A stretch of DNA of 64,000 nucleotides from Leucoraja erinacea. Its lineage: Eukaryota. Positions 1 through 64,000 of the stretch are shown piece after piece. The position numbers were made by a program, and so were the translations under genes. The stretch is taken from NCBI RefSeq assembly GCF_028641065.1, contig NC_073400.1, forward strand, positions 31,930,001 through 31,994,000. Reading direction: 5' to 3'. Under the pieces are notes generated by a model, which saw nothing but the letters and a program-made list of their open reading frames with translations, made no database searches and was not told the origin of the DNA. The number at the start of each line of letters is the position of its first letter. The stretch's first letter is position 1.

Positions 1-31
1 CGCTGGTGGCACCGTTCAGGAACCCGCAGAT
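1..31 (-). CDS. CHIA: chitinase copy 1 exon 9 (partial, runs off window)
   Basis: gggcag acceptor then [10 protein letters not shown], continuing the YYE-IC motif. Confidence 0.85.
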   Translation of the reverse strand, partial: MCGFLNGATS

Positions 32-3000
32 CTGCCCAGAGACGGAGATGTTAGGGACCAATCTTGTTGAGTTGGAAAAAAATCATCAGAGGAACCGATC
101 AGGTAAACGCAAACGCAGAGACGGCGAATCGAGAACAAGAGGACATGGGTGAGGGAGAAAGATTTAATAGGAATGGTGCTGGCTTGAAGGGCCGAATGGC
201 CTACTCCTGCACTTATTGTCTATTAAATCTGAGGGGTAACCATTTGACTCCAAGGGTGGTGGGTGGTGATAGTGACAAAGGCTGGAGGGGAACAGGAGAC
301 GAAATAGTGTCAGATACTGAGAGGAGAGGGGAAGAGAGATGTGCAAAGAGGAAGAAATAGTAGAGAGAGATGTTGAGGAGAAATACATGAAAGAGAAAAA
401 AAGAAAGGAGAGAAAGATATATAAAGAGAGGAAAGAGCGATATGTCCAGAAAGTGGAGGAGAGAGATATAAAGCCGGAGGGAGGGATGTGGTGAGAAGGA
501 GATAGTGGGGAGGGCAAAGATGAAGGGGAGGATAGAAGGGAAATGGGGATCTCTTGAGGAGGGAAACGGAGAACATGGGTGTGCGATGTTTCGGGTGGAG
601 ATCCATCCTCAGGCTGCAGCACCTTGTGTCCATCTATGTTGTGTGTGGTTATTCAGTATTGGATTGGAAGATAACATTGAGTAAAGAGCCACGCGGTTGG
701 ATTGGTCGGTAGGTACAGTACCTCATAGTAGGCCAGGAAGCCGGCTTGGCGGGTGAATTTGCCGGCTGGACCAGGGCCTCCTGCTGGGGCACCCACAGCC
801 GTGCTGGACGAGGTCAGTTTGAATGTGTGTCCGTAGGTGGGGAAACCCACATTCAACTTCTCCACTGGAGCCCCCTTGCTCTTCCAGTAGTTCATGGCGT
901 ATTCCTGCAGGGACACAGTTGGCATCAAAGGACTTTAGGCTCATCTTTACGTTTAGGTTTATCACGTGTACCGAGGCACAGTGAAAAGTCTCCAAACAGA
1001 TCAGATAATACCGTACATGAATACAATCAAATCAAACTCGGGTACAATAGGTAGAACAAAGGGGAAGATACAGAGTGTAGAATATAGTTCCCAGCATCGT
1101 AGCGCATCAGTTCCAGAGACAAAGTCCAATGTCCGCAATGGGGTAGAGGTGAATCGGACAGTACCCGAGCTTATGGAAGGGCCGTTCAGAAGCCTGATAG
1201 CAGAGGGGAAGAAGCTGTTCCTGAGTCTGGTGGTGCGCGCTTTCAAGCTTCTGTACCTTTGCTAGACAGGACCAGGGCGGAGGAGAAATGACCGGGGTGG
1301 GACAAGTCTTTGTTCTGTTGGCTGCTTTTCTGAGGAAGCGTGAAGTGTAGATGGAGTTAATGGTGGGGAGTGTGGTCTGTGTGATGGACTGGGCTCCATC
1401 CACAACTCTCTGCAATTTCTTGTGGTCTTGGGCTCAGAGCTGTTCCCAAACCTAGTTGTGATGCAACTCCACAGTCTGCTCCCCATGGTGTATGGAACAG
1501 TTATATGGACTTGACAAAACGGGTTTATTAATTCGGAGAGAGGAGTTGAAAAAGTTGAGCAGGATTTATTTTTCTTGAGCACTTACCACATTGAAGTGGG
1601 TGTTGGTGTAATCCTTGTCATTAGGCAGGGCATAGAGGGGGCTGTTCTCTCCAGTAACGTGGCTCCAGGGACCATAGAAATCGTAGGTCATCACGTTGAA
1701 GAAGTCAACTACCCTGCAAGAGAGGAGACGGGTCACCCTGATACTCCATGCACCAAATTAACATCAGAATGCAGAACAGTACAACACAGGAACAGGCCCT
1801 TCTGCCCACAATGTCCGTGCCAAACATGACGGCAAGATAAACTCATCTCCTCTGTCTACACGTGATCCATATCCCTCCATTCCTTGTATATCTACAAGCC
1901 TCTTAAACACCACTATCGTATCTGCCTCCACCACCACCACCCCTGGCAGCGCGTTCCAGGCACCCACCACTATCTCTGTAAAAAAAAACATGCACATCTC
2001 CTTTAAACTTGAACATGATGCCAAGTCCATCACTTATCTACCTGCATATCACCAACATCCCTCCATGCCTGGCATGATCATGTGCCTATCTAAAGGTTTT
2101 TTAAATGCCATTAACGTAACTGTTTCAACCACCACCCCAGCAGGTTCTGACTGTCTACACTATCTATGCCTTTAGTGATTTTATAAATTTCTATCAAGTC
2201 TCTCCTCAACCTCTGACGTTCCAGAGGAAACAATGTAAATTTGTCGAACCTCTCCCTGTAGCTAATCCCCTCTAATCCAGGCAGCGCTCTGGTAACTCTC
2301 CTCTGAACCGTCTCTAAAGCCTCCACATGCTTCCTGTAATGGAGACGACCAGACCTGCACGCAATGCTCTAAATGCCTCCTGGCTAAAGACCTACAGAGC
2401 TGCAAGTTGGCTTCCTGACTCTCACACTCAATGCCCCGACTGATGAAGGCATTGAATGCATTAGGGTTGTGGATGGATCTCAATCACCGTACTGGAAGCT
2501 CCCACCATTGAAATTGTGGAGCCATGAAAAACTAGTTCAAATACGACGTCAAACTCGCTAAACGCCCACAGGAAAAGTTGGGTTTCTTTGCATGTGGAAG
2601 GACACTCACTGGCTGAGCTGAGGAACCTCGTAGCCAGTATCGATGTTGCTCATCCCACCAGCAACGGCAGCCGAGAGCAGCAGTCGTGGCTTTCCTGCGC
2701 TTTTCCCTTCGGCCTCGAAGGCAGCCATCAGCTCCTGTGGGTCAGAGAGATCGAGGGCTCCTTTAGCAAGAGGTCAAGTCTCGTCTTAGAAAGGGTCCCG
2801 ACCCGAAACATCGCCTATCCTCTTTCCTCAGAGATGCTGCCTGACCCGCTGAGTTACTCCAACACTTTGTGTCAATTTCGATTTTAGTTCAGTTTGGTTT
2901 AGAGATGCAGCTTGGAAACAGGCCCATCGGCCCATCGAGTCCATGCCAATCAGCGATTACCCTTTCACTGTAGTTATATCCTACATACTTGGGACAATTT

Positions 3001-6000
3001 ACTGAAGCCAATTAACCTACAAACCCACACATATTTGGAGTGTGGGAGGAATCAAGAGCACCTGAGGTCACAGGGAGAACGTACAAACTCCGTACAGACA
3101 GCATCCATGGTCAGGATCGATCCCGCGTCTCTGGTGCTGTGGGGCAGCAACTCTACCGCTGCGCCACCGTGTCAACCAAGAGTGGGGAAGAAACCTTTTA
3201 ATCCCCACTCAAAATGGTGCTTGGTTCAAACTTTATTAAATTCTTAATTTCTGAATTCTTAAAATCTTTTGTGAAAATCTGTCCTTGGTGATCTTAACAA
3301 TAAGGTTACATTTATTGGATACATTTTCAAGTCATAGAGTTATGCAGCGTGGAAACAGACTTTTTGACCCAACCTGCCCACACCGACCAATATGTCCCAT
3401 CTACACTAGTCCCACAAAGTGCTGGAGTAACTCAGCGGGTCAGGCAGCATCTGTGGAGAACATGGATAGGTGACGTTTCACAGAGTGCTGGAGAACTCAG
3501 CGGGTCAGGCAGCATCTGTGGAGATAAAGGATAGGTTTGGCCTGCGTTTGGCCCATTTATTTTAAAGAAACTCATAGTGAGATGTACTTGGCCTAACCTG
3601 AGCCAGGACAGTGTAGAGATGCTTGTCAACGGGAGGACTTCCTCGAGATCCAGGATATTCCCAGTCGATGTCCAGACCGTCAAAGCCGTACCCTCTCAGG
3701 AAGGCGATGACTGACTTGATGAAGATTTGCCGAGTTCCTGATGAGGCGACCATCGCGGTGAATCTGCAGGAGGGATGGATGTGGGGAGAGGAGTTAGAAA
3801 TGAAATGTGCCGGAGACACAAGGAACTGTAGTAACGGCCGCTGTACTCAGTGACCCAGTGAATCTGCTGTTATATCCTATCGTGTACAGATTCACCCTCG
3901 CCTTCATTGAATGTTCGTGGTTAAAAAATTACTCCTTTCTCCTGCTATTATCCGAAGTTTCAAGTGAAATTATTATTTCTGAAAATGACATTTAGTTCAG
4001 AGATACGGCGTGGAAACATGCCCTTCGGCCCCCCCAGTCTGCACCGACCAGCGATCCCCGCTCACTAACACTATCCTACACACACAAGGGACAATTTACA
4101 TTTATAACAAGCCAGTTAACCTACAAATTTGTACGTCTTTGGAGTGTGGGAGCAAACTGAAGATCTTTAAGAAAACCCAGGAGGTCACAGGGAGAACGTA
4201 CAAACTCCGTACAGACAGCACCCGTAGTCAGGATCGAACCTGGGTCTCTGGTGCTGTAAGCGCAATAAGGCAGCAACTCTACCGCTGTGCCACACACTAT
4301 TGAAAGGATTCTTTCGTAAAATTACAATTATTTTACTTTTTGGCAAGCAATATCCTATATTGTTCAAATTACAATTTGCAAACTGCTCTGTTTAATAATA
4401 CTCCTGAAACAGTTCACTGCAAACTTATCCCCTCGATATTTATCTCTGTGTATATCATTACAGGATGTTTAGCCACTAAAAAACTGAAATAGGCAGGCAA
4501 AAAGGCATAATAAAACTACAAAGAAGGCACGTAAAAGGCATTTATTGACATAAAAAGGCATGTATTTCCACCACCAAAATATGGTTAAAAATGATAATAT
4601 AAAGTTATAGTACATTAAATGACCAAAGTTGCCTGGTTGCACATAATTACTAGCATTTTTTCAAATTATCTGGTGTTAAACTATGCCGTCTGTCAGACAG
4701 AATATTCTTCAGTTGTGAAAAACTTATTTGTACCCCAGCTGAGGTCACTGGTGCATACCAGAAACAAGCTACAGACTCTATTTTCACGTCGATACCTTGT
4801 GCATTACAATTACCTTTGAGAACTTTAGCTATGTTTTGTATTTCTTCATGATCTTTGTTAGCTAAAATCACTCTCTCATAATTTCCTTGTATGTCTTTAC
4901 CTACATCGCCACATTTACGAATATCGTCAGTTACTTTGTGGAAAACCTGCAAGTTATTCACTAACGTTTCACCACCTTTCTCAAGGGAAGTGGTAGCTTG
5001 TGGGAAGTTTGCAAAATTGGAAGCAATGAATAGATGTTGGGGAAGACTGAACCAGCGGGCAGCGGCATGAAGGACAGTGGCGCCCCCAGTTTCATCCCGG
5101 AGGTGAAAATCTTCTTGTAATTTATACTATGTTAACACTTTAATAATAACATTAATATTAACGTGTTAATATAGAAAATGTTATTGTAATCATGGTACTA
5201 GACAAAATTGCATGACCTTTTAGCAAAACAGCAAAGAAAAGGCTGATTTAGCCACTAGATCGTGAAAAAGGCATCTTGGTAAAATCATCAAAAAAAGCAT
5301 GAAACGGCACATGCCATTTATGTCAAAATTACCAAACACACCCACTGTTTACGTTGGGCACATCGAACTGCAGGTGCTGGTTTACAAAAAGAAAAGACAC
5401 AAAGTGCTGGAGTAAAACAGAGGGTCAGGCAGCATCTCTAGAGAACATGGATAGGTGACGATTCTGGTCAAGATCCTTCTTCAGGCTGAGTTACTGAGGA
5501 GTTACTCCAGCACTTTGTGTCTTTCAATATTAATTCCATATCACAGTCAATTGGAAAATAACTTTTTTTAATCTAATGCTAATGTAAAAGTTTCCATCTT
5601 ACTTCTGGGTGCCAAAGTTCCAGCCTCCAATGGACAGCAGAGTCTTGAGGTTTGAATTCCTTAAAAAAAATAGACAAAATGTGGTTTTAGAATGATGTTT
5701 AGAACAACAAAACATTTTCAGAACTGCTCAGGAACTTCTGGATCTTCTGTTTTTTTTCGCCCCTTTGGTGTTACGTTTAGTTGAGGGGATTTGCCTTAGT
5801 CTGGATCTCAAGGGGGTCACAGAAAATGAGGTGCAAGTTTATGCAACAAGGCTTCATAAGCAATGGGCCAGTCTCACTATGTGGGCTGAAGGGCCTATTT
5901 CCTCAATCTATGACAATGATTCTGTTGGCCTGTCCAATAGCTTTCTCCTGAATATCCCCCTAAACCAAGTCACCTTTCAGACAGGGGAGGTGGATGAGAT

Positions 6001-9000
6001 GAGAAAACCTTCAACAAATGGATGTGTAACAGGGTCATGTCAAAGACCCTGCTGACCATTGATCACCCGTTCACACCAGTGCTATTTCATCCCACTTTCT
6101 CATCCACTCCCTATGCACTTGGGGCAAATTGTAGAGGCCAATTCATCTAGAAACCCTTTGGAATGTGGGAGAAAACCGGTAATCCAGAGAAAATCCTCAC
6201 TGTCTTATGGCAAACGTGCAAACTCCACACAAACAGTGCCCGAGGTCAGGAACGAACCCAGGTCTCTGGCGCAGTGAGGCAGTGGCTCTACCCGCTGCGA
6301 CACTGTGCCACCCAGTACATACAGCAGGTGGATTCTTGCCACATACGCTTCCAAACGACTTGTTCACTTAGATCGACCATTTCGAAGAGTGAAATGGAAT
6401 GTTCATTAAACACTGGATGTCCCTTCGCTTGCAGCAAGCACCAGGGAATATTCGTGTTAACCCAATATTAACCCAATCAGACCCAAATCAGCAGGGTTCC
6501 TCTCCACCCATTTGTCTCCACCAAGCTGTCTCTGAGAAGTTAGGCATCACCTTGGTACTTAAAGTCTAAATAACCTATACGGTGGGCTTATCCCACTGAA
6601 CCATCCTCTCACCAACTAGAGAGCAGCCCTGGCCTCCCATCTACCTCATTGGAGACCCTCGGACTATATTTAATCAGACGTCATTGGACTTTATCTTGCA
6701 CTAAACATTATACCCTTGATCCTGTGTCTGTACAGTGTGGACGGCCTGATTGTAACCATGTACAGTCTTTCCGCCGACTAGTCAGCACGCAACAAAAAGC
6801 TTTTTGTTGTACCATGGTACACGTGACAATAATAAACTAAACTAAATTAACTGTGGAATATGGGTTATGGAATATGGATTTGGGGAATATCCAATACAGT
6901 GACTGGTTAGCAAGCAACAAAAACGTTTCACTGTATCAGTACAGGTGACAATGAACTAAACTGGACAATGTAAACATCGCAACATTGCCCGGCATTTGAG
7001 AAACAAGGTTAAGCCCGTCCCACTTTCCCAAGTTACTCACGAATTCTCCCGAGTTTTCCCCTTGATTCAAACTCGGAGATGCCAGCCGTTGGTATTTGGG
7101 GATATTTTTGTTTACTCGTGGACATTTTTCAACATGCTGAAGAAACGTCCCGACTTACCTGATGCCCCGGGTACCTACGGCTCTACGGACTCGCTACGGA
7201 CATTGTCTGAGTTTGAATCAACGGGGCAAACTCGGGAGAATTCGTGAGTAACTCGGGAAAGTGGGACAGAGGCGTTAGTATTTATTCAGCAACTGTACTT
7301 GTTCTTCAGGCTGTTGATCTCCTGGTAGAGTTTTGGGTCGTTCCATTCGTAGGTGGCGATCTGATTGCTCTTCATTCCAGCGAAGGCGTAGATGATGTGC
7401 GTGCAGAGGCAAGGGTCCACGCTCTGGGGCATGTATTTACCCTCTCCTGGTCTGTACTGTGCCCAGTTGGTGAAGTAACACACCAGCCTGTAGGCAGAGC
7501 CTGGGCAAGGGAGAGACAGGGTGGTCAGGACAATGTGTCTGTGGCAATCACACAAAGCAAAGCAAAGCAAGGCTGCAAATGCACAAAGACTCACCCAGTT
7601 GCAGGCAGGCCAGTAAAACCACCGCTGGAACAGAAAACAGAGAACAGCGTGTTAGGATTATGACAAACCGTAATAAACCAGGTGTTACGGGGAGAAGACA
7701 GGAGAATGGGGTTGAGAGAGAAAGGTAGATCAGCCATGATTGTGTGGCTAGAGTGCACTTGATGGGCCGAATGGCCTAATTCTGCTCCTAGCACGTATGA
7801 AATTATGAAACCTTGGCTGTATTACGGTCTCTACACAATGACACTGTTATGTAAGTGGTTGGGAAACTATGAAGATCTATCTTGTGGGCGGCACAGTGGA
7901 GCAGTGGCAGAGTTGCTGCCTCACAGCGCCAGAGACCCAGGTTCGATCTTGACTATGGGTGTTGAACGTGTGTGGAATTTGTACATCAACCCTGTTATGC
8001 TTACTATTAGAAACATAGAAACATAGAAATTAGGTGCAGGAGTAGGCCATTCGGCCCTTCGAGCCTGCACCGCCATTCAATATGATCATGGCTGATCATC
8101 CAACTCAGTATCCCGTACCTGCCTTCTCTCCATACTCCCTGATCCCCTTAGCCACAAGGGCCACATCTAACTCCCTCTTAAATATAGCCAATGAACTGGC
8201 CTCAACTACCTTCTGTGGCAGAGAGTTCCAGAGATTCACCACTCTCTGTGTGAAAAAAGTTCTTCTCATCTCGGTTTTAAAGGATTTCCCCCTTATCCTT
8301 AATATTCTAGTATAAATTTGATTGTTCTGTTTCTGGTACATATGACAATAACACTCTTAACTCCCTCCCCCTGTGACCAAGTGGGTTTTCTCCAGTAGCT
8401 CTGGTTTCCTCCCAAATCCCAAAGATGTGAAGGATTGAAGGTTAATTGTCCCTCTGTAAAATTGCTCCTCGTGTGGAGGGAGTCGTTGCATAAGTGGGAT
8501 AACATGGGAATAGTGTGAAAGGCTGAACAATGGTCGGCATGAACTCTGTGGGCCGAAGGGCCTTGTTTCCATACTGTATCTCTAAACTAAACCTTTCCTA
8601 TCCATGTACTCATCCAAATATCTGTTAAATGTTATTATACTTGCCTCATCTGCCTCCTCTGGCAGATCGTTCCATATACTCACCACCCTCTGGGCAACAG
8701 GTTAGAGTCATAGTCACACAGCGCAGAAACAGGCCCTTTGGCCCAATTTGTCCATGCTGACCAAGATGCCCCATCTAAGCCTGTCCCAGTGGCCCCTGGA
8801 TTCACCTTTAAAGCTTTACCCTCTCACATTCAGTGTCAATGCCCTGTAGTTTTAGACTCCCCTTCCCTGGAGATAGGCAGAGACCATCCTTCATATCTCT
8901 GCCCCTCATGATTTTCTAAATGTCTCTGAAGATTTTCACAGAGAGCTGGAGTAATTCAGCAGGTCAGACAACTTCTCCGGAGAGAAGGAATGGGTGACGT

Positions 9001-9848
9001 TTCGGGTCCGTTGGAAAATACAAAATATTAAGAAACTACAAACTGCAGAAGTTGATTTACACCAAAGATAGACACAGAGTGCTGGAGTATCACAGCGGGT
9101 CAGGCAGCATCTGTGGAGAACATGGATAGGTGACGTTTCACAGAGTGCTGGAGTAACTCAGCGGGTCAGGCAGCATTTATGGAGCTAAGGAAATAGGCAA
9201 CGTTTCGGGTCGAAACCCTTCCGGGTTTCGGCCCGAAACGTTGCCTATTTCCAGAAGGGTTTCTGCCCAAAACGTTGCCTATTTCCTTAGCTCCATAGAT
9301 GCTGCTGCACCATAACTCAGTGGGCCAGGCAGCATCTGTGGAGAACATGGATTGGTGTCGTGACACAGAGTGCTGGAGTAACTCAGCGGGTCAGGCAGCA
9401 TCTGTGGAGAAAATGGATAGGTGACGTTTCACAGAGTGCTGGAGTAACTCAGCGGGTCAGGCAGCATCTGTGGAGAACATGGATAGGTGACGTTTCACAG
9501 AGTGCTGGAGTATCACAGCGGGTCAGGCAGCATCTGTGGAGAACATGGATAGGTGACATTTCACAAAGTGCTGGAGTAACTCAGCGGGTCAGGCAGCATC
9601 TGTGGAGAACATGGATAGGTGACGTTTCACAAAGTGCTGGAGTATCACAGCGGGTCAGGCAGCATCTCTGGAGATTAAGGTTAGATAGAGTCGAGACCAT
9701 TCAGACACCTTATAATAAAACGTGAGAAACAATTTAACCTGTTCTCATCAATTAATGTCTAAACCTGATTCTTTGAAAAAGTATTCCAATATCAAAAGGA
9801 ATTAAACAACAAAAGGTTCTTACCTGTTCCAAGAAGTAGCTTTGCCAT
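1..9848 (-). CDS. CHIA: GH18 chitinase, acidic mammalian chitinase/chitotriosidase-like, copy 1 (3' end outside window)
   Basis: GT-AG exons 9848-9824, 7624-7595, 7500-7299, 5659-5603, 3763-3598, 2734-2610, 1713-1587, 904-722, 31-<1 join in frame: [37 protein letters not shown]...[12 protein letters not shown]...NVMTYDF...[16 protein letters not shown]. Exon sizes 25/30/202/57/166/125 match vertebrate CHIA/CHIT1 structure and the catalytic DxxDxDxE motif is intact. CHIA versus CHIT1 orthology is not resolved. Confidence 0.93.
722..904 (-). CDS. CHIA: chitinase copy 1 exon 8
   Basis: 183 nt, [28 protein letters not shown]...GFLAYYE. Confidence 0.94.
950..1480 (-). mobile_element. Rex1/Babar-type LINE 3' fragment in chitinase intron 7
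   Basis: Degenerate [17 protein letters not shown]...[20 protein letters not shown]. Confidence 0.7.
1587..1713 (-). CDS. CHIA: chitinase copy 1 exon 7
   Basis: 127 nt, [42 protein letters not shown], donor GTAAGT. Confidence 0.93.
1780..2460 (-). mobile_element. CR1-type LINE 3' fragments
   Basis: [25 protein letters not shown]...[21 protein letters not shown]. Confidence 0.7.
2610..2734 (-). CDS. CHIA: chitinase copy 1 exon 6
   Basis: 125 nt, [41 protein letters not shown]. Confidence 0.92.
2880..3172 (-). mobile_element. tRNA-derived SINE (HE1-like); related copies near 3990-4295, 6060-6310, 7889-7960 (+), 15675-16060, 23740-24010 and their duplicates
   Basis: Head ggtggcgcagcggtagagttgctgcc with a B-box-like ggatcgatcc; CR1-like 3' tail ending in (ctaaa)n. 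Confidence 0.65.
3598..3763 (-). CDS. CHIA: chitinase copy 1 exon 5 (catalytic)
   Basis: 166 nt, [44 protein letters not shown]. Confidence 0.95.
4300..5330 (-). mobile_element. degenerate hAT-like DNA transposon relic (second copy about 35800-36820)
   Basis: AT-rich block; ORF 4650-4961 ends [34 protein letters not shown], resembling the hAT C-terminal dimerisation motif PxTSxxxERxFS...RR.L...NL. Confidence 0.55.
5603..5659 (-). CDS. CHIA: chitinase copy 1 exon 4
   Basis: 57 nt, [18 protein letters not shown] (GH18 SxGG motif), donor GTAAGA. Confidence 0.93.
7013..7272. mobile_element. MITE with long terminal inverted repeats (second copy about 38497-38756; related termini at 23566 and 63820)
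   Basis: gtcccactttcccaagttactcacgaattctcccgagttt ... aaactcgggagaattcgtgagtaactcgggaaagtgggac; TTA/TAA-like flanks suggest PIF/Harbinger. Confidence 0.7.
7299..7500 (-). CDS. CHIA: chitinase copy 1 exon 3
   Basis: 202 nt, [42 protein letters not shown]...LKN. Confidence 0.95.
7595..7624 (-). CDS. CHIA: chitinase copy 1 exon 2 (signal peptide [10 protein letters not shown])
   Basis: 30 nt, ttccag acceptor, GTGAGT donor, phase 1/1. Confidence 0.88.
8010..8302 (-). mobile_element. CR1 LINE 3' end with (tttctatg)n tail
   Basis: [38 protein letters not shown]; same family as 24973-26775. Confidence 0.8.
9074..9672. repeat. 66-bp tandem repeat derived from a Penelope-like 3' terminus (expanded copy about 40558-41515)
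   Basis: Unit cacagagtgctggagtaactcagcgggtcaggcagcatctgtggagaacatggataggtgacgttt, with an internal inverted block at about 9168-9310. Confidence 0.85.
9824..9848 (-). CDS. CHIA: chitinase copy 1 coding exon 1 (MAKLLLGT)
   Basis: ATG at 9848, 25 nt, donor GTAAGA; TATA box just upstream. Confidence 0.88.
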
Positions 9849-9883
9849 CTTGTTACTGTTGCTGACTAGACCTGAGCTGCCTC

Positions 9884-10006
9884 TTTTATACAATGAGCTT
9901 ATCACGAACAATAATCCAATGTGTTTGTCGTTCCCTTTATCAGAGTGAAAGGGCAGTCACGATGATCCTCCTGCTATTTACAAAGGGAAAATAATAGTTC
10001 TTATCT
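9884..10006 (-). promoter_or_regulatory. chitinase proximal promoter: TATAAAA plus three GATA sites
   Basis: TATAAAA at 9890-9884; GATAA-type sites at 9898-9903, 9936-9941 and 10000-10005; all retained in copy 2 (TATA 41732-41726). Confidence 0.7.
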
Positions 10007-10109
10007 TGACTTCAATATTTTCTCTTCAATAATACCTCGTCCCCTGTTCAATGTCATTCAGATTGTTCACCTTCATTTTCACCTCTCTGTTTCTGAGCTT
10101 GATTGGAAA

Positions 10110-11190
10110 TGACTTGGAAACGTAGAATCATGGAAAGTAGGCGCAGGAGTAGGGCATTTAGCCAGCACCGCCATTCAATTATGATCATAGCTATTTGTCC
10201 ACAATTAGTACCCTGTTCCTGCTTTCTCCCCATATCCCTTGATTCCATTAGCCCTATGAGCTAACTCTCTCTTGAAAACATCCAGTGAATTGGCCTCCAC
10301 TGCCTTCTGAGGCATAGAATTCCACAGATTCATAACTCTGGGTGAAAATGTTTTTCCTCATTTCAGTCCTAAATGACCTACCCTTTATTCTTAAACTGTG
10401 ACCCGTGGTTCTGGATTCCCCCAACATCGGGGACATTTTTTCTGCATCTTGCCTGTCCAATCCCTTAAGAATTTTGTATGTTTCTGTAAGATCCCCTCTC
10501 ATTCTTCTGAATTCCAGTGAATATCAGCCCAGTCGACCCATTCTTTCATCATATGACAGTCTCGCCATCCCAGGAATTAACCTGGTGAACCTACGCTGCA
10601 TTCCCTCAATAGCAAGAATGCCCTTCCTCAAATTACAAGATCAAAACTGCTGGTGTGGTCTTACCATGGCCCTATACAACTGCAGTAGGACCTCCTTGCC
10701 CCGCTTCACAAATCCTCTCACTATGAAGGCCAACATGCCATTTGCTTTCTTCACTGCCTGCTGTACCTGCATGTTTATTTTTAGTGACTGGTGTACAAGC
10801 ACACCGAGGTCTCATTGCATATTCCCTTTTCCTAATCTGACAACATTCAGATAATAATCTACATTCTCCCCATAAGCTCTGACACCTGTACAAATCAACA
10901 ATCTATCCATCTCTGCATTAAAAATATCCGTCGACTTGGCCTCCACAGACAGCCTTCCATGGGAATGAATTCCACAGATTCACCACATTCTTACTAAAGA
11001 AATTCCTCTTCATCTCCTTCTTAAACGACCACCCTTTAATTCTGAGGCTGTGACCTCTTGTCCGAGACTCCCCCACTAGTGGATTACATGCAGGCTGAAG
11101 AGATTAGTTTAACTTCTTGGCATCATGGTCAACACGGACATTGTGGGCCGAAGGGCCTGTACCTGTGCTGCACTATTCCATGTTCTATGT
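10110..11190 (-). mobile_element. CR1 LINE fragments between the two divergent promoters (copy about 41950-43030)
   Basis: RGDLTETYKILKGLDR, QVQQAVKKANGMLAFI. Confidence 0.75.
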
Positions 11191-11225
11191 TACATCGTCT
11201 TCTCAATTACAGTGGAGCGGGTAGG

Positions 11226-11568
11226 TGACCAGAACGAGACGTGGTGGAGACACAAGCAGGATGTGTGGGGCGCCTGGTTGGCCGCTGGCAGCTGGGATGA
11301 CGTTGTTCTTGTTAAACGTTAACGGCTGATGCAACGACACGTTTGGCAGAGGGTGGAGAGGTCGCGGCTGACTCCGGCCAATGCTCCGTGGGAGGCAGTG
11401 ATTGGTTGAATGTACGTGAGGGCAGACAATGAGGGGCAGGAGAAGCCGGGAGTCGGTATAAAAGGAGCGAGCGATGGCAGGAGATGAGAACAAGACCGAC
11501 CCCGTCACCCTGTGTGGAGACTCCGGAGCTGGTAACCAACCCTGTGGATCCTTCAAGTGTCTGTGAGT
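11226..11568 (+). promoter_or_regulatory. V-gene promoter and non-coding exon 1 (copy A): C/EBP-ATF site, CCAAT, ERSE, TATA
   Basis: TGATGCAAC 11327-11335; CCAAT 11378-11382; CGTGG-N9-ATTGG 11387-11405; TACGTG 11413-11418; TATAAAA 11457-11463; candidate donors GTAACC 11532 and GTGAGT 11563; acceptor ends at 12108. Confidence 0.75.
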
Positions 11569-12112
11569 GATGGGGGTGGGATTGTCTCTGTTCACTGTTC
11601 CCCCAGTTCAGAAGCCTGATAGCAGAGGGGAAGAAGCTGTTCCTGAGTCTGGTGGTGCGCGCTTTCAAGCTTCTGTACCTTCTGCTAGACAGGACCAGGG
11701 AGAAGGAGGAATGACCGGGGTGGGACAAGTGATGGAGTCATAGAGTCACAGCGAGACCTTCGGCCCAACTTGCCCGCGCCCACCAACGTGTCCCCATCAA
11801 TACTAGACCCATCTGCCTGCGTTTGGCCCTTACCCCTCTAATCCTGTCCTATCAATGTACCTGTCTAACTGTTTCTTAATCATTGTGATAGTACCTGCCT
11901 CAACTACCTCTTCCGGCAGCTCGTTCCAAACACCCTCCACCCTTTGTGTAAAAAAGTCACCCCTCAGTTTTCCATGAAATCTTTCCCCCCCCCCTCGCCT
12001 TAAACCGATGTCCTCTGGTTCTCGATTCCCCAACTCTGGGCGGGTTCAGGGAATGCCATCATGAATCCTACTGAGTTGCAATAAGGTGACCCATTGTTTC
12101 ACCCACAGGAAC

Positions 12113-12687
12113 ATGGGACTGCAGAGATGGATAGGATTCATGGTCCTTGTGGAGATGGTGTGGCAAGTCTCCGCAACTGGAACAGGTCCGATCTCCAGAG
12201 AATGGGGAGAGGAAGCAAACTTGGCCGGGCGGAACGCACGGTCGTATTGGCATGTCAACAATGAACAGCTTCCAAGATGCACGGACAAGCCAGACTCTGC
12301 TGGTGATCACCCTTTAATCATTAGTCTGCAGGTTGCCGTTGTGTCTCCGAGTGGTTCTATTACGCTGCCCTGTAAACTATCCAAGAATTACAGTAAACCT
12401 ACCCTCGTCACATGGAAAAAAGACGGTGTGTTGCCATTGCAACATATCACAGTTGGTTTTCAGTGGGGTATAAGGGATCGTATCCCCGCTGGAAGTTCGT
12501 GAATAACAATATATTGAAACATCGGGACGCCTCGTTGGTCCTGTGGGGGGTACAAGAGAAAGATGCCGGGACATATACCTGCATTTGGTCCACTTCTCAT
12601 CATGGGAAATGTCATGTATTGACATGGCTGAAAATAGAGAGAAACCTCCCAATGATTCACCACGCACTCCCCCCAATCCCACACTGA
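12113..12687 (+). pseudogene. secreted single V-set Ig domain gene, copy A, frameshifted
   Basis: Matches the intact copy at 43955-44527 except for an extra TG near 12428 (gacggtgTGttgcc), giving an early stop at 12502. Confidence 0.75.
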
Positions 12688-12773
12688 CCTTTCTGTCCTG
12701 GGCCGCCTCCACTGTCAGAGTGAGGCCAAGTGCAAATTGGAGGGATAGCACTCAAATTTCACTTGGGCAGCTT

Positions 12774-15180
12774 ATTCAGATTCAGATTCAGATTCAAACA
12801 TTATTGTCATTGTGCAGTGTACAGTACAGAGACAACAAAATGCAGTTAGCATCTCCCTAGAAGAGCGACATAGAATATGAGCAATAAATAAATATACGTG
12901 CATACAGTCGTAGTAGTGCAATTTTTATCTGGTGGATGAGTGTCCGGGGGCAATCACCGAGGTACAGTGTTGAGTAATGTAACAGCCGCAGGGAAGAAGC
13001 TGATCCTGGACTGCTGGTTCAGCAATGGAGAGACCAGTAGCGCCTCCCGCACGGGAGGAGGGTAAACAGTCTATGGTTGGGATGTTAAACTGAGTTCTTC
13101 TGTCAATCTAAAGTCAACTTGACTCAAACACTTGTTGCTGTTAAAATCAATTCTTTATTCAACTGAGACTAGTCTCTTGAACCTTCCAACACAGAGCTGT
13201 TGCTCTGGGGCGGGTCCAGAGAGGAGTAACTTTGATACAAACTCATGGCATTTATATAGGTATTAGACATTTCAGATACAGAGGGTATGACAAGCTAGTA
13301 ACCAATCATCTGAGTCCTTTTTACAATCTTCGTTTGTCTATGGTATAACTTTATAACTTTGTTTCAGAATTATTTTATTTCAACACAGCAAAACCCCAGT
13401 AGGCTCTTATCAAGGACCACTCCTCAAAATATAAGATACAGACAATGATCACACAAGTCATACACACTTTCTATACCAAGAAGAAAGATATTTCTATAAA
13501 TCTAAACAATTTCTATGTCTAAAGTGTACATTTCTACTAAGGCAATACATTTCATAATTTGTTTTACTACAATTTCACAGTTTGAAATACTTTTACCTAG
13601 GTCTTTAAAACATTAATTATATAAGTTTGCTGAATTACAGTTTCTAAGTTCAAAACCTATACCCATCCCAACCAAGGATACATGGGTCGTAAATCTGTCA
13701 ACTTACTTAATTAGTGTTTGATTCCAGGATACAGCTTCATTCACTTAACTTACATACTTCATACAGCTTAACTTACAGCCTCCCCTTCTCCTGCTATCTC
13801 TGGGAGCTGGATTTCCAATCTCTCTACAAGGCCTTTTACAAATATTACAAATGATCTTCTTCTCCAAGCAACGACTCCCCTTCACATACATCCTAATTCA
13901 ACATAGCCAAAGCTAACTACAGGGCCTATTATCTCTCAGCCCTGAACTATATCTCAAACTCAGCTCAAAGCTCAGTTTGACTCACAGCTCAAGAATGTCC
14001 ACAAAGAAAAGTGAATCTGACCTAAGAAGAGGCCCTTATTCAGTTATCTATTTTCCAACACAATCATACCAAGTACAATTTCCTCCAGTGTTATAATTGC
14101 CTCAGCAATAAACCTAAGCTAAACAGGTTCAGGTTCAGGCCTCAATGTTTTGATTCATCTTTGCCTGTGTGTATCTGTCTGGACTTTATTTCGCCAGGAA
14201 AACCCTAAGCTTTTCTTTTGCAAATTACCTAGCTTATATAAAAATCACTATCCAAACGGTTCTATTTATATAATATTTCCTCAGGGGTGAGAGCAGTCCT
14301 CGACGATGCTGAGTGCCCTTTGCAGACATTGCTTGCTCTGGACAGACTCAATGGAGGGGAGGGAGGAACCGGTGATGCGTCGGGCAATTTTCAACACCCT
14401 CTGCAGTGCTTTCTGGTCGGAGACAGAGCAGTTGCCGTACCATACTGTGATAAAGTTGGTAACCATGCTCTCGATGGTGCAGCGGTAGAAGTTCACCAGA
14501 ATCTGAGGAGACAGATGGACCTTCTTCAGTCTCCTCAGGGAGAAGAGACGCTGATGAGCCTTCTTGACCAGAGTTGAGGTATTGTGGGTCCAAGAGAGGT
14601 CATCGGAGATGTTGACCCCCAGAAACCTGAAGCTGGAAACACGTTCCACCTCCGGCCCGTTAATGTGGATGGGGGTGTGCGTGCCGCCCCTAGACTTCCT
14701 GAAGTCTACAATGAGCTCCTTGGTCTTCTTGGAGTTAAGGGCCAGGTTGTTGTCAGCGCACCATGCTGCTAGGAGCTGGACCTCCTCCCTGTAGGCCGAC
14801 TCGTCGTTGTTGCTGATGAGGCCAATCACCGTTGTATCATCTGCATACTTGACGATGGTGTTAGTACCATGTACAGGTGTGCAGTCGTAGGTGAAGAGGG
14901 AGTAGAGGAGGGGGCTCAGCACACAGCCCTGTGGAACGCCGGTGTTCAGGGTGAGAGTTGAAGAGGTGTGCTTGTCTAACCTCACAGACTGGGGTCTGTT
15001 GGCTAGAAAGTCCAATATCCAGTTGCAGAGGGAGGGGTCAATGCCCAGGTTACCGAGTTTGGTGATCAGTTTAGAGGGCATAATGGTGTTGAATGCTGAG
15101 CTGTAATCGATGAACAGCATTCTTATGTAAGTGTCTCTGTTGTCGAGGTGGGAGAGGGCGGAGTGAAGTGCCGGAGTGAA
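12774..15180 (-). mobile_element. 5'-truncated Rex1/Babar LINE split by a solo LTR (copy about 44614-47010)
   Basis: RT ORF 14281-15120 ([27 protein letters not shown]); 3' part 12774-13082 with (tctgaa)n tail. Confidence 0.88.
13083..14283 (-). mobile_element. 1.2-kb solo LTR (ERV-like); copy 44921-46114
   Basis: TG...CA ends; 4-bp flanks ggga/gggg; minus-strand order CCAAT box 13302, TATATAAA 13258-13251, AATAAA 13159-13154, terminal AACA. Confidence 0.8.
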
Positions 15181-16363
15181 ATGCCAGTAGCAAAGCCTAG
15201 TTCAGTCCAGAGGTACAGCAAGGAAACAGGCCCTTCAGCCCACCGGGTCAGTGGAGACCAATGATCACCCAATGCAATAGTTCTATCCCACATGGTTTTA
15301 TGGGGACATGGGCCAAATGAAGTGAAATGGAATGAGCTTAGATGGGGTATATGGGTCTGCATGGCCAAGTTGGGCTGAAGGGCCTGTTTCCGTGCTGTAA
15401 GACTCTATGACACCAAGTAGGGAATAGTAAAGGTATAAAGATGAGCAGCGTGGAAGGTGTGAGCGTGGATCACATGCAGTGCGGAGAACTGACCTTGCTT
15501 GCACCAGTAAATGCACGTTTAATGTAAATAAACTCTTCTGCCAGCCCTGAAGACAGCCGGTGTGAGTGATTCTTTGTACGCCAGCATTGAGCTGGGTGTG
15601 AACTTTGTGCAACTCTTGCTCACTACGGGCGACATCGCCAGATTAAGTGTCATGGAGTTGCCTTCAAATTAGTTTAGTTCGGTTTTGCTTATAGATACAG
15701 CGTGGAAACAGGCTCTTCGGCTCACCGAGTCCAACCCAACCAGTGATCCGCGAGCATTGCCACTTTCATTTCACTGCACATCTCGTATGTGTATGTGACA
15801 AATAAACTTGACTTGACTTGACTTGACTTGATCACCCCTACACTAGTTCTAACCTACACACTAGGGACAATTTACTGAAGCCAATTAACCATCAAATCTG
15901 CACGTCTTTGCAATCTGAAAGGAAACCAGAGCACCCGGAGGAAACCCACATGGTCACAGGGACAATGTTCATACACTGTACAGACAGTGCCCGTAGTCAC
16001 CATCGAAGGCGGGTCTCTAGCGCTGTAAGGCAGCAACTCTACCGCTGCGCCACTGTACCGCCCCTGCATTGCCCTTGTGCATTGTAGGGCTGCTGATTAG
16101 AGTCCAGTTTTGACCCTCGTTGGGTGTCAATTGTGGTTGTCAAGGAGCTTTCTTACCTCCGTATGGAGCCTGGTCTTCCAGTTATAGACCCACACCACCC
16201 TGGCCACACTCTCTTATCACCACTACTGAGGGGAAGGTACAGGAGCCTGAGAACCGTGAGCTCCAGGTTCAAGAGCAGCTTCTTCCCAGCAAGCACAAGG
16301 TTGTTGAACCAGCCTGCACAACCCCAACCACAACCCTACGCCACTCACCACAACCCTACACAA

Positions 16364-17545
16364 GATTCAGATTCAGATTCAGATTCAATTTTCATTGTCA
16401 TTGTCAGTGTACAGTACAGAGACAACGAAATGCATTTAGCATCTCCCTTGAAGAGCGACATAGCAAACGATTTGAATTAAAAAAAAAAAAATAATAAGTG
16501 GGGGGTGATTGGCAGTCACCGAGGTACGTTGTTGAGTAGAGTGACAGCCGCCGGAAAGAAGCTGTTCCTCGACCTGCTGGTTCGGCAACGGAGAGACCTG
16601 TAGCGCCTCCCGGATGGTAGGAGGGTAAACAGTCCATGGTTGGGGTGAGAGCAGTCCTTGGCGATGCTGAGCGCCCTCCGCAGACAGCGCTTGCTTTGAA
16701 CAGACTCAATGGAGGGGAGCGTGGAACCGGTGATGCGTTGGGCAATTTTCACCACCCTCTGCAATGCCTTCCGGTCGGAGACAGAGCAGTTGCCATACCA
16801 TACTGTGATGCAGTTGGTAAGGATGCTCTCGATGGTGCAGCGGTAGAAGTTCACCAGGATCTGAGGAGACAGATGGACCTTCTTCAGTCTCCTCAGGAAG
16901 AAGAGACGCTGATGAGCCTTCTTGATCAGAATAGAGGTATTGTGGGTCCAAGAGAGGTCATCGGAGATGTTGACTCCCAGGAACCTGAAGCTAGAAACAC
17001 GTTCCACCTCCGTCCCGTTAATGTGGATGGGGGTGTGCGTGCCACCTCTGGACTTCCTGAAGTCTACAATGAGCTCCTTGGTCTTCTTGGAGTTAAGGGC
17101 CAGGTTGTTGTCAGCGCACCATGCTGCTAAGTGCTGGACCTCCTCCCTGTAGGCCAGCTCATCGTTGTTGCTGATGAGGCCAATCACCGTTGTATCATCT
17201 GCATACTTGATGATGGTGTTAGTACCATGTACAGGTGTGCAGTCATAGGTGAAGAGGGAGTAGAGGAGGGGGCTCAGCACACAGCCCTGAGGAACGCCGG
17301 TGTTCAGGGTGAGGGTTGAAGAGGTGTGCTTGTCTAACCTCACAGACTGGGGTCTGTTGGTTAGAAAGTCCAGTATCCAGTTGCAGAGGGAGGGGTCGAT
17401 GCCCAGGTTACCGAGTTTGGTGATCAGTTTTGATGGAATAATGGTGTTGAATGCTGAGCTGTAATCGATGAACAGCATTCTTACATAAGTGTCTCTGTTG
17501 TCAAGGTGGGAGAGGGCGGAGTGAAGTGCCGTTGAGATGGCATCT
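16364..17545 (-). mobile_element. 5'-truncated young Rex1/Babar LINE (copy 48113-49280 has a premature stop)
   Basis: Open 320-aa RT C-terminal ORF 16516-17478; (tctgaa)n tail; empty site visible near 24310. Confidence 0.92.
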
Positions 17546-17746
17546 CAACCCTGATGGATACTGCACCACTGGTGATGCCCCACGTACGTTGTCTTGTACT
17601 ATCATGGTCTGGTTTACTTGGAATAACTGAGACCTTATTGTGTACTTATGGTGTAAGTATATAATCATGATAGGCCAGGGTAGACAGTGGAGGGCTGCCA
17701 CTACAGAGCCACCCATAGACCTGATAGAATTATATAAAGTTACTGT

Positions 17747-19910
17747 GCAGACCAAGTACAAACCCAACACAATATTCCACCACTCACCCATTCCCCAACG
17801 CTATATTCCACCACTCACTCATAGCCATCAACTATGCAGGCACGGCTCATTTCTCCGCATTACCTCTTCCTACTCTTCACCCTCCCACTTTAATACCTAG
17901 AGGGAGAGAGGAGGGGGAGAGAAGGAGAGAGGCAGAGAGAAAGGAGGTAGAGAGAGAGTGGGAAGGGGTAGAGGGAGACGGGGAGGGTGGTAGTGGGGGG
18001 GAGGGATTAAATACATTCTTCTCAAGCTTACCCCCAGTCTAGTTCAGTCAAAAACCACTGAGTCAAGCACTGGAACAACTAAACTTTATTTTTGGATTGT
18101 ACATCAAATTCAACTACACGATACCTAAACCACTGCGGGTTTGATCCTTGTATCTGCTTGGCCAAACCCTTCAGCCTTGTGCAAGCAGAAACACTCCAAA
18201 AGGTCACACAGTCCCAAGGGCTCTTCCAGAAGATCGACAAAGGACCTGCTTTTTATAGGTCCCTGAGCCTTGAGGGGCCAAACTACATAGAGGTGGTCTC
18301 TTTACAATCCAATCAAACATATTAATTACATCAGTACATTATAGACAGTTCCCCAGACCAATAACAGTCTCCCATACATTGTTTCAGGTGAAGCTGCTGG
18401 AAGAAGCTAACTTAACTTGAATAATGCAACATTTACCCTGGAATTCAAATAAACACCTGCCAGGGCTCAACACTTTAGCCAATCAACAAACAGCAGGGTA
18501 ACTGGCAACATGATTTACAATATTTACAATGCTGTTGCAGTAATCCAATCAACTTCATGCATTTTACACTCCCTTGAAGGTCTTCTGCAGAAATCTCATT
18601 CATTCTGTCAATTCTCATACATTTCTTATCTGCAACATTGATGTGGGGCCCACACTTACTGGCACCATTCAGAAGCTTGTCGTACTTCTGCACAGTACAT
18701 CAGACTTGACCAAAATGGCCAAACAATACATGTCCTTTACTAAATTTTGGTGCTATTACTGCTCTGATTTAGCCAGGATTTACAGGTAGAGAGGGAGAGG
18801 GAGGAGGGTAGAGTGGGTGAGGGAGGGTTGAAAGGGGGCAAGAGAGGGAGTGCAGATGTGGCAACTACCCTCCCTACCCCCTCCTCTCCCTCAATCTCCC
18901 CCGTCCTTCCTCACCTCCCCAGGATCTTCCCCCTCTCTTTCTCCTCTCCCCCAATCCCTCCTTCTCTCTCTCTCCCTCTCCTTTCCTACCGCCGCAGCTG
19001 CTCCATATCTGCGAGGCCTCACCGCCAACGTGCCGACCCACCGTCGCGATGCCTCACCGCTGCCATCTCCATGCACGGAAATCGTCATCAAAACATGGGG
19101 GGGAAACAATTCCTTGGCGGCACACATGCATGCGGCACACACGCGAGGCTTTGGCCGTGGGCCCTGTGGACGGTAACATCGGGGGCTGACTTGGTTGGTG
19201 ACCGACTCCGAACTCCAGCAACAGCAGCTTCGTCAGCCCCTGAATCGTGTGGCTTGAATCGGCCCGTTCGCGGGGCCTTTCATCGCCCGGCGGGGCTTCA
19301 ACATCGGGAGCCTCGATCGCCTTGATGCAGCAATTTGATTTTAAGCCGCTGAAAGGCCCCGCGAATGGGCCGATTCTGCCCATAGAAAGCGTCCGATAAA
19401 GTGCCGAATACAAAACATGGGCGGGGGGGAATCGTCCCCCCACCTCCCAAAGCATAGGGAGACGTGCCCCCTGTCCCCCCCCAGGATTTCCGCCCATGGC
19501 GGTCACGATGTCTCCTTCACCGCCGCAGTCTCGACGCCTCTTTGATGGCCGCGAAAAAACCCCATGTGGGGCGTAGAAGGCCGGGTCGGATAAAGCGGAA
19601 TGTTAATTTCAATGAGGTCCTCCCCCTGACATCACTGGAAGCTGGTGGTCGACCACTCCCCCTTTGTGACATCACTCGAAGCGGGTGCCGTTTAATAAGT
19701 TGGTTTTCACTATTTTTAAAACGCTATAACTTGTGAACTACAGCATGTAATGTGAAGTGGAGCAGTTTATTTTGTCAAAGGGGTTAATACAATTACTAAT
19801 GTGTGAAAGCTTCTGCGCTAATGCGTGGCATTTTGATGAAGGTAGAAAGACACAGACAACACACACACGTATACATATACACAAGATGAGACTTTTAACA
19901 ATATAGAGAT
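17747..19910 (+). mobile_element. non-autonomous element with aatattccaccactcaccc minisatellite, possibly Helentron-type; inverted relatives end near 20801, 28600, 53215, 58228 and 61600
   Basis: Recurrent terminus (cta)gaccaagtgggacccgttggg and a distal cttttaacaatatag end; class assignment is tentative. Confidence 0.35.
18007..18784 (-). mobile_element. second solo-LTR-like element (interrupted copies at about 24805-27180, 49744-51197 and 56435-56840)
   Basis: Minus strand starts TGTAAATCC; CCAAT 18309, TATAAAA 18257-18251, AATAAA 18090-18085; the CA end is not clean. Confidence 0.55.
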
Positions 19911-20027
19911 GAGAGGCATAGATAGGGGAGATAACCGGAGCCAATTTCCCAAAGAGTTTGGAGAGGGTGCAGGAGAGGAATCCCAGAATGATGCCTGGAT
20001 TGGAGGTTGTTAGTTACAAGGCAGTGT

Positions 20028-20070
<43 letters not shown>

Positions 20071-21174
20071 GAAGGGGGTAGGGAGGAAGAGGGGGGGGAA
20101 AGTGGGGGAGGGGAGGAGGAGGGAGAGTGGGAGGAGGAGGGGGAATAGAGGGAGAGGAAGGGGGGGTTGATCCGACAATGACATCAGAATGGGATCTCAG
20201 CTCCCAATCAACAGTGTTGAGATAAGTTCCAGCCAGTGCAATGAGAGATTCCTTACATTGTTGTAAGTAGAGGCAGGGAGTGGAGGAGAAGAAATGTTAT
20301 TTAAACGTTGTGTTTAGTGGGGGAGTGCGAAAGGGGAGGCAGTGACTGAGGGTAGGGAAAAATGAGAGGGAAGGAGAGGTGATGGAGGGAGTGGAGGAGG
20401 AGAGGGGAGAGAAGGAGGAGGGTAAAGACGAGGGGGAGGGAGTGTAAGAGACTCGCGTGCGCAGTTGTGGGGTATGGGTGAGTGGTGGAATATTGCGTTG
20501 GGGGGACGGGTACATCGCAAAGGAATCTCATTTAGATTTCTTGGGAGGAGGCTTTTCATTGTGGGGGGTGGAATTGCTGAGAGGTTTCATTTACTCCTTA
20601 TTTATAAAATAATTACGATTGTGGGGAGGGGTGGGTTGGGGGCGGGGGCTCCCCGTTTCATTGTGGGGGGGTGGAGTAAGAGAGAGGTTTCATTTCCAGA
20701 ATTTTCCTTGTGGGAGGGTGGGGTGAGTATTGTGGGGTATGGGTGAGTGGTGGAATATTACGTTGGGGGAACGGGGCCCAACGGGTCCCACTTGGTCTAG
20801 TTATCATTATTTATTTAATGTTTCACGTTTACACCAATCTCTCCACCACCACGAACAAGCAGCACAAGACGCGACAAGACAGACACCATTGTATGCAGAT
20901 GCCGAGAAGTGTGATCAGCTCTGGCTGAACAACTAATCTTGTGTGTGGATTCGATAAGCAGAAGATTTAATGTCATAGTGTTATACAGTCATAGAGTGAT
21001 ACAGCATGGAAACAGGCCCTTTGGCCCAACTTGCCCACATTGGACAACATGTCCCAGCTACAATAGTCCCACCTGTCCACGTTTGGTCCATATCCCTCCA
21101 AATCTGACCGATCCATGTTCCTGTCTAGCTGTTTCTTAAACGTCGGGATAGTTTCTGCCTCAACTGCGATGTGT

Positions 21175-21517
21175 TGACCAGAACGAGACGTGGTGGAGAC
21201 ACAAGCAGGATGTGTGGGGCGCCTGGTTGGCCGCTGGCAGCTGGGATGACGTTGTTCTTGTTAAACGTTAACGGCTGATGCAACGACACGTTTGGCAGAG
21301 GGTGGAGAGGTCGCGGCTGACTCCGGCCAATGCTCCGTGAGAGGCAGTGATTGGTTGAATGTACGTGAGGGCAGACAATGAGGGGCAGGAGAAGCCGGGA
21401 GTCGGTATAAAAGGAGCGAGCGATGGCAGGAGATGAGAACAAGACCGACCCCGTCACCCTGTGTGGAGACTCCGGAGCTGGTAACCAACCCTGTGGATCC
21501 TTCAAGTGTCTGTGAGT
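21175..21517 (+). promoter_or_regulatory. V-gene promoter/exon 1, copy B (ERSE variant)
   Basis: Same block as 11226-11568; ERSE reads CGTGA-N9-ATTGG at 21336-21354. Confidence 0.7.
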
Positions 21518-22060
21518 GATGGGGGTGGGATTGTCTCTGTTCACTGTTCCCCCAGTTCAGAAGCCTGATAGCAGAGGGGAAGAAGCTGTTCCTGAGTCTG
21601 GTGGTGCGCGCTTTCAAGCTTCTGTACCTTCTGCTAGACAGGACCAGGGAGAAGGAGGAATGACCGGGGTGGGACAAGTGATGGAGCCATAGAGTCACAG
21701 CGAGACCTTCGGCCCAACTTGCCTGCGCCCACCAACTTGTCCCCATCAATACTAGACCCACCTGCCTGCGTTTGGCCCTTACCCCTCTAATCCTGTCCTA
21801 TCAATGTACCTGTCTAACTGTTTCTTAATCATTGTGATAGTACCTGCCTCAACTACCTCTTCCGGCAGCTCGTTCCAAACACCCTCCACCCTTTGTGTAA
21901 AAAAGTCACCCCTCAGTTTCCCATGAAATCTTTCCCCCCCCCTCGCCTTAAACCGATGTCCTCTGGTTCTCGATTCCCCAACTCTGGGCGGGTTCAGGGA
22001 ATGTCATCATGAATCCTACTGAGTTGCAATAAGGTGACCCATTGTTTCACCCACAGGAAC

Positions 22061-22600
22061 ATGGGACTGCAGAGATGGATAGGATTCATGGTCCTTGTGG
22101 AGATGGTGTGGCAAGTCTCCGCAACTGGAACAGGTCCGATCTCCAGAGAATGGGGAGAGGAAGCAAACTTGGCCGGGCGGAACGCACGGGCCCCTCGACA
22201 AGTCACCAATGAACAGCTTCCAAGATGCACGAACGAGTCAGATTCTGATGCCATCAGTCATCACCCATCACCGATTAACAAGAAGGTGCTCGTTGCATCT
22301 CTGGGTGGTTCTGTTACGTTGCCATGTAATTTATCCAACGTTTACAATTATCTCAGGTTTGTTGAATGGAAAAAAGATGGTGTTCAAATTGCCAGTTTCC
22401 AAGAGAGAACGTATGCGCATTATATGGGGTCTGATGTTCACTGGAAGTTCGTGCATCACGACGTCTATACGACTAGGGACGCCACGTTGCTCCTGACAGG
22501 TGTAAAAGAGGAAGATACAGGGACGTATTCCTGTGTTTGGCTCAAGTATCGTCAGAAACCGGTTTGTGAATTATTGATGCAGCTGATGATCTCTCACTGA
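22061..22600 (+). CDS. secreted single V-set Ig domain protein, copy B (179 aa)
   Basis: Acceptor cccacag|GAAC ATG; signal peptide MGLQRWIGFMVLVEMVWQVSA; GGSVTLPC...W...DATLLLTGVKEEDTGTYSC; 68 aa between canonical Cys; stop right after G strand; no TM. Confidence 0.85.
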   Translation: MGLQRWIGFMVLVEMVWQVSATGTGPISREWGEEANLAGRNARAPRQVTNEQLPRCTNESDSDAISHHPSPINKKVLVASLGGSVTLPCNLSNVYNYLRFVEWKKDGVQIASFQERTYAHYMGSDVHWKFVHHDVYTTRDATLLLTGVKEEDTGTYSCVWLKYRQKPVCELLMQLMISH

Positions 22601-23332
22601 TTCAGCAGGGCCAGTCCCAGGGTCAGTAGCAAAGTCTAGTTTAGTTTAGTTTCGTTCAGAGGTACAACAGGGAAACAAGCCCTTCGGCCACAGAGTCAAT
22701 GGGGACCAGTGATCACCCCATATACTAGTTCTATCCCACACACTAGATACAATTTACACTGACCAATTAACCTACAAACCTGCCCGTCTCTGGGGTGTGG
22801 GACGAAACCGGAGCACCCGGATTCCAAAGAGGAAGGAAGATTCCAAGGGGAGTTAGGGGCGACCGTGGCTGACAAGGGAAGTCAGGGACACTATCAAAAT
22901 AAAAGAGACCAGGTATAACGTTGCAAAGATGAGCGGAAAGCCAGGGGATTGGGTAACTCTTTTAAAGAGCAACAGAAGATAACTAAAAAAGCAATACGGG
23001 GAGAAAAGATGAGGTATGAAGGTAAGATAGCCAAGAATAGAAAGGAGGATCGTAAAAGCTTCTTCAGATATGTGAAAAAAATTAGTTCAGACTAAAATTG
23101 GTCCTTTATAGACTAAAAACTTTGGATCCGTCTTCACTAAGGAGAACACAAACAATCTCCCTGATGTACTAGTGGCCAGAGGATCTGGGGACAATGGAGA
23201 GCCAGTGGATGTAGTGTACCTGGACTTGCAGGAAGTATTTGATAAGGTCCCACATAGGAGATTAATGGGCAAAATTAGAGCACATGGTATTGGGGGAAGG
23301 GCCTGTTTCCATATTGTTTGACTCTGACACTA

Positions 23333-23565
23333 AGTAGGGAATAGTAAAGGTATAAAGATGAGCAGCGTGGAAGGTGTGAGCGTGGATCGCATGCAGTGAG
23401 GAGAACTGACCTTGCTTGCACCGGTAAATGTACGTTTAATGTAAATAAACTCTCTTCTGCCTGCCCTGAAGACAGCCGGTGTGAGTGATTCTTTGTACGC
23501 CAGCATTGAGTTGGGTGTGAACTTTGTGCAACTTTTGCTCACTACGGGCAACATCGCCGGATTAA
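23333..23565 (+). terminator. conserved downstream block with candidate poly(A) signal of the V genes
   Basis: Block recurs after all five coding exons; AATAAA at 15527, 23444, 31241, 47358 and 55865, followed by GT-rich sequence. Confidence 0.45.
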
Positions 23566-24972
23566 AGGGCCTGTCCCACGAGCATGCGACTCCATGCGGC
23601 AAGCGCGACCTAACGTGGTCACTTGAGCCGTACGGCCTCGCGGGGCCGGTCCCACTTTGATCGCCGGAGCCGTATGGAGTTGTGTGGAGCTGGTCCCGAC
23701 ATCGCACGGAGCTCTGAAAAACTGAATATGTTAGGATATGGAAACAGGCTCTTCGGCCCACCGAGTCCAACCCAACCAGTGATCACCCCTACACTAGTTC
23801 TAACCTACACACTAGGGACAATTTACTGAAGCCAATTAACCATCAAATCTACACGTCTTTGCAATCTGAAAGGAAACCAGAGCACCCGGAGGAAACCCAC
23901 ATGGTCACAGGGACAATGTACATACACTGTACAGACAGTGCCCGTAGTCACCATCGAAGGCGGGTCTCTAGCGCTGTAAGGCAGCAACTCTACCGCTGCG
24001 CCACTGTACCGCCCCTGCATTGCCCTCGTGCATTGTTAGGGCTGCTGATTAGAGTCCAGTTTTGACCCTCGTTGGGTGTCAATTGTGGTTGTCAAGGAGC
24101 TTTCTTACCTCCGTATGGAGCCTGGTCTTCCAGTTATAGACCCACACCACCCTGGCCACACTCTCTTATCACCACTACTGAGGGGAAGATACAGGAGCCT
24201 GAGAACCGTGAGCTCCAGGTTCAAGAGCAGCTTCTTCCCAGCAAGCACAAGGTTGTTGAACCAGCCTGCACAACCCCAATCACAACCCTACGCCACTCAC
24301 CACAACCCTACACAACCCTGATGGACACTGCACCACTGGTGATGCCCCACGTACGTTGTCTTGTACTATCATGGTCTGGTTTACTTGGAATAACTGAGAC
24401 CTTATTGTGTACTTATGGTGTAAGTATATAATCATGATAGGCCAGGGTAGACAGTGGAGGGCTGCCACTACAGAGCCACCCATAGACCTGATAGAATTAT
24501 ATAAAGTTACTGTGCAGACCAAGTACAAACCCAACACAATATTCCACCACTCACCCATTCCCCAACGCTATATTCCACCACTCACCCGCTCCTCAACATT
24601 ATATTCCACCACTCACTCATAGCCCCCAACTATGCAGGCGCGGCTCATTTCTCTGCATCCCCTCTTCCTCCTCTTCACCCTCCCTCTTCAATACCTAGAG
24701 AGAGAGAGAGGAGGGGGAGAGAAGGAGAGAGGCAGAGAGAAAGGGGGTAGAGAGAGAGTGGGAAGGGGTAGAGGGAGAAGGAGGGTGGTAGTGGTGGGGA
24801 GGGATTAAATACATTCTTCTCAAGCTTACCCCCAGTCTAGTTCAGTCAAAAACCACTGAGTCAAGCACTGGAACAACTAAACTTTATTTTTGGATTGTAC
24901 ATCAAATTCCCCCTCACGATACCTAAACCACTGCGGGTTCAATCCTTGTATCTGCTTGGCCAAACCCTTCAG

Positions 24973-26775
24973 GTCCCTTGCAGTCAGAAACAAGTGAATT
25001 GATCATGGGGAACAAGGATATGGCGGACCAATTGAATAACTACTTTGGTTCTGTCTTCACTAAGGAAGACATAAATAATCTGCTGGAAATAGCAGGGGAC
25101 CGGGGGTCAAATGAGATGGAGGAACTGAGTGAAATCCAGGTTAGCCGGGAAGTGGTGGTAGGTAAATTGAATGAATTAAAAGCCGATAAATCCCCAGGGC
25201 CAGATAGGTTGTATCCCAGAGTACTTAAGGAAGTAGCCCCAGAAATAGTGGATGCATTAGTGATAATTTTTCAAAACTCTTTAGATTTGGGAGTAGTTCC
25301 TGAGGATTGGAGGGTAGCTAATGTAACACCACATTTTAAAAAGAGAGGGAGAGAGAAAATGGGGAATTACAGACCAGTTAGTCTAACGTCGGTAGTGGGG
25401 AAACTGCTAGAATCAGTTATTAAAGATGGGATAGTAGCACATTTGGAAAGTGGTGAAATCATTGGACAAAGTCAGCATGGATTTATGAAGGGTAAATCAT
25501 GTCTGACGAATCTTACAGAATTTTTCGAGGATGTAACTAGTAGAGTGGATAGGGGAGAACCAGTGGATGTGGTGTATCTGGACTTCCAGAAGGCTTTCGA
25601 CAAGGTCCCACATAAGAGATTAGTATACAAACTTAAAGCACACGGTATTGGGGGTTCAGTACTGATGTGGATAGAGAACTGGCTGGCAGACAGGAAGCAA
25701 AGAGTAGGAGTAAACGGGTCCTTTTCACAATGGCAGGCAGTGACTAGTGGGGTACCGCAAGGCTCAGTTCTGGGACCCCAGCTATTTACGGTATATATTA
25801 ATGATTTGGACGAGGGAATTGAATGCAACATCTCCAAGTTTGCGGATGACACAAAGGTTGGGGCAGTGTTAGCTCTGAGTAGGATGCTAGGAGGCTGCAA
25901 GGTGACTTGGATAGGCTGGGTGAGTGGGCAAATGCATGGCAGATGCAGTATAATGTGGATAAATGTGAGGTTATCCACTTTGGTGGCAAAAACAGGAAAT
26001 TAGACTATTATCTGAATGGTGGCCGATTAGGAAAGGGGGAGATGCAACGAGACCTGGGTGTCATGGTACACCAGTCATTAAAAGTAGGCATGCAGGTGCA
26101 GCAGGCAGTGAAGAAGGCGAATGGTATGTTAGCATTCATAGCAAAAGGATTTGAGTATAAGAGCAGGGAGGTTCTACTGCAGTTGTACAGGCTCTTGGTG
26201 AGACCACACCTGGAGTATTGCGTACAGTTTTGGTCTCTTAATCTGAGGAAAGACATTCTTGCCATAGAGGGAGTACAGAGAAGGCTCACCAGACTGATTC
26301 CTGGGATGTCAGGACTTTCATATGAAGAAAGACTGGATAGACTCGGTTTGTACTCGCTAGAATTTAGAAGATTGAGGGGGGATCTTATAGAAACGTACAA
26401 AATTCTTAAGGGGTTGGACAGGCTAGATGCAGGAAAATTGTTCCCGATGTTGGGGAAGTCCAGAACAAGGGGTCACAGTTTAAGGATAATAGGAAATCTT
26501 TTGGGGCCGAAATGAGGAAAACTTTTTTCACGCAGAGAGTGGTGAATCTCTGGAATTCTCTGCCGCAGAAGGTAGTTGAAGCCAGTTCATTGGCTATATT
26601 TAAGAGGGAGTTAGATGTGGCCCTTGTGGCTAAATGGATCAGGTGGTATGGAGAGAACGCAGGTACAGGATACTGAGTTGGATGATCTGCCATGATCATA
26701 TTGAATGGCGGTGCAGGCTCGAAGGGCCGAATGGCCTAGTCCTGCACCTATTAGCTATGTTTCTATGTTTCTATG
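24973..26775 (+). mobile_element. 5'-truncated CR1 LINE (RT region, one frameshift)
   Basis: ORFs 24978-26003 and 25907-26515 ([42 protein letters not shown]); TSD ttcag; (tttctatg)n tail. Confidence 0.93.
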
Positions 26776-28973
26776 TTCAGCCTCGTGCAAGCAGAAACAC
26801 TCCAAAAGGTCACGCTGTCCCAAGGATTCTTCTAGAAGATCGACAAAGGACCTCGTGGGGGCTGCCTTTTATAAGTCCCCGAACCTTGAGGGGCCGAACT
26901 ACATAGGGGTGGTCTCTTTACAATCTAATCAAACATATTAATTACATCAGTATATTATAGACAGTTTCCCAGACCACTAACAGATCCCATACAGTGTTTC
27001 AGGAGAAGCTTCTGGAAGATGCTAACTTAACTTGAATAATGCAACATTTACCCTGGAATTCAAACAAACCTGCCAGGGCTCAACACTTTAGCCAATCAAC
27101 AAGCAGTAGGATAACTGCCTGGCACATTATATACAATATTTACAATGCTGTTACAGTAATCCAATCAACCATGCATTTACACTTCATTGGAGGTCATCTC
27201 CTTGCACGGAAATCGGCATCAAAACATGGTGGGGCACAATTCCATGGCGGCACACATGCACACGCGTGCATGCGGCACACACGCGAGGATTCGGCCGTGG
27301 GCCCTGTGGACGGTAACATCGGGAACTGACTTGGTTGGTGACCGACTCCGAACTCCAGCAACAGCAGCTTCGTCCGCCCCGAATCGTGGGACTTGAATCG
27401 GCCCGTTCGCGGGGCCTTTCATCGCCCGGCGGTGGTTTCAACATTGGTATTGATGTGGATAGAGAACTGGCTGGCCTCTTAATCTGAGGAAAGACATTCT
27501 TGCCATAGAGGGAGTACAGAGAAAGTTCACCAGACTGATTCCTGGGATGGCAGGACTTTATGGCATACTGAGTTGGATGATCAGTATAATCATATTAAAT
27601 GGCAGTGCAGGCTCGAACGGCCGAATGGCCTACTCCTGCACCTATTTTCTATGTTTCTATGGGAGCCTCGATCGCCTCGATGCAGCAGTTTGATTTTAAG
27701 CCGCTCGGGCGCTGAAAGGCCCCGCGAACGGGACGATTCTGCCCATAGAAAGCGTCTGATAAAGTCCGGAACACAAAACATGGGCGGGGGGGGAATCGTC
27801 CCCCACCTCCCAAAGCATAGGGAGACGTGCCCCCTGTTCCCCCCCCCCCCCAGGATTTCCGCCCATGGCGGTCACGATGTCTCCTTCACCGCCGCAGTCT
27901 CGACGCCTCTTTGATGGCCGCGAAAAACCCCATGTGGGGCGTAGAAGGCCGGGTCGGATAAAGCGGAAAGTTAATTTCAAAGAGGTCCTCCCCCTGACAT
28001 CACTGGAAACTGGTGGTCGACCACTCCCCCTTTGTGACATCACTCGAAGCGCGGTGAAGGTTTGCTGTTTAATAAGTTGGTTTTCACTATTTTTAAAACG
28101 CTATAACTTGTGAACTACAGCATGTAATGTGAAGTGGAGCAGTTTATTTTGTCAAAGGTGTTAATGTGATTAATAATGTGCGGAGGAGGGGAGGAGGAGA
28201 GGGGAGAGAAGGAAGAGGGTAAAGACGAGGGGGAGGGAGTGTAAGAGACTCGTCTGCGCAGTTGTGGGGTATGGGTGAGTGGTGGAATATTACGTTGGGG
28301 TGGACGGGTACATCGCAGAGGAATCTCATTTAGATTTCTTGGGAGGAGGTTTTTCATTGTGGGGGGTGGAATTGCTGAGAGGTTTCATTTACTCCTTATT
28401 TATAAAATAATTACAATTGTGGGGAGGGGTGGGTTGGGGGCGGGGGCTCCCCGTTTCATTGTGGGGGGGGGGGAGTAAGAGAGAGGTTTCAGTTCCAGAA
28501 TTTTCCTTGTGGGGGGATGGGGTGAGTATTGTGGGGTATGGGTGAGTGGTGGAATATTACGTTGGGGGAACGGGGCCCAACGGGTCCCACTTGGTCTAGT
28601 TATCATTATTTATTTAATGTTTCACGTTTACACCAATCTCTCCACCACCACGAACAAGCAGCACAAGACGCGACAAGACAGATACCATTGTATGCAGATG
28701 CCGAGAAGTGTGATCAGCTCTGGCTGAACAACTAATCTTGTGTGTGGATTCGATAAGCAGAAGATTTAATGTCATAGTGTTATACAGTCATAGAGTGATA
28801 CAGCATGGAAACAGGCCCTTTGGCCCAACTTGCCCACATTGGACAACATGTCCCAGCTACACTAGCCCCACCTGTCCACGTTTGGTCCATATCCCTCCAA
28901 ATCTGACCTATGCCTGTACCTGTCTAGCTGTTTCTTAAACGTCGGGATAGTTTCTGCCTCAACTGCGATGAGT

Positions 28974-29316
28974 TGACCAGAACGAGACGTGGTGGAGACA
29001 CAAGCAGGATGTGTGGGGCGCCTGGTTGGCCGCTGGCAGCTGGGATGACGTTGTTCTTGTTAAACGTTAACGGCTGATGCAACGACACGTTTGGCAGAGG
29101 GTGGAGAGGTCGCGGCTGACTCCGGCCAATGCTCCGTGGGAGGCAGTGATTGGTTGAATGTACGTGAGGGCAGACAATGAGGGGCAGGAGAAGCCGGGAG
29201 TCGGTATAAAAGGAGCGAGCGATGGCAGGAGATGAGAACAAGACCGACCCCGTCACCCTGTGTGGAGACTCCGGAGCTGGTAACCAACCCTGTGGATCCT
29301 TCAAGTGTCTGTGAGT
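28974..29316 (+). promoter_or_regulatory. V-gene promoter/exon 1, copy C
   Basis: Intact ERSE 29135-29153, TATA about 29205. Confidence 0.72.
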
Positions 29317-29857
29317 GATGGGGGTGGGATTGTCTCTGTTCACTGTTCCCCCAGTTCAGAAGCCTGATAGCAGAGGGGAAGAAGCTGTTCCTGAGTCTGG
29401 TGGTGCGCGCTTTCAAGCTTCTGTACCTTCTGCTAGACAGGACCAGGGAGAAGGAGGAATGACCGGGGTGGGACAAGTGATGGAGTCATAGAGTCACAGC
29501 GAGACCTTCGGCCCAACTTGCCCGCGCCCACCAACGTGTCCCCATCAATACTAGACCCACCTGCCTGCGTTTGGCCCTTACCCCTCTAATCCTGTCCTAT
29601 CAATGTACCTGTCTAACTGTTTCTTAATCATTGTGATAGTACCTGCCCCAACTACCTCTTCCGGCAGCTCGTTCCAAACACCCTCCACCCTTTGTGTAAA
29701 AAAGTCACCCCTCAGTTTCCCATGAAATCTTTCCCCCCCTCGACTTAAACCGATGTCCTCTGGTCCTCGATTCCCCAACTCTGGGCGGGTTCAGGGAATG
29801 TCATCATGAATCCTACTGAGTTGCAATAAGGTGACCCATTGTTTCACCCACAGGAAC

Positions 29858-30397
29858 ATGGGGCTGCAGAGCTGGATAGGATTCATGGTCCTTGTGGAGA
29901 TGGTGTGGCAAGTCTCCGCAACTGGAACAGGTCCGATCTCCAGAGAATGGGGAGAGGAAGCAAACTTGGCCGGGCGGAACGCACGGGCCCCTCGACAAGT
30001 CACCAATGAACAGCTTCCAAGATGCACGGACAAGTCAGATTCTGATGCCATCAGTCATCACCCATCACCGATTAACAAGAAGGTGCTCGTTGCATCTCTG
30101 GGCGGTTCTGTTACGTTGCCATGTAATATATCCAACCTTAAAAATCATCACAGGTTTGTTGAATGGATAAAAGATGGTGTTGAAATTGCCCATTTCCATG
30201 AGAGAGCGTATGCACATTATACGGGATCTGATGTTCACTGGAAGTTCGTGCATCACGACGTCTATATGACTCAGGACGCCACGTTGCTCCTGACAGGTGT
30301 AAAAGAGGAAGATAAAGGGTCGTATTCCTGTGTTTGGTCCGTGTATAGAGATAGACCGTTTTGTGAATTATTGATGCAGCTGGTGATCTCTCACTGA
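29858..30397 (+). CDS. secreted single V-set Ig domain protein, copy C (179 aa)
   Basis: Same architecture as copy B; intact ORF; DKGSYSC motif. Confidence 0.85.
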   Translation: MGLQSWIGFMVLVEMVWQVSATGTGPISREWGEEANLAGRNARAPRQVTNEQLPRCTDKSDSDAISHHPSPINKKVLVASLGGSVTLPCNISNLKNHHRFVEWIKDGVEIAHFHERAYAHYTGSDVHWKFVHHDVYMTQDATLLLTGVKEEDKGSYSCVWSVYRDRPFCELLMQLVISH

Positions 30398-31805
30398 TTC
30401 AGCAGGGCCAGTCCCAGGGTCAGTAGCAAAGTCTAGTTTAGTTTAGTTTCGTTCAGAGGTACAACAGGGAAACAAGCCCTTCGGCCACAGAGTCAATGGG
30501 GACCAGTGATCACCCCATATACTAGTTCTATCCCACACACTAGATACAATTTACACTGACCAATTAACCTACAAACCTGCACGTCTCTGGGGTGTGGGAT
30601 GAAACCGGAGCACCCGGATTCCAAAGAGGAAGGAAGATTCCAAGGGGAGTTAGGGGCGACCGTGGCTGACAAGGGAAGTCAGGGACACTATCAAAATAAA
30701 AGAGACCAGGTATAACGTTGCAAAGATGAGCGGAAAGCCAGGGGATTGGGTAACTCTTTTAAAGAGCAACAGAAGATAACTAAAAAAGCAATACGGGGAG
30801 AAAAGATGAGGTATGAAGGTAAGATAGCCAAGAATAGAAAGGAGGATCGTAAAAGCTTCTTTAGATATGTGAAAAAAATTAGTTCAGACTAAAATTGGAC
30901 CTTTATAGACTAAAAACTTTGGATCCGTCTTCACTAAGGAGAACACAAACAATCTCCCTGATGTATTAGTGGTCAGAGGATCTGGGGACAATGGAGAACC
31001 AGTGGATGTAGTGTACCTGGACTTGCAGGAAGTATTTGATATGGTCCTACATAGGAGATTAGTGGGCAAAATTAGAGCACATGGTATTGGGGGAAGGGCC
31101 TGTTTCCATATTGTTTGACTCTGACACTAAGTAGGGAATAGTAAAGGTATAAAGATGAGCAGCGTGGAAGGTGTGAGCGTGGATCGCATGCAGTGAGGAG
31201 AACTGACCTTGCTTGCACCGGTAAATGTACGTTTAATGTAAATAAACTTTCTTCTGCCTGCCCTGAAGACAGCCGGTGTGAGTGATTCTTTGTACGCCAG
31301 CATTGAGTTGGGTGTGAACTTTGTGCAACTTTTGCTCACTACGGGCAACATCGCCGGATTAAAGGGCCTGTCCCACGAGCATGCGACTCCATGCGGCAAG
31401 CGCGACCTAACGTGGTCACTTGAGCCGTACGGCCTCGCGGGGCCGGCCCCACTTTGATCGCCGGAGCCGTATGGAGTTGTGTGGAGCTGGTCCCGACATC
31501 ACGCGGAGCTCTGAAAAACTGAATATGTTAGGATATGGAAACAGGTTCTTCGGCTCACCGAGTCCAACCCAACCAGTGATCACCCCTACACTAGTTCTAA
31601 CCTACACACTAGGGACAATTTACTGAAGTCAATTAACCTATAAATCTACACGCCTTTGCAATCTGAAAGGAAACCAGAGCACCCGGAGGAAACCCACGTG
31701 GTCACAGGGACAATGTACATACACTGTACAGACAGTGCCCGTAGTTACAATCGAAGGCGGGTCACTAGGGACAATTTACTGAAGCCAATTAACCTATAAA
31801 TCTAC

Positions 31806-32687
31806 CAGGGCCCCATCCCCGACCTCTACCTCCGCTACATCGACGACTGCTTTGGTGCCACCTCCTGCACCCGCACACAACTGACTGACTTCATCCACTT
31901 CACCACTAACTTCCATCCGGCACTCAAATACACCTGGACCATTTCCGACACTTCCCTACCATTCCTTGACCTCACTATCTCCATTGCAGGTGATAGACTT
32001 CTGACCGACATACACTATAAACCCACTGACTCCCATGGCTATCTGGACTACACTTCTTCCCACCCTGCTTCCTGTAAGGACTCCATCCCCTACTCCCAAT
32101 TCCTCCGTCTACGCCGCATCTGCTCCACGGATGAGGCATTCCACACCAGGACATCTGAAATGTCCTCATTATTCAGGGAAACGGGGGTTCCCCTCCTCCA
32201 CCATAAATGAGGCTCGCACCAGGGTCTCTTCCATACCCCGCAACACTGCTCTCTCTCCCCATCCCCGCACTCGCAACAAGGGCCGAGTCCCCCTAGTCCT
32301 CACCTTTCACCCCACCAGCCGTCACATACAAAAAGTAATCCTCGTCAGTTTCGCCACCTCCAACGTGACCCCACCACTCGCCACATCTAACCATCTCCCC
32401 CCATATCTGCCTTCCGCAAAGACCGCTCCCTCCATAACTCCCTTGTCAATTCTTCCCTTCTCTCTCGCACCACCCCCTCCCCGGGCACTTTCCCTTGCAA
32501 CCGCAAGAGATGCAACACTTGTCCCTTTACCTCCCCCCTCGACTCCGTTCAAGGACCCAAGCAATCGTTCCAGGTGCGACAGAGGTTCACCGATCAGTCT
32601 GAAGAAGGGTTTCGGCCCGAAACGTTGCCTATTTCCTTCGCTCCATAGATGCTGCTGCACCCGCTGAGTTTCTCCAGCATTTTTGTG
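31806..32687 (+). mobile_element. Penelope-like element, RT region, endonuclease internally deleted
   Basis: LYLRYIDDCFG...LPFLDL...YKPTDSHGYLDYTSSHP...IPYSQFLRLRRICS; flanked by duplicated taacctataaatctac. Confidence 0.88.
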
Positions 32688-33655
32688 TAACCTATAAATC
32701 TACACATCTTTGCAATCTGAAAGGAAACCAGAGCACCCGGAGGAAACCCACATGGTCACAGGGACAATGTACATACACTGTACAGACAGTGCCCGTAGTT
32801 ACCATCGAAGGCGGGTCTCTAGCGCTGTAAGGCAGCAACTCTACCGCTGCGCCACTGTACCGCCCCTGCATTGCCCTCGTGCATTGTTAGGGCTGCTGAT
32901 TAGAGTCCAGTTTTGACCCTCGTTGGGTGTCAATTGTGGTTGTCAAGGAGCTTTCTTACCTCCGTGTGGAGCCTGGTCTTCCAGTTATAGAACCACACAC
33001 ACCCTGGCCACACTCTCTTATCACCACTACTGAGGGGAAGGTACAGGAGCCTGAGAACCGTGAGCTCCAGGTTCAAGAGCAGCTTCTTCCCAGCAAGCAC
33101 AAGGTTGTTGAACCAGCCTGCACAACCCCAACCACAACCCTACGCCACTCACCATAACCCTACACAACCCTGATGGACACTGCACCCACTGGTGATGCCC
33201 CACGTACGTTGTCTTGTACTATCATGGTCTGGTTTACTTGGAATAACTGAGACCTTATTGTGTACTTATGGTGTAAGTATATAATCATGATAGGCCAGGG
33301 TAGACAGTGGAGGGCTGGCACTACAGAGCCACCCATAGACCTGATAGAATTATATAAAGTTACTGTGCAGACCAAGTACAAACCCAACGCAATATTCCAC
33401 CACTCACCCGCTCCCCAACGCAATATTCCACCACTCACCCGATCCCCCAACGGAACCCGTTCCCCAACGCAATATTCCACCACTCTGGGAAACAGGTCCT
33501 TCGGCCCAACTTGCCCACATTGGACAACATGTCCCAGCTACACTAGTCCCACCTGTCCAAGTTTGGTCCATATCCCTCCAAATCTGGCCTATCCATGTAC
33601 CTGTCTAGCTGTTTCTTAAATGTCGGGATAGTTTCTGCCTCAACCTGCGATGGGT

Positions 33656-33939
33656 TGACCAGAACGAGACGTGGTGGAGAGGACACAAGCAGGATGTGTG
33701 GGGCGGCCTGGTTGGCCGCTGGCAGCTGGGATGACGTTGTTCTTGTTAAACGTTAACGGCTGATGCAACGACACGTTTTGGCAGAGGGTGGAGAGGTCGC
33801 GGCTGACTCCGGCAATGCTCCCGTGGGAGGCAGTGATTGGTTGAATGTACGTGAGGGCAGACAATGAGGGGCAGGAGAAGCGGGGAGTCGGTATAAAAGG
33901 ATGCGAGCGATGGCAGGAGATGAGAACAAGACCCGACCC
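33656..33939 (+). promoter_or_regulatory. V-gene promoter cut by the assembly gap
   Basis: ERSE 33822-33840 and TATA about 33892; many 1-nt indels consistent with a low-quality contig end. Confidence 0.6.
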
Positions 33940-34039
33940 NNNNNNNNNNNNNNNNNNNNNNNNNNNNNNNNNNNNNNNNNNNNNNNNNNNNNNNNNNNNN
34001 NNNNNNNNNNNNNNNNNNNNNNNNNNNNNNNNNNNNNNN
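33940..34039. other. assembly gap (100 N)
   Basis: Run of N. Confidence 1.
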
Positions 34040-34099
34040 CAAACTCGCTAAACGCCCACAGGAAAAGTTGGGTTTCTTTGCATGTGGAAGGACACTCAC

Positions 34100-37000
34100 T
34101 GGCTGAGCTGAGGAACCTCGTAGCCAGTATCGATGTTGCTCATCCCACCAGCAACGGCAGCCGAGAGCAGCAGTCGTGGCTTTCCTGCGCTTTTCCCTTC
34201 GGCCTCGAAGGCAGCCATCAGCTCCTGTGGGTCAGAGAGATCGAGGGCTCCTTTAGCAAGAGGTCAAGTCTAGTCTTAGAAAGGGTCCCGACCCAAAACA
34301 TCGCCTATCCTCTTTCCTCAGAGATGCTGCCTGACCCGCTGAGTTACTCCAACACTTTGTGTCAATTTCGATTTTAGTTCAGTTTGGTTTAGAGATGCAG
34401 CTTGGAAACAGGCCCATCGGCCGATCGAGTCCATGCCGATCAGCGATTACCCTTTCACTGTAGTTATATCCTACATACTTGGGACAATTTACTGAAGCCA
34501 ATTAACCTACAAGCCCACACATATTTGGAGTGTGGGAGGAATCAAGAGCACCTGAGGTCACAGGGAGAACGTACAAACTCCGTACAGACAGCATCCATGG
34601 TCAGGATCGATCCCGCGTCTCTGGTGCTTTGGGGCAGCAACTCTACCGCTGCGCCACCGTGTCAACCAAGAGTGGGGAAGAAACCTTTTAATCCCCACTC
34701 AAAATGGTGCTTGGTTCAAACTTTATTAAATTCTTAATTTCTGAATTCTTAAAATCTTTTGTGAAAATCTGTCCTTGGTGATCTTGACAATAAGGTTACA
34801 TTTATTGGATACATTTTCAAGTCATAGAGTTATGCAGCGTGGAAACAGACTTTTTGGCCCAACCTGCCCACACCGACCAATATGTCCCATCTGCACTAGT
34901 CCCACAAAGTGCTGGAGTAACTCAGCGGGTCAGGCAGCATCTGTGGAGAACATGGATAGGTGACGTTTCACAGAGTGCTGGAGAACTCAGCGGGTCAGGC
35001 AGCATCTGTGGAGATAAAGGATAGGTTTGGCCTGCGTTTGGCCCATTTATTTTAAAGAAACTCATAGTGAGATGTACTTGACTGAACCTGAGCCAGGACA
35101 GTGTAGAGATGCTTGTCAACGGGAGGACTTCCTCGAGATCCAGGATATTCCCAGTCGATGTCCAGACCGTCAAAGCCGTACCCTCTCAGGAAGGCGATGA
35201 CTGACTTGATGAAGATTTGCCGAGTTCCTGATGAGGCGACCATCGCGGTGAATCTGCAGGAGGGATGGATGTGGGGAGAGGAGTTAGAAATGAAATGTGC
35301 CGGAGACACAAGGAACTGTAGTAACGGCCGCTGTACTCAGTGACCCAGTGAATCTGCTGTTATATCCTATCGTGTACAGATTCACCCTCGCCTTCATTGA
35401 ATGTTCGTGGTTAAAAAATTACTCCTTTCTCCTGCTATTATCCCAAGTTTCATGTGAAATTATTATTTCTGAAAATGACATTTAGTTCAGAGATACGGCG
35501 TGGAAACATGCCCTTCGGCCCCCCCAGTCTGCACCGACCAGCGATCCCCGCTCACTAACACTATGCTACACACACAAGGGACAATTTACATTTATAACAA
35601 GCCAATTAACCTACAAATTTGTACGTCTTTGGAGTGTGGGAGCAAACTGAAGATCTCTGAGAAAACCCAGGAGGTCACAGGGAGAACATACAAACTCCGT
35701 ACAGACAGCACCCGTAGTCAGGATCGAACCTGGGTCTCTGGTGCTGTAAGTGCAATAAGGCAACAACTCTACCGCTGTGCCACACACTATTGAAAGGATT
35801 CTTTCGTAAAATTATGTTATGTTACTTTTTGGCAAGCAATATCCTATATTGTTCAAATTACAATTTGCAAACTGCTCTGTTTAATAATACTCCTGAAACA
35901 GTTCACTGCAAACTTATCCCCTCGATATTTATCTCTGTGTATATCATTACAGGATGTTTAGCCACTAAAAAACTGAAATAGGCAGGCAAAAAGGCATAAT
36001 AAAACTACAAAGAAGGCACGTAAAAGGCATTTATTGACATAAAAAGGCATGTATTTCCACCACCAAAATATGGTTAAAAATGATAATATAAAGTTATAGT
36101 ACATTAAATGACCAAAGTTGCCTGGTTGCACATAATTACTAGCATTTTTTCAAATTATCTGGTGTTAAACTATGCCGTCTGTCAGACAGAATATTCTTCA
36201 GTTGTGAAAAACTTATTTGTACCCCAGCTGAGGTCACTGGTGCATACCAGAAACAAGCTACAGACTCTATATTCACGTCGATACCTTGTGCATTACAATT
36301 ACCTTTGAGAACTTTAGCTATGTTTTGTATTTCTTCATGATCTTTGTTAGGTAAAATCACTCTCTCATAATTTCCTTGTATGTCTTTACCTACATCGCCA
36401 CATTTACGAATATCGTCAGTTACTTTGTGGAAAACCTGCAAGTTATTCACTAACGTTTCACCACCTTTCTCAAGGGAAGTGGTAGCTTGTGGGAAGTTTG
36501 CAAAATTGGAAGCAATGAATAGATGTTGGGGAAGACTGAACCAGCGGGCAGTGGCACGAAGGACAGTGGCGCCCCCAGTTTCATCCCGGAGGTGAAAATC
36601 TTCTTGTAATTTATACTATGTTAACACTTTAATAATAACATTAATATTAACGTGTTAATATAGAAAATGTCATTGTAATCATGGTACTAGACAAAATTGC
36701 ATGACCTTTTAGCAAAACAGCAAAAAAAAGGCTGATTTAGCCACTAGATCGTGAAAAAGGCATCTTGGTAAAATCATCAAAAAAGGCATGAAACGGCACA
36801 TGCCATTTATGTCAAAATTACCAAACACACCCACTGTTTACGTTGGGCACATCGAACTGCAGGTGCTGGTTTACAAAAAGAAAAGACACAAAGTGCTGGA
36901 GTAAATCAGCGGGTCAGGCAGCATCTCTAGAGAACATGGATAGGTGACGATTCGGTTCAAGCCCCTTCTTCAGGCTGAGTTACTGAGGAGTTACTCCAGT

Positions 37001-40000
37001 ACGTTGTGTCTTTCAATATTAATTCCATATCACAGTCAATTGGAAAATAACTTTTTTTAATCTAATGCTAATGTAAAAGTTTTCATCTTACTTCTGGGTG
37101 CCAAAGTTCCAGCCTCCAATGGACAGCAGAGTCTTGAGGTTTGAATTCCTTAAAAAAAATAGACAAAATGTGGTTTTAGAATGATGTTTAGAACAACAAA
37201 ATATTTTCAGAACTTCTCAGGAACTTCTGGATCTTCTGTTTTTTTCGCCCCTTTGATGTTACACTTAGTTGAGGGGATTTACCTTAGTCTGGATCTCATG
37301 GGGGTCACAGAAAATGAGGTGCAAGTTTATGCAAGAAGGCTTCATAAGCAATGGGCCAGCCTCACTCTGGGCTGAAGGGCCTATTTCCTCAATCTATGAC
37401 AATGATTCTGTTGGCCTGTCCAATAGCTTTCTCCTGAATATCCCCCTAAACCAAGTCACCTTTCAGACAGGGGAGGTGGATGAGATGAGAAAACCTTCAA
37501 CAAATGGATATGTAACGGTCATGTCAAAGACCCCGCTGACCATCGATCATCCGTTCACACCAGTGCTATTTCATCCCACTTTCTCATCCACTCCCTATGC
37601 ACTTGGGGCAAATTGTAGAGGCCAATTAATCTAGAAACCCTTTGGAATGTGGGAGAAAACCGGTAATCCAGAGAAAACCCTCACTGTCTTATGGCAAACG
37701 TGCAAACTCCACACAAACAGTGCCCGAGGTCAGGAACGAACCCAGGTCTCTGGCGCAGTGAGGCAGTGGCTCTACCCGCTGCGACACTGGGCCACCCGGT
37801 ACATACAGCAGGTGGATTCTTGCCACATACGCTTCCAAACGACTTGTTCACTTAGATCGACCATTTCGAAGAGTGAAATGGACTGTTCATTAAACACTGG
37901 ATGTCCCTTCGCTTGCAGCAAGCACCAGGGAATATTCGTGTTAACCCAATATTAACCCAATCAGACCCAAATCAGCAGGGTTCCTCTCCACCCATTTGTC
38001 TCCACCAAGCTGTCTCTGAGAAGTTAGGCATCACCTTGGTACTTAAAGTCTAAATAACCTATACGGTGGGCTTATCCCACTGAACCGTCCTCTCACCAAC
38101 TAGAGAGCAGTCCTGACCTCCCATCTACCTCATTGGAGACCCTCGGACTATATTTAATCAGACGTCATTGGACTTTATCTTGCACTAAACATTATACCCT
38201 TGACCCTGTGTCTGTACAGTGTGGACGGCCTGATTGTAACCATGTACAGTCTTTCCGCCGACTAGTTAGCACGCAACAAAAAGCTTTTTGTTGTACCATG
38301 GTACACGTGACAATAATAAACTAAACTAAATTAACTGTGGAATATGGGTTATGGAATATGGATTTGGGGAATATCCAATACAGTGACTGGTTAGCAAGCA
38401 ACAAAAACGTTTCACTGTATCAGTACAGGTGACAATGAACTAAACTGGACAATGTAAACATCGCAACATTGCCCGGCATTTGAGAAACAAGGTTAAGCCC
38501 GTCCCACTTTCCCAAGTTACTCACGAATTCTCCCGAGTTTTCCCCTTGATTCAAACTCGGAAATGCCAGCCGTTGGTATTCGGGGATATTTTTGTTTACT
38601 CGTGGACATTTTTCAACATGCTGAACAAACGTCCCGACTTACCTGATGCCCCGAGTACCTACGGCTCTACGGACTCGCTACGGACATTGTCTGAGTTTGA
38701 ATAAACGGGGAAAACTCGGGAGAATTTGTGAGTAACTCGGGAAAGTGGGACAGAGGCGTTAGTATTTATTCAGCGACTGTACTTGTTCTTCAGGCTGTTG
38801 ATTTCCTGGTAGAGTTTTGGGTCGTTCCATTCGTAGGTGGCGATCTGATTGCTCTTCATTCCAGCGAAGGCGTAGATGATGTGCGTGCAGAGGCAAGGGT
38901 CCACGCTCTGGGGCATGTATTTACCCTCTCCTGGTCTGTACTGTGCCCAGTTGGTGAAGTAACATACCAGCCTGTAGGCAGAGCCTGGGCAAGGGAGAGA
39001 CAGGGTGGTCAGGACAATGTCTCTGCGGCAATCACACAAAGCAAAGCAAAGCAAGGCTGCAAATGCACAAAGACTCACCCAGTTGCAGGCAGGCCAGTAA
39101 GACCACCGCTGGAACAGAAAACAGAGAACAGCGTGTTAGGATTATGACAAACCGTAATAAATCAGGTGTTACGGGAAGAAGACAGGAGAATGGGGTTGAG
39201 AGGGAAAGGTAGATCAGCCATGATTGTGTGGCTAGAGCGCACTTGATGGGCCGAATGGCCTAATTCTGCTCCTATTACGTATGAAATTATGAAACCTTGG
39301 CTGTATTATGGCCTCTACACAATGACACTGTTATGTAAGTGGTTGGGAAACTATGAAGATCTATCTTGTGGGCGGCACAGTGGAGCAGTGGTAGAGTTGC
39401 TGCCTCACAGCGCCAGAGACCCAGGTTTGATCTTGACTATGGGTGTTGAACGTGTGTGGAATTTGTACATCAACCCTGTTATGCTTACTATTAGAAACAT
39501 AGAAACATAGAAATTAGGTGCAGGAGTAGGCCATTCGGCCCTTCGAGCCTGCACCGCCATTCAATATGATCATGGCTGATCATCCAACTCAGTATCCCGT
39601 ACCTGCCTTCTCTCCATACCCCCCTGATCCCCTTAGCCACAAGGGCCACATCTAACTCCCTCTTAAATATAGCCAATGAACTGGCCTCGACTACCCTCTG
39701 TGGCAGAGAGTTCCAGAGATTCACCCCTCTCTGTGTGAAAAAAGTTCTTCTCATCTCGGTTTTAAAGGATTTCCCACTTATCCTTAATATTCTAGTATAA
39801 ATTTGATTGTTCTGTTTCTGGTACATATGACAATAACACTCTTAACTCCCTCCCCCTGTGACAAAGTGGGTTTTCTCCAGGAGCTCTGGTTTCCTCCCAA
39901 ATCCCAAAGATGTGAAGGATTGAAGGTTAATTGTCCCTCTGTAAAATTGCTCCTCGTGTGGAGGGAGTCGTTGCATAAGTGGGATAACATGGGAATAGTG

Positions 40001-41690
40001 TGAAAGGCTGAACAATGGTCGGCATGAACTCTGTGGGCCGAAGGGCCTTGTTTCCATACTGTATCTCTAAACTAAACCTTTCCTATCCATGTACTCATCC
40101 AAATATCTGTTAAATGTTATTATACTTGCCTCATCTGCCTCCTCTGGCAGATCGTTCCATATACTCACCACCCTCTGGGCAACAGGTTAGAGTCATAGTC
40201 ACACAGCGCAGAAACAGGCCCTTTGGCCCAATTTGTCCATGCTGACCAAGATGCCCCATCTAAGCCTGTCCCAGTGGCCCCTGGATTCACCTTTAAATCT
40301 TTGCCCTCTCACATTCAGTGTCAATGCCCTGTAGTTTTAGACTCCCCTTCCCTGGGGAAAGGCAGAGACCATCCTTCATATCTCTGCCCCTCATGATTTT
40401 CTAAATGTCTCTGAAGATTTTCACAGAGAGCTGGAGTAATTCAGCAGGTCAGGCAACTTCTCCGGAGAGAAGGAATGGGTGACGTTTCGGGTCCGTTGGA
40501 AAATACAAAATATTAAGAAACTACGAACTGCAGAAGTTGATTTACACCAAAGATAGACACAAAGTGCTGGAGTATCACAGCGGGTCAGGCAGCATCTGTG
40601 GAGAACATGGATAGGTGACGTTTCACAGAGTGCTGGAGTAACTCAGCGGGTCAGGCAGCATTTATGGAGCTAAGGAAATAGGCAACGTTTCGGGTCGAAA
40701 CCCTTCCGGGTTTCGGCCCGAAACGTTGCCTATTTCCAGAAGGGTTTCTGCCCAAAACGTTGCCTATTTCCTTAGCTCCATAGATGCTGCTGCACCATAA
40801 CTCAGTGGGCCAGGCAGCATCTGTGGAGAACATGGATAGGTGACGTTTCACAGAGTGCTGGAGTAACTCAGCAGGTCAGGCAGCATCTGTGGAGAACGTG
40901 GATAGGTGACGTTTCACAGAGTGCTGGAATAACTCAGCAGGTCAGGCAGCATCTGTGGAGAACATGGATAGGTGACGTTTCACAGAGTGCTGGAGTAACT
41001 CAGCGGGTCAGGCAGCATTTATGGAGCTAAGGAAATAGGCAACGTTTCGGGTCGAAACCCTTCCGGGTTTCGGCCCGAAACGTTGCCTATTTCCAGAAGG
41101 GTTTCTGCCCAAAACGTTGCCTATTTCCTTAGCTCCATAGATGCTGCTGCACCATAACTCAGTGGGCCAGGCAGCATCTGTGGAGAACATGGATAGGTGA
41201 CGTTTCACAGAGTGCTGGAGTAACTCAGCGGGTCAGGCAGCATCTGTGGAGAACGTGGATAGGTGACGTTTCACAGAGTGCTGGAATAACTCAGCGGGTC
41301 AGGCAGCATCTGTGGAGAACATGGATAGGTGACGTTTCAGAGTGTTGGAGTAACTCAGCGGGTCAGGCAACATCTGTGTGGAGAACATGGATAGGTGACA
41401 TTTCACAAAGTGCTGGAGTAACTCAGCGGGTCAGGCAGCATCTGTGGAGAACATGGATAGGTGACGTTTCACAAAGTGCTGGAGTATCACAGCGGGTCAG
41501 GCAGCATCTCTGGAGATTAAGGTTAGATAGAGTCGAGACCATTCAGACACCTTATAATAAAACGTGAGAAACAATTTAACCTGTTCTCATCATTTAATGT
41601 CTAAACCTGATTCTTTGAAAACGCATTCCAATATCAAAAGGAATTAAACAACAAAAGGTTCTTACCTGTTCCAAGAAGTAGCTTTGCCAT
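34100..41690 (-). CDS. CHIA: GH18 chitinase copy 2 (exons 1-6; remainder lost in assembly gap; allele or paralogue)
   Basis: Exons 41690-41666, 39108-39079, 38984-38783, 37148-37092, 35253-35088, 34224-34100. Same protein as copy 1; I see three silent changes. Ends at the N gap. Confidence 0.88.
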
Positions 41691-43069
41691 CTTGTTACTG
41701 TTGCTGACTAGACCTGAGCTGCCTCTTTTATACAATGAGCTTATCACGAACAATAGTCCAATGTGTTTGTCGTTCGCTTTATCAGAGTGAAAGGGCAGTC
41801 ACGATGATCCTCCTGCTATTTACAAAGGGAAAATAATAGTTCTTATCTTGACTTCAATATTTTCTCTTCAATAATACCTCGTCCCCTGTTCAATGTCATT
41901 CAGATTGTTCACCTTCATTTTCACCTCTCTGTTTCTGAGCTTGATTGGAAATGACTTGGAAACGTAGAATCATGGAAAGTAGGCGCAGGAGTAGGGCATT
42001 TAGCCAGCACCGCCATTCAATTATGATCATAGCTATTTGTCCACAATTAGTACCCTGTTCCTGCTTTCTCCCCATATCCCTTGATTCCATTAGCCCTATG
42101 AGCTAACTCTCTCTTGAAAACATCCAGTGAATTGGCCTCCACTGCCTTCTGAGGCATAGAATTCCACAGATTCATAACTCTGGGTGAAAATGTTTTTCCT
42201 CATTTCAGTCCTAAATGACCTACCCTTTATTCTTAAACTGTGGCCCCTGATTCTGGATTCCCCCAACATCGGGGACATTTTTTCTGCATCTTGCCTGTCC
42301 AAATCCCTTAAGAATTTGTATGTTTCTGTAAGATCCCCTCTCATTCTTCTGAATTCCAGTGAATATCAGCCCAGTCGACCCATTCTTTCATCATATGACA
42401 GTCTCGCCATCCCAGGAATTAACCTGGTGAACCTACGCTGCATTCCCTCAATAGCAAGAATGCCCTTCCTCAAATTACAAGATCAAAACTGCTGGTGTGG
42501 TCTTACCATGGCCCTATATAACTGCAGTAGGACCTCCTTGCCCCGCTTCACAAATCCTCTCACTATGAAGGCCAACATGCCATTTGCTTTCTTCACTGCC
42601 TGCTGTACCTGCATGTTTATTTTTAGTGACTGGTGTACAAGCACACCGAGGTCTCATTGCATATTCCCTTTTCCTAATCTGACAACATTCAGATAATAAT
42701 CTACATTCTCCCCATAAGCTCTGACACCTGTACAAATCAACAATCTATCCATCTCTGCATTAAAAATATCCGTCGACTTGGCCTCCACAGACAGCCTTCC
42801 ATGGCAATGAATTCCACAGATTCACCACATTCTTACTAAAGAAATTCCTCTTCATCTCCTTCTTAAACGACCACCCTTTAATTCTGAGGCTGTGACCTCT
42901 TGTCCGAGACTCCCCCACTAGTGGATTACATGCAGGCTGAAGAGATTAGTTTAACTTCTTGGCATCATGGTCAACACGGACATTGTGGGCCGAAGGGCCT
43001 GTACCTGTGCTGCACTATTCCATGTTCTATGTTACATCGTCTTCTCAATTACAGTGGAGCGGGTAGGTG

Positions 43070-43410
43070 GCCAGAACGAGACGTGGTGGAGACACAAGCA
43101 GGATGTGTGGGGCGCCTGGTTGGCCGCTGGCAGCTGGGATGATGTTGTTCTTGTTAAACGTTAACGGCTGATGCAACGACACGTTTGGCAGAGGGTGGAG
43201 AGGTCGCGGCTGACTCCGGCCAATGCTCCGTGGGAGGCAGTGATTGGTTGAATGTACGTGAGGGCAGACAATGAGGGGCAGGAGAAGCCGGGAGTCGGTA
43301 TAAAAGGAGCGAGCGATGGCAGGAGATGAGAACAAGACCGACCCCGTCACCCTGTGTGGAGACTCCGGAGCTGGTAACCAACCCTGTGGATCCTTCAAGT
43401 GTCTGTGAGT
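43070..43410 (+). promoter_or_regulatory. V-gene promoter/exon 1, copy A'
   Basis: Intact ERSE 43229-43247, TATA about 43299. Confidence 0.72.
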
Positions 43411-43954
43411 GATGGGGGTGGGATTGTCTCTGTTCACTGTTCCCCCAGTTCAGAAGCCTGATAGCAGAGGGGAAGAAGCTGTTCCTGAGTCTGGTGGTGC
43501 GCGCTTTCAAGCTTCTGTACCATCTGCTAGACAGGACCAGGGAGAAGGAGGAATGACCGGGGTGGGACAAGTGATGGAGTCATAGAGTCACAGCGAGACC
43601 TTCGGCCCAACTTGCCCGCGCCCACCAACTTGTCCCCATCAATACTAGACCCATCTGCCTGCGTTTGGCCCTTACCCCTCTAATCCTGTCCTATCAATGT
43701 ACCTGTCTAACTGTTTCTTAATCATTGTGATAGTACCTGCCTCAACTACCTCTTCCGGCAGCTCGTTCCAAACACCCTCTACCCTTTGTGTAAAAAAGTC
43801 ACCCCTCAGTTTTCCATGAAATCTTTCCCCCCCCCCTCGCCTTAAACCGATGTCCTCTGGTTCTCGATTCCCCAACTCTGGGCGGGTTCAGGGAATGCCA
43901 TCATGAATCCTACTGAGTTGCAATAAGGTGACCCATTGTTTCACCCACAGGAAC

Positions 43955-44527
43955 ATGGGACTGCAGAGATGGATAGGATTCATGGTCCTTGTGGAGATGG
44001 TGTGGCAAGTCTCCGCAACTGGAACAGGTCCGATCTCCAGAGAATGGGGAGAGGAAGCAAACTTGGCCGGGCGGAACGCACGGTCGTATTGGCATGTCAA
44101 CAATGAACAGCTTCCAAGATGCACGGACAAGCCAGACTCTGCTGGTGATCACCCTTTAATCATTAGTCTGCAGGTTGCCGTTGTGTCTCCGAGTGGTTCT
44201 ATTACGCTGCCCTGTAAACTATCCAAGAATTACAGTAAACCTACCCTCGTCACATGGAAAAAAGACGGTGTTGCCATTGCAACATATCACAGTTGGTTTT
44301 CAGTGGGGTATAAGGGATCGTATCCCCGCTGGAAGTTCGTGAATAACAATATATTGAAACATCGGGACGCCTCGTTGGTCCTGTGGGGGGTACAAGAGAA
44401 AGATGCCGGGACATATACCTGCATTTGGTCCACTTCTCATCATGGGAAATGTCATGTATTGACATGGCTGAAAATAGAGAGAAACCTCCCAATGATTCAC
44501 CACGCACTCCCCCCAATCCCACACTGA
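43955..44527 (+). CDS. secreted single V-set Ig domain protein, copy A' (190 aa, divergent subtype)
   Basis: Same leader; SGSITLPC...VTW...DASLVLWGVQEKDAGTYTC; intact ORF; no TM. Confidence 0.85.
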   Translation: MGLQRWIGFMVLVEMVWQVSATGTGPISREWGEEANLAGRNARSYWHVNNEQLPRCTDKPDSAGDHPLIISLQVAVVSPSGSITLPCKLSKNYSKPTLVTWKKDGVAIATYHSWFSVGYKGSYPRWKFVNNNILKHRDASLVLWGVQEKDAGTYTCIWSTSHHGKCHVLTWLKIERNLPMIHHALPPIPH

Positions 44528-47500
44528 CCTTTCTGTCCTGGGCCGCCTCCACTGTCAGAGTGAGGCCAAGTGCAAATTGGAGGGATAGCACTCAAATTTC
44601 ACTTGGGCAGCTTATTCAGATTCAGATTCAGATTCAAACATTATTGTCATTGTGCAGTGTACAGTACAGAGACAACAAAATGCAGTTAGCATCTCCCTAG
44701 AAGAGCGACATAGAATATGAGCAATAAATAAATATACGTGCATACAGTCGTAGTAGTGCAATTTTTATCTGGTGGATGAGTGTCCGGGGGCAATCACCGA
44801 GGTACAGTGTTGAGTAATGTAACAGCCGCAGGGAAGAAGCTGTTCCTGGACTGCTGGTTCAGCAACGGAGAGACCTGTAGCGCCTCCCGCACGGGAGGAG
44901 GGTAAACAGTCTTGTTGGGATGTTAAACTGAGTTCTTCTGTCAATCTAAAGTCAACTTGACTCAAACACTTGTTGCTGTTAAAATCAATTCTTTATTCAA
45001 CTGAGACTAGTCTCTTGAACCTTCCAACACAGAGCTGATGCTCTGGGGCGGGTCCAGAGAGGAGTAACTTTGATACAAACTCATGGCATTTATATAGGTA
45101 TTAGATATTTCAGATACAGAGGGTATGACAAGCTAGTAACCAATCATCTGAGTCCTTCTTTTTACAATCTTCGTTTGTCTATGGTATAACTTTATAACTT
45201 TGTTTCAGAATTATTTTATTTCAACACAGCAAAACCCCAGTAGGCTCTTATCAAGGACCACTCCTCAAAATATAAGATACAGACAATGATCACACAAGTC
45301 ATACACACTTTCTATACCAAGAAGAAAGATATTTCTATAAATCTAAACAATTTCTATGTCTAAAGTGTACATTTCTACTAAGGCAATACATTTCATAATT
45401 TGTTTTACTACAATTTCACAGTTTGAAATACTTTTACCTAGGTCTTTAAAACATTAATTATATAAGTTTGCTGAATAACAGGTTCTAAGTTCAAAACCTA
45501 TACCCATCCCAACCAAGGATACATGGGTCGTAAATCTGTCAACTTACTTGATTAGTGTTTGGTTCCAGGATACAGCTTCATTCACTTAACTTACATACTT
45601 CATACAGCTTAACTTACAGCCTCCCCTTCTCCTGCTATCTCTGGGAGCTGGATTTCCAATCTCTCTACAAGGCCTTTTACAAATATTACAAATGATCTTC
45701 TTCTCCAAGCAACGACTCCCCTTCACATACATCCTAATTCAACATAGCCAAAGCTAACTACAGGGCCTATTATCTCTCAGCCCTGAACTATATCTCAAAC
45801 TCAGCACAAACCCCACAGCTCAAGAATGTCCACAAAGAAAAGTGAATCTGACCTAAGAAGAGGCCCTTATGCAGTTATCTATTTTCCAACACAATCATAC
45901 CAAGTACAATTTCCTCCAGTGTTATAATTGCCTCAGCAATAAACCTAAGCTAAACAGGTTCAGGTTCAGGCCTCAATGTTTTGATTCATCTTTGCCTGTG
46001 TGTATCTGTCTGCACTTTATTTCGCCAGGAAAACCCTAAGCTTTTCTTTTGCAAATTACCTAGCTTATATAAAAATCACTATCCAAACGGTTCTATTTAT
46101 ATAATATTTCCTCAGGGGTGAGAGCAGTCCTCGACGATGCTGAGTGCCCTTTGCAGACATTGCTTGCTCTGGACAGACTCAATGGAGGGGAGTGAGGAAC
46201 CGGTGATGCGTCGGGCAATTTTTAACACCCTCTGCAGTGCTTTCTGGTCGGAGACAGAGCAGTTGCCATACCATACTGTGATACAGTTGGTAAGGATGCT
46301 CTCGATGGTGCAGCGGTAGAAGTTCACCAGAATCTGAGGAGACAGATGGACCCTCTTTAGTCTCCTCAGGGAGAAGAGACGCTGACGAGCCTTCTTGACC
46401 AGAGTTGAGGTATTGTGGGTCCAAGAGAGGTCATCGGAGATGTTGACCCCCAGAAACCTGAAGCTGGAAACACGTTCCACCTCCGGCCCGTTAATGTGGA
46501 TGGGGGTGTGCGTGCCGCCCCTAGACTTCCTGAAGTCTACAATGAGCTCCTTGGTCTTCTTGGAGTTAAGGGCCAGGTTGTTGTCAGCGCACCATGCTGC
46601 TAGGAGCTGGACCTCCTCCCTGTAGGCCGACTCGTCGTTGTTGCTGATGAGGCCAATCACCGTTGTATCATCTGCATACTTGACGATGGTGTTAGTACCA
46701 TGTACAGGTGTGCAGTCGTAGGTGAAGAGGGAGTAGAGGAGGGGGCTCAGCACACAGCCCTGTGGAACGCCGGTGTTCAGGGTGAGAGTTGAAGAGGTGT
46801 GCTTGTCTAACCTCACAGACTGGGGTCTGTTGGCTAGAAAGTCCAATATCCAGTTGCAGAGGGAGGGGTCAATGCCCAGGTTACCGAGTTTGGTGATCAG
46901 TTTAGAGGGCATAATGGTGTTGAATGCTGAGCTGTAATCGGTGAACAGCATTCTTATGTAAGTGTCTCTGTTGTCGAGGTGGGAGAGGGCGGAGTGAAGT
47001 GCCGGAGTGAAATGCCAGTAGCAAAGCCTAGTTCAGTCCAGAGGTACAACAAGGAAACAGGCCCTTCAGCCCACCGGGTCAGTGGAGACCAATGATCACC
47101 CAATGCAATAGTTCTATCCCACATGGTTTTATGGGGACATGGGCCAAATGAAGTGAAATGGGATGAGCTTAGATGGGGTATATGGGTCTGCATGGCCAAG
47201 TTGGGCTGAAGGGCCTGTTTCCGTGCTGTAAGACTCTATGACACCAAGTAGGGAATAGTAAAGGTATAAAGATGAGCAGCGTGGAAGGTGTGAGCGTGGA
47301 TCGCATGCAGTGCGGAGAACTGACCTTGCTTGCACCAGTAAATGTACGTTTAATGTAAATAAACTCTCTTCTGCCAGCCCTGAAGACAGCCGGTGTGAGT
47401 GATTCTTTGTACGCCAGCATTGAGCTGGGTGTGAACTTTGTGCAACTCTTGCTCACTACGGGCGACATCGCCAGATTAAGTGTCATGGAGTTGCCTTCAA

Positions 47501-50113
47501 ATTAGTTTAGTTCGGTTTTGCTTATAGATACAGCGTGGAAACAGGCTCTTCGGCTCACCGAGTCCAACCCAACCAGTGATCACCCCTACACTAGTTCTAA
47601 CCTACACACTAGGGACAATTTACTGAAGCCAATTAACCATCAAATCTGCACGTCTTTGCAATCTGAAAGGAAACCAGAGCACCCGGAGGAAACCCACATG
47701 GTCACAGGGACAATGTACATACACTGTACAGATAGTGCCCGTAGTCACCATCGAAGGCGGGTCTCTAGCGCTGTAAGGCAGCAACTCTACCGCTGCGCCA
47801 CTGTACCGCCCCTGCATTGCCCTCGTGCATTGTTAGGGCTGCTGATTAGAGTCCAGTTTTGACCCTCGTTGGGTGTCAATTGTGGTTGTCAAGGAGCTTT
47901 CTTACCTCCATATGGAGCCCGGTCTTCCAGTTATAGACCCACACCACCCTGGCCACACTCTCTTATCACCACTACTGAGGGGAAGGTACAGGAGCCTGAG
48001 AACCGTGAGCTCCAGGTTCAAGAGCAGCTTCTTCCCAGCATGCACAAGGTTGTTGAACCAGCCTGCACAACCCCAACCACAACCCTACGCCACTCACCAC
48101 AACCCTACACAAGATTCAGATTCAGATTCAGATTCAATTTTAATTGTCATTGTCAGTGTACAGTACAGAGACAACGAAATGCATTTAGCATCTCCCTTGA
48201 AGAGCGACATAGCAAACGATTTGAATTAAAAAAAATAAATAAGTGGGGGGTGATTGGCAGTTGTTGTTTAGTAGAGTGACAGCCGCCGGAAAGAAGCTGT
48301 TCCTCGACCTGCTGGTTCGGCAACGGAGAGACCTGTAGCGCCTCCCGGATGGTAGGAGGGTAAACAGTCCATGGTTGGGGTGAGAGCAGTCCTTGGCGAT
48401 GCTGAGCGCCCTCCGCAGACAGCGCTTGCTTTGAACAGACTCAATGGAGGGGAGCGTGGAACCGGTGATGCGTTGGGCAATTTTCACCACCCTCTGCAAT
48501 GCCTTCCGGTCGGAGACAGAGCAGTTGCCATACCATACTGTGATGCAGTTGGTAAGGATGCTCTCGATGGTGCAGCGGTAGAAGTTCACCAGGATCTGAG
48601 GAGACAGATGGACCTTCTTCAGTCTCCTCAGGAAGAAGAGACGCTGATGAGCCTTCTTGATCAGAATAGAGGTATTGTGGGTCCAAGAGAGGTCATCGGA
48701 GATGTTGACTCCCAGGAACCTGAAGCTAGAAACACGTTCCACCTCCGTCCCGTTAATGTGGATGGGGGTGTGCGTGCCACCTCTGGACTTCCTGAAGTCT
48801 ACAATGAGCTCCTTGGTCTTCTTGGAGTTAAGGGCCAGGTTGTTGTCAGCGCACCATGCTGCTAAGTGCTGGACCTCCTCCCTGTAGGCCAGCTCATCGT
48901 TGTTGCTGATGAGACCAATCACCGTTGTATCATCTGCATACTTGATGATGGTGTTAGTACCATGTACAGGTGTGCAGTCATAGGTGAAGAGGGAGTAGAG
49001 GAGGGGGCTCAGCACACAGCCCTGAGGAACGCCGGTGTTCAGGGTGAGGGTTGAAGAGGTGTGCTAGTCTAACCTCACAGACTGGGGTCTGTTGGTTAGA
49101 AAGTCCAGTATCCAGTTGCAGAGGGAGGGGTCGATGCCCAGGTTACCGAGTTTGGTGATCAGTTTTGATGGAATAATGGTGTTGAATGCTGAGCTGTAAT
49201 CGATGAACAGCATTCTTACATAAGTGTCTCTGTTGTCAAGGTGCGAGAGGGCGGAGTGAAGTGCCGTTGAGATGGCATCTCAACCCTGATGGACACTGCA
49301 CCACTGGTGATGCCCCACGTACGTTGTCTTGTACTATCATGGTCTGGTTTACTTGGAATAACTGAGACCTTATTGTGTACTTATGGTGTAAGTATATAAT
49401 CATGATAGGCCAGGGTAGACAGTGGAGGGCTGCCACTACAGAGCCACCCATAGACCTGATAGAATTATATAAAGTTACTGTGCAGACCAAGTACAAACCC
49501 AACACAATATTCCACCACTCACCCATTCCCCAACGCTATATTCCACCACTCACTCATAGCCATCAACTATGCAGGCACGGCTCATTTCTCCGCATTACCT
49601 CTTCCTACTCTTCACCCTCCCACTTTAATACCTAGAGGGAGAGAGGAGGGGGAGAGAAGGAGAGAGGCAGAGAGAAAGGAGGTAGAGAGAGAGAGTGGGA
49701 AGGGGTAGAGGGAGACGGGGAGGGTGGTAGTGGGGGGGAGGGATTAAATACATTCTTCTCAAGCTTACCCCCAGTCTAGTTCAGTCAAAAACCACTGAGT
49801 CAAGCACTGGAACAACTAAACTTTATTTTTGGACTGTACATCAAATTCCCCTACACGATACCTAAACCACTGCGGGTTCGATCCTTGTATCTGCTTGGCC
49901 AAACCCTTCAGCCTTGTGCAAGCAGAAACACTCCAAAAGGTCACACAGTCCCAAGGGCTCTTCCAGAAGGTCGACAAAGGACCTGCTTTTTATAGGTCCC
50001 TGAGCCTTGAGGGGCCGAACTACATAGGGGTGGTCTCTTTACAATCCAATCAAACATATTAATTACATCAGTACATTATAGACAGTTCCCCAGACCAATA
50101 ACAGTCTCCCATA

Positions 50114-50224
50114 GGTTACACAGAAAAGCTGGAGAAACTCAGCGGGTGCAGCAGCATCTATGGAGCGAAGGAAATAGGCAACGTTTCGGGCCGAAACCCT
50201 TCCATCTGCAGTTCCCTCTTAAAC
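50114..50224 (-). mobile_element. short Penelope-terminus insertion
   Basis: 13-bp TSD acagtctcccata; absent from the equivalent site near 18370. Confidence 0.75.
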
Positions 50225-50390
50225 ACAGTCTCCCATACATTGTTTCAGGTGAAGCTGCTGGAAGAAGCTAACTTAACTTGAATAATGCAACATTTACCCT
50301 GGAATTCAAATAAACACCTGCCAGGGCTCAACACTTTAGCCAATCAACAAACAGCAGGGTAACTGGCAACATGTTTTACAATATTTACAA

Positions 50391-50928
50391 GGTGCGACAG
50401 AGGTTTACCTGCATCTCTTCCAACCTCATCTATTGCGTCCGCTGCTCTAGATGTCAGCAGATCTATATCGGTGAGACCAAGCGGAGGTTGGGCGATCGTT
50501 TCGCCGAACACCTCCGCTCGGTCCGCAATAACCAAGCTGACCTCCCGGTGGCTCAGCACTTCAACTCCCCCTCCCACTCCGCCTCCGACCTCTCTGTCCT
50601 GGGTCTCCTCCATGGCCACAGCGAGCAGCACCGGAAATTGGAGGAACAGCACCTCATATTCCGTTTGGGGAGTCTGCACCCCGGGGGCATGAACATCGAC
50701 TTCTCCCAATTCTGTTAGTCCTTGCTGTCTCCTCCCCTTCCTCAGCTCCCCTGCTGTCTCCTCCCACCCTCCAGCCTTCCGGCTACTCCTCCTTTTCCCT
50801 TTCTTGTCCCCACCCACCCCCACCCCTGATCAGTCTGAAGAAGGGTTTCGGCCCGAAACGTTGCCTATTTCCTTCGCTCCATAGATGCTGCTGCACCCGC
50901 TGAGTTTCTCCAGCTTTTCTGTGTAACC
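50391..50928 (+). mobile_element. Penelope-like element 3' part with GIY-YIG endonuclease
   Basis: NLIYCVRCSRCQQIYIGETKRRLGDRFAEH; 14-bp TSD tacaatatttacaa; absent near 18520. Confidence 0.9.
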
Positions 50929-53588
50929 TACAATATTTACAATGCTGTTGCAGTAATCCAATCAACTTCATGCATTTTACACTCCCTTGGAGGTCTTCTG
51001 CAGAAATCTCATTCATTCTGTCAATTCTCATACATTTCTTATCTGCAACATTGATGTGGGGCCCACACTTACCGGCACCATTCAGAAGCTTGTCGTACTT
51101 CTGCACAGTACATCAGACTTGACCAAAATGGCCAAACAATACATGTCCTTTACTAAATTTTGGTGCTATTACTGCTCTGATTTAGCCAGGATTTACAGGT
51201 AGAGAGGGAGAGGGAGGAGGGTAGAGTGGGTGAGGGAGGGTTGAAAGGGGGCAAGAGAGGGAGTGCAGATGTGGCAACTACCCTCCCTACCCCCTCCTCT
51301 CCCTCAATCTCCCCCGTCCTTCCTCACCTCCCCAGGATCTTCCCCCTCTCTTTCTCCTCTCCCCCAATCCCTTCTCTCTCTCTCTCCCTCTCCTTTCCTA
51401 CCGCCGCAGCTGCTCCATATCTGCGAGGCCTCACCGCCAACGTGCCGACCCACCGTCGTGATGCCTCACCGCTGCCATCTCCATGCACGGAAATCATCAT
51501 CAAAACATGGGGGGGAAACAATTCCTTGGCGGCACACATGCATGCGGCACACACGCGAGGCTTTGGCCGTGGGCCCTGTGGACGGTAACATCGGGGGCTG
51601 ACTTGGTTGGTGACCGACTCCGAACTCCAGCAACAGCAGCTTCGTCAGCCCCGAATCGTGTGGCTTGAATCGGCCCGTTCGCGGGGCCTTTCATCGCCCG
51701 GCGGGGCTTCAACATCGGGAGCCTCGATCGCCTTGATGCAGCAATTTGATTTTAAGCCATGCTGGGCACTGAAAGGCCCCGCGAATGGGCCGATTCTGCC
51801 CATAGAAAGCGTCCGATAAAGTGCCGAATACAAAACATGGGCGGGGGGGAATCGTCCCCCCACCTCCCAAAGCATAGGGAGACCTGCCCCATGTCCCCCC
51901 CCCCCCCAGGATTTCCGCCCATGGCGGTCACGATGTCTCCTTCACCACTGCAGTCTCGACGCCTTTTTGATGGCCGCGAAAAACCCCATGTGGGGCGTAG
52001 AAGGCCGGATCGGATAAAGCGGAAAGTTAATTTCAATGAGGTCCTCCCCCTGACATCACTGGAAGCTGGTGGTCGACCACTCCCCCTTTGTGACATCACT
52101 CGAAGCGGGTTGAAGGTTTGCCGTTTAATAAGTTGGTTTTCACTATTTTTAAAACGCTATAACTTGTGAACTACAGCATGTAATGTGAAGTGGAGCAGTT
52201 TATTTTGTCAAAGGGGTTAATACGATTACTAATGCGTGAAAGCTTCTGCGCTAATGCGTGGCATTTTGATGAAGGTAGAAAGACACAGACAACACACACA
52301 CGTATACATATACACAAGATGAGACTTTTAACAATATAGAGATGAGAGGCATAGATAGGGAGATAACCGGAGCCAATTTCCCAAAGAATTTGGAGAGGGT
52401 GCAGGAGAGGAATCCCAGAATGATGCCTGGATTGGAGGTTGTTAGTTACAAGGCAGTGTGAGGGGGGGGGGGGGGGGGGGGGGAGAGAAGGGGGTAGGGA
52501 GGAAGAGGGGGGGGGAGTGGGGGAGGGGAGGAGGAGGGAGAGTGGGAGAGGAGGGGGAATAGAGGGAGAGGAAGGAGGGGTTGATCCGACAATGACATCA
52601 GAATGGGATCTCAGCTCCCAATCAACAGTGTTGAGATAAGTTCCAGCCAGTGCAATGAGAGATTCCTTACATTGTTGTAAGTAGAGGCAGGGAGTGGAGG
52701 AGAAGAAATGTTATTTAAACGTTGTGTTTAGTGGGGGAGTGCGAAAGGGGAGGCAGTGACTGAGGGTAGGGAAAAAGGAGAGGGAAGGAGAGGTGATGGA
52801 GGGAGTGGGGGAGGAGAGGGGAGAGAAGGAGGAGGGTAAAGACGAGGGGGAGGGAGTGTAAGAGACTCGTCTGTGCTGTTGTCGGGTATGGGTGAGTGGT
52901 GGAATATTACGTTGGGGGGACGGGTACATCGCAAAGGAATCTCATTTAGATTTCTTGGGAGGAGGCTTTTCATTGTGGGGGGTGGAATTGCTGAGAGGTT
53001 TCATTTACTCCTTATTTATAAAATAATTACGATTGTGGGGAGGGGTGGGTTGGGGGCGGGGGCTCCCCGTTTCATTGTGGGGGGGTGGAGTAAGAGAGAG
53101 GTTTCATTTCCAGAATTTTCCATGCTAGGGGATGGGGTGAGTATTGTGGGGTATGGGTGAGTGGTGGAATATTACGTTGGGGGAACGGGGCCCAACGGGT
53201 CCCACTTGGTCTAGTTATCATTATTTATTTAATGTTTCACGTTTACACCAATCTCTCCACCACCACGAACAAGCAGCACAAGACGCGACAAGACAGACAC
53301 CATTTTATGCAGATGCCGAGAAGTGTGATCAGCTCTGGCTGAACAACTAATCTTGTGTGTGGATTCGATAAGCAGAAGATTTAATGTCATAGTGTTATAC
53401 AGTCATAGAGTGATACAGCATGGAAACAGGCCCTTTGGCCCAACTTGCCCACATTGGACAACATGTCCCAGCTACAATATTCCCACCTGTCCGTGTTTGG
53501 TCCATATCCCTCCAAATCTGACCGATCCATGTTCCTGTCTAGCTGTTTCTTAAACGTCGGGATAGTTTCTGCCTCAACTGCGATGAGT

Positions 53589-53931
53589 TGACCAGAACGA
53601 GACGTGGTGGAGACACAAGCAGGATGTGTGGGGCGCCTGGTTGGCCGCTGGCAGCTGGGATGACGTTGTTCTTGTTAAACGTTAACGGCTGATGCAACGA
53701 CACGTTTGGCAGAGGGTGGAGAGGTCGCGGCTGACTCCGGCCAATGCTCCGTGGGAGGCAGTGATTGGTTGAATGTACGTGAGGGCAGACAATGAGGGGC
53801 AGGAGAAGCCGGGAGTCGGTATAAAAGGAGCGAGCGATGGCAGGAGATGAGAACAAGACCGACCCCGTCACCCTGTGTGGAGACTCCGGAGCTGGTAACC
53901 AACCCTGTGGATCCTTCAAGTGTCTGTGAGT
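53589..53931 (+). promoter_or_regulatory. V-gene promoter/exon 1, copy D
   Basis: Intact ERSE 53750-53768, TATA about 53820. Confidence 0.72.
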
Positions 53932-54475
53932 GATGGGGGTGGGATTGTCTCTGTTCACTGTTCCCCCAGTTCAGAAGCCTGATAGCAGAGGGGAAGAAGC
54001 TGTTCCTGAGTCTGGTGGTGCGCGCTTTCAAGCTTCTGTACCTTCTGCTAGACAGGACCAGGGAGAAGGAGGAATGACTGGGGTGGGACAAGTGATGGAG
54101 TCATAGAGTCACAGCGAGACCTTCGGCCCAACTTGCCCGCGCCCACCAACTTGTCCCCATCAATACTAGACCCACCTGCCTGCGTTTGGCCCTTACCCCT
54201 CTAATCCTGTCCTATCAATGTACCTGTCTAACTGTTTCTTAATCATTGTGATAGTATCTGCCTCAACTACCTCTTCCGGCAGCTCGTTCCAAACACCCTC
54301 CACCCTTTGTGTAAAAAAGTCACCCCTCAGTTTTCCATGAAATCTTTCCCCCCCCCCTCGCCTTAAACCGATGTCCTCTGGTTCTCGATTCCCCAACTCT
54401 GGGCGGGTTCAGGGAATGCCATCATGAATCCTACTGAGTTGCAATAAGGTGACCCATTATTTCACCCACAGGAAC

Positions 54476-55015
54476 ATGGGACTGCAGAGATGGATAGGAT
54501 TCATGGTCCTTGTGGAGATGGTGTGGCAAGTCTCCGCAACTGGAACAGGTCCGATCTCCAGAGAATGGGGAGAGGAAGCAAACTTGGCCGAGCGGAACGC
54601 ACGGGCGTATTTCAAAGTCACCAATGAACAGCTTCCAAGATGCACGGACGAGTCAGATTCTGATGCCATCAGTCATCACCTATCAACGATTAACAAGAAG
54701 GTGCTCGTTGCATCTCTGGGCGGTTCTGTTACGTTGCCATGTAATATATCCAACCTTAAAAATCATCACAGGTTTGTTGAATGGATAAAAGATGGTGTTG
54801 AAATTGCCCATTTCCATGAGAGAGCGTATGCACATTATACGGGATCTGATGTTCACTGGAAGTTCGTGCATCACGACGTCTATATGACTCAGGACGCCAC
54901 GTTGCTCCTGACAGGTGTAAAAGAGGAAGATACAGGGACGTATTCCTGTGTTTGGTCCGCGTATAGAGATAGACCGGTTTGTGAATTATTGATGCAGCTG
55001 ATGATCTCTCACTGA
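54476..55015 (+). CDS. secreted single V-set Ig domain protein, copy D (179 aa)
   Basis: Intact ORF; loops like copy C, DTGTYSC and C-terminus like copy B. Confidence 0.85.
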   Translation: MGLQRWIGFMVLVEMVWQVSATGTGPISREWGEEANLAERNARAYFKVTNEQLPRCTDESDSDAISHHLSTINKKVLVASLGGSVTLPCNISNLKNHHRFVEWIKDGVEIAHFHERAYAHYTGSDVHWKFVHHDVYMTQDATLLLTGVKEEDTGTYSCVWSAYRDRPVCELLMQLMISH

Positions 55016-58000
55016 TTCAGCAGGGCCAGTCCCAGGGTCAGTAGCAAAGTCTAGTTTAGTTTAGTTTAGTTTCGTTCAGAGGTACAACAGGGAAACAAGC
55101 CCTTCGGCCCACAGAGTCAATGGGGACCAGTGATCACCCCATATACTAGTTCTATCCCACACATTAGATACAATTTACACTGACCAATTAACCTACAAAC
55201 CTGCACGTCTCTGGGGTGTGGGACGAAACCGGAGCACCCGGATTCCAAAGAGGAAGGAAGATTCCAAGGGGAGTTAGGGGCGACCGTGGCAGACAAGGGA
55301 AGTCAGGGACACTATCAAAATAAAAGAGACCAGGTATAACGTTGCAAAGATGAGCGGAAAGCCAGGGGATTGGGTAACTCTTTTAAAGAGCAACAGAAGA
55401 TAACTAAAAAAGCAATACGGGGAGAAAAGATGAGGTATGAAGGTAAGATAGCCAAGAATAGAAAGGAGGATCATAAAAGCTTCTTTAGATATGTGAAAAA
55501 AATTAGTTCAGACTAAAATTGGACTTTTATAGACTAAAAACTTTGGATCCGTCTTCACTAAGGAGAACACAAACAATCTCCCTGATGAACTAGTGGCCAG
55601 AGGATCTGGGGACAATGGAGAGCCAGTGGATGTAGTGTACCTGGACTTGCAGGAAGTATTTGATAAGGTCCCACATAGGAGATTAGTGGGCAAATTTAGA
55701 GCACATGGTATTGGGGGAAGGGCCTGTTTCCATATTGTTTGACTCTGACACTAAGTAGGGAATAGTAAAGGTATAAAGATGAGCAGCATGGAAGGTGTGA
55801 GCGTGGATCGCATGCAGTGAGGAGAACTGACCTTGCTTGCACCGGTAAATGTACGTTTAATTTAAATAAACTTTCTTCTGCCTGCCCTGAAAACAGCCGG
55901 TGTGAGTGATTCTTTGTACGCCAGCATTGAGTTGGGTGTGAACTTTGTGCAACTTTTGCTCACTACGGGCAACATCGCCGGATTAAAGGGCCTGTCCCAC
56001 GAGCATGCGACTCCATGCGGCAAGCGCGACCTAACGTGGTCACTTGAGCCGTACGGCCTCGCGGGGCCGGTCCCACTTTGATCGCCGGAGCCGTATGGAG
56101 TTGTGTGGAGCTGGTCCCGACATCGCGCGGGGCTCTGAAAAACTGAATATGTTAGGATATGGAAACAGGTTCTTCGGCCCACCGAGTCTAACCCAACCAG
56201 TGATCACCCCTACACTAGTTCTAACCTACACACTAGGGACAATTTACTGAAGCCAATTAACCTACAAATCTACACGTCTTTGCAATCTGAAAGGAAACCA
56301 GAGCACCCGGAGGAAACCCACATGGTCACAGGGACAATGTACATACACTGTACAGACAGTGCCCGTAGTCACCATCGAACGGCCGAATGGCCTACTCCTG
56401 CACCTATTAGCTATGTTTCTATGTTTCTATGTTCAGCCTCGTGCAAGCAGAAACACTCCAAAAGGTCACGCTGTCCCAAGGACTCTTCCAGAAGATCGAT
56501 AAAGGACCTCGTGGGGGCTGCCTTTTATAAGTCCCCGAACCTTGAGGGGCCGAACTACATAGGGGTGGTCTCTTTACAATCCAATCAAACATATTAATTA
56601 CATCAGTATATTATAGACAGTTTCCCAGACCACTAACAGATCCCATACATTGTTTCAGGAGAAGCTTCTGGAAGATACTAACTTAACTTGAATAATGCAA
56701 CATTTACCCTGGAATTCAAACAAACCTGCCAGGGCTCAACACTTTAGCCAATCAACAAGCAGTAGGATAACTGCCTGGCACATTATATACAATATTTACA
56801 ATGATGTTACAGTAATCCAATCAACCATGCATTTACACTTCATTGGAGGTCATCTCCTTGCACGGAAATCGGCATCAAAACATGGGGGGGCACAATTCCA
56901 TGGCGGCACACATGCACACGCGTGCATGCGGCATACACGCGAGGATTCGGCCGTGGGCCCTGTGGACGGTAACATCGGGAACTGACTTGGTTGGTGACCG
57001 ACTCCGAACTCCAGCAACAGCAGCTTCGTCCGCCCCGAATCGTGGGGCTTGAATCGGCCCGTTCGCGGGGCCTTTCATCGCCCGGCGGTGGTTTCAACAT
57101 TGGTATTGATGTGGATAGAGAACTGGCTGGCCTCTTAATCTGAGGAAAGACATTCTTGCCATAGAGGGAGTACAGAGAAGGTTCACCAGACTGATTCCTG
57201 GGATGTCAGGACTTTATGGCATACTGAGTTGGATGATCAGTATAATCATATTAAATGGCAGTGCAGGCACGAAGGGCCGAATGGCCTACTCCTGCACCTA
57301 TTTTCTATGTTTCTATGGGAGCCTCGATCGCCTCGATGCTGCAGTTTGATTTTAAGCCGCTTGGGCGCTGAAAGGCCCCGCGAACGGGACGATTCTGCCC
57401 ATAGAAAGCGTCTGATAAAGTCCGGAACACAAAACATGGGCGGGGGGGGAATCGTCCCCCAGCTCCCAAAGCATAGGGGACATGCCCCCTGTCCCCCCCA
57501 GGATTTCCGCCCATGGCGGTCACGATATCTCCTTCACCGCCGCAGTCTCGACGCCTCTTTGATGGCCGCGAAAAACTCCATGTGGGGCGTAGAAGGCCGG
57601 GTCGGATAAAGCGGAAAGTTAATTTCAATGAGGTCCTCCCCCTGACATCACTGGAAGCTGGTGGTCGACCACTCCCCCTTTGTGACATCACTCAAAGCGT
57701 GTTGAAGGTTTGCCATTTAATAAGTTGGTTTTCACTATTTTTAAAACGCTATAACTTGTGAACTACAGCATGTAATGTGAAGTGGAGCAGTTTATTTTGT
57801 CAAAGCCGTTAATACGATTACTAATGTGCGGAGGAGGGGAGGAGGAGGGTGTAGACGAGGGGGAGGGAGTGTAAGAGACTCGCGTGCGCAGTTGTGGGGT
57901 ATGGGTGAGTGGTGGAATATTGCGTTGGGGGGACGGGTACATCGCAAAGGAATCTCATTTAGATTTCTTGGGAGGAGGTTTTTCATTGTGGGGGGTGGAA

Positions 58001-58601
58001 TTGCTGAGAGGTTTCATTTACTCCTTATTTACAAAATAATTCCGATTGTGGGGAGGGGTGGGTTGGGGGCGGGGGCTCCCCGTTTCATTGTGGGGGGGTG
58101 GAGTAAGAGAGAGGTTTCATTTCCAGAATTTTCCTTGTGGGAGGGTGGGGTGAGTATTGTGGGGTATGGGTGAGTGGTGGAATATTACGTTGGGGGAACG
58201 GGGCCCAACGGGTCCCACTTGGTCTAGTTATCATTATTTATTTAATGTTTCACGTTTACACCAATCTCTCCACCACCACGAACAAGCAGCACAAGACGCA
58301 ACAAGACAGACACCATTGTATGCAGATGCCGAGAAGTGTGATCAGCTCTGGCTGAACAACTAATCTTGTGTGTGGATTCGATAAGCAGAAGATTTAATGT
58401 CATAGTGTTATACAGTCATAGAGTGATACAGCATGGAAACAGGCCCTTCGGCCCAACTTGCCCACATTGGACAACATGTCCCAGCTACAATAGTCCCACC
58501 TGTCCGTGTTTGGTCCATATCCCTCCAAATCTGACCTATACCTGTTCCTGTCTAGCTGTTTCTTAAACGTCGGGATAGTTTCTGCCTCAACTGCGATGGG
58601 T

Positions 58602-59036
58602 TGACCAGAACGAGACGTGGTGGAGACACAAGCAGGATGTGTGGGGCGCCTGGTTGGCCGCTGGCAGCTGGGATGACGTTGTTCTTGTTAAACGTTAACG
58701 GCTGATGCAACGACACGTTTGGCAGAGGGTGGAGAGGTCGCGGCTGACTCCGGCCAATGCTCCGTGGGAGGCAGTGATTGGTTGAATGTACGTGAGGGCA
58801 GACAATGAGGGGCAGGAGAAGCCGGGAGTCGGTATAAAAGGAGCGAGCGATGGCAGGAGATGAGAACAAGACCGACCCCGTCACCCTGTGTGGAGACTCC
58901 GGAGCTGGTAACCAACCCTGTGGATCCTTCAAGTGTCTGTGAGTGATGGGGGTGGGATTGTCTCTGTTCACTGTTCCCCCAGTTCAGAAGCCTGATAGCA
59001 GAGGGGAAGAAGCTGTTCCTGAGTCTGGTGGTGCGC
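58602..59036 (+). promoter_or_regulatory. orphan V-gene promoter/exon 1 with truncated intron
   Basis: Intact ERSE 58763-58781 and TATA; intron is fused to Gypsy internal sequence at 59036/59037; no V exon follows in the window. Confidence 0.68.
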
Positions 59037-61190
59037 AATCAGGCTGATATTTCACTGAAGTCCGGAATAAATTTGCTCAAGTAGTTCACGATGCTAAGGA
59101 ATCTCTGCAGACTGAGCACGTGTGTGGGTGCTGGGAGCTTGTTGATGGCACTGCTTTTCGCCGGATCAGTTTTTAGGCCGTCCTTAGTGAACACATGACC
59201 TATGGATTTCACCTCACTTACCCTGCATTTGCATTTTTTTAGGGTTTAGCTTGAGGTTGATGGCCTTGGCGCGATGCAGGACCTTTGTCAGATTTGCATT
59301 GTGATGTTCAACAGTTCGTCCTGCAACGAGGATGTCATCCACTACAATGGAGCATGGGTAACCCGCAAACAACTGCTCCATAGCTTGTTGAAATACTTCA
59401 CTGGCAGAGCTTATGCCAAAAGGCATGCAAAGAAATTTGTAACGCCCGAACGGATTGCTAGGTGGTTAACTTAGAGGCGTTATGTTCCAGCGAAATCTGC
59501 CAGAATGAGCTCTTGGCATCTAGTACAGTGAATACAGTTGCCTCAGCCATCTGCACTGCAATCTTGTCCACAGTGTGCATGGGATAGTGAGGTCATTTAA
59601 TGCCTGTGTTTAAGTCCTTATGGTTGATACAAATCCGTATTTCGTATTTATTCTCCTTCGTTGCCACAACCATGGTGGAGACCCAATCCGAGGGGTCAGC
59701 GACGGGAGCAATCACACCTAGAGATACCATTCCGTTGAGTTCACTTTGAACACGGTCCCGCAATAGCATGGGGAATCTTGTGAGCTGGACGGACAACTGG
59801 GATTATCTCAGGGTTAATGGTAATTGTGTACTTAGCAGGCAGCCTGCCCAGCTTGTCGTCAAAAAAAGTTTTGTATTGTGTCAGGGTTTGTTGGCTAAAG
59901 TCACAGGTTGTAGTCACATGACAAACAGAAAGGCTGAAGGAGACAAGTCCCAGGTCGTGACAAGCGTTGGCACCCAGCAGAGACGGCACATGCTCACGAA
60001 CAACATAGAAACTCAGGTTGTGGACACGTGAGTTAAGACAGCAGCGTAACTCGACTTGACCGATAGGGTGCCCTGGACATCCTGCAAATGGGGGAAGGGA
60101 GGCAGTCGTAGGAGTGACGGTGTCTGTTTTTCGTAACTTTTTCAACACAGCTAGACAGATCACATTACATCTGGCCCCTGTGTCAACTTTCAGATAAAAG
60201 TTTTTGCCATTAATGAGCAAAGCGACCTTGGGGTCTAGTTGTTTGTGTATTGAGTCAGATGGGAATGCACATCACACTCAAAGCCTGCAAATCCGTGGGA
60301 GCTGGTTGAGAGCAAGTTCAACTGCAAGTTCTCATGGCCAAGTGAGTTAACAGATTGCCTTGTTTGAACTCTGTTGCTACGTGAGCGGCAGAATTTGATG
60401 AGATTATTCCTTTTGTTACAAAATCGACATAATTTTCCATACGCAGGGCAACGGTCACAAGCAGCAGCATGCGAACCCCCACAGTTAAAACAATTGTCTC
60501 ATGATAGAGTTATCGGGCACTTGAGGAGAACGGTGAGAGATTTGTTAAGACAAGGCACTGACATACATCTCCACAGGCTCACCGTGTCTCTGGCTTCGGG
60601 AAAAGAACAAATGCCTCTCCATGACCAAGTTAGTGCGTAACTCACATAACTGTTGGAATTAGCGTGGTAGGCAATCAGGGTCACGGATAGACTCAGCGGG
60701 AACAATCTGGACACCAGCCGGGTCAAACCTAGCCAGTTCATAATGAAATCTTCTGGCACATCAAGCAGCTTCTGTGCCTGCTAGATTAAGAAGAATTAAC
60801 GCTTGAACACCGGGAGCAGCAGTAGGGTGAGTTGCTTCAATGTAAAATGAGAAATCTTCTTCAAATATGCGCCACCTTTCTGCGAGATCTTCGTGGTGTT
60901 ACACAGGATCTCTGGGTTTTCTGAGAGCAGAAGCCACAGTAATATATACCGGAGGAAACAACAAACTAAAATAAAAACAAGGAGTGAGTCCGTCCACTCT
61001 GACACCATGTCGATCTTCTGCTATTGGAATAACTTAAGTCACACACAGTGATTAAGATCCAAAGACTTTATTAGCGTTACAGCATAGGTAACTTCATCTT
61101 AATATGTAACTCAAGACTGAGGGTGGAAGGGCTGAGAAGCTTTCTGTTAAACTAGTGGGCATAGCTACAAAGTATGACTCACAACATGAG
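59037..61190 (-). mobile_element. degenerate Ty3/Gypsy LTR retrotransposon (5' LTR, PBS, gag knuckle, protease, RT; 3' part missing)
   Basis: PBS TGGTGTCAGAGTGG 61007-60994 after an LTR ending CA; CFNCGGSH knuckle near 60480; LKVDTGA protease; PFGISSASEVFQ and VVDDILV RT motifs; outer LTR edge approximate. Confidence 0.85.
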
Positions 61191-61604
61191 TGACACAGGG
61201 AAAGAACCCAGCACAAAGTTTAATGATTAGATTTGGATAACAAAAGATGGCCTTGTCGGTGGCACCTACATCACGTTAAATCTTAGTGCAATTGCATTTT
61301 TTTAAAAAGTTTAAAATTACCTACACAGTTGGGCACTATGGGTGAGTGGTGGAATATTGCATTGGGGGAACAGGTTGCATTGGGGGAATAGGTGAGTGGT
61401 GGAATCTTACATTGGGGAACGTGTTGCGTTGGGGGACTAAGCCTCCCGCGGGGGCTATGGGTGAGTGGTGGATTATTGCATTGGGGGAAGGGGTTACGTT
61501 GGGGGAACGGGTGGGTGGTGGATTTGGGTTGTGTTGGGGGAATGGATGAGTGGTGGATTATTTTGTTGGGGGATGGGGTCCAACGGGTCCCACTTGATCT
61601 AGAC

Positions 61605-61975
61605 AACTATAAAATTCTTAAGGGATTGGACAGGCTATATGTTAGAAAAATGTTCCCAATGTTCGGGGAGCCCAGAACCAGGGGTCACAGTATAAGAATA
61701 AGAGGTAGCCCATTTAGGACTGGGATGAGGAAACAAAATTCACCCAGAGAGTTGTGAATCTGTGGAATTCTCTGCCACAGAAGGCAGTGGAGGCCAATTC
61801 ACTGGAAGTTTTCAAGAGAGTTAGATTTAGCTCTTAGGGATAAAATAATCAAAGGATATGGGGAGAAAGCAGGAACAGGGTACTGATTTAGGATGATCAG
61901 CCATGATCATATTGAATGGCGGTGCTAACTTGAAGAGCCGAATGGCCTCTACTCCTGCTATTTTCTATGTTTCCA
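61605..61975 (+). mobile_element. CR1 LINE 3' fragment
   Basis: YKILKGLDRL...RTRGHSIRIRG; tttctatg tail. Confidence 0.75.
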
Positions 61976-62542
61976 TCTCCCTTTGGATCCCATACGATCT
62001 AATATTTCAGAGCAGCCTACCATGCGGTACCTTGTCTCATCTCTTGCTGAAACTCACATATACATCATATGCAGCTATGCCATCATCAACCTTTTTGGTC
62101 ACATCTTTAAAAAAACTCATTCATATCTGTGAGACACTACCTCCTGTATACAAAACCATCTCTAATCAGCCCTTGTCCATCTAAACACATGTATAGATAT
62201 CCCTCAGAAAACTCTGTAGTAACTTTCTCACCACAAATGTTCTGCTCATGGGGTTCTACATTTGTTACCTTACACCATGCTCACTGGCCCAAGTGCTGCG
62301 GTGCAGCTGCTGTAGTGAAACCTGTGTGTGACGTGAGGACTAGGACTTAGATCTGACCAGATGCCCTGGACCTTGCTTCATCATTGGCTGAGATCACACC
62401 AGTCACAGCAACTCCACTTTTGTTCAGCTTCTAAACATTGGCCGGTGTGGGCAAGTCGGGCCGAAGGGCCTGTTTCCACACTGTATCACCCTATGACTCT
62501 AAAGATGGAAATGCCAATGACTAGAGAGCACAGTTTTAAGGT

Positions 62543-63389
62543 CCGGTGGGCGGCGCGACTCTCGTCAGCAGCGGCCTCTGCAGTCTGTCCGCGGTTTATT
62601 ATTTTTTGTCTGTGTTTTAATGTAGTTTTTGTTATTTTTTGTTGGGGTGTGTGTGTGGGGGGAAAAACTTTTTAAATCTCTCCCTGCACTGGAGACCCGA
62701 CCTTTTTTCGTCGGGTTTCCGTTGTCGTTGGGGCCGCAACGAGGAGCGGCCTCCAACAGGAAGAAGCCGGGGACTCTGGTGCTACGACTCACCGTCGCCG
62801 TCGCGGGGCTGGCCGAGTCCGGAGCGGGTGGAGCGGTGGAGGAGCGCTGCTGCTGCTGCTGCTGCTGCTACCGGAGAGTCGGAGGCTCCAACGGCAGGTC
62901 TGTGGACGGTGGCACCGGGAGCCCGCGGCTCCCTGGAGGGAGACCGCTTTTCAGGGCTCTCGCAACGGCGACTTCCCCCGTCCGAGTTGCGGGGTCGGAG
63001 AGCTCCTGGAGCGGGGCCTTTACAGCACCACCCCGCGAGGCTTGGAATGGCCGCGGGACTCTGCGAGCGCACGCCGGGGGCTCTAACACCAAGACCCGGT
63101 GTGCGACCTTGCACCACCCGGCGTGGCTTTAATGGCCGTGGGACAATCGCCATCGCCAGCCGGGGGCTTTGACTTTGACTCTGACATCGGGGGGGGGGGG
63201 AGAGTGCAGTGGAGAGATAAGTGTTTTTGGCCTTCCATCACAATGATGTGATGGATGTTTATGTAAATTATGTTGTGTTGTTGTGTCTTGGGTCTATTTG
63301 TTTGTAATGTATGGCTGCAGAAACGGCATTTCGTTTGGACCTCAAGGGGTCCAAATGACAATTAAATGTATCTTGTATCTTGTATCTTG
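62543..63389 (+). mobile_element. CpG-rich non-autonomous retroposon with (tatcttg)n tail, nested in a CR1 fragment
   Basis: TSD aaggt (62538-62542 and 63390-63394); internal (CTG)n near 62847; no credible ORF. Confidence 0.65.
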
Positions 63390-64000
63390 AAGGTGAAAGG
63401 GCAAAGCTTAAAGCAGATGTGCAGGGCAGTTATTTGACACAGTGGGTGGTGGGTGCCTGGCACGTGCTGCCAGGGGTGGGGGTGGTGGAGGCAGATATGA
63501 TATGGCATTTAAGAGACATTTGGATAGGCACATAAATATGCAGGGATTGGAGGGATGTAGATATGTGCAGGAAGATTAGAGTTGGTCTTGGCATCATGTC
63601 CAGCACACACGTTATGGGCCGAAGGGCCTGTTCCTGTGCTGCACTGTTCTATGTTCTACAACAGTAACTAAACTATGAACCATGGATTGTTTTTGGATGC
63701 ACGAAGGACTTTAGACTTTTTGCACTAGTATTGGGGTTATAAATTAATTGATTTTTTTGTTTATTAAATGTTCTCTATGAGTACGGTGTTTCCAAGCCTG
63801 TTCTGCTGCTTCAGGTAACGGCCCTGTCCCACGGTACGAGTTCATTCCAAGAGCTCTCCCGAGTTTGCCCTGATCTGAACTCGGAGATTTACGGTAATGG
63901 CCGCTCGTCGGTACTCGGGGCTCTCGTGGACTATTATCAACATGTTGAAAAATCTTCACGAGTCTTCCCGTGCTTACCTGCCGTTAGCGAGTCTTCCTGA

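Follow-up and report, generated by a model that had tools for sequence, protein, structure and literature searches.

The V-domain genes in this stretch of Leucoraja erinacea DNA are best explained, at a probability that we put near 60%, as a batoid gene family, with two exons per gene and amplified in tandem, that would encode soluble single-V proteins derived from the nectin/PVR/TIGIT group, and whose 5' cassette would be kept alike by gene conversion. According to this model exon 2 would specify the whole protein, with a cleavable signal peptide, a disordered tail of ~50 aa, a complete V-set domain and a stop, and a putative Cys56-Cys169 disulfide would tie the N-terminal tail to the G strand. 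The domain would have originated as the membrane-distal V domain (D1) of a nectin/PVR/TIGIT-type molecule that lost D2, D3, the TM segment and the cytoplasmic tail, and a small soluble product would be expected. Gene conversion would hold the 1-kb 5' cassette at 99% identity, next to a mature V part that would be old and divergent. The likeliest mode of action would be that of a soluble binding module, be it decoy, ligand or opsonin, with a specificity that may vary by copy.

The window, the whole stretch of 64,000 nucleotides analysed here, carries five copies of one coding exon (leader, ~50-aa tail, complete V-set Ig domain, then stop), with ATGs at 12113, 22061, 29858, 43955 and 54476. Five copies had been proposed in an initial annotation made from the sequence; four of them have intact frames, namely the three B-type copies, of 179 aa each, and one A-type copy of 190 aa, and in the 12113 copy (A1) the frame is shifted by a 2-nt GT insertion near 12428. 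Apart from this insertion the mature regions of A1 and A2 are identical at 399 of 399 positions. The features are as follows.

11229 to 12241, plus strand: 5' cassette of gene A1 (TATA 11457; exon 1 end 11563; exon-2 start 12109)
12113 to 12687, plus strand: coding region of A1, A-type V protein, frameshifted
21178 to 22189, plus strand: 5' cassette of gene B1 (TATA 21406; exon 1 end 21512; exon-2 start 22057)
22061 to 22600, plus strand: coding region of B1, 179 aa (leader, N-terminal tail, one V-set domain, stop)
28977 to 29986, plus strand: 5' cassette of gene B2 (CCAAT boxes near 29125 and 29150; TATA 29205; in-frame upstream ATG 29222; putative TSS near 29235; donor 29311/29312; intron 29312-29853; exon-2 start 29854)
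29858 to 30397, plus strand: coding region of B2, 179 aa
33659 to 33939, plus strand: further 5' cassette without exon 2 (TATA 33892), entering the gap 30 nt past the exon-1 ATG
33940 to 34039, no strand: assembly gap (N), unfilled, at the junction of two 32-kb higher-order units; its flanks are not collinear
43071 to 44083, plus strand: 5' cassette of gene A2 (TATA 43299; exon 1 end 43405; exon-2 start 43951)
43955 to 44527, plus strand: coding region of A2, 190 aa
53592 to 54604, plus strand: 5' cassette of gene B3 (TATA 53820; exon 1 end 53926; exon-2 start 54472)
54476 to 55015, plus strand: coding region of B3, 179 aa
58605 to 59036, plus strand: sixth 5' cassette, without exon 2 in the window (TATA 58833; exon 1 end 58939)

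The A1 cassette comprises the promoter, exon 1, the intron and the start of exon 2 with 43 leader and pro-like codons, and is 99.2-99.6% identical to those of the other four copies. The likeness of the 58605 cassette to the other copies ends at 59036, within the intron, and its exon 2 probably follows past the window end. A candidate AATAAA for B2 is found at 30695, and the B2 intron contains antisense LINE-tail repeats. LINE fragments are abundant throughout the region, and GH18 chitinase genes lie in between the V genes.

The protein layout originally proposed (signal peptide, ~55-aa spacer, one V-set domain with 68 aa between the cysteines, stop) is matched in these genes, the distance from leader to strand A being ~52 aa. 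All copies carry the hydrophobic leader MGLQRWIGFMVLVEMVWQVSA, a predicted signal peptide whose cleavage would lead to secretion. Cys89 and Cys158, separated by 68 residues, are invariant together with W103 and Y156, and form the Cys-Trp-Cys core with YxC. The second pair, Cys56 and Cys169, is likewise invariant and may form an extra disulfide. The copies score 31-41 bits against Pfam ig (PF00047; cut-off 21.8) and 29-39 bits against V-set (PF07686; cut-off 26). In the predicted structure the N-terminal tail is disordered and residues 70-179 adopt a confident Ig fold, with pLDDT of 76-92 (~68 at residues 91-100). Half of the family has WNAR in place of the furin-type site RNAR, and Narcine lacks the site. 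The absence of a TM segment, a J motif and an RSS, also claimed at the outset, is upheld in all copies: the N-terminal leader is their sole hydrophobic window, the G strand is germline-encoded and has no FGxG, and no RSS heptamer CACAGTG is present. Each gene possesses a leader, a single V, its own G strand and a stop, as expected of the germline-encoded, non-rearranging genes that had been suggested.

Does the count of five reflect five loci? Two 32-kb units, 97-99% identical, make up the window and meet at the N gap; with the unit doubled in this way, five may be an over- or an under-count. Left of the gap the assembly breaks off after the first 30 nt of exon 1 of a further gene copy. The cassette of this copy departs from the others almost solely by single-base indels, and the stretch resembles a contig end of low quality. 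Right of the gap the assembly picks up in chitinase-gene sequence homologous to that at 2550. The gap is not spanned by any ORF of the family. It is possible, if doubtful, that part of the five-fold count is an assembly artefact, two haplotypes or a collapsed and misjoined array having been set in tandem, and that there are three loci, not five. The second unit begins exactly at the gap edge (34040 corresponds to 2550) and runs collinear with the first, the contig end before the gap is error-like, and the mature regions of A1 and A2 are identical except for 2 nt. Yet between the two units there are differences of 1.2-2.9% as well as indels on the kilobase scale, and B1 differs from its positional counterpart B3 by 9.5% in the V region. 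Such an artefact would bear on the number of genes, not on what the genes are.

Conservation along the genes is uneven. Any two copies agree at 98.8-99.6% of positions over the 1-kb 5' cassette, which extends from the promoter through exon 1 and the intron to the leader and pro-like segment, and over the next 410 nt identity between A and B types is 65-67%. Likewise, dS between A and B is ~0 in the leader and pro-like segment and 0.65-0.69 in the mature region. Among B copies divergence peaks at 8-12% within the V region, in blocks, and is mostly 0-3% in the flanks (mean ~2%); dN/dS is 1.4-1.9, a figure that few synonymous changes underlie. Variable residues make up 5 of 10 positions in the BC loop, 3 of 7 in C' and 3 of 5 in FG, and none in strands A, B, D and E. 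The mature V region is a mosaic whose changes lie on the BC/C'/FG face, the partner-binding face of nectin-family V domains. Given that the promoter and an intron of 540 nt belong to the frozen block, and that the switch occurs mid-exon, gene conversion rather than selection alone appears to have kept the cassette uniform.

Three copies have NCBI models, labelled uncharacterized LOC proteins: the B2 product equals LOC129708939 minus the 31-aa N-terminal extension of that model, and the A2 and B3 products equal LOC129708937 and LOC129708938, also minus the N-terminal extension. The A1 and B1 products are not among the database proteins. Full-length homologues are found in Rhinoraja longicauda and in the electric ray Narcine bancroftii, with leader, spacer and four Cys kept. 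The initial annotation could name no family for these proteins. Indeed we find no published description of this skate V-gene family in the literature; the NCBI models, the homologues and the nectin/PVR/TIGIT affinity of the V domain tell against the rest of that statement. The Narcine homologue is called "nectin-1-like" by NCBI.

Are these genes expressed? Depth is about zero on both exons in three RNA runs labelled L. erinacea (5-25% sampled, tissues unspecified). Together with the frameshift in one copy, the LINE fragments that fill the region and the absence of B1 and A1 from database proteins, this lack of reads would suit silent or decaying duplicates whose frames are open merely because the copies are young, and from which no protein is made. 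We consider this improbable. The RNA sample is small, the same architecture persists in Rhinoraja and in Narcine, of a different batoid order, and the core strands are spared by substitutions. Moreover, because open frames, the four Cys, the Trp and the YxC core are kept in A and B mature regions despite a dS of ~0.69, selection is likely to have acted on a folded product.

Upstream of every copy lie a TATA box, two CCAAT boxes and a short first exon with the donor CT/GTGAGT (e.g. 29311/29312, B2). The exon-2 acceptor is 4 nt 5' of the ATG (12109, 22057, 29854, 43951, 54472), the NCBI gene models join exons 1 and 2 at the identical place, and exon 2 encodes leader and V domain together. An exon-1 ATG, with G at -3 and at +4, is in frame in all copies and is taken as the start by the NCBI models; because it lies just 17 nt 3' of the TATA box, it is probably untranscribed. 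With the TATA/CCAAT promoter in front of it, exon 1 most likely serves as a short 5'UTR. Thus, of the claim that each copy has its own promoter and a non-coding exon, the promoter and exon 1 motifs are borne out, and the non-coding status is only likely in view of the in-frame ATG. Translation from that ATG (MAGDENK...) would place the hydrophobic segment 36 residues in, where it could act as a signal anchor and yield a type II membrane V protein, and the NCBI models of L. erinacea and Narcine do begin in exon 1. We find this quite improbable, as the ATG would be 5' of the expected TSS, the Rhinoraja model begins at MGLQ, the leader is conserved between Narcine and skate but the N-terminal extensions in front of it are not truly similar, and the hydrophobic stretch ends in V-S-A, a motif typical of signal-peptidase sites.

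The first claim that no donor follows the G strand is upheld in that none is conserved: the candidates before the stop are not shared by A and B types. A larger membrane receptor gene, in which the V exon would be spliced to downstream Ig or TM exons as is usual for vertebrate V-domain receptors, is hardly tenable, since the possible donor CTG/GTGATC of B2, 12 nt 5' of its stop, is missing in B1, B3 and A2, the stop follows the G strand at differing places in every paralogue and in other species, tblastn of the window detects no other Ig-like segment between the genes, and the NCBI models terminate at identical stops.

Returning to the soluble single-V family, we find that by HMM, Foldseek, VIA-align and ESM features the predicted V domain is nearest to nectin/PVR/TIGIT-type V domains. 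With the Narcine protein (P0064), 26 of 29 PDB matches are PVR, nectin or CD96 (best E 3e-9). In the fold comparisons the top match is nectin-1 D1, both in Foldseek (E 2e-8) and in VIA (Z 15.3, rmsd 2.0 over 107 residues), and PVR, nectin-2 and TIGIT likewise stand high in the structure rankings. ESM features place the skate protein with TIGIT (0.95) and the Narcine protein with nectin-2 (0.96; structure TM 0.84). With a skate-dominated profile, antibody V domains and JAML score nearly as high as PVR. The E-strand RDASL and DxGxYxC motifs are common to the skate family and the nectin/PVR group. Nectin/PVR-like V domains carry an AX6G "lock" in the C'-C'' region and a T(Y/F)P aromatic "key" in the FG loop (PMC10486284). 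Neither is found in the window copies, where the lock position reads AHFHERAY in B type and ATYHSWFS in A type, and the key position AYR in B type and TSH in A type. AX6G occurs in the Narcine protein (ATSAPHRG), whose TYP aligns to TFP of PVR, and is kept in two L. erinacea paralogues from the protein search, LOC129708945 and LOC129708941 (P0005 and P0007). In nectins and nectin-like proteins a V-C-C ectodomain precedes a TM segment and a cytoplasmic tail that carries a PDZ-binding motif (PMC7286890). This architecture is not seen in the window, where one Ig domain is followed by a stop, with neither TM nor further Ig segment.

If expressed, these genes would encode a previously undescribed class of small, soluble cartilaginous-fish proteins with a V domain, built from the nectin/PVR/TIGIT module; if unexpressed, they are simply recent gene duplicates clustered in DNA that is rich in repeats and poorly assembled. 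The nectin/PVR tip domain is a target of many viruses and immune receptors. It is conceivable, though we hold it to be rather unlikely, that skates and rays possess a germline-diversified humoral system of soluble nectin/PVR tip domains, secreted decoys or recognition modules whose binding faces are renewed by conversion among V cassettes and whose expression and export are made uniform by the cassette. Such a system would be a third route to jawed-vertebrate V-domain diversity, beside RAG rearrangement and membrane multigene receptors. The design is unusual in that a 5' cassette subject to conversion gives way, in the middle of an exon, to a binding domain that is divergent and mosaic. It provides a tractable case of concerted and diversifying evolution within one exon, a test case for receptor ectodomains turning into secreted decoys, and a natural set of autonomous single V domains, presumably braced by disulfides.

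How does the family compare with known systems? With the D1 of nectin, nectin-like and PVR (CD155) proteins, and with TIGIT, CD96 and CD226, it shares the V-set fold, the two motifs and variation on the binding face, whereas it is single-domain, lacks D2, D3, TM and a PDZ-binding or ITIM tail, encodes leader and V in one exon, has an extra ~50-aa tail and a putative second disulfide, has lost lock and key in the window copies, and forms a hypervariable tandem array with a homogenised 5' cassette. VCBPs of amphioxus and Ciona have two V domains and a C-terminal chitin-binding domain in one chain. They too are germline-encoded, non-rearranging and diversified V-type proteins, and are secreted, as is predicted for the skate proteins; the latter have one V and then a stop, and their link to chitin is GH18 adjacency only. 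Rearranging V genes (Ig, TCR, IgNAR) have an RSS heptamer and nonamer, a G strand with FGxG supplied by J, and a leader split by an intron. IgNAR V and camelid VHH resemble the skate domains in size, as autonomous single V domains and in an extra bracing disulfide, which in skate is putative; unlike them, the skate family has no RSS, J segment, C domains or somatic assembly, and its diversity is germline, from duplication and conversion. Skate MDIR, teleost NITR and CD300/TREM are likewise multigene, germline-diversified V-set families in fishes. What sets them apart is a TM segment, with or without ITIM/ITAM coupling, together with signalling tails and a split leader, all of which the window family lacks. 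Conotoxin- and defensin-type families are alike in evolutionary mode only, a frozen signal/pro region beside a hypervariable mature region in tandem genes; their fold is unrelated, and in skate the switch falls within one exon and the frozen block spans the promoter and the intron.

The window, DNA of the little skate (Leucoraja erinacea), holds five copies of one coding exon, as the initial annotation had proposed, and both an ORF listing and tblastn recover them. One copy, A1, is frameshifted; its mature region, the V-set Ig part that follows the leader and the pro-like segment, is identical to that of A2 save for a GT insertion near 12428. The copies are of two types, A and B:

12113 (ATG): A1, A type, 190 aa
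22061 (ATG): B1, B type, 179 aa
29858-30397: B2, B type, 179 aa; NCBI LOC129708939 without the first 31 residues of the model
43955-44527: A2, A type, 190 aa; NCBI LOC129708937
54476-55015: B3, B type, 179 aa; NCBI LOC129708938

Residues 74-160 match Pfam ig and V-set with scores above the curated cut-offs. The canonical Cys89 and Cys158 are separated by 68 residues, exactly the spacing first reported, Trp103 and Tyr156 are invariant across the family alignment, and there is an extra invariant cysteine pair at 56 and 169. The leader, IGFMVLVEMVWQVSA, terminates in V-S-A and is the only strongly hydrophobic window of the protein, in agreement with the proposed lack of a transmembrane segment. 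Likewise, neither an FGxG motif nor a CACAGTG heptamer was found in the family copies of the window, as expected of the non-rearranging exon that had been described. As for the donor noted as lacking past the G strand, the candidate donors that occur before the stop are not common to the A and B types. A-type proteins bear a 14-residue Pro/His-rich C-terminal extension past the G strand (NLPMIHHALPPIPH, 44474-44527), absent from B types and from other species.

Upstream anatomy is identical in type across all five copies, and B2 serves as the worked example:

upstream of the TATA box: two CCAAT boxes
29205: TATA box
29311/29312: exon-1 donor, CT followed by GTGAGT
542 nt: intron
29854: acceptor, cacag followed by G
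29858: ATG, four bases past the acceptor, with A at -3 and G at +4

The NCBI models use the same junction between exon 1 and exon 2, but begin at an in-frame ATG within exon 1 (29222). That ATG follows the first T of the TATA by only 17 nt, which places it ahead of the expected TATA-driven start, and the remainder of exon 1 is devoid of ATG. Moreover, the Rhinoraja model begins at MGLQ, the start of the exon-2 protein, and the N-terminal extension of the Narcine protein is unrelated in sequence while the leader behind it is conserved. These observations favor MGLQ as the probable true start and exon 1 as non-coding, which is how it had initially been annotated. Within the B2 intron, segments 29320-29487, 29572-29655 and 29740-29823 are high-copy repeats, one of them an antisense LINE tail with coding content; reads from all the runs, RNA and DNA alike, pile up on them.

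Across 1.8 billion representatives, searched by word index and exhaustively by profile, full-length relatives turned up in three species only: L. erinacea, with further loci LOC129708941, LOC129708942, LOC129708945 and LOC129708946; Rhinoraja longicauda, with one protein; and Narcine bancroftii, with one protein, listed by NCBI as "nectin-1-like". At 30% identity, the Narcine member shares the family's leader pattern M-x-L-x-R-W-x-G-x-x-V-L...V-W, the spacer and all four cysteines, and its stop comes just past the G strand. The family is therefore older than the split between skates and electric rays. Querying the word index with the family alignment and the Narcine member (P0064) brought up no members outside these three species, so far confining the family to skates and rays; below 88 bits the profile search is flooded by multi-Ig proteins, so weaker single-domain relatives may be hidden there. 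Literature searches on the LOC numbers, on skate secreted Ig proteins and on nectin-family evolution in cartilaginous fish returned nothing on the family. It is real, annotated yet uncharacterized, and undescribed in the literature searched.

What kind of V domain is it? Twenty-six of the 29 PDB matches of the Narcine member are PVR, nectin-1, nectin-2, nectin-3 or CD96 (best E 3e-9), and the family profile ranks JAML, PVR, CD226 and nectin-2 at the top, with antibody V domains close behind. The AlphaFold model has a pLDDT of 76-92 over most of the Ig part, about 68 at residues 91-100, and disorder before residue 70. The check proposed at the outset, a protein search with AlphaFold and Foldseek, gives nectin-1 D1 as the top fold match (E 2e-8), and VIA-align scores the same domain at Z 15.3 with an rmsd of 2.0 over 107 residues, CAR D1 being about one Z unit lower. 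A search by ESM features leads from the skate domain to TIGIT and from the Narcine domain to nectin-2 (structure TM 0.84). The AX6G lock and the T(Y/F)P key are binding motifs of the PVR family (PMC10486284); Narcine carries both, as ATSAPHRG and TYP, in alignment with those of PVR, two of the L. erinacea paralogues that the protein search brought up retain AX6G, and both motifs are lost in the A and B copies of the window. Every one of these lines leads to the nectin/PVR/TIGIT group, and on the matches in sequence, fold, ESM features and motifs we interpret the family as a branch of the nectin/PVR-type V domain. The observation made initially is confirmed and its interpretation is supported in part: the view that the family fits none known gives way to the NCBI LOC models, the "nectin-1-like" homologue of Narcine and the nectin/PVR/TIGIT affinity.

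The copies are conserved and divergent in an uneven manner. A block of 1,010 nt opens 225 nt ahead of the TATA box, takes in exon 1 and the intron, and closes with the codon that completes RNAR. Any two copies are 98.8-99.6% identical across it, A versus B included, whereas over the next 410 nt A and B are 65-67% identical and the B copies 90-96% among themselves. For A versus B, dS rises from about 0 over the leader and pro-like segment to 0.65-0.69 in the mature part. Selection alone does not explain such hypervariability, given that the frozen block spans the promoter and a 540-nt intron and that dS steps up from 0 to 0.7; the pattern requires recombination or conversion. Because purifying selection cannot account for a frozen neutral intron with LINE-derived repeats, the 5' cassette (promoter, exon 1, intron and the start of exon 2) must have been homogenized by gene conversion or unequal exchange. 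B copies differ mostly by 0-3% over 3 kb of flanks, with a mean of about 2%, and this rises to 8-12% for B1 within 30078-30377 and to 10% for B3 within 29978-30077. V divergence is thus distributed in blocks, a mosaic pattern; B3 occupies the position homologous to B1, but its V region is nearer to that of B2. The dN/dS of B copies is 1.4-1.9, resting on only 2-6 synonymous changes. The 30 variable residues are clustered just past RNAR and in the BC loop (5/10), C' (3/7) and the FG loop (3/5), with none in strands A, B, D and E. The BC, C' and FG face is the one used for binding by nectin-type V domains. RNAR is a furin-type site, yet a furin-type propeptide as a general feature is rejected; four of the nine aligned skate sequences (Leucoraja and Rhinoraja) read WNAR there, and Narcine has no such site.

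Is five a safe count? Self-comparison shows a unit of about 32 kb present twice, 2550-29408 matching 34040-59036 at 97-99% identity with kilobase-scale indels. Per unit there are one A gene, two B genes and a minus-strand GH18 chitinase gene. Since the chitinase is duplicated within the unit, chitinase and V genes were amplified together. Further features of the locus are:

653-7594 (minus strand) and 34040-41026: GH18 chitinase exons (Pfam PF00704), the catalytic motif lying within 3562-3819; the gene is head-to-head with the A-type V gene
9360-9725: tandem repeat between the chitinase gene and the A1 promoter, encoding reiterated 22-residue units in one frame
14281-15120, 16516-17478, 24978-26515, 46112-46951 and 48185-49015: LINE reverse-transcriptase fragments (RVT_1) between V genes
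23961-26719: 2.8 kb in the first unit, missing from the second
33420-33939: contig end with single-base insertions and deletions relative to paralogues, including a damaged CCAAT box
58605-59036: sixth 5' cassette, its similarity to the others lost inside the intron

A run of N (33940-34039) sits precisely where the two units meet. To its left is a further 5' cassette (TATA 33892), truncated 30 nt into exon 1, whose differences from the other copies are almost all single-base indels; such differences resemble those of an unpolished contig end more than genuine divergence. To its right the sequence resumes at the homologue of position 2550, within the chitinase region. Left and right therefore do not join up, and the gap must either conceal more than its nominal 100 bases or be a misjoin. 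No family reading frame spans it, an ORF called across it being an artifact of the N run. At least one further copy is unassembled, and the two units could partly be haplotypes set in tandem; five is therefore an unsafe count.

Reads were mapped on 28900-31400 from one DNA-like run and three RNA runs, the latter identified by species label rather than tissue and sampled at 5-25%. RNA depth on exon 1 and exon 2 was about zero in these three runs. All RNA reads fall on repeats, in the intron and 3' flank; one read whose aligned part begins at the exon-2 acceptor does not constitute evidence. Given this result, function is read from anatomy alone. The product would be small and soluble, with a single nectin-type V domain, its N-terminal tail probably pinned to the G strand via Cys56-Cys169 and its binding face diversified among copies. 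A soluble binding role, as decoy, ligand or opsonin, is tentatively the most likely mechanism.

Is the family, then, a nectin? Nectins are built as V-C-C with a transmembrane segment and a PDZ-binding tail (PMC7286890), whereas the skate proteins have one V domain, then stop, and on all three features the assignment is rejected. Rather than being categorically new, the family is a predicted-secreted, single-domain derivative of the nectin/PVR V domain.

What the first reader, a model, noticed from the sequence alone, without database searches (positions are those of the whole stretch)
11238..11463. V-gene promoters carry a clustered unfolded-protein/integrated-stress-response cassette
Seen: a perfect ERSE on the minus strand (CCAAT-cactgcctc-CCACG, 11405-11387), a second opposed CCAAT (11378), a C/EBP-ATF composite site TGATGCAAC (11327), ACGT-core sites GACGTGG (11238) and GATGACGT (11296), TACGTG (11413) and TATAAAA (11457), all within about 230 CpG-rich bp and repeated in seven copies. 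Known: ERSE binds NF-Y with ATF6/XBP1, TGATGxAAx binds ATF4, and RCGTG binds HIF. ERSE plus a C/EBP-ATF site is the layout of DDIT3/CHOP and HERPUD1 promoters. Inference: these genes respond to ER or nutrient stress, are driven by XBP1/ATF6 in professional secretory cells, or captured the promoter of a UPR gene.
Basis: partly seen in the sequence, partly recalled or inferred. Interest (0 to 1): 0.82.

Follow-up and report, generated by a model that had tools for sequence, protein, structure and literature searches.

The report
Shared promoter of skate V-domain genes
This 226-base stretch is the small shared promoter of a little-skate family of secreted single-V-domain proteins; its stress-response-like motifs are really there, but the seven copies count as one observation and nothing yet shows that ER stress controls these genes.

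Summary
The perfect ERSE (CCAAT-N9-CCACG) occurs only inside the repeated block, in 6 of 7 copies; the seventh has a G>A change in CCACG.

The window is Leucoraja erinacea. The genes are LOC129708937/39-type secreted proteins with one nectin/PVR-like V-set domain. They are not rearranging Ig/TCR V segments.

The stretch lies in a roughly 260-bp CpG-rich block. This block starts sharply at 11226 between repeat-derived flanks and ends at a TATA box. An exon 1, a 546-bp intron and a leader/V exon follow.

The seven copies are not independent. Promoter, exon 1, intron 1 and leader differ by about 0-1.7%, while synonymous sites of the mature V domain differ by 0.65-0.69 per site. That pattern indicates gene conversion.

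The block also holds an equally improbable HNF1-type palindrome next to the C/EBP-ATF site, so motif reading alone does not single out a stress programme. There is no perfect UPRE.

Three RNA runs gave essentially no reads, so neither TSS nor tissue was obtained. The block is not a high-copy transposon, and no donor gene was found.

Stress control is possible (about 0.25) but untested. The scan noted the same promoter before, 21 kb upstream (s1-876378).

The parts
11226..11486 (+). Shared proximal promoter block, reference copy. Homology among all copies begins sharply at about 11226. CpG o/e 0.95.
   Evidence: an X4 genomic contig diverges exactly upstream of 11226
11238..11244 (+). GACGTGG. 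This is a UPRE-like core with one mismatch to TGACGTGG (it reads AGACGTGG).
11296..11303 (+). GATGACGT, a CRE half-site with an ACGT core. It is mutated to GATGATGT in copy 43229.
11311..11323 (+). GTTAAACGTTAAC, an HNF1-type palindrome (11 of 13 matches to GTTAATNATTAAC). It is present in 7 of 7 blocks and nowhere else in the window.
   Evidence: consensus from PMC11476927
11326..11335 (+). CTGATGCAAC, a C/EBP-ATF composite (CARE) and a perfect match to the ATF4 10-mer MTGAYGCAAY. Present in 7 of 7 blocks.
   Evidence: motif as used in PMC10700025
11378..11382 (+). Plus-strand CCAAT box, at about -109 from the predicted TSS.
11387..11405 (-). Perfect ERSE-I, CCAATCACTGCCTCCCACG. Its CCAAT has NF-Y-favourable flanks (AACCAATCA).
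11413..11418 (+). TACGTG (RCGTG core). It is not informative: three or more RCGTG occur in 28% of random blocks.
11457..11463 (+). TATAAAA box. It predicts a TSS near 11487.
   Evidence: inference from usual TATA-to-TSS spacing
11474..11562 (+). Exon 1 as used by NCBI's models. ATG at 11474 (MAGDENKTDPV...), GTGAGT donor at 11563. It reads in frame into exon 2. The ATG lies only 11 nt after the TATA box, so whether it is in the mRNA is open.
11563..12108 (+). Intron 1. Its middle is made of high-copy repeat fragments, yet it is 98.3-99.5% identical among copies.
12109..12502 (+). Exon 2 of the reference copy: leader MGLQRWIGF... at 12113, an invariant pro-like part and a V-set domain. This copy has 2 extra bases near 12427 and a premature stop at 12502; the twin at 43955-44527 is intact.
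21175..21435 (+). Promoter copy 2. Its ERSE is broken (CGTGAG). The ORF at 22061-22600 is intact.
28974..29234 (+). Promoter copy 3. Its gene at 29858-30397 is LOC129708939 (P0001).
33656..33939 (+). Promoter copy 4. It runs into the assembly gap at 33940-34039, has several 1-bp indels, and has lost the plus-strand CCAAT.
43068..43328 (+). Promoter copy 5, the twin of copy 1 within a 31.8-kb segmental duplication. It reads GATGATGT. Its gene at 43955-44527 is LOC129708937 (P0003).
53589..53849 (+). Promoter copy 6. The ORF at 54476-55015 is intact.
58602..58862 (+). Promoter copy 7. It is 100% identical to copy 1 over 435 bp (to 59036), after which the intron is unrelated. Exon 2 is not in the window.

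Best explanation
The stretch is the compact proximal promoter, about 260 bp long, shared by a tandem array of little-skate genes. These genes encode small secreted proteins: a signal peptide, an invariant pro-like segment and one nectin/PVR-like V-set domain.

What is shown:
- The block begins abruptly at 11226 between unrelated repeat-derived flanks.
- It is CpG-rich.
- It holds an inverted pair of CCAAT boxes at about -109 and -82 and a TATA box at -30 relative to the predicted start.
- It is followed by an exon 1 that splices to the leader/V exon.
- Promoter, exon 1, intron 1 and leader are kept near-identical among paralogues, while the mature V domain has diverged to saturation at silent sites. 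The 5' kilobase has therefore been homogenised by gene conversion, and the seven copies amount to one observation.

What is inferred:
- NF-Y on the CCAAT boxes together with TBP on the TATA box forms the basal machinery.
- Activity is tissue-restricted or inducible, because three unrelated transcriptomes are essentially silent.
- That activity is supplied by bZIP factors on the TGATGCAAC and ACGT-core sites (the C/EBP-ATF-CREB3/ATF6/XBP1 class), and possibly by HNF1 on the adjacent GTTAA-N3-TTAAC palindrome.
- The CCACG half of the ERSE may recruit ATF6/XBP1-type factors, but that step is unproven. The sequence fits a liver/gut or acute-phase type of secretory-protein promoter just as well.
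For: - Motifs and geometry.
- Gene identity and exon 1 to exon 2 reading. P0003 and P0001 are identical to window ORFs and start at the ATG at 11474.
- V-set and nectin/PVR likeness, with no octamer and no RSS.
- Sharp 5' boundary and repeat flanks.
- CpG o/e 0.95 against 0.51.
- Homogenisation: intron 1 differs 0.5-1.7% and promoter plus exon 1 0-0.9%, against dS 0.65-0.69 in the mature V domain. The leader is invariant among L. erinacea paralogues but differs in the Rhinoraja orthologue.
- Variable sites: 3 in 337 bp of promoter plus exon 1, against 15 in 546 bp of intron. This suggests mild extra constraint on the promoter.
- Silence in three RNA runs from three studies, with 8.7-14.9 million reads laid each.
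Against: - No TSS was obtained.
- NCBI's models start translation at 11474, only 11 nt after the TATA box. If that ATG is in the mRNA, transcription starts upstream of where the TATA box would place it, and the geometry given here shifts.
- No binding, expression or cross-species data are available.
- The ERSE and CARE together are improbable by chance (3.5e-5 per block), which argues that the stress reading deserves more weight than a generic promoter model gives it.
- The HNF1-like site deviates from the consensus at two inner positions.
Confidence: 0.55

Rival explanations
1. The promoter is a true UPR/ISR cassette. NF-Y with ATF6/XBP1 on the ERSE, and ATF4-C/EBP on TGATGCAAC, make the V-domain genes inducible by ER or nutrient stress, or tie them to the physiological UPR of professional secretory cells.
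For: - A perfect ERSE at -100 to -82 with an optimal NF-Y flank, and a perfect ATF4/CARE 10-mer.
- Joint chance of 3.5e-5 per block.
- Two further near-UPRE ACGT cores.
- ERSE, ERSE-II, UPRE and CARE definitions match the literature (PMC8301375; PMC5588925).
- The products are secretory.
- There are precedents for ER-stress transducers driving secreted immune or acute-phase genes: CREBH (PMC5588925) and XBP1s on Il6/Tnf (PMC8301375).
Against: - The seven copies are one homogenised sequence.
- The ERSE is broken in copy 21336 and the ACGT core in copy 43229, both with intact ORFs.
- There is no perfect UPRE.
- Canonical ERSE genes are broadly expressed ER machinery, whereas this family is silent in three transcriptomes and encodes cargo.
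- A genome-wide screen found 535 perfect ERSE-I in human, most beside genes with no known UPR role (PMC5890977).
- An equally rare HNF1-type match in the same block shows how readily a theme can be read into it.
Confidence: 0.25
2. A liver/gut or acute-phase type secretory-protein promoter. HNF1 on GTTAAACGTTAAC, C/EBP on the adjacent TGATGCAAC, NF-Y on the CCAAT boxes and a TATA box form an albumin-like layout that gives hepatocyte or gut-epithelial expression. The CCACG next to the CCAAT would then be incidental.
For: - The GTTAA-N3-TTAAC palindrome is in 7 of 7 blocks and nowhere else (0.07 expected per 64 kb).
- It lies 3 bp upstream of the C/EBP-type site.
- The HNF1 consensus is GTTAATNATTAAC (PMC11476927).
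- A GH18 chitinase gene is the immediate neighbour in two copies, and that is compatible with a gut or stomach expression domain.
- The albumin-type layout itself rests on my own knowledge, not on a test made here.
Against: - Two inner positions differ from the HNF1 consensus.
- There are no expression data.
- The chitinase start lies 3.6 kb away and is absent from five of the seven copies.
- The same non-independence of copies applies.
Confidence: 0.25
3. The block, with exon 1, was captured from a UPR gene and placed in front of a V-domain exon.
For: - Sharp homology boundary at 11226 with repeat-derived flanks.
- Exon 1 carries an open frame unrelated to the Ig domain.
Against: - The exon-1 peptide is found only in this family among proteins of 121-387 aa.
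- No other copy of the block lies in the window outside the array.
- The genome could not be searched.
Confidence: 0.04
4. The block is part of a transposon or other high-copy repeat, and the motifs are passengers.
For: The flanks on both sides and the middle of the intron are repeat fragments.
Against: - RNA reads from repeats pile up on 10961-11204, 11571-11692, 11815-11936 and 11998-12058, but depth is exactly zero across 11205-11570.
- The contig run X4 shows depth of about 9.6 on the block against thousands on the repeats.
- There is no Rfam family match.
Confidence: 0.03

Closest known systems
ERSE-I-bearing promoters of UPR genes (HSPA5, HSP90B1, CALR, DDIT3, XBP1)
   Same: A perfect CCAAT-N9-CCACG within about 100 bp of the predicted start, with an NF-Y-favourable CCAAT. 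The consensus definitions are from PMC8301375.
   Different: The gene product is secreted cargo, not ER machinery. There is a single ERSE and no perfect UPRE or ERSE-II. The element is lost in one intact paralogue. No basal expression was seen in three transcriptomes. Inducibility is untested.
CREBH (CREB3L3)/ATF6-driven acute-phase genes
   Same: They show that an ER-membrane bZIP factor can drive secreted innate-immune proteins (PMC5588925). ACGT-core and C/EBP-type sites are present here.
   Different: There is no evidence of hepatic or inflammatory expression. CREB3L3 binding was not tested, and the skate orthologue was not examined.
Albumin-type liver/gut promoters (HNF1 + C/EBP + NF-Y + TATA)
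   Same: The same set of element types within about 200 bp, with an HNF1-like palindrome directly beside a C/EBP-type site.
   Different: The HNF1 match is 11 of 13. In albumin the HNF1 site is the most proximal element; here it lies at -176. The tissue is unknown.
Multigene effector families with a frozen 5' region and a hypervariable mature part (conotoxins, some defensins)
   Same: Promoter, leader and pro-region are near-identical, while the mature domain is highly diverged, with dN/dS 1.4-1.9 between close paralogues.
   Different: Here the neutral intron is frozen as well, which points to gene conversion rather than only selection. The fold is an Ig V-set domain.
Ig/TCR V gene segment promoters
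   Same: A TATA box upstream of a leader-plus-V coding unit, in tandem arrays.
   Different: There is no octamer in the blocks and no RSS. Leader and V lie in one exon that ends in a stop codon. The nearest solved relatives are nectin-2/PVR V domains.

Membership tests
Functional ERSE-I | Sequence CCAAT-N9-CCACG | tested here: met
   Perfect in 6 of 7 copies. Copy 21336 has CTCACG.
Functional ERSE-I | Lies in the proximal promoter of the regulated gene | tested here: inconclusive
   -100 to -82 from a TSS predicted only from the TATA box. RNA runs gave no reads. NCBI's CDS starts at 11474.
Functional ERSE-I | ER-stress induction that depends on the element, with NF-Y-dependent ATF6 or XBP1s binding to CCACG | not testable with these tools
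   Needs reporter, ChIP or stress RNA-seq experiments.
Functional ERSE-I | Retained in diverged orthologous or paralogous promoters | tested here: inconclusive
   Paralogues are homogenised, so they carry no information. Metagenome scans were blank.
Canonical UPR target gene | Product works in ER folding, ERAD or secretory capacity | tested here: not met
   Secreted single V-set domain protein.
UPRE | TGACGTGG/A | tested here: not met
   No match in any block; the only window hit is at 62329. The block has AGACGTGG and GATGACGTT.
ERSE-II | ATTGG-N-CCACG | tested here: not met
   Zero matches in the block.
CARE / ATF4 site | TGATGNAAN, or MTGAYGCAAY | tested here: met
   CTGATGCAAC in 7 of 7 blocks.
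CARE / ATF4 site | ATF4-dependent induction on amino-acid limitation or eIF2alpha phosphorylation | not testable with these tools
   Experiment needed.
HNF1 site | GTTAATNATTAAC palindrome | tested here: inconclusive
   Half-sites and spacing are exact (GTTAA-N3-TTAAC), but two inner positions differ.
CpG-island-like promoter | GC above 50%, CpG o/e above 0.6, length above 200 bp | tested here: met
   GC 58%, o/e 0.95 over 261 bp. It is short for an island.
Rearranging Ig/TCR V segment | RSS after the V exon, an octamer in the promoter, and a split leader | tested here: not met
   No RSS and no octamer in the blocks. Leader and V form one ORF that ends in a stop.
High-copy transposon | Many dispersed copies, with repeat-type read pile-ups | tested here: not met
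   Zero RNA-read depth on 11205-11570 while the flanks pile up. X4 depth is about 9.6 against thousands on the flanks.

The most novel reading that the evidence does not exclude
An ER-stress transducer of the ATF6/XBP1/CREB3L class, acting through the ERSE and the ACGT-core/CARE sites, drives a whole gene-converted array of hypervariable secreted V-domain effectors in a cartilaginous fish. Secretory or ER stress would then be wired directly to output of an innate recognition repertoire, an early-vertebrate counterpart of the CREBH acute-phase link.
Probability: 0.15. Interest if true: 0.6.

Novelty: new member of a known kind. Interest (0 to 1): 0.3.

Why it matters
If the ERSE and CARE were functional, an expanding, diversifying family of secreted V-domain proteins in skates would be switched on by ER or nutrient stress or by the secretory-cell UPR. 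That is an unusual coupling of proteostasis signalling to immune-type effectors.

As it stands, the value is more modest:
- It defines a 261-bp shared promoter for an uncharacterised, lineage-restricted gene family.
- It shows that this promoter is kept uniform by gene conversion.
- It provides natural motif mutants (copy 21336 without CCACG, copy 43229 without the ACGT core). Because the V exons are distinguishable in RNA-seq, these make the stress hypothesis cheaply testable.

Tried and rejected
- Metagenome scans for relatives, one with a protein alignment and one with the promoter pattern: both blank.
- RNA evidence for the TSS or splice: the three raw-read RNA runs chosen blind (tissues coded) gave zero depth on promoter and exon 1. 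Exon 2 had only about one read pair, in X13, starting near 12108. No joint reached the listing threshold. X4 turned out to be genomic contigs.
- Donor search with the exon-1 peptide: only the family itself was found. The search is limited to proteins of 121-387 aa.
Single motifs were checked with the DNA search instead.
- Rfam: no match.

Rejected readings:
- HIF/RCGTG: expected by chance.
- A bidirectional promoter shared with the chitinase: its first coding exon is about 3.6 kb away, and it accompanies only two copies.
- An Ig-type V promoter.

Full report
**1. Observation**

Reading 10900-12300 confirms every motif at the stated coordinate:
- GACGTGG 11238
- GATGACGT 11296
- TGATGCAAC 11327
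- CCAAT 11378
- minus-strand CCAATCACTGCCTCCCACG 11405-11387
- TACGTG 11413
- TATAAAA 11457

A pattern search finds six perfect ERSEs in the window against 0.11 expected, all on the same strand and all inside a repeated block. A 46-nt probe finds a seventh copy with one change. The block is CpG-rich: GC 58% and CpG o/e 0.95, against 0.51 for the window and 0.41 for the adjacent intron.

**2. What the genes are**

Each block is followed about 650 bp downstream by an ORF. The ORF begins MGLQRWIGFMVLVEMVWQVSATG (a signal peptide), continues through an invariant pro-like stretch, and ends with one Ig V-set domain and a stop codon.

The word search returns seven proteins, six from Leucoraja erinacea and one from Rhinoraja longicauda. 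P0003 (LOC129708937) and P0001 (LOC129708939) are identical to the window's ORFs at 43955 and 29858, so the window is little skate.

NCBI's models add 31 residues (MAGDENKTDPV...) from an exon 1. That exon starts at the ATG at 11474 and ends at a GTGAGT donor at 11563. It joins the acceptor at 12108/12109 in frame.

The nearest solved relatives of the domain are the N-terminal V domains of nectin-2 and the poliovirus receptor (E = 2e-9). There is no octamer in the blocks and no RSS. 'V-gene' therefore means a secreted V-set IgSF gene here, not an antigen-receptor segment.

**3. Anatomy of the block**

Self-comparison shows that homology among copies starts sharply at about 11226. Upstream there are two unrelated classes of flank, both repeat-derived.

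Laid reads support this. Repeat-type pile-ups with loose ends cover 10961-11204, 11571-11692, 11815-11936 and 11998-12058, whereas depth is exactly zero across 11205-11570 in three RNA runs. In the contig run X4, depth is about 9.6 on the block against thousands on the repeats. One X4 contig covers 11226-11652 without a break and departs from the window exactly upstream of 11226.

The shared regulatory unit is therefore only about 260 bp, and it is not a high-copy transposon.

Relative to a TSS predicted at about 11487:
- TATA box at -30
- ERSE at -100 to -82
- second CCAAT at -109
- C/EBP-ATF site at -160
- CRE half-site at -191
- GACGTGG at -249

**4. Seven copies are one observation**

Between the copy-1/copy-5 type and copies 2, 3 and 6, divergence is as follows:
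- Mature V domain, synonymous sites: 0.65-0.69 per site
- Intron 1: 0.5-1.7%
- Promoter plus exon 1: 0-0.9%
- Leader/pro part: 0-1.5%

Copy 7 is 100% identical to copy 1 for 435 bp, and then its intron becomes unrelated. The leader is invariant among the skate's paralogues but differs at several residues in the Rhinoraja protein.

Neutral intron sequence that is 40-60 times less diverged than silent V sites means the 5' kilobase has been homogenised by gene conversion. Repetition of the motifs therefore carries no information about selection on them.

The few differences that exist do not spare the motifs. Of three substitutions in the promoter among well-assembled copies, one destroys the CCACG of the ERSE (11391 G>A, copy 21336, intact ORF). 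Another destroys the ACGT core of GATGACGT (11301 C>T, copy 43229 = LOC129708937).

The promoter plus exon 1 has fewer variable sites than the intron (3 in 337 bp against 15 in 546 bp). This fits a functional promoter in general but does not single out any motif.

**5. How improbable are the motifs?**

In 200,000 composition-matched random 261-mers:
- ERSE: 0.001
- ATF4-type 10-mer: 0.004
- TGATGNAA: 0.037
- ERSE and CARE together: 3.5e-5
- GACGTGG (0.09), TGACGT (0.14) and three RCGTG (0.28) are uninformative

This is not negligible, and it keeps the stress reading alive.

However, the same block holds GTTAAACGTTAAC. This matches the half-sites and spacing of the HNF1 palindrome GTTAATNATTAAC (PMC11476927). 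It is in 7 of 7 blocks and nowhere else, with 0.07 expected per 64 kb. It is as rare as the ERSE, lies 3 bp from the C/EBP-type site, and belongs to a quite different regulatory theme. So either the promoter integrates both inputs, or rare matches to some theme are easy to find after the fact.

Further points:
- There is no perfect UPRE (TGACGTGR) in any block and no ERSE-II.
- A published screen counted 535 perfect ERSE-I in the human genome, mostly beside genes with no known UPR role (PMC5890977).
- ATF6 binds CCACG only when NF-Y occupies the CCAAT, whereas XBP1s binds independently (PMC8301375).
- The ERSE's CCAAT here has the favourable AACCAATCA context (my own knowledge of NF-Y preferences).

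**6. Expression**

Three raw-read RNA runs from three studies, with 8.7-14.9 million reads laid each, give no reads on exon 1. On exon 2 there are none either, apart from about one pair in X13. That pair starts near 12108, which is consistent with the acceptor but far too thin to count.

Because the conserved 5' part would collect reads from all paralogues, the family is essentially silent in those samples. This is unlike canonical ERSE genes, which are broadly expressed, and it points to tissue-restricted or inducible use. No TSS could be placed.

If the TATA box is used, the ATG at 11474 lies outside the mRNA and translation starts at the signal peptide (MGLQ, good Kozak context). NCBI's longer CDS implies a start further upstream. 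The Rhinoraja model starts at MGLQ.

**7. Capture hypothesis**

The exon-1 peptide occurs only in this family among proteins of 121-387 aa. No other copy of the block is in the window, and Rfam has no match. The genome itself could not be searched. There is no support for capture, but it is not excluded.

**8. Verdict**

The best-supported reading is an ordinary kind of object: a compact NF-Y/TATA promoter with bZIP-type and HNF1-like upstream sites. It belongs to an interesting, lineage-restricted array of secreted V-domain genes whose 5' kilobase is kept uniform by gene conversion.

Control by ATF6/XBP1/ATF4 is a legitimate hypothesis (about 0.25). A liver/gut or acute-phase type logic is about as likely. 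Neither can be decided without expression, TSS, reporter or cross-species data.

Noticed in passing
window 11311-11323 (and the six equivalent positions): GTTAAACGTTAAC, an HNF1-type palindrome directly upstream of the C/EBP-ATF site. It is in 7 of 7 promoter blocks and nowhere else in 64 kb.
   Followed up: partly
window 653-7594, minus strand (twin about 31.8 kb downstream): Exons of a GH18 chitinase: signal and [16 protein letters not shown] at 7286-7594, catalytic [11 protein letters not shown] at 3562-3819, and further exons at 1566-1736 and 653-928. It lies head-to-head with V-gene copy 1, with about 3.6 kb between the first coding exon and the promoter block.
   Followed up: partly
window 9500-14500 vs 41340-46331: A segmental duplication with a period of about 31.8 kb and 98.8% identity. 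It carries the chitinase, the V gene and the repeats. V-gene copies 1 and 5 are twins.
   Followed up: partly
window ~12427: Copy 1 has two extra bases in the V exon relative to its twin at 43955-44527. This gives a frameshift and a stop at 12502. It is either a young pseudogene or an assembly error.
   Followed up: no
window 12242-12620 and equivalents: The mature V domain has dN/dS 1.4-1.9 between close paralogues (copies 2, 3 and 6) and 0.6 at saturation between distant ones. The preceding 43 leader/pro codons are almost invariant. An extra conserved Cys pair brackets the domain.
   Followed up: partly
window 11474 vs 11457: NCBI's CDS starts at an ATG only 11 nt after the TATA box. The 31-residue extension would sit in front of a normal signal peptide. 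The Rhinoraja model lacks it. The extension may be an annotation artefact.
   Followed up: partly
window 33656-33939: Promoter copy 4 carries several single-base indels, many of them in short base runs, and abuts the 100-N gap at 33940-34039. This looks like low-quality assembly rather than a diverged copy.
   Followed up: no
window 58602-59036: Copy 7 is 100% identical to copy 1 for 435 bp, and then its intron is unrelated.
   Followed up: no
window 9300-9725 and 40800-41516: A tandem array of units about 66 bp long, which reads as repeated [22 protein letters not shown] in one frame. Further scattered copies lie at 3413-3536, 5398-5464 and 34903-35026. It is a repeat-derived minisatellite.
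   Followed up: no
window 14281-15120 and 16516-17478, minus strand: Two LINE-type reverse-transcriptase ORFs ([13 protein letters not shown]...) lie between V-gene copies.
   Followed up: no

Follow-up and report, generated by a model that had tools for sequence, protein, structure and literature searches.

A tandem array of putative secreted V-domain genes in the skate Leucoraja erinacea combines near-identical leaders with a divergent V-coding part

Introduction

In MHC class I and class II genes, the exons that encode the binding surface are divergent, dN exceeds dS at the binding sites, the adjacent non-coding DNA is homogenised, and the variants are built as mosaic blocks. Conotoxin and defensin-type genes carry a conserved prepro region together with a hypervariable mature peptide. 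In the VCBPs of amphioxus and Ciona, two V domains are fused to a chitin-binding domain. The fish NITR and CD300/pIgR-like families are membrane receptors with signalling tails. For the nectins, one report (PMC10486284) assigns the role of a "lock" to an AX6G motif in the C'-C'' region and that of a "key" to a T(Y/F)P motif in the FG loop.

Here we analysed a window of 64,000 nucleotides from the skate Leucoraja erinacea that carries a tandem array of V-domain genes, two of which, B and C, were compared in a preliminary description of the same DNA. Full-text searching of the literature turned up no paper on this V-domain family.

Results

Gene anatomy and family membership

Genes B and C lie in tandem, 7.8 kb apart on one contig (Table 1). 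Exon 1 of gene B ends at the donor CT/GTGAGT after position 21511 and is preceded by a TATA box at 21406-21413; since its ATG stands only about 10 nt downstream of this box, it is probably located 5' of the transcription start. A tblastn search with the first 33 residues of P0001 found seven copies of exon 1, at 11474, 21423, 29222, 33910, 43316, 53837 and 58850. RNA depth was zero over exon 1 and exon 2 of every family member in the two RNA runs, of which about 5% and about 1% were sampled.

Table 1 Coordinates of the features in the window.
Feature	Position	Strand	Remarks
Gene B CDS	22061-22600	+	ATG 22061, stop 22598-22600, 179 codons
Gene B exon 2	22048-22600	+	after acceptor cccacag/G
Gene B exon 1	21423-21511	+	MAGDENK... 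open reading frame, as in NCBI models
Gene B 5' cassette, ~1 kb	21161-22190	+	promoter, exon 1, intron, leader/pro codons 1-43
Gene C exon 2 CDS	29858-30397	+	identical to residues 32-210 of P0001 (LOC129708939)
Gene B2 (P0157, LOC129708938)	54476-55015	+	occupies the place of B in the second 31.5-kb copy
Gene A	12113-12700	+	broken by 2-bp GT insertion at ~12426-12427 relative to A2
Gene A2 (P0003, LOC129708937)	43955-44527	+	intact, 190 codons from MGLQ; outgroup subfamily
Divergent V-core tract of B	22304-22564	+	codons 82-168; B unlike both C and B2
V-core tract of C	30101-30361	+	codons 82-168; codons 72-152 identical to B2
Assembly gap, 100 N	33940-34039	.	joins two ~31.5-kb copies (2550-33939 and 34040-59036)
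GH18 chitinase copy 1	2609-9848	-	pieces 9822-9848, 7298-7501, 5602-5658, 3598-3765, 2609-2734
GH18 chitinase copy 2	34040-41780		

The B protein consists of a signal peptide, an RNAR/RAPR segment with an RxxR motif, a linker containing Cys56 and a V domain at residues 74-178; secretion and propeptide cleavage are predicted for proteins of the B/C type. Both B and C score above the Pfam cut-offs for V-set (PF07686; 30.9 and 35.4 bits, cut-off 26) and for the ig profile (36.5 and 31.4, cut-off 21.8), and the core residues C89, W103 and C158 are invariant in 9/9 family sequences. An AlphaFold model from these nine sequences (mean pLDDT 66, 70-92 in the V part) places the strands from A through G, with C' at 108-114 and C'' at 118-121, and was the source of the structural partition used below. 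The best solved relatives are nectin-1 D1, PVR D1, nectin-2 D1, TIGIT and CD226. Foldseek placed nectin-1 D1 (E=2.8e-9), PVR D1 and nectin-2 D1 at the top, sequence profiles matched JAML, PVR (D1, E=1e-9), CD226, nectin-2 and TIGIT, and identity to the nectin/PVR-type matches was 19-28%. Leucoraja has six annotated paralogues, all on one chromosome, Rhinoraja longicauda has one family member, and a "nectin-1-like" protein of Narcine bancroftii (P0055) shows the same layout as the skate proteins. B and C are members of a ray-and-skate family of putatively secreted proteins with a single V domain that is closest to domain 1 of nectin/PVR.

The proteins are 175-221 aa long with one Ig domain, and the reading frame stops directly after the G strand. 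Unlike the nectins and PVR, they thus lack C-type domains, a transmembrane segment and a cytoplasmic tail, so a nectin-type ectodomain was rejected. A rearranging Ig/TCR V segment was ruled out as well, for a single exon carries the V domain through the G strand and on to the stop, and the recombination heptamer CACAGTG/CACTGTG was found nowhere in the interval of -120 to +1500 around the stop codons of B, C, B2 and A2. The skate proteins further differ from nectin/PVR in an extra pair of cysteines, Cys56 in the linker and Cys169 after the FG loop, and in the arrangement of their genes as a tandem array with a common 5' cassette. Neither nectin motif occurs in B, C, B2, A2, P0002, P0004 and P0006. 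AX6G is present in two of the nine skate members (P0005 and P0007) and T(Y/F)P in the FG loop of 0/9, whereas Narcine P0055 retains both AX6G and TYP at 197. Tyr163 of B, C and B2 aligns with the key aromatic residue of the nectin-type motif.

The V-coding part is an island of divergence

According to the preliminary description, B and C differ in 24 amino-acid-changing codons and 5 silent ones, with 21 of the 24 after the first domain Cys, and a recount gave the same figures. The changes are R5S, N58D, E59K and then 21 from L91I to M176V, all past Cys89; the codons with synonymous change only are G2, G82, A119, G123 and R164, and 7 of these 29 codons are altered at two positions. The loop sequences quoted there were also all located among copies B, C, B2 and A/A2, namely NLSNVYNYLR, NISNLKNHHR and KLSKNYSKPT in the BC loop, QIASFQERT, EIAHFHERA and AIATYHSWF in the C'-C'' region, and LKYRQKPV, SVYRDRPF, SAYRDRPV and STSHHGK in the FG loop.

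The near identity of introns and flanks, likewise noted before, holds, and its contrast with the V part is beyond chance: B and C differ at 34/408 positions (8.33%) in codons 44-179, which code for the mature protein, and at 53/3045 (1.74%) in ~3 kb around them, made up of the upstream DNA, exon 1, the intron and the 3' flank (Fisher p=3.5e-11). The corresponding values are 9.31% and 1.61% for B and B2 (p=3e-14), and 3.68% and 2.14% for C and B2 (p=0.046). The V-coding part stands out as a genuine island of divergence. Its silent divergence (0.066-0.073) is about four times that of the flanks (p=0.008-0.035), which argues against simple fast mutation after a fresh duplication and suggests that the V cores are older than their surroundings or were imported.

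Since silent and amino-acid-changing sites are both raised in the V part, one might consider a germ-line process that directs mutation to this part, for instance hypermutation of the deaminase type or a local mutator; the many double-hit codons, and a transition:transversion count of 16:18 in the V part compared with 35:18 in non-coding DNA, point the same way. However, the latter difference is not significant (p=0.12), A and A2 show 0 substitutions in 570 nt of the corresponding exon where about 7 would be expected at the flank rate (p=0.001), and the changes follow the structure rather than their place along the sequence. We consider such a process highly improbable.

The chitinase genes of the two ~31.5-kb copies served as a control. 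In five GH18-like pieces on the minus strand (582 coding nt) there are 2 differences, compared with the three counted earlier over exons 1-6; both are silent, as had been described, and the proteins are identical. The aligned block that bears the chitinase differs overall at 118/7545 positions (1.56%). The GH18 chitinase stands head-to-head with copy A.

The 5' cassette is shared and the V core is built of blocks

The 5' cassette is 97-100% identical across its five full copies (A, B, C, A2 and B2). Between A and B, identity is 94-100% from -900 to +100, and on either side the sequences are unalignable (35-51%). Codons 1-43 are the same in A2 and B (0 differences, leader dS=0), next to a V domain with a dS of 0.75, and leader and intron are 99-100% identical between paralogues. 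These alignments clearly point to homogenisation of leader and promoter by gene conversion, and the array as a whole qualifies as a concertedly evolving multigene family. Because flank identity is a product of gene conversion, it cannot date the B and C genes.

Within the island, 17 of the 24 changed codons and 4 of the 5 silent ones fall on the B branch, where C equals B2, and mostly form one block (codons 82-166). A run of 19 consecutive variable sites at which B is the odd one (permutation p<=1e-5) and a second run of 8 variable sites (p=0.006) were found, so the 24 changes between B and C are not independent. From codon 72 to codon 152, C does not differ from B2, and the +300 bin gives 100% identity for this pair. 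B2 combines this C-type V core with a patch of its own at codons 39-71, and at its codons 44-46 has four adjacent letters in common with A2, a micro-tract. Conversion from, or retention of, an older type, which the preliminary description had set against its own reading, is in part what we see.

Part of the pattern could also be explained as an allelic or assembly artefact, in which the second ~31.5-kb copy is the other haplotype placed in tandem, B and B2 are alleles and the loci are overcounted. The second contig begins exactly where homology to position 2550 starts, directly behind the gap of 100 N; the copies align colinearly with an identity of 97-98.8%, apart from a 2.8-kb LINE located between B and C and a further insertion beyond 59036; and the exons of A and A2 differ by a 2-bp indel alone. 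Moreover, the B-type protein is not among the annotated proteins of the collection searched, and the B-type core is nearly missing from the contigs of DNA run X2 (depth 0-4 at 22314-22515) and present in X1, although such contig data cannot show absence. Against this, a divergence of 1.2-2.9%, together with numerous indels, is more than one would expect of alleles, and the location of B and C on the same contig makes their comparison independent of the haplotype question. We regard an artefact as unlikely.

The B-C changes fall on the predicted front face

Mapped onto the predicted model, a check suggested earlier, the changes appear to concentrate on the front sheet and, as had been proposed, in the CDR-like loops. 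In the modelled ABED back sheet 0/21 residues differ between B and C, compared with 10/40 in the GFCC'C'' front sheet (p=0.009), and the predicted BC, C'C'' and FG loops differ at 7/14 positions, compared with 14/91 elsewhere (p=0.007). The differences lie around the residues that align with AX6G (111-118) and T(Y/F)P (162-164). They sit in columns that are also variable among six other paralogues (p=0.003), and only 1/20 of the family-invariant columns is changed.

The residues K95, H97, H98, I104, E109, H112, A117, T122, Q139, D165 and R166 of the C/B2 type occur in 0/6 other paralogues; with most of its residues absent there, no known donor explains this type. The C/B2 type would also have gained four histidines recently, in the BC loop and C' strand. 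Arg139, otherwise invariant, is altered in C and B2, which together with the frameshift of copy A is compatible with relaxed constraint.

Tests of selection weighed against drift and conversion

Over the whole gene, the Nei-Gojobori dN/dS of B and C is 1.61 (N=418, S=119; Fisher p=0.27); with about 78% of sites non-synonymous, the ratio of 24:5 alone is not significantly above neutral. Counting over the V domain gave 1.72 (p=0.14). In the front partition, defined from the AlphaFold model as the front sheet plus the CDR-like loops, counting gave dN=0.201 and dS=0.066 (dN/dS 3.05, p=0.085), and in the remainder dN=0.040 and dS=0.073 (dN/dS 0.55 by counting, 0.71 by likelihood). Likelihood returned a dN/dS of 2.2-3.4 overall (p=0.03-0.06), 3.14 for the whole V domain of three copies (p=0.044) and 7.75 for the front partition (p=0.009). 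These p-values carry no correction for the roughly ten tests made, depend on 2-5 silent changes, come from three close sequences and one distant one (effectively two V-core types with few independent events), and belong to a class known to be inflated by recombination and multi-nucleotide changes. For the older subfamilies (A2 compared with either B or C), both partitions gave a dN/dS of 0.53-0.75, with no front-face excess. The arms race proposed in the preliminary description is supported in part, among other things by the front-face dN/dS, and is weakened by the non-significant counting tests, the long-term dN/dS of about 0.6 and the arrangement of most changes as one block.

The latter observations are what drift and gene conversion would produce in the absence of positive selection, with weak constraint, tolerated surface changes and an island that is simply an older or imported neutral tract. 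The roughly fourfold silent divergence of the V part, the B2/A2 micro-tract, the lost Arg139, the broken copy A and the lack of reads in the sampled RNA runs also agree with this explanation, which we hold possible. However, dS is equal in the two partitions and yet dN is five times higher on the front (non-synonymous change, front compared with rest, p=0.0002-0.0006), where it is also three times the dS of that partition (likelihood p=0.009). The back sheet, unchanged between B and C, is variable in older paralogues, and the amino-acid-changing:silent ratio of 27.5:4.5 between B and C exceeds the 82:33 of the family in the long term. Drift is further opposed by the preservation of the open reading frame, the four Cys, Trp103, Tyr156 and Asp152 in B, C, B2 and A2, and by the want of a suitable donor among the annotated paralogues.

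Discussion

We favour, at about even chances, the explanation that B and C belong to a concerted array whose V-core types are kept or driven apart by selection for ligand specificity. Conversion or unequal exchange would prevent the copies from diverging in promoter, exon 1, intron and leader, and within the B/C/B2 subfamily homogenisation would cover the whole 3.6-kb unit. The V core would escape it and persist in a B-type and a C/B2-type, both older, along with short patches specific to single lineages. The types differ in the predicted GFCC'C'' sheet and in the loops BC, C'C'' and FG, which correspond to the lock-and-key face of nectin/PVR, and selection for different ligand specificity would retain, and would have driven, these front-face differences. 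The gene anatomy, the divergence island, its blocks, the uniform leader and the location of the changes were observed; secretion, propeptide cleavage, ligand binding by the front face and a separation of the types by selection rather than drift are inferred. The pattern fits selection for different binding combined with gene conversion, and the statistical case is modest and not yet proof.

The MHC peptide-binding exons offer the same pattern, a divergent binding-surface exon beside homogenised non-coding DNA with mosaic blocks, but their fold and function are unrelated, and the skate comparison concerns tandem paralogues with weak statistical support. The array resembles conotoxin and defensin-type genes in its invariant leader and pro segment beside a highly variable mature domain. 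It differs in that the boundary runs within one exon and the skate leader is identical at silent sites too, as are intron and promoter; selection on the peptide alone would therefore not account for the conservation, which points to concerted evolution. With the VCBPs it shares secreted V-type domains, germline diversity and a genomic association with chitin biology, here the GH18 neighbour. However, the B/C-type proteins have one V domain and no other Pfam domain, so they do not have the VCBP architecture, and the chitinase is encoded separately, on the opposite strand. NITR and CD300/pIgR-like families are alike in tandem V exons, gene-conversion mosaics and variable CDR-like loops, whereas the skate genes, which end after the V domain, encode no signalling tail.

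As it stands, the pattern is the one expected for tandem V-domain families, and it is a clean example of why near-identical introns are unusable for dating paralogues in converting arrays. More speculatively, and on balance doubtfully, the array could be an undescribed, germline-diversified ray and skate repertoire of secreted nectin/PVR-derived single V domains, "innate nanobodies" in which one promoter-leader cassette, homogenised by conversion, drives many V cores and whose lock-and-key face has been remodelled under selection. On this reading the four histidines of C and B2 could confer metal- or pH-dependent binding, and the V-domain array and the chitinase genes beside it may have a joint role in mucosal defence. 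Should selection indeed diversify the binding face, the skate genes would represent a secreted V-domain family of cartilaginous fish not described before, one that evolves like an immune recognition repertoire without rearrangement, and the nectin/PVR adhesion interface would be re-usable for variable recognition.

Organization of the V-gene locus

Comparison of the window with itself revealed a block of ~31.5 kb present twice (2550-33939 and 34040-59036, 97-98.8% identity). Using copy B as the tblastn query, we found five complete V reading frames, A, B, C, A2 and B2, and exon 1 was present in seven copies. Between B and C lies a 2.8-kb LINE (reverse-transcriptase ORFs 24978-26515), found only in the first block copy. 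A 66-nt tandem repeat array (9247-9739 and 40732-41581), whose copy number depends on the block, separates copy A from the 5' end of the chitinase.

Coordinates of the features identified in the window (slash, splice boundary)
Feature	Position	Strand	Remarks
GH18 chitinase		minus	one per block copy
V gene A	12113	plus	tblastn
TATA box, gene B	21406-21413		upstream of exon 1
Exon 1 donor, gene B	exon end 21511		CT/GTGAGT
Intron, gene B	ends 22047		536 nt; acceptor cccacag/G
Exon 2 CDS, gene B	ATG 22061, stop 22598-22600		whole protein encoded
V gene B	22061-22600	plus	tblastn
V gene C	29858-30397	plus	tblastn
Histidine-rich stretch, C	30146-30199		codons 97-114
Extra exon-1 copy	33910		cut by gap
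Assembly gap	33940-34039		100 N; parts the two block copies
V gene A2	43955-44527	plus	tblastn
V gene B2	54476-55015	plus	tblastn
Histidine-rich stretch, B2	54764-54817		codons 97-114
Extra exon-1 copy	58850		intron interrupted after 59036

The second block copy begins exactly at the N gap, and it may be either a true tandem duplication or the other haplotype placed in tandem. The B-C comparison is untouched by this question, because both genes lie on one contig. In contigs of two DNA runs, from which absence is not provable, X2, of the same species label, covered the shared parts with the B-type core nearly missing (depth 0-4 over 22314-22515 at 95% likeness), and X1, which carries a different organism label, reached a depth of 72 at 22314-22414 and showed the B2 letters at 22266 and 22271. 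The B type may be polymorphic, either in presence/absence or as an allele, and a second haplotype would fit such a polymorphism.

Copy A carries a 2-bp GT insertion (12426-12427) in a short GT run, which shifts its frame relative to A2 (44268 region). Besides this insertion the A and A2 exons have no substitution in ~570 nt, with flanks ~1.2% different, and the frameshift could reflect a pseudogene, a null allele or an assembly error. Since homology stops at 59036 and is followed by an ORF (59741-60220, minus strand) for an aspartic-protease-like protein (DTG), typical of LTR retrotransposons, the DNA after 59036 is probably an insertion in the intron of the seventh gene copy.

Gene structure, predicted protein and expression

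The frame searched was the single exon 2 frame. In the NCBI models exon 1 contributes 31 extra residues (MAGDENK...). In all seven exon-1 copies (21406-21425 in B) the ATG of this extension lies only ~10 nt 3' of the TATA box, so transcripts probably lack it and the extension is probably not translated; the protein would then begin with the MGLQ signal peptide. MGLQ is also the start of the Rhinoraja model. The product of gene B has 179 residues with a hydrophobic leader. At least one RxxR motif (RNAR and/or R[AEV]PR) was found at positions 40-46 (22178-22198 in B) in all nine skate sequences, and a comparable position in the Narcine relative reads RQVR, which suggests a candidate convertase cleavage site preceding the mature domain. 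The linker Cys56 is invariant, and the V domain holds Cys89, Trp103 and Cys158 together with a fourth invariant cysteine, Cys169. B, C and B2 all retain the N-glycosylation sequon N90-x-S, with which the BC loop begins; B has an extra one, N58-E-S (22232-22240), where C and B2 have D58.

We then considered RNA from one bulk oligo-dT run (~5% read) and one single-cell run (~1%) of the same species label over 20900-23900. Depth was zero across exon 1 and 22011-22616 in both samples at this sampling, and the RNA reads in the window were confined to high-copy repeats. As every copy has the same leader, the zero depth applies to the whole family in the two samples; the runs being sub-sampled, it is not proof of silence.

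Identity of the family

Both Pfam V-set and ig scored above the cut-off. A word-based protein search returned one Rhinoraja longicauda protein and six 'uncharacterized' Leucoraja proteins, the latter all on a single 33.95-Mb record. LOC129708938 (P0157) corresponds to B2, LOC129708937 (P0003) to A2 and LOC129708939 (P0001) to the C sequence, and no B-type protein was found in the collection searched. An exhaustive profile search identified two family-like single-domain matches, namely P0001, the family's own representative, and a Narcine bancroftii 'nectin-1-like' protein, which has the same layout and is the only clear single-domain relative added by this search. The other matches listed were mostly long proteins hit at several stretches (sequence inspected for P0051 only). 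Since the Narcine relative shares the layout, the family goes back at least to the divergence of skates from electric rays.

Nectin-1, PVR/CD155, nectin-2, TIGIT and CD226 domain 1 ranked top both in a profile search of solved structures and in Foldseek with an AlphaFold model (mean pLDDT 66; V-domain block means 70-92). According to PMC10486284, members of the nectin/PVR family bind by means of a 'lock', AX6G, and a 'key', T(Y/F)P. Both motifs are retained in the Narcine protein, whereas AX6G survives in two of the nine skate sequences and B, C, B2 and A2 have neither. The skate genes are therefore nectin/PVR-derived V domains, but they fall outside the nectin/PVR family proper in their motifs, in the multi-domain ectodomain and in the membrane anchor. 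A rearranging V segment was rejected, since the G strand is encoded within the same exon and a recombination signal is absent, and VCBP membership was rejected as well. The ESM Atlas returned generic V-set clusters only, and a literature search on the family found nothing relevant.

Divergence between copies B and C

The preliminary description counted 24 amino-acid-changing codons and 5 silent ones between B and C, 21 of the 24 past Cys89. Our recount gave the same numbers, and all of its loop strings are present in the sequence. The near-identity of the flanks also held: B and C differ at 34 of 408 nt in codons 44-179 (8.33%) and at 53 of 3045 non-coding nt (1.74%; Fisher p=3.5e-11). For the same codons and non-coding flanks the values were 9.31% and 1.61% for B-B2 (p=3e-14), and 3.68% and 2.14% for C-B2 (p=0.046). 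The chitinase of the same duplicated block behaves ordinarily; its copies had been said to show three silent changes over exons 1-6, and we recovered only silent changes, 2 of them over 582 coding nt (overall divergence 1.56%); the third change and the sixth exon were not reproduced. The B-C observation is real and well above chance.

The BC, C'C'' and FG loops, 14 residues in all, hold 7 of the 21 V-domain changes, compared with 14 for the remaining 91 residues (p=0.007), and among strand residues 10 of 40 are changed in the front sheet and none of 21 in the back sheet (p=0.009). A nearest-neighbour test for linear clustering of the 21 changes was not significant (p=0.11). Changed columns are more variable across the six other paralogues (1.66 vs 1.12 bits, p=0.003). 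Of the 20 columns invariant in the family just one is changed (R139Q), and the B-C changes flank positions aligned with the PVR lock and key. The C/B2 type has gained four histidines in the BC loop and C' strand (Y97H, L98H, S112H, Q114H) by four different codon paths; histidine totals are 11 for the C/B2 type and 7 for B, with none in paralogues P0005-P0007. The histidines may form a metal- or pH-sensitive surface.

Tests of amino-acid-changing against silent divergence

Likelihood tests were run with our own pairwise and three-taxon GY94 code, a method sensitive to recombination and to double changes in one codon, which occur in 7 of the 29 differing codons.

Estimates of dN/dS among B, C and B2 (p values uncorrected over about ten tests, with very few silent changes underneath)
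Method and copies	Range	dN/dS	p
Nei-Gojobori B-C	whole gene	1.61	0.27
Nei-Gojobori B-C	V domain	1.72	0.14
Pairwise GY94 B-C	whole gene	2.59	0.062
Pairwise GY94 B-C	codons 44-179	3.42	0.028
Pairwise GY94 B-C	codons 74-179	3.01	0.057
Pairwise GY94 B-B2	three ranges	2.0-2.6	0.11-0.15
Pairwise GY94 C-B2	whole gene, codons 44-179	1.7-2.1	0.31-0.41
Three-copy star tree	whole gene	2.21	0.06
Three-copy star tree	codons 44-179	2.50	0.046
Three-copy star tree	codons 74-179	3.14	0.044
Three-copy star tree	leader	0.79	not significant

For C-B2 in the V domain alone, zero silent changes left no finite pairwise GY94 ratio (p=0.10). The V domain was split by the model strands, fixed prior to dN/dS estimation, into a front partition of 54 codons (GFCC'C'' strands with the BC, C'C'' and FG loops) and the remaining 51. 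Counting gave dN 0.201 and dS 0.066 for the front (ratio 3.05, p=0.085) and dN 0.040 and dS 0.073 for the rest (ratio 0.55), while likelihood gave 7.75 (p=0.009) and 0.71. No front-face excess was seen for A2 against B or C, with dN/dS of 0.53-0.75 in both partitions. This absence in older subfamilies fits conversion together with drift at surface positions that tolerate change, a serious rival to selection that we consider possible, if rather less than probable.

Block structure and conversion

In the three-way comparison, private sites (46 in B, 41 in C, 41 in B2) are distributed in blocks, including a run of 19 sites where B is odd and C equals B2 (p<=1e-5) and a run of 8 sites at codons 39-71 that set B2 apart (p=0.006), with a few C-private sites at codons 153-176. 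Because private sites come in runs, the B-C changes are not independent. At codons 44-47 (54605-54616) B2 has AYFK in place of the APRQ of B and C. Four adjacent letters in codons 44-46 are those of the A subfamily (SYWH), and a short tract of ectopic conversion from one subfamily to the other seems to be the source.

That the array undergoes conversion can be demonstrated directly. Over a cassette of ~1 kb with sharp edges, comprising promoter, exon 1 and intron, A2 and B are 97-100% identical, and they show no difference in codons 1-43, beside V domains at dS 0.75 and dN 0.45; the near-identical flanks are therefore no clock. Silent divergence in the V part was 3.5-4.5 times the flank rate (p=0.008-0.035) and equal in both structural partitions, and these silent sites are older than the flanks. 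Transition/transversion ratios did not differ significantly between V part and flanks (p=0.12-0.15).

Both the B tract and the C/B2 tract were compared with A2 and the other six annotated paralogues, and no donor matched either. Most C/B2-type residues are present in no other annotated paralogue, and among the annotated copies no known donor explains the C/B2 tract. Polarisation with A2 leaves the A2 letter in B at 11 sites, in C/B2 at 8 and in neither at 9; changes fall on both types, and neither is simply the derived one.

Interpretation

The arms race proposed in the preliminary description stands in so far as the changes concentrate on the presumed binding face; it is weakened by the non-independent blocks, the conversion, the older silent sites and the lack of an excess among older paralogues. 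We regard selection for different binding as the most likely reason for the B/C difference, on evidence that is suggestive, not decisive, and our confidence in it is evenly balanced. The array is best read as a tandem family of secreted nectin/PVR-derived V domains evolving in concert, in which two older V-core types persist inside homogenised units, their amino-acid differences concentrating on the presumed ligand-binding face. Evolution of this kind is well known for V-domain multigene families, and the secreted V-domain family itself appears to be undescribed so far.
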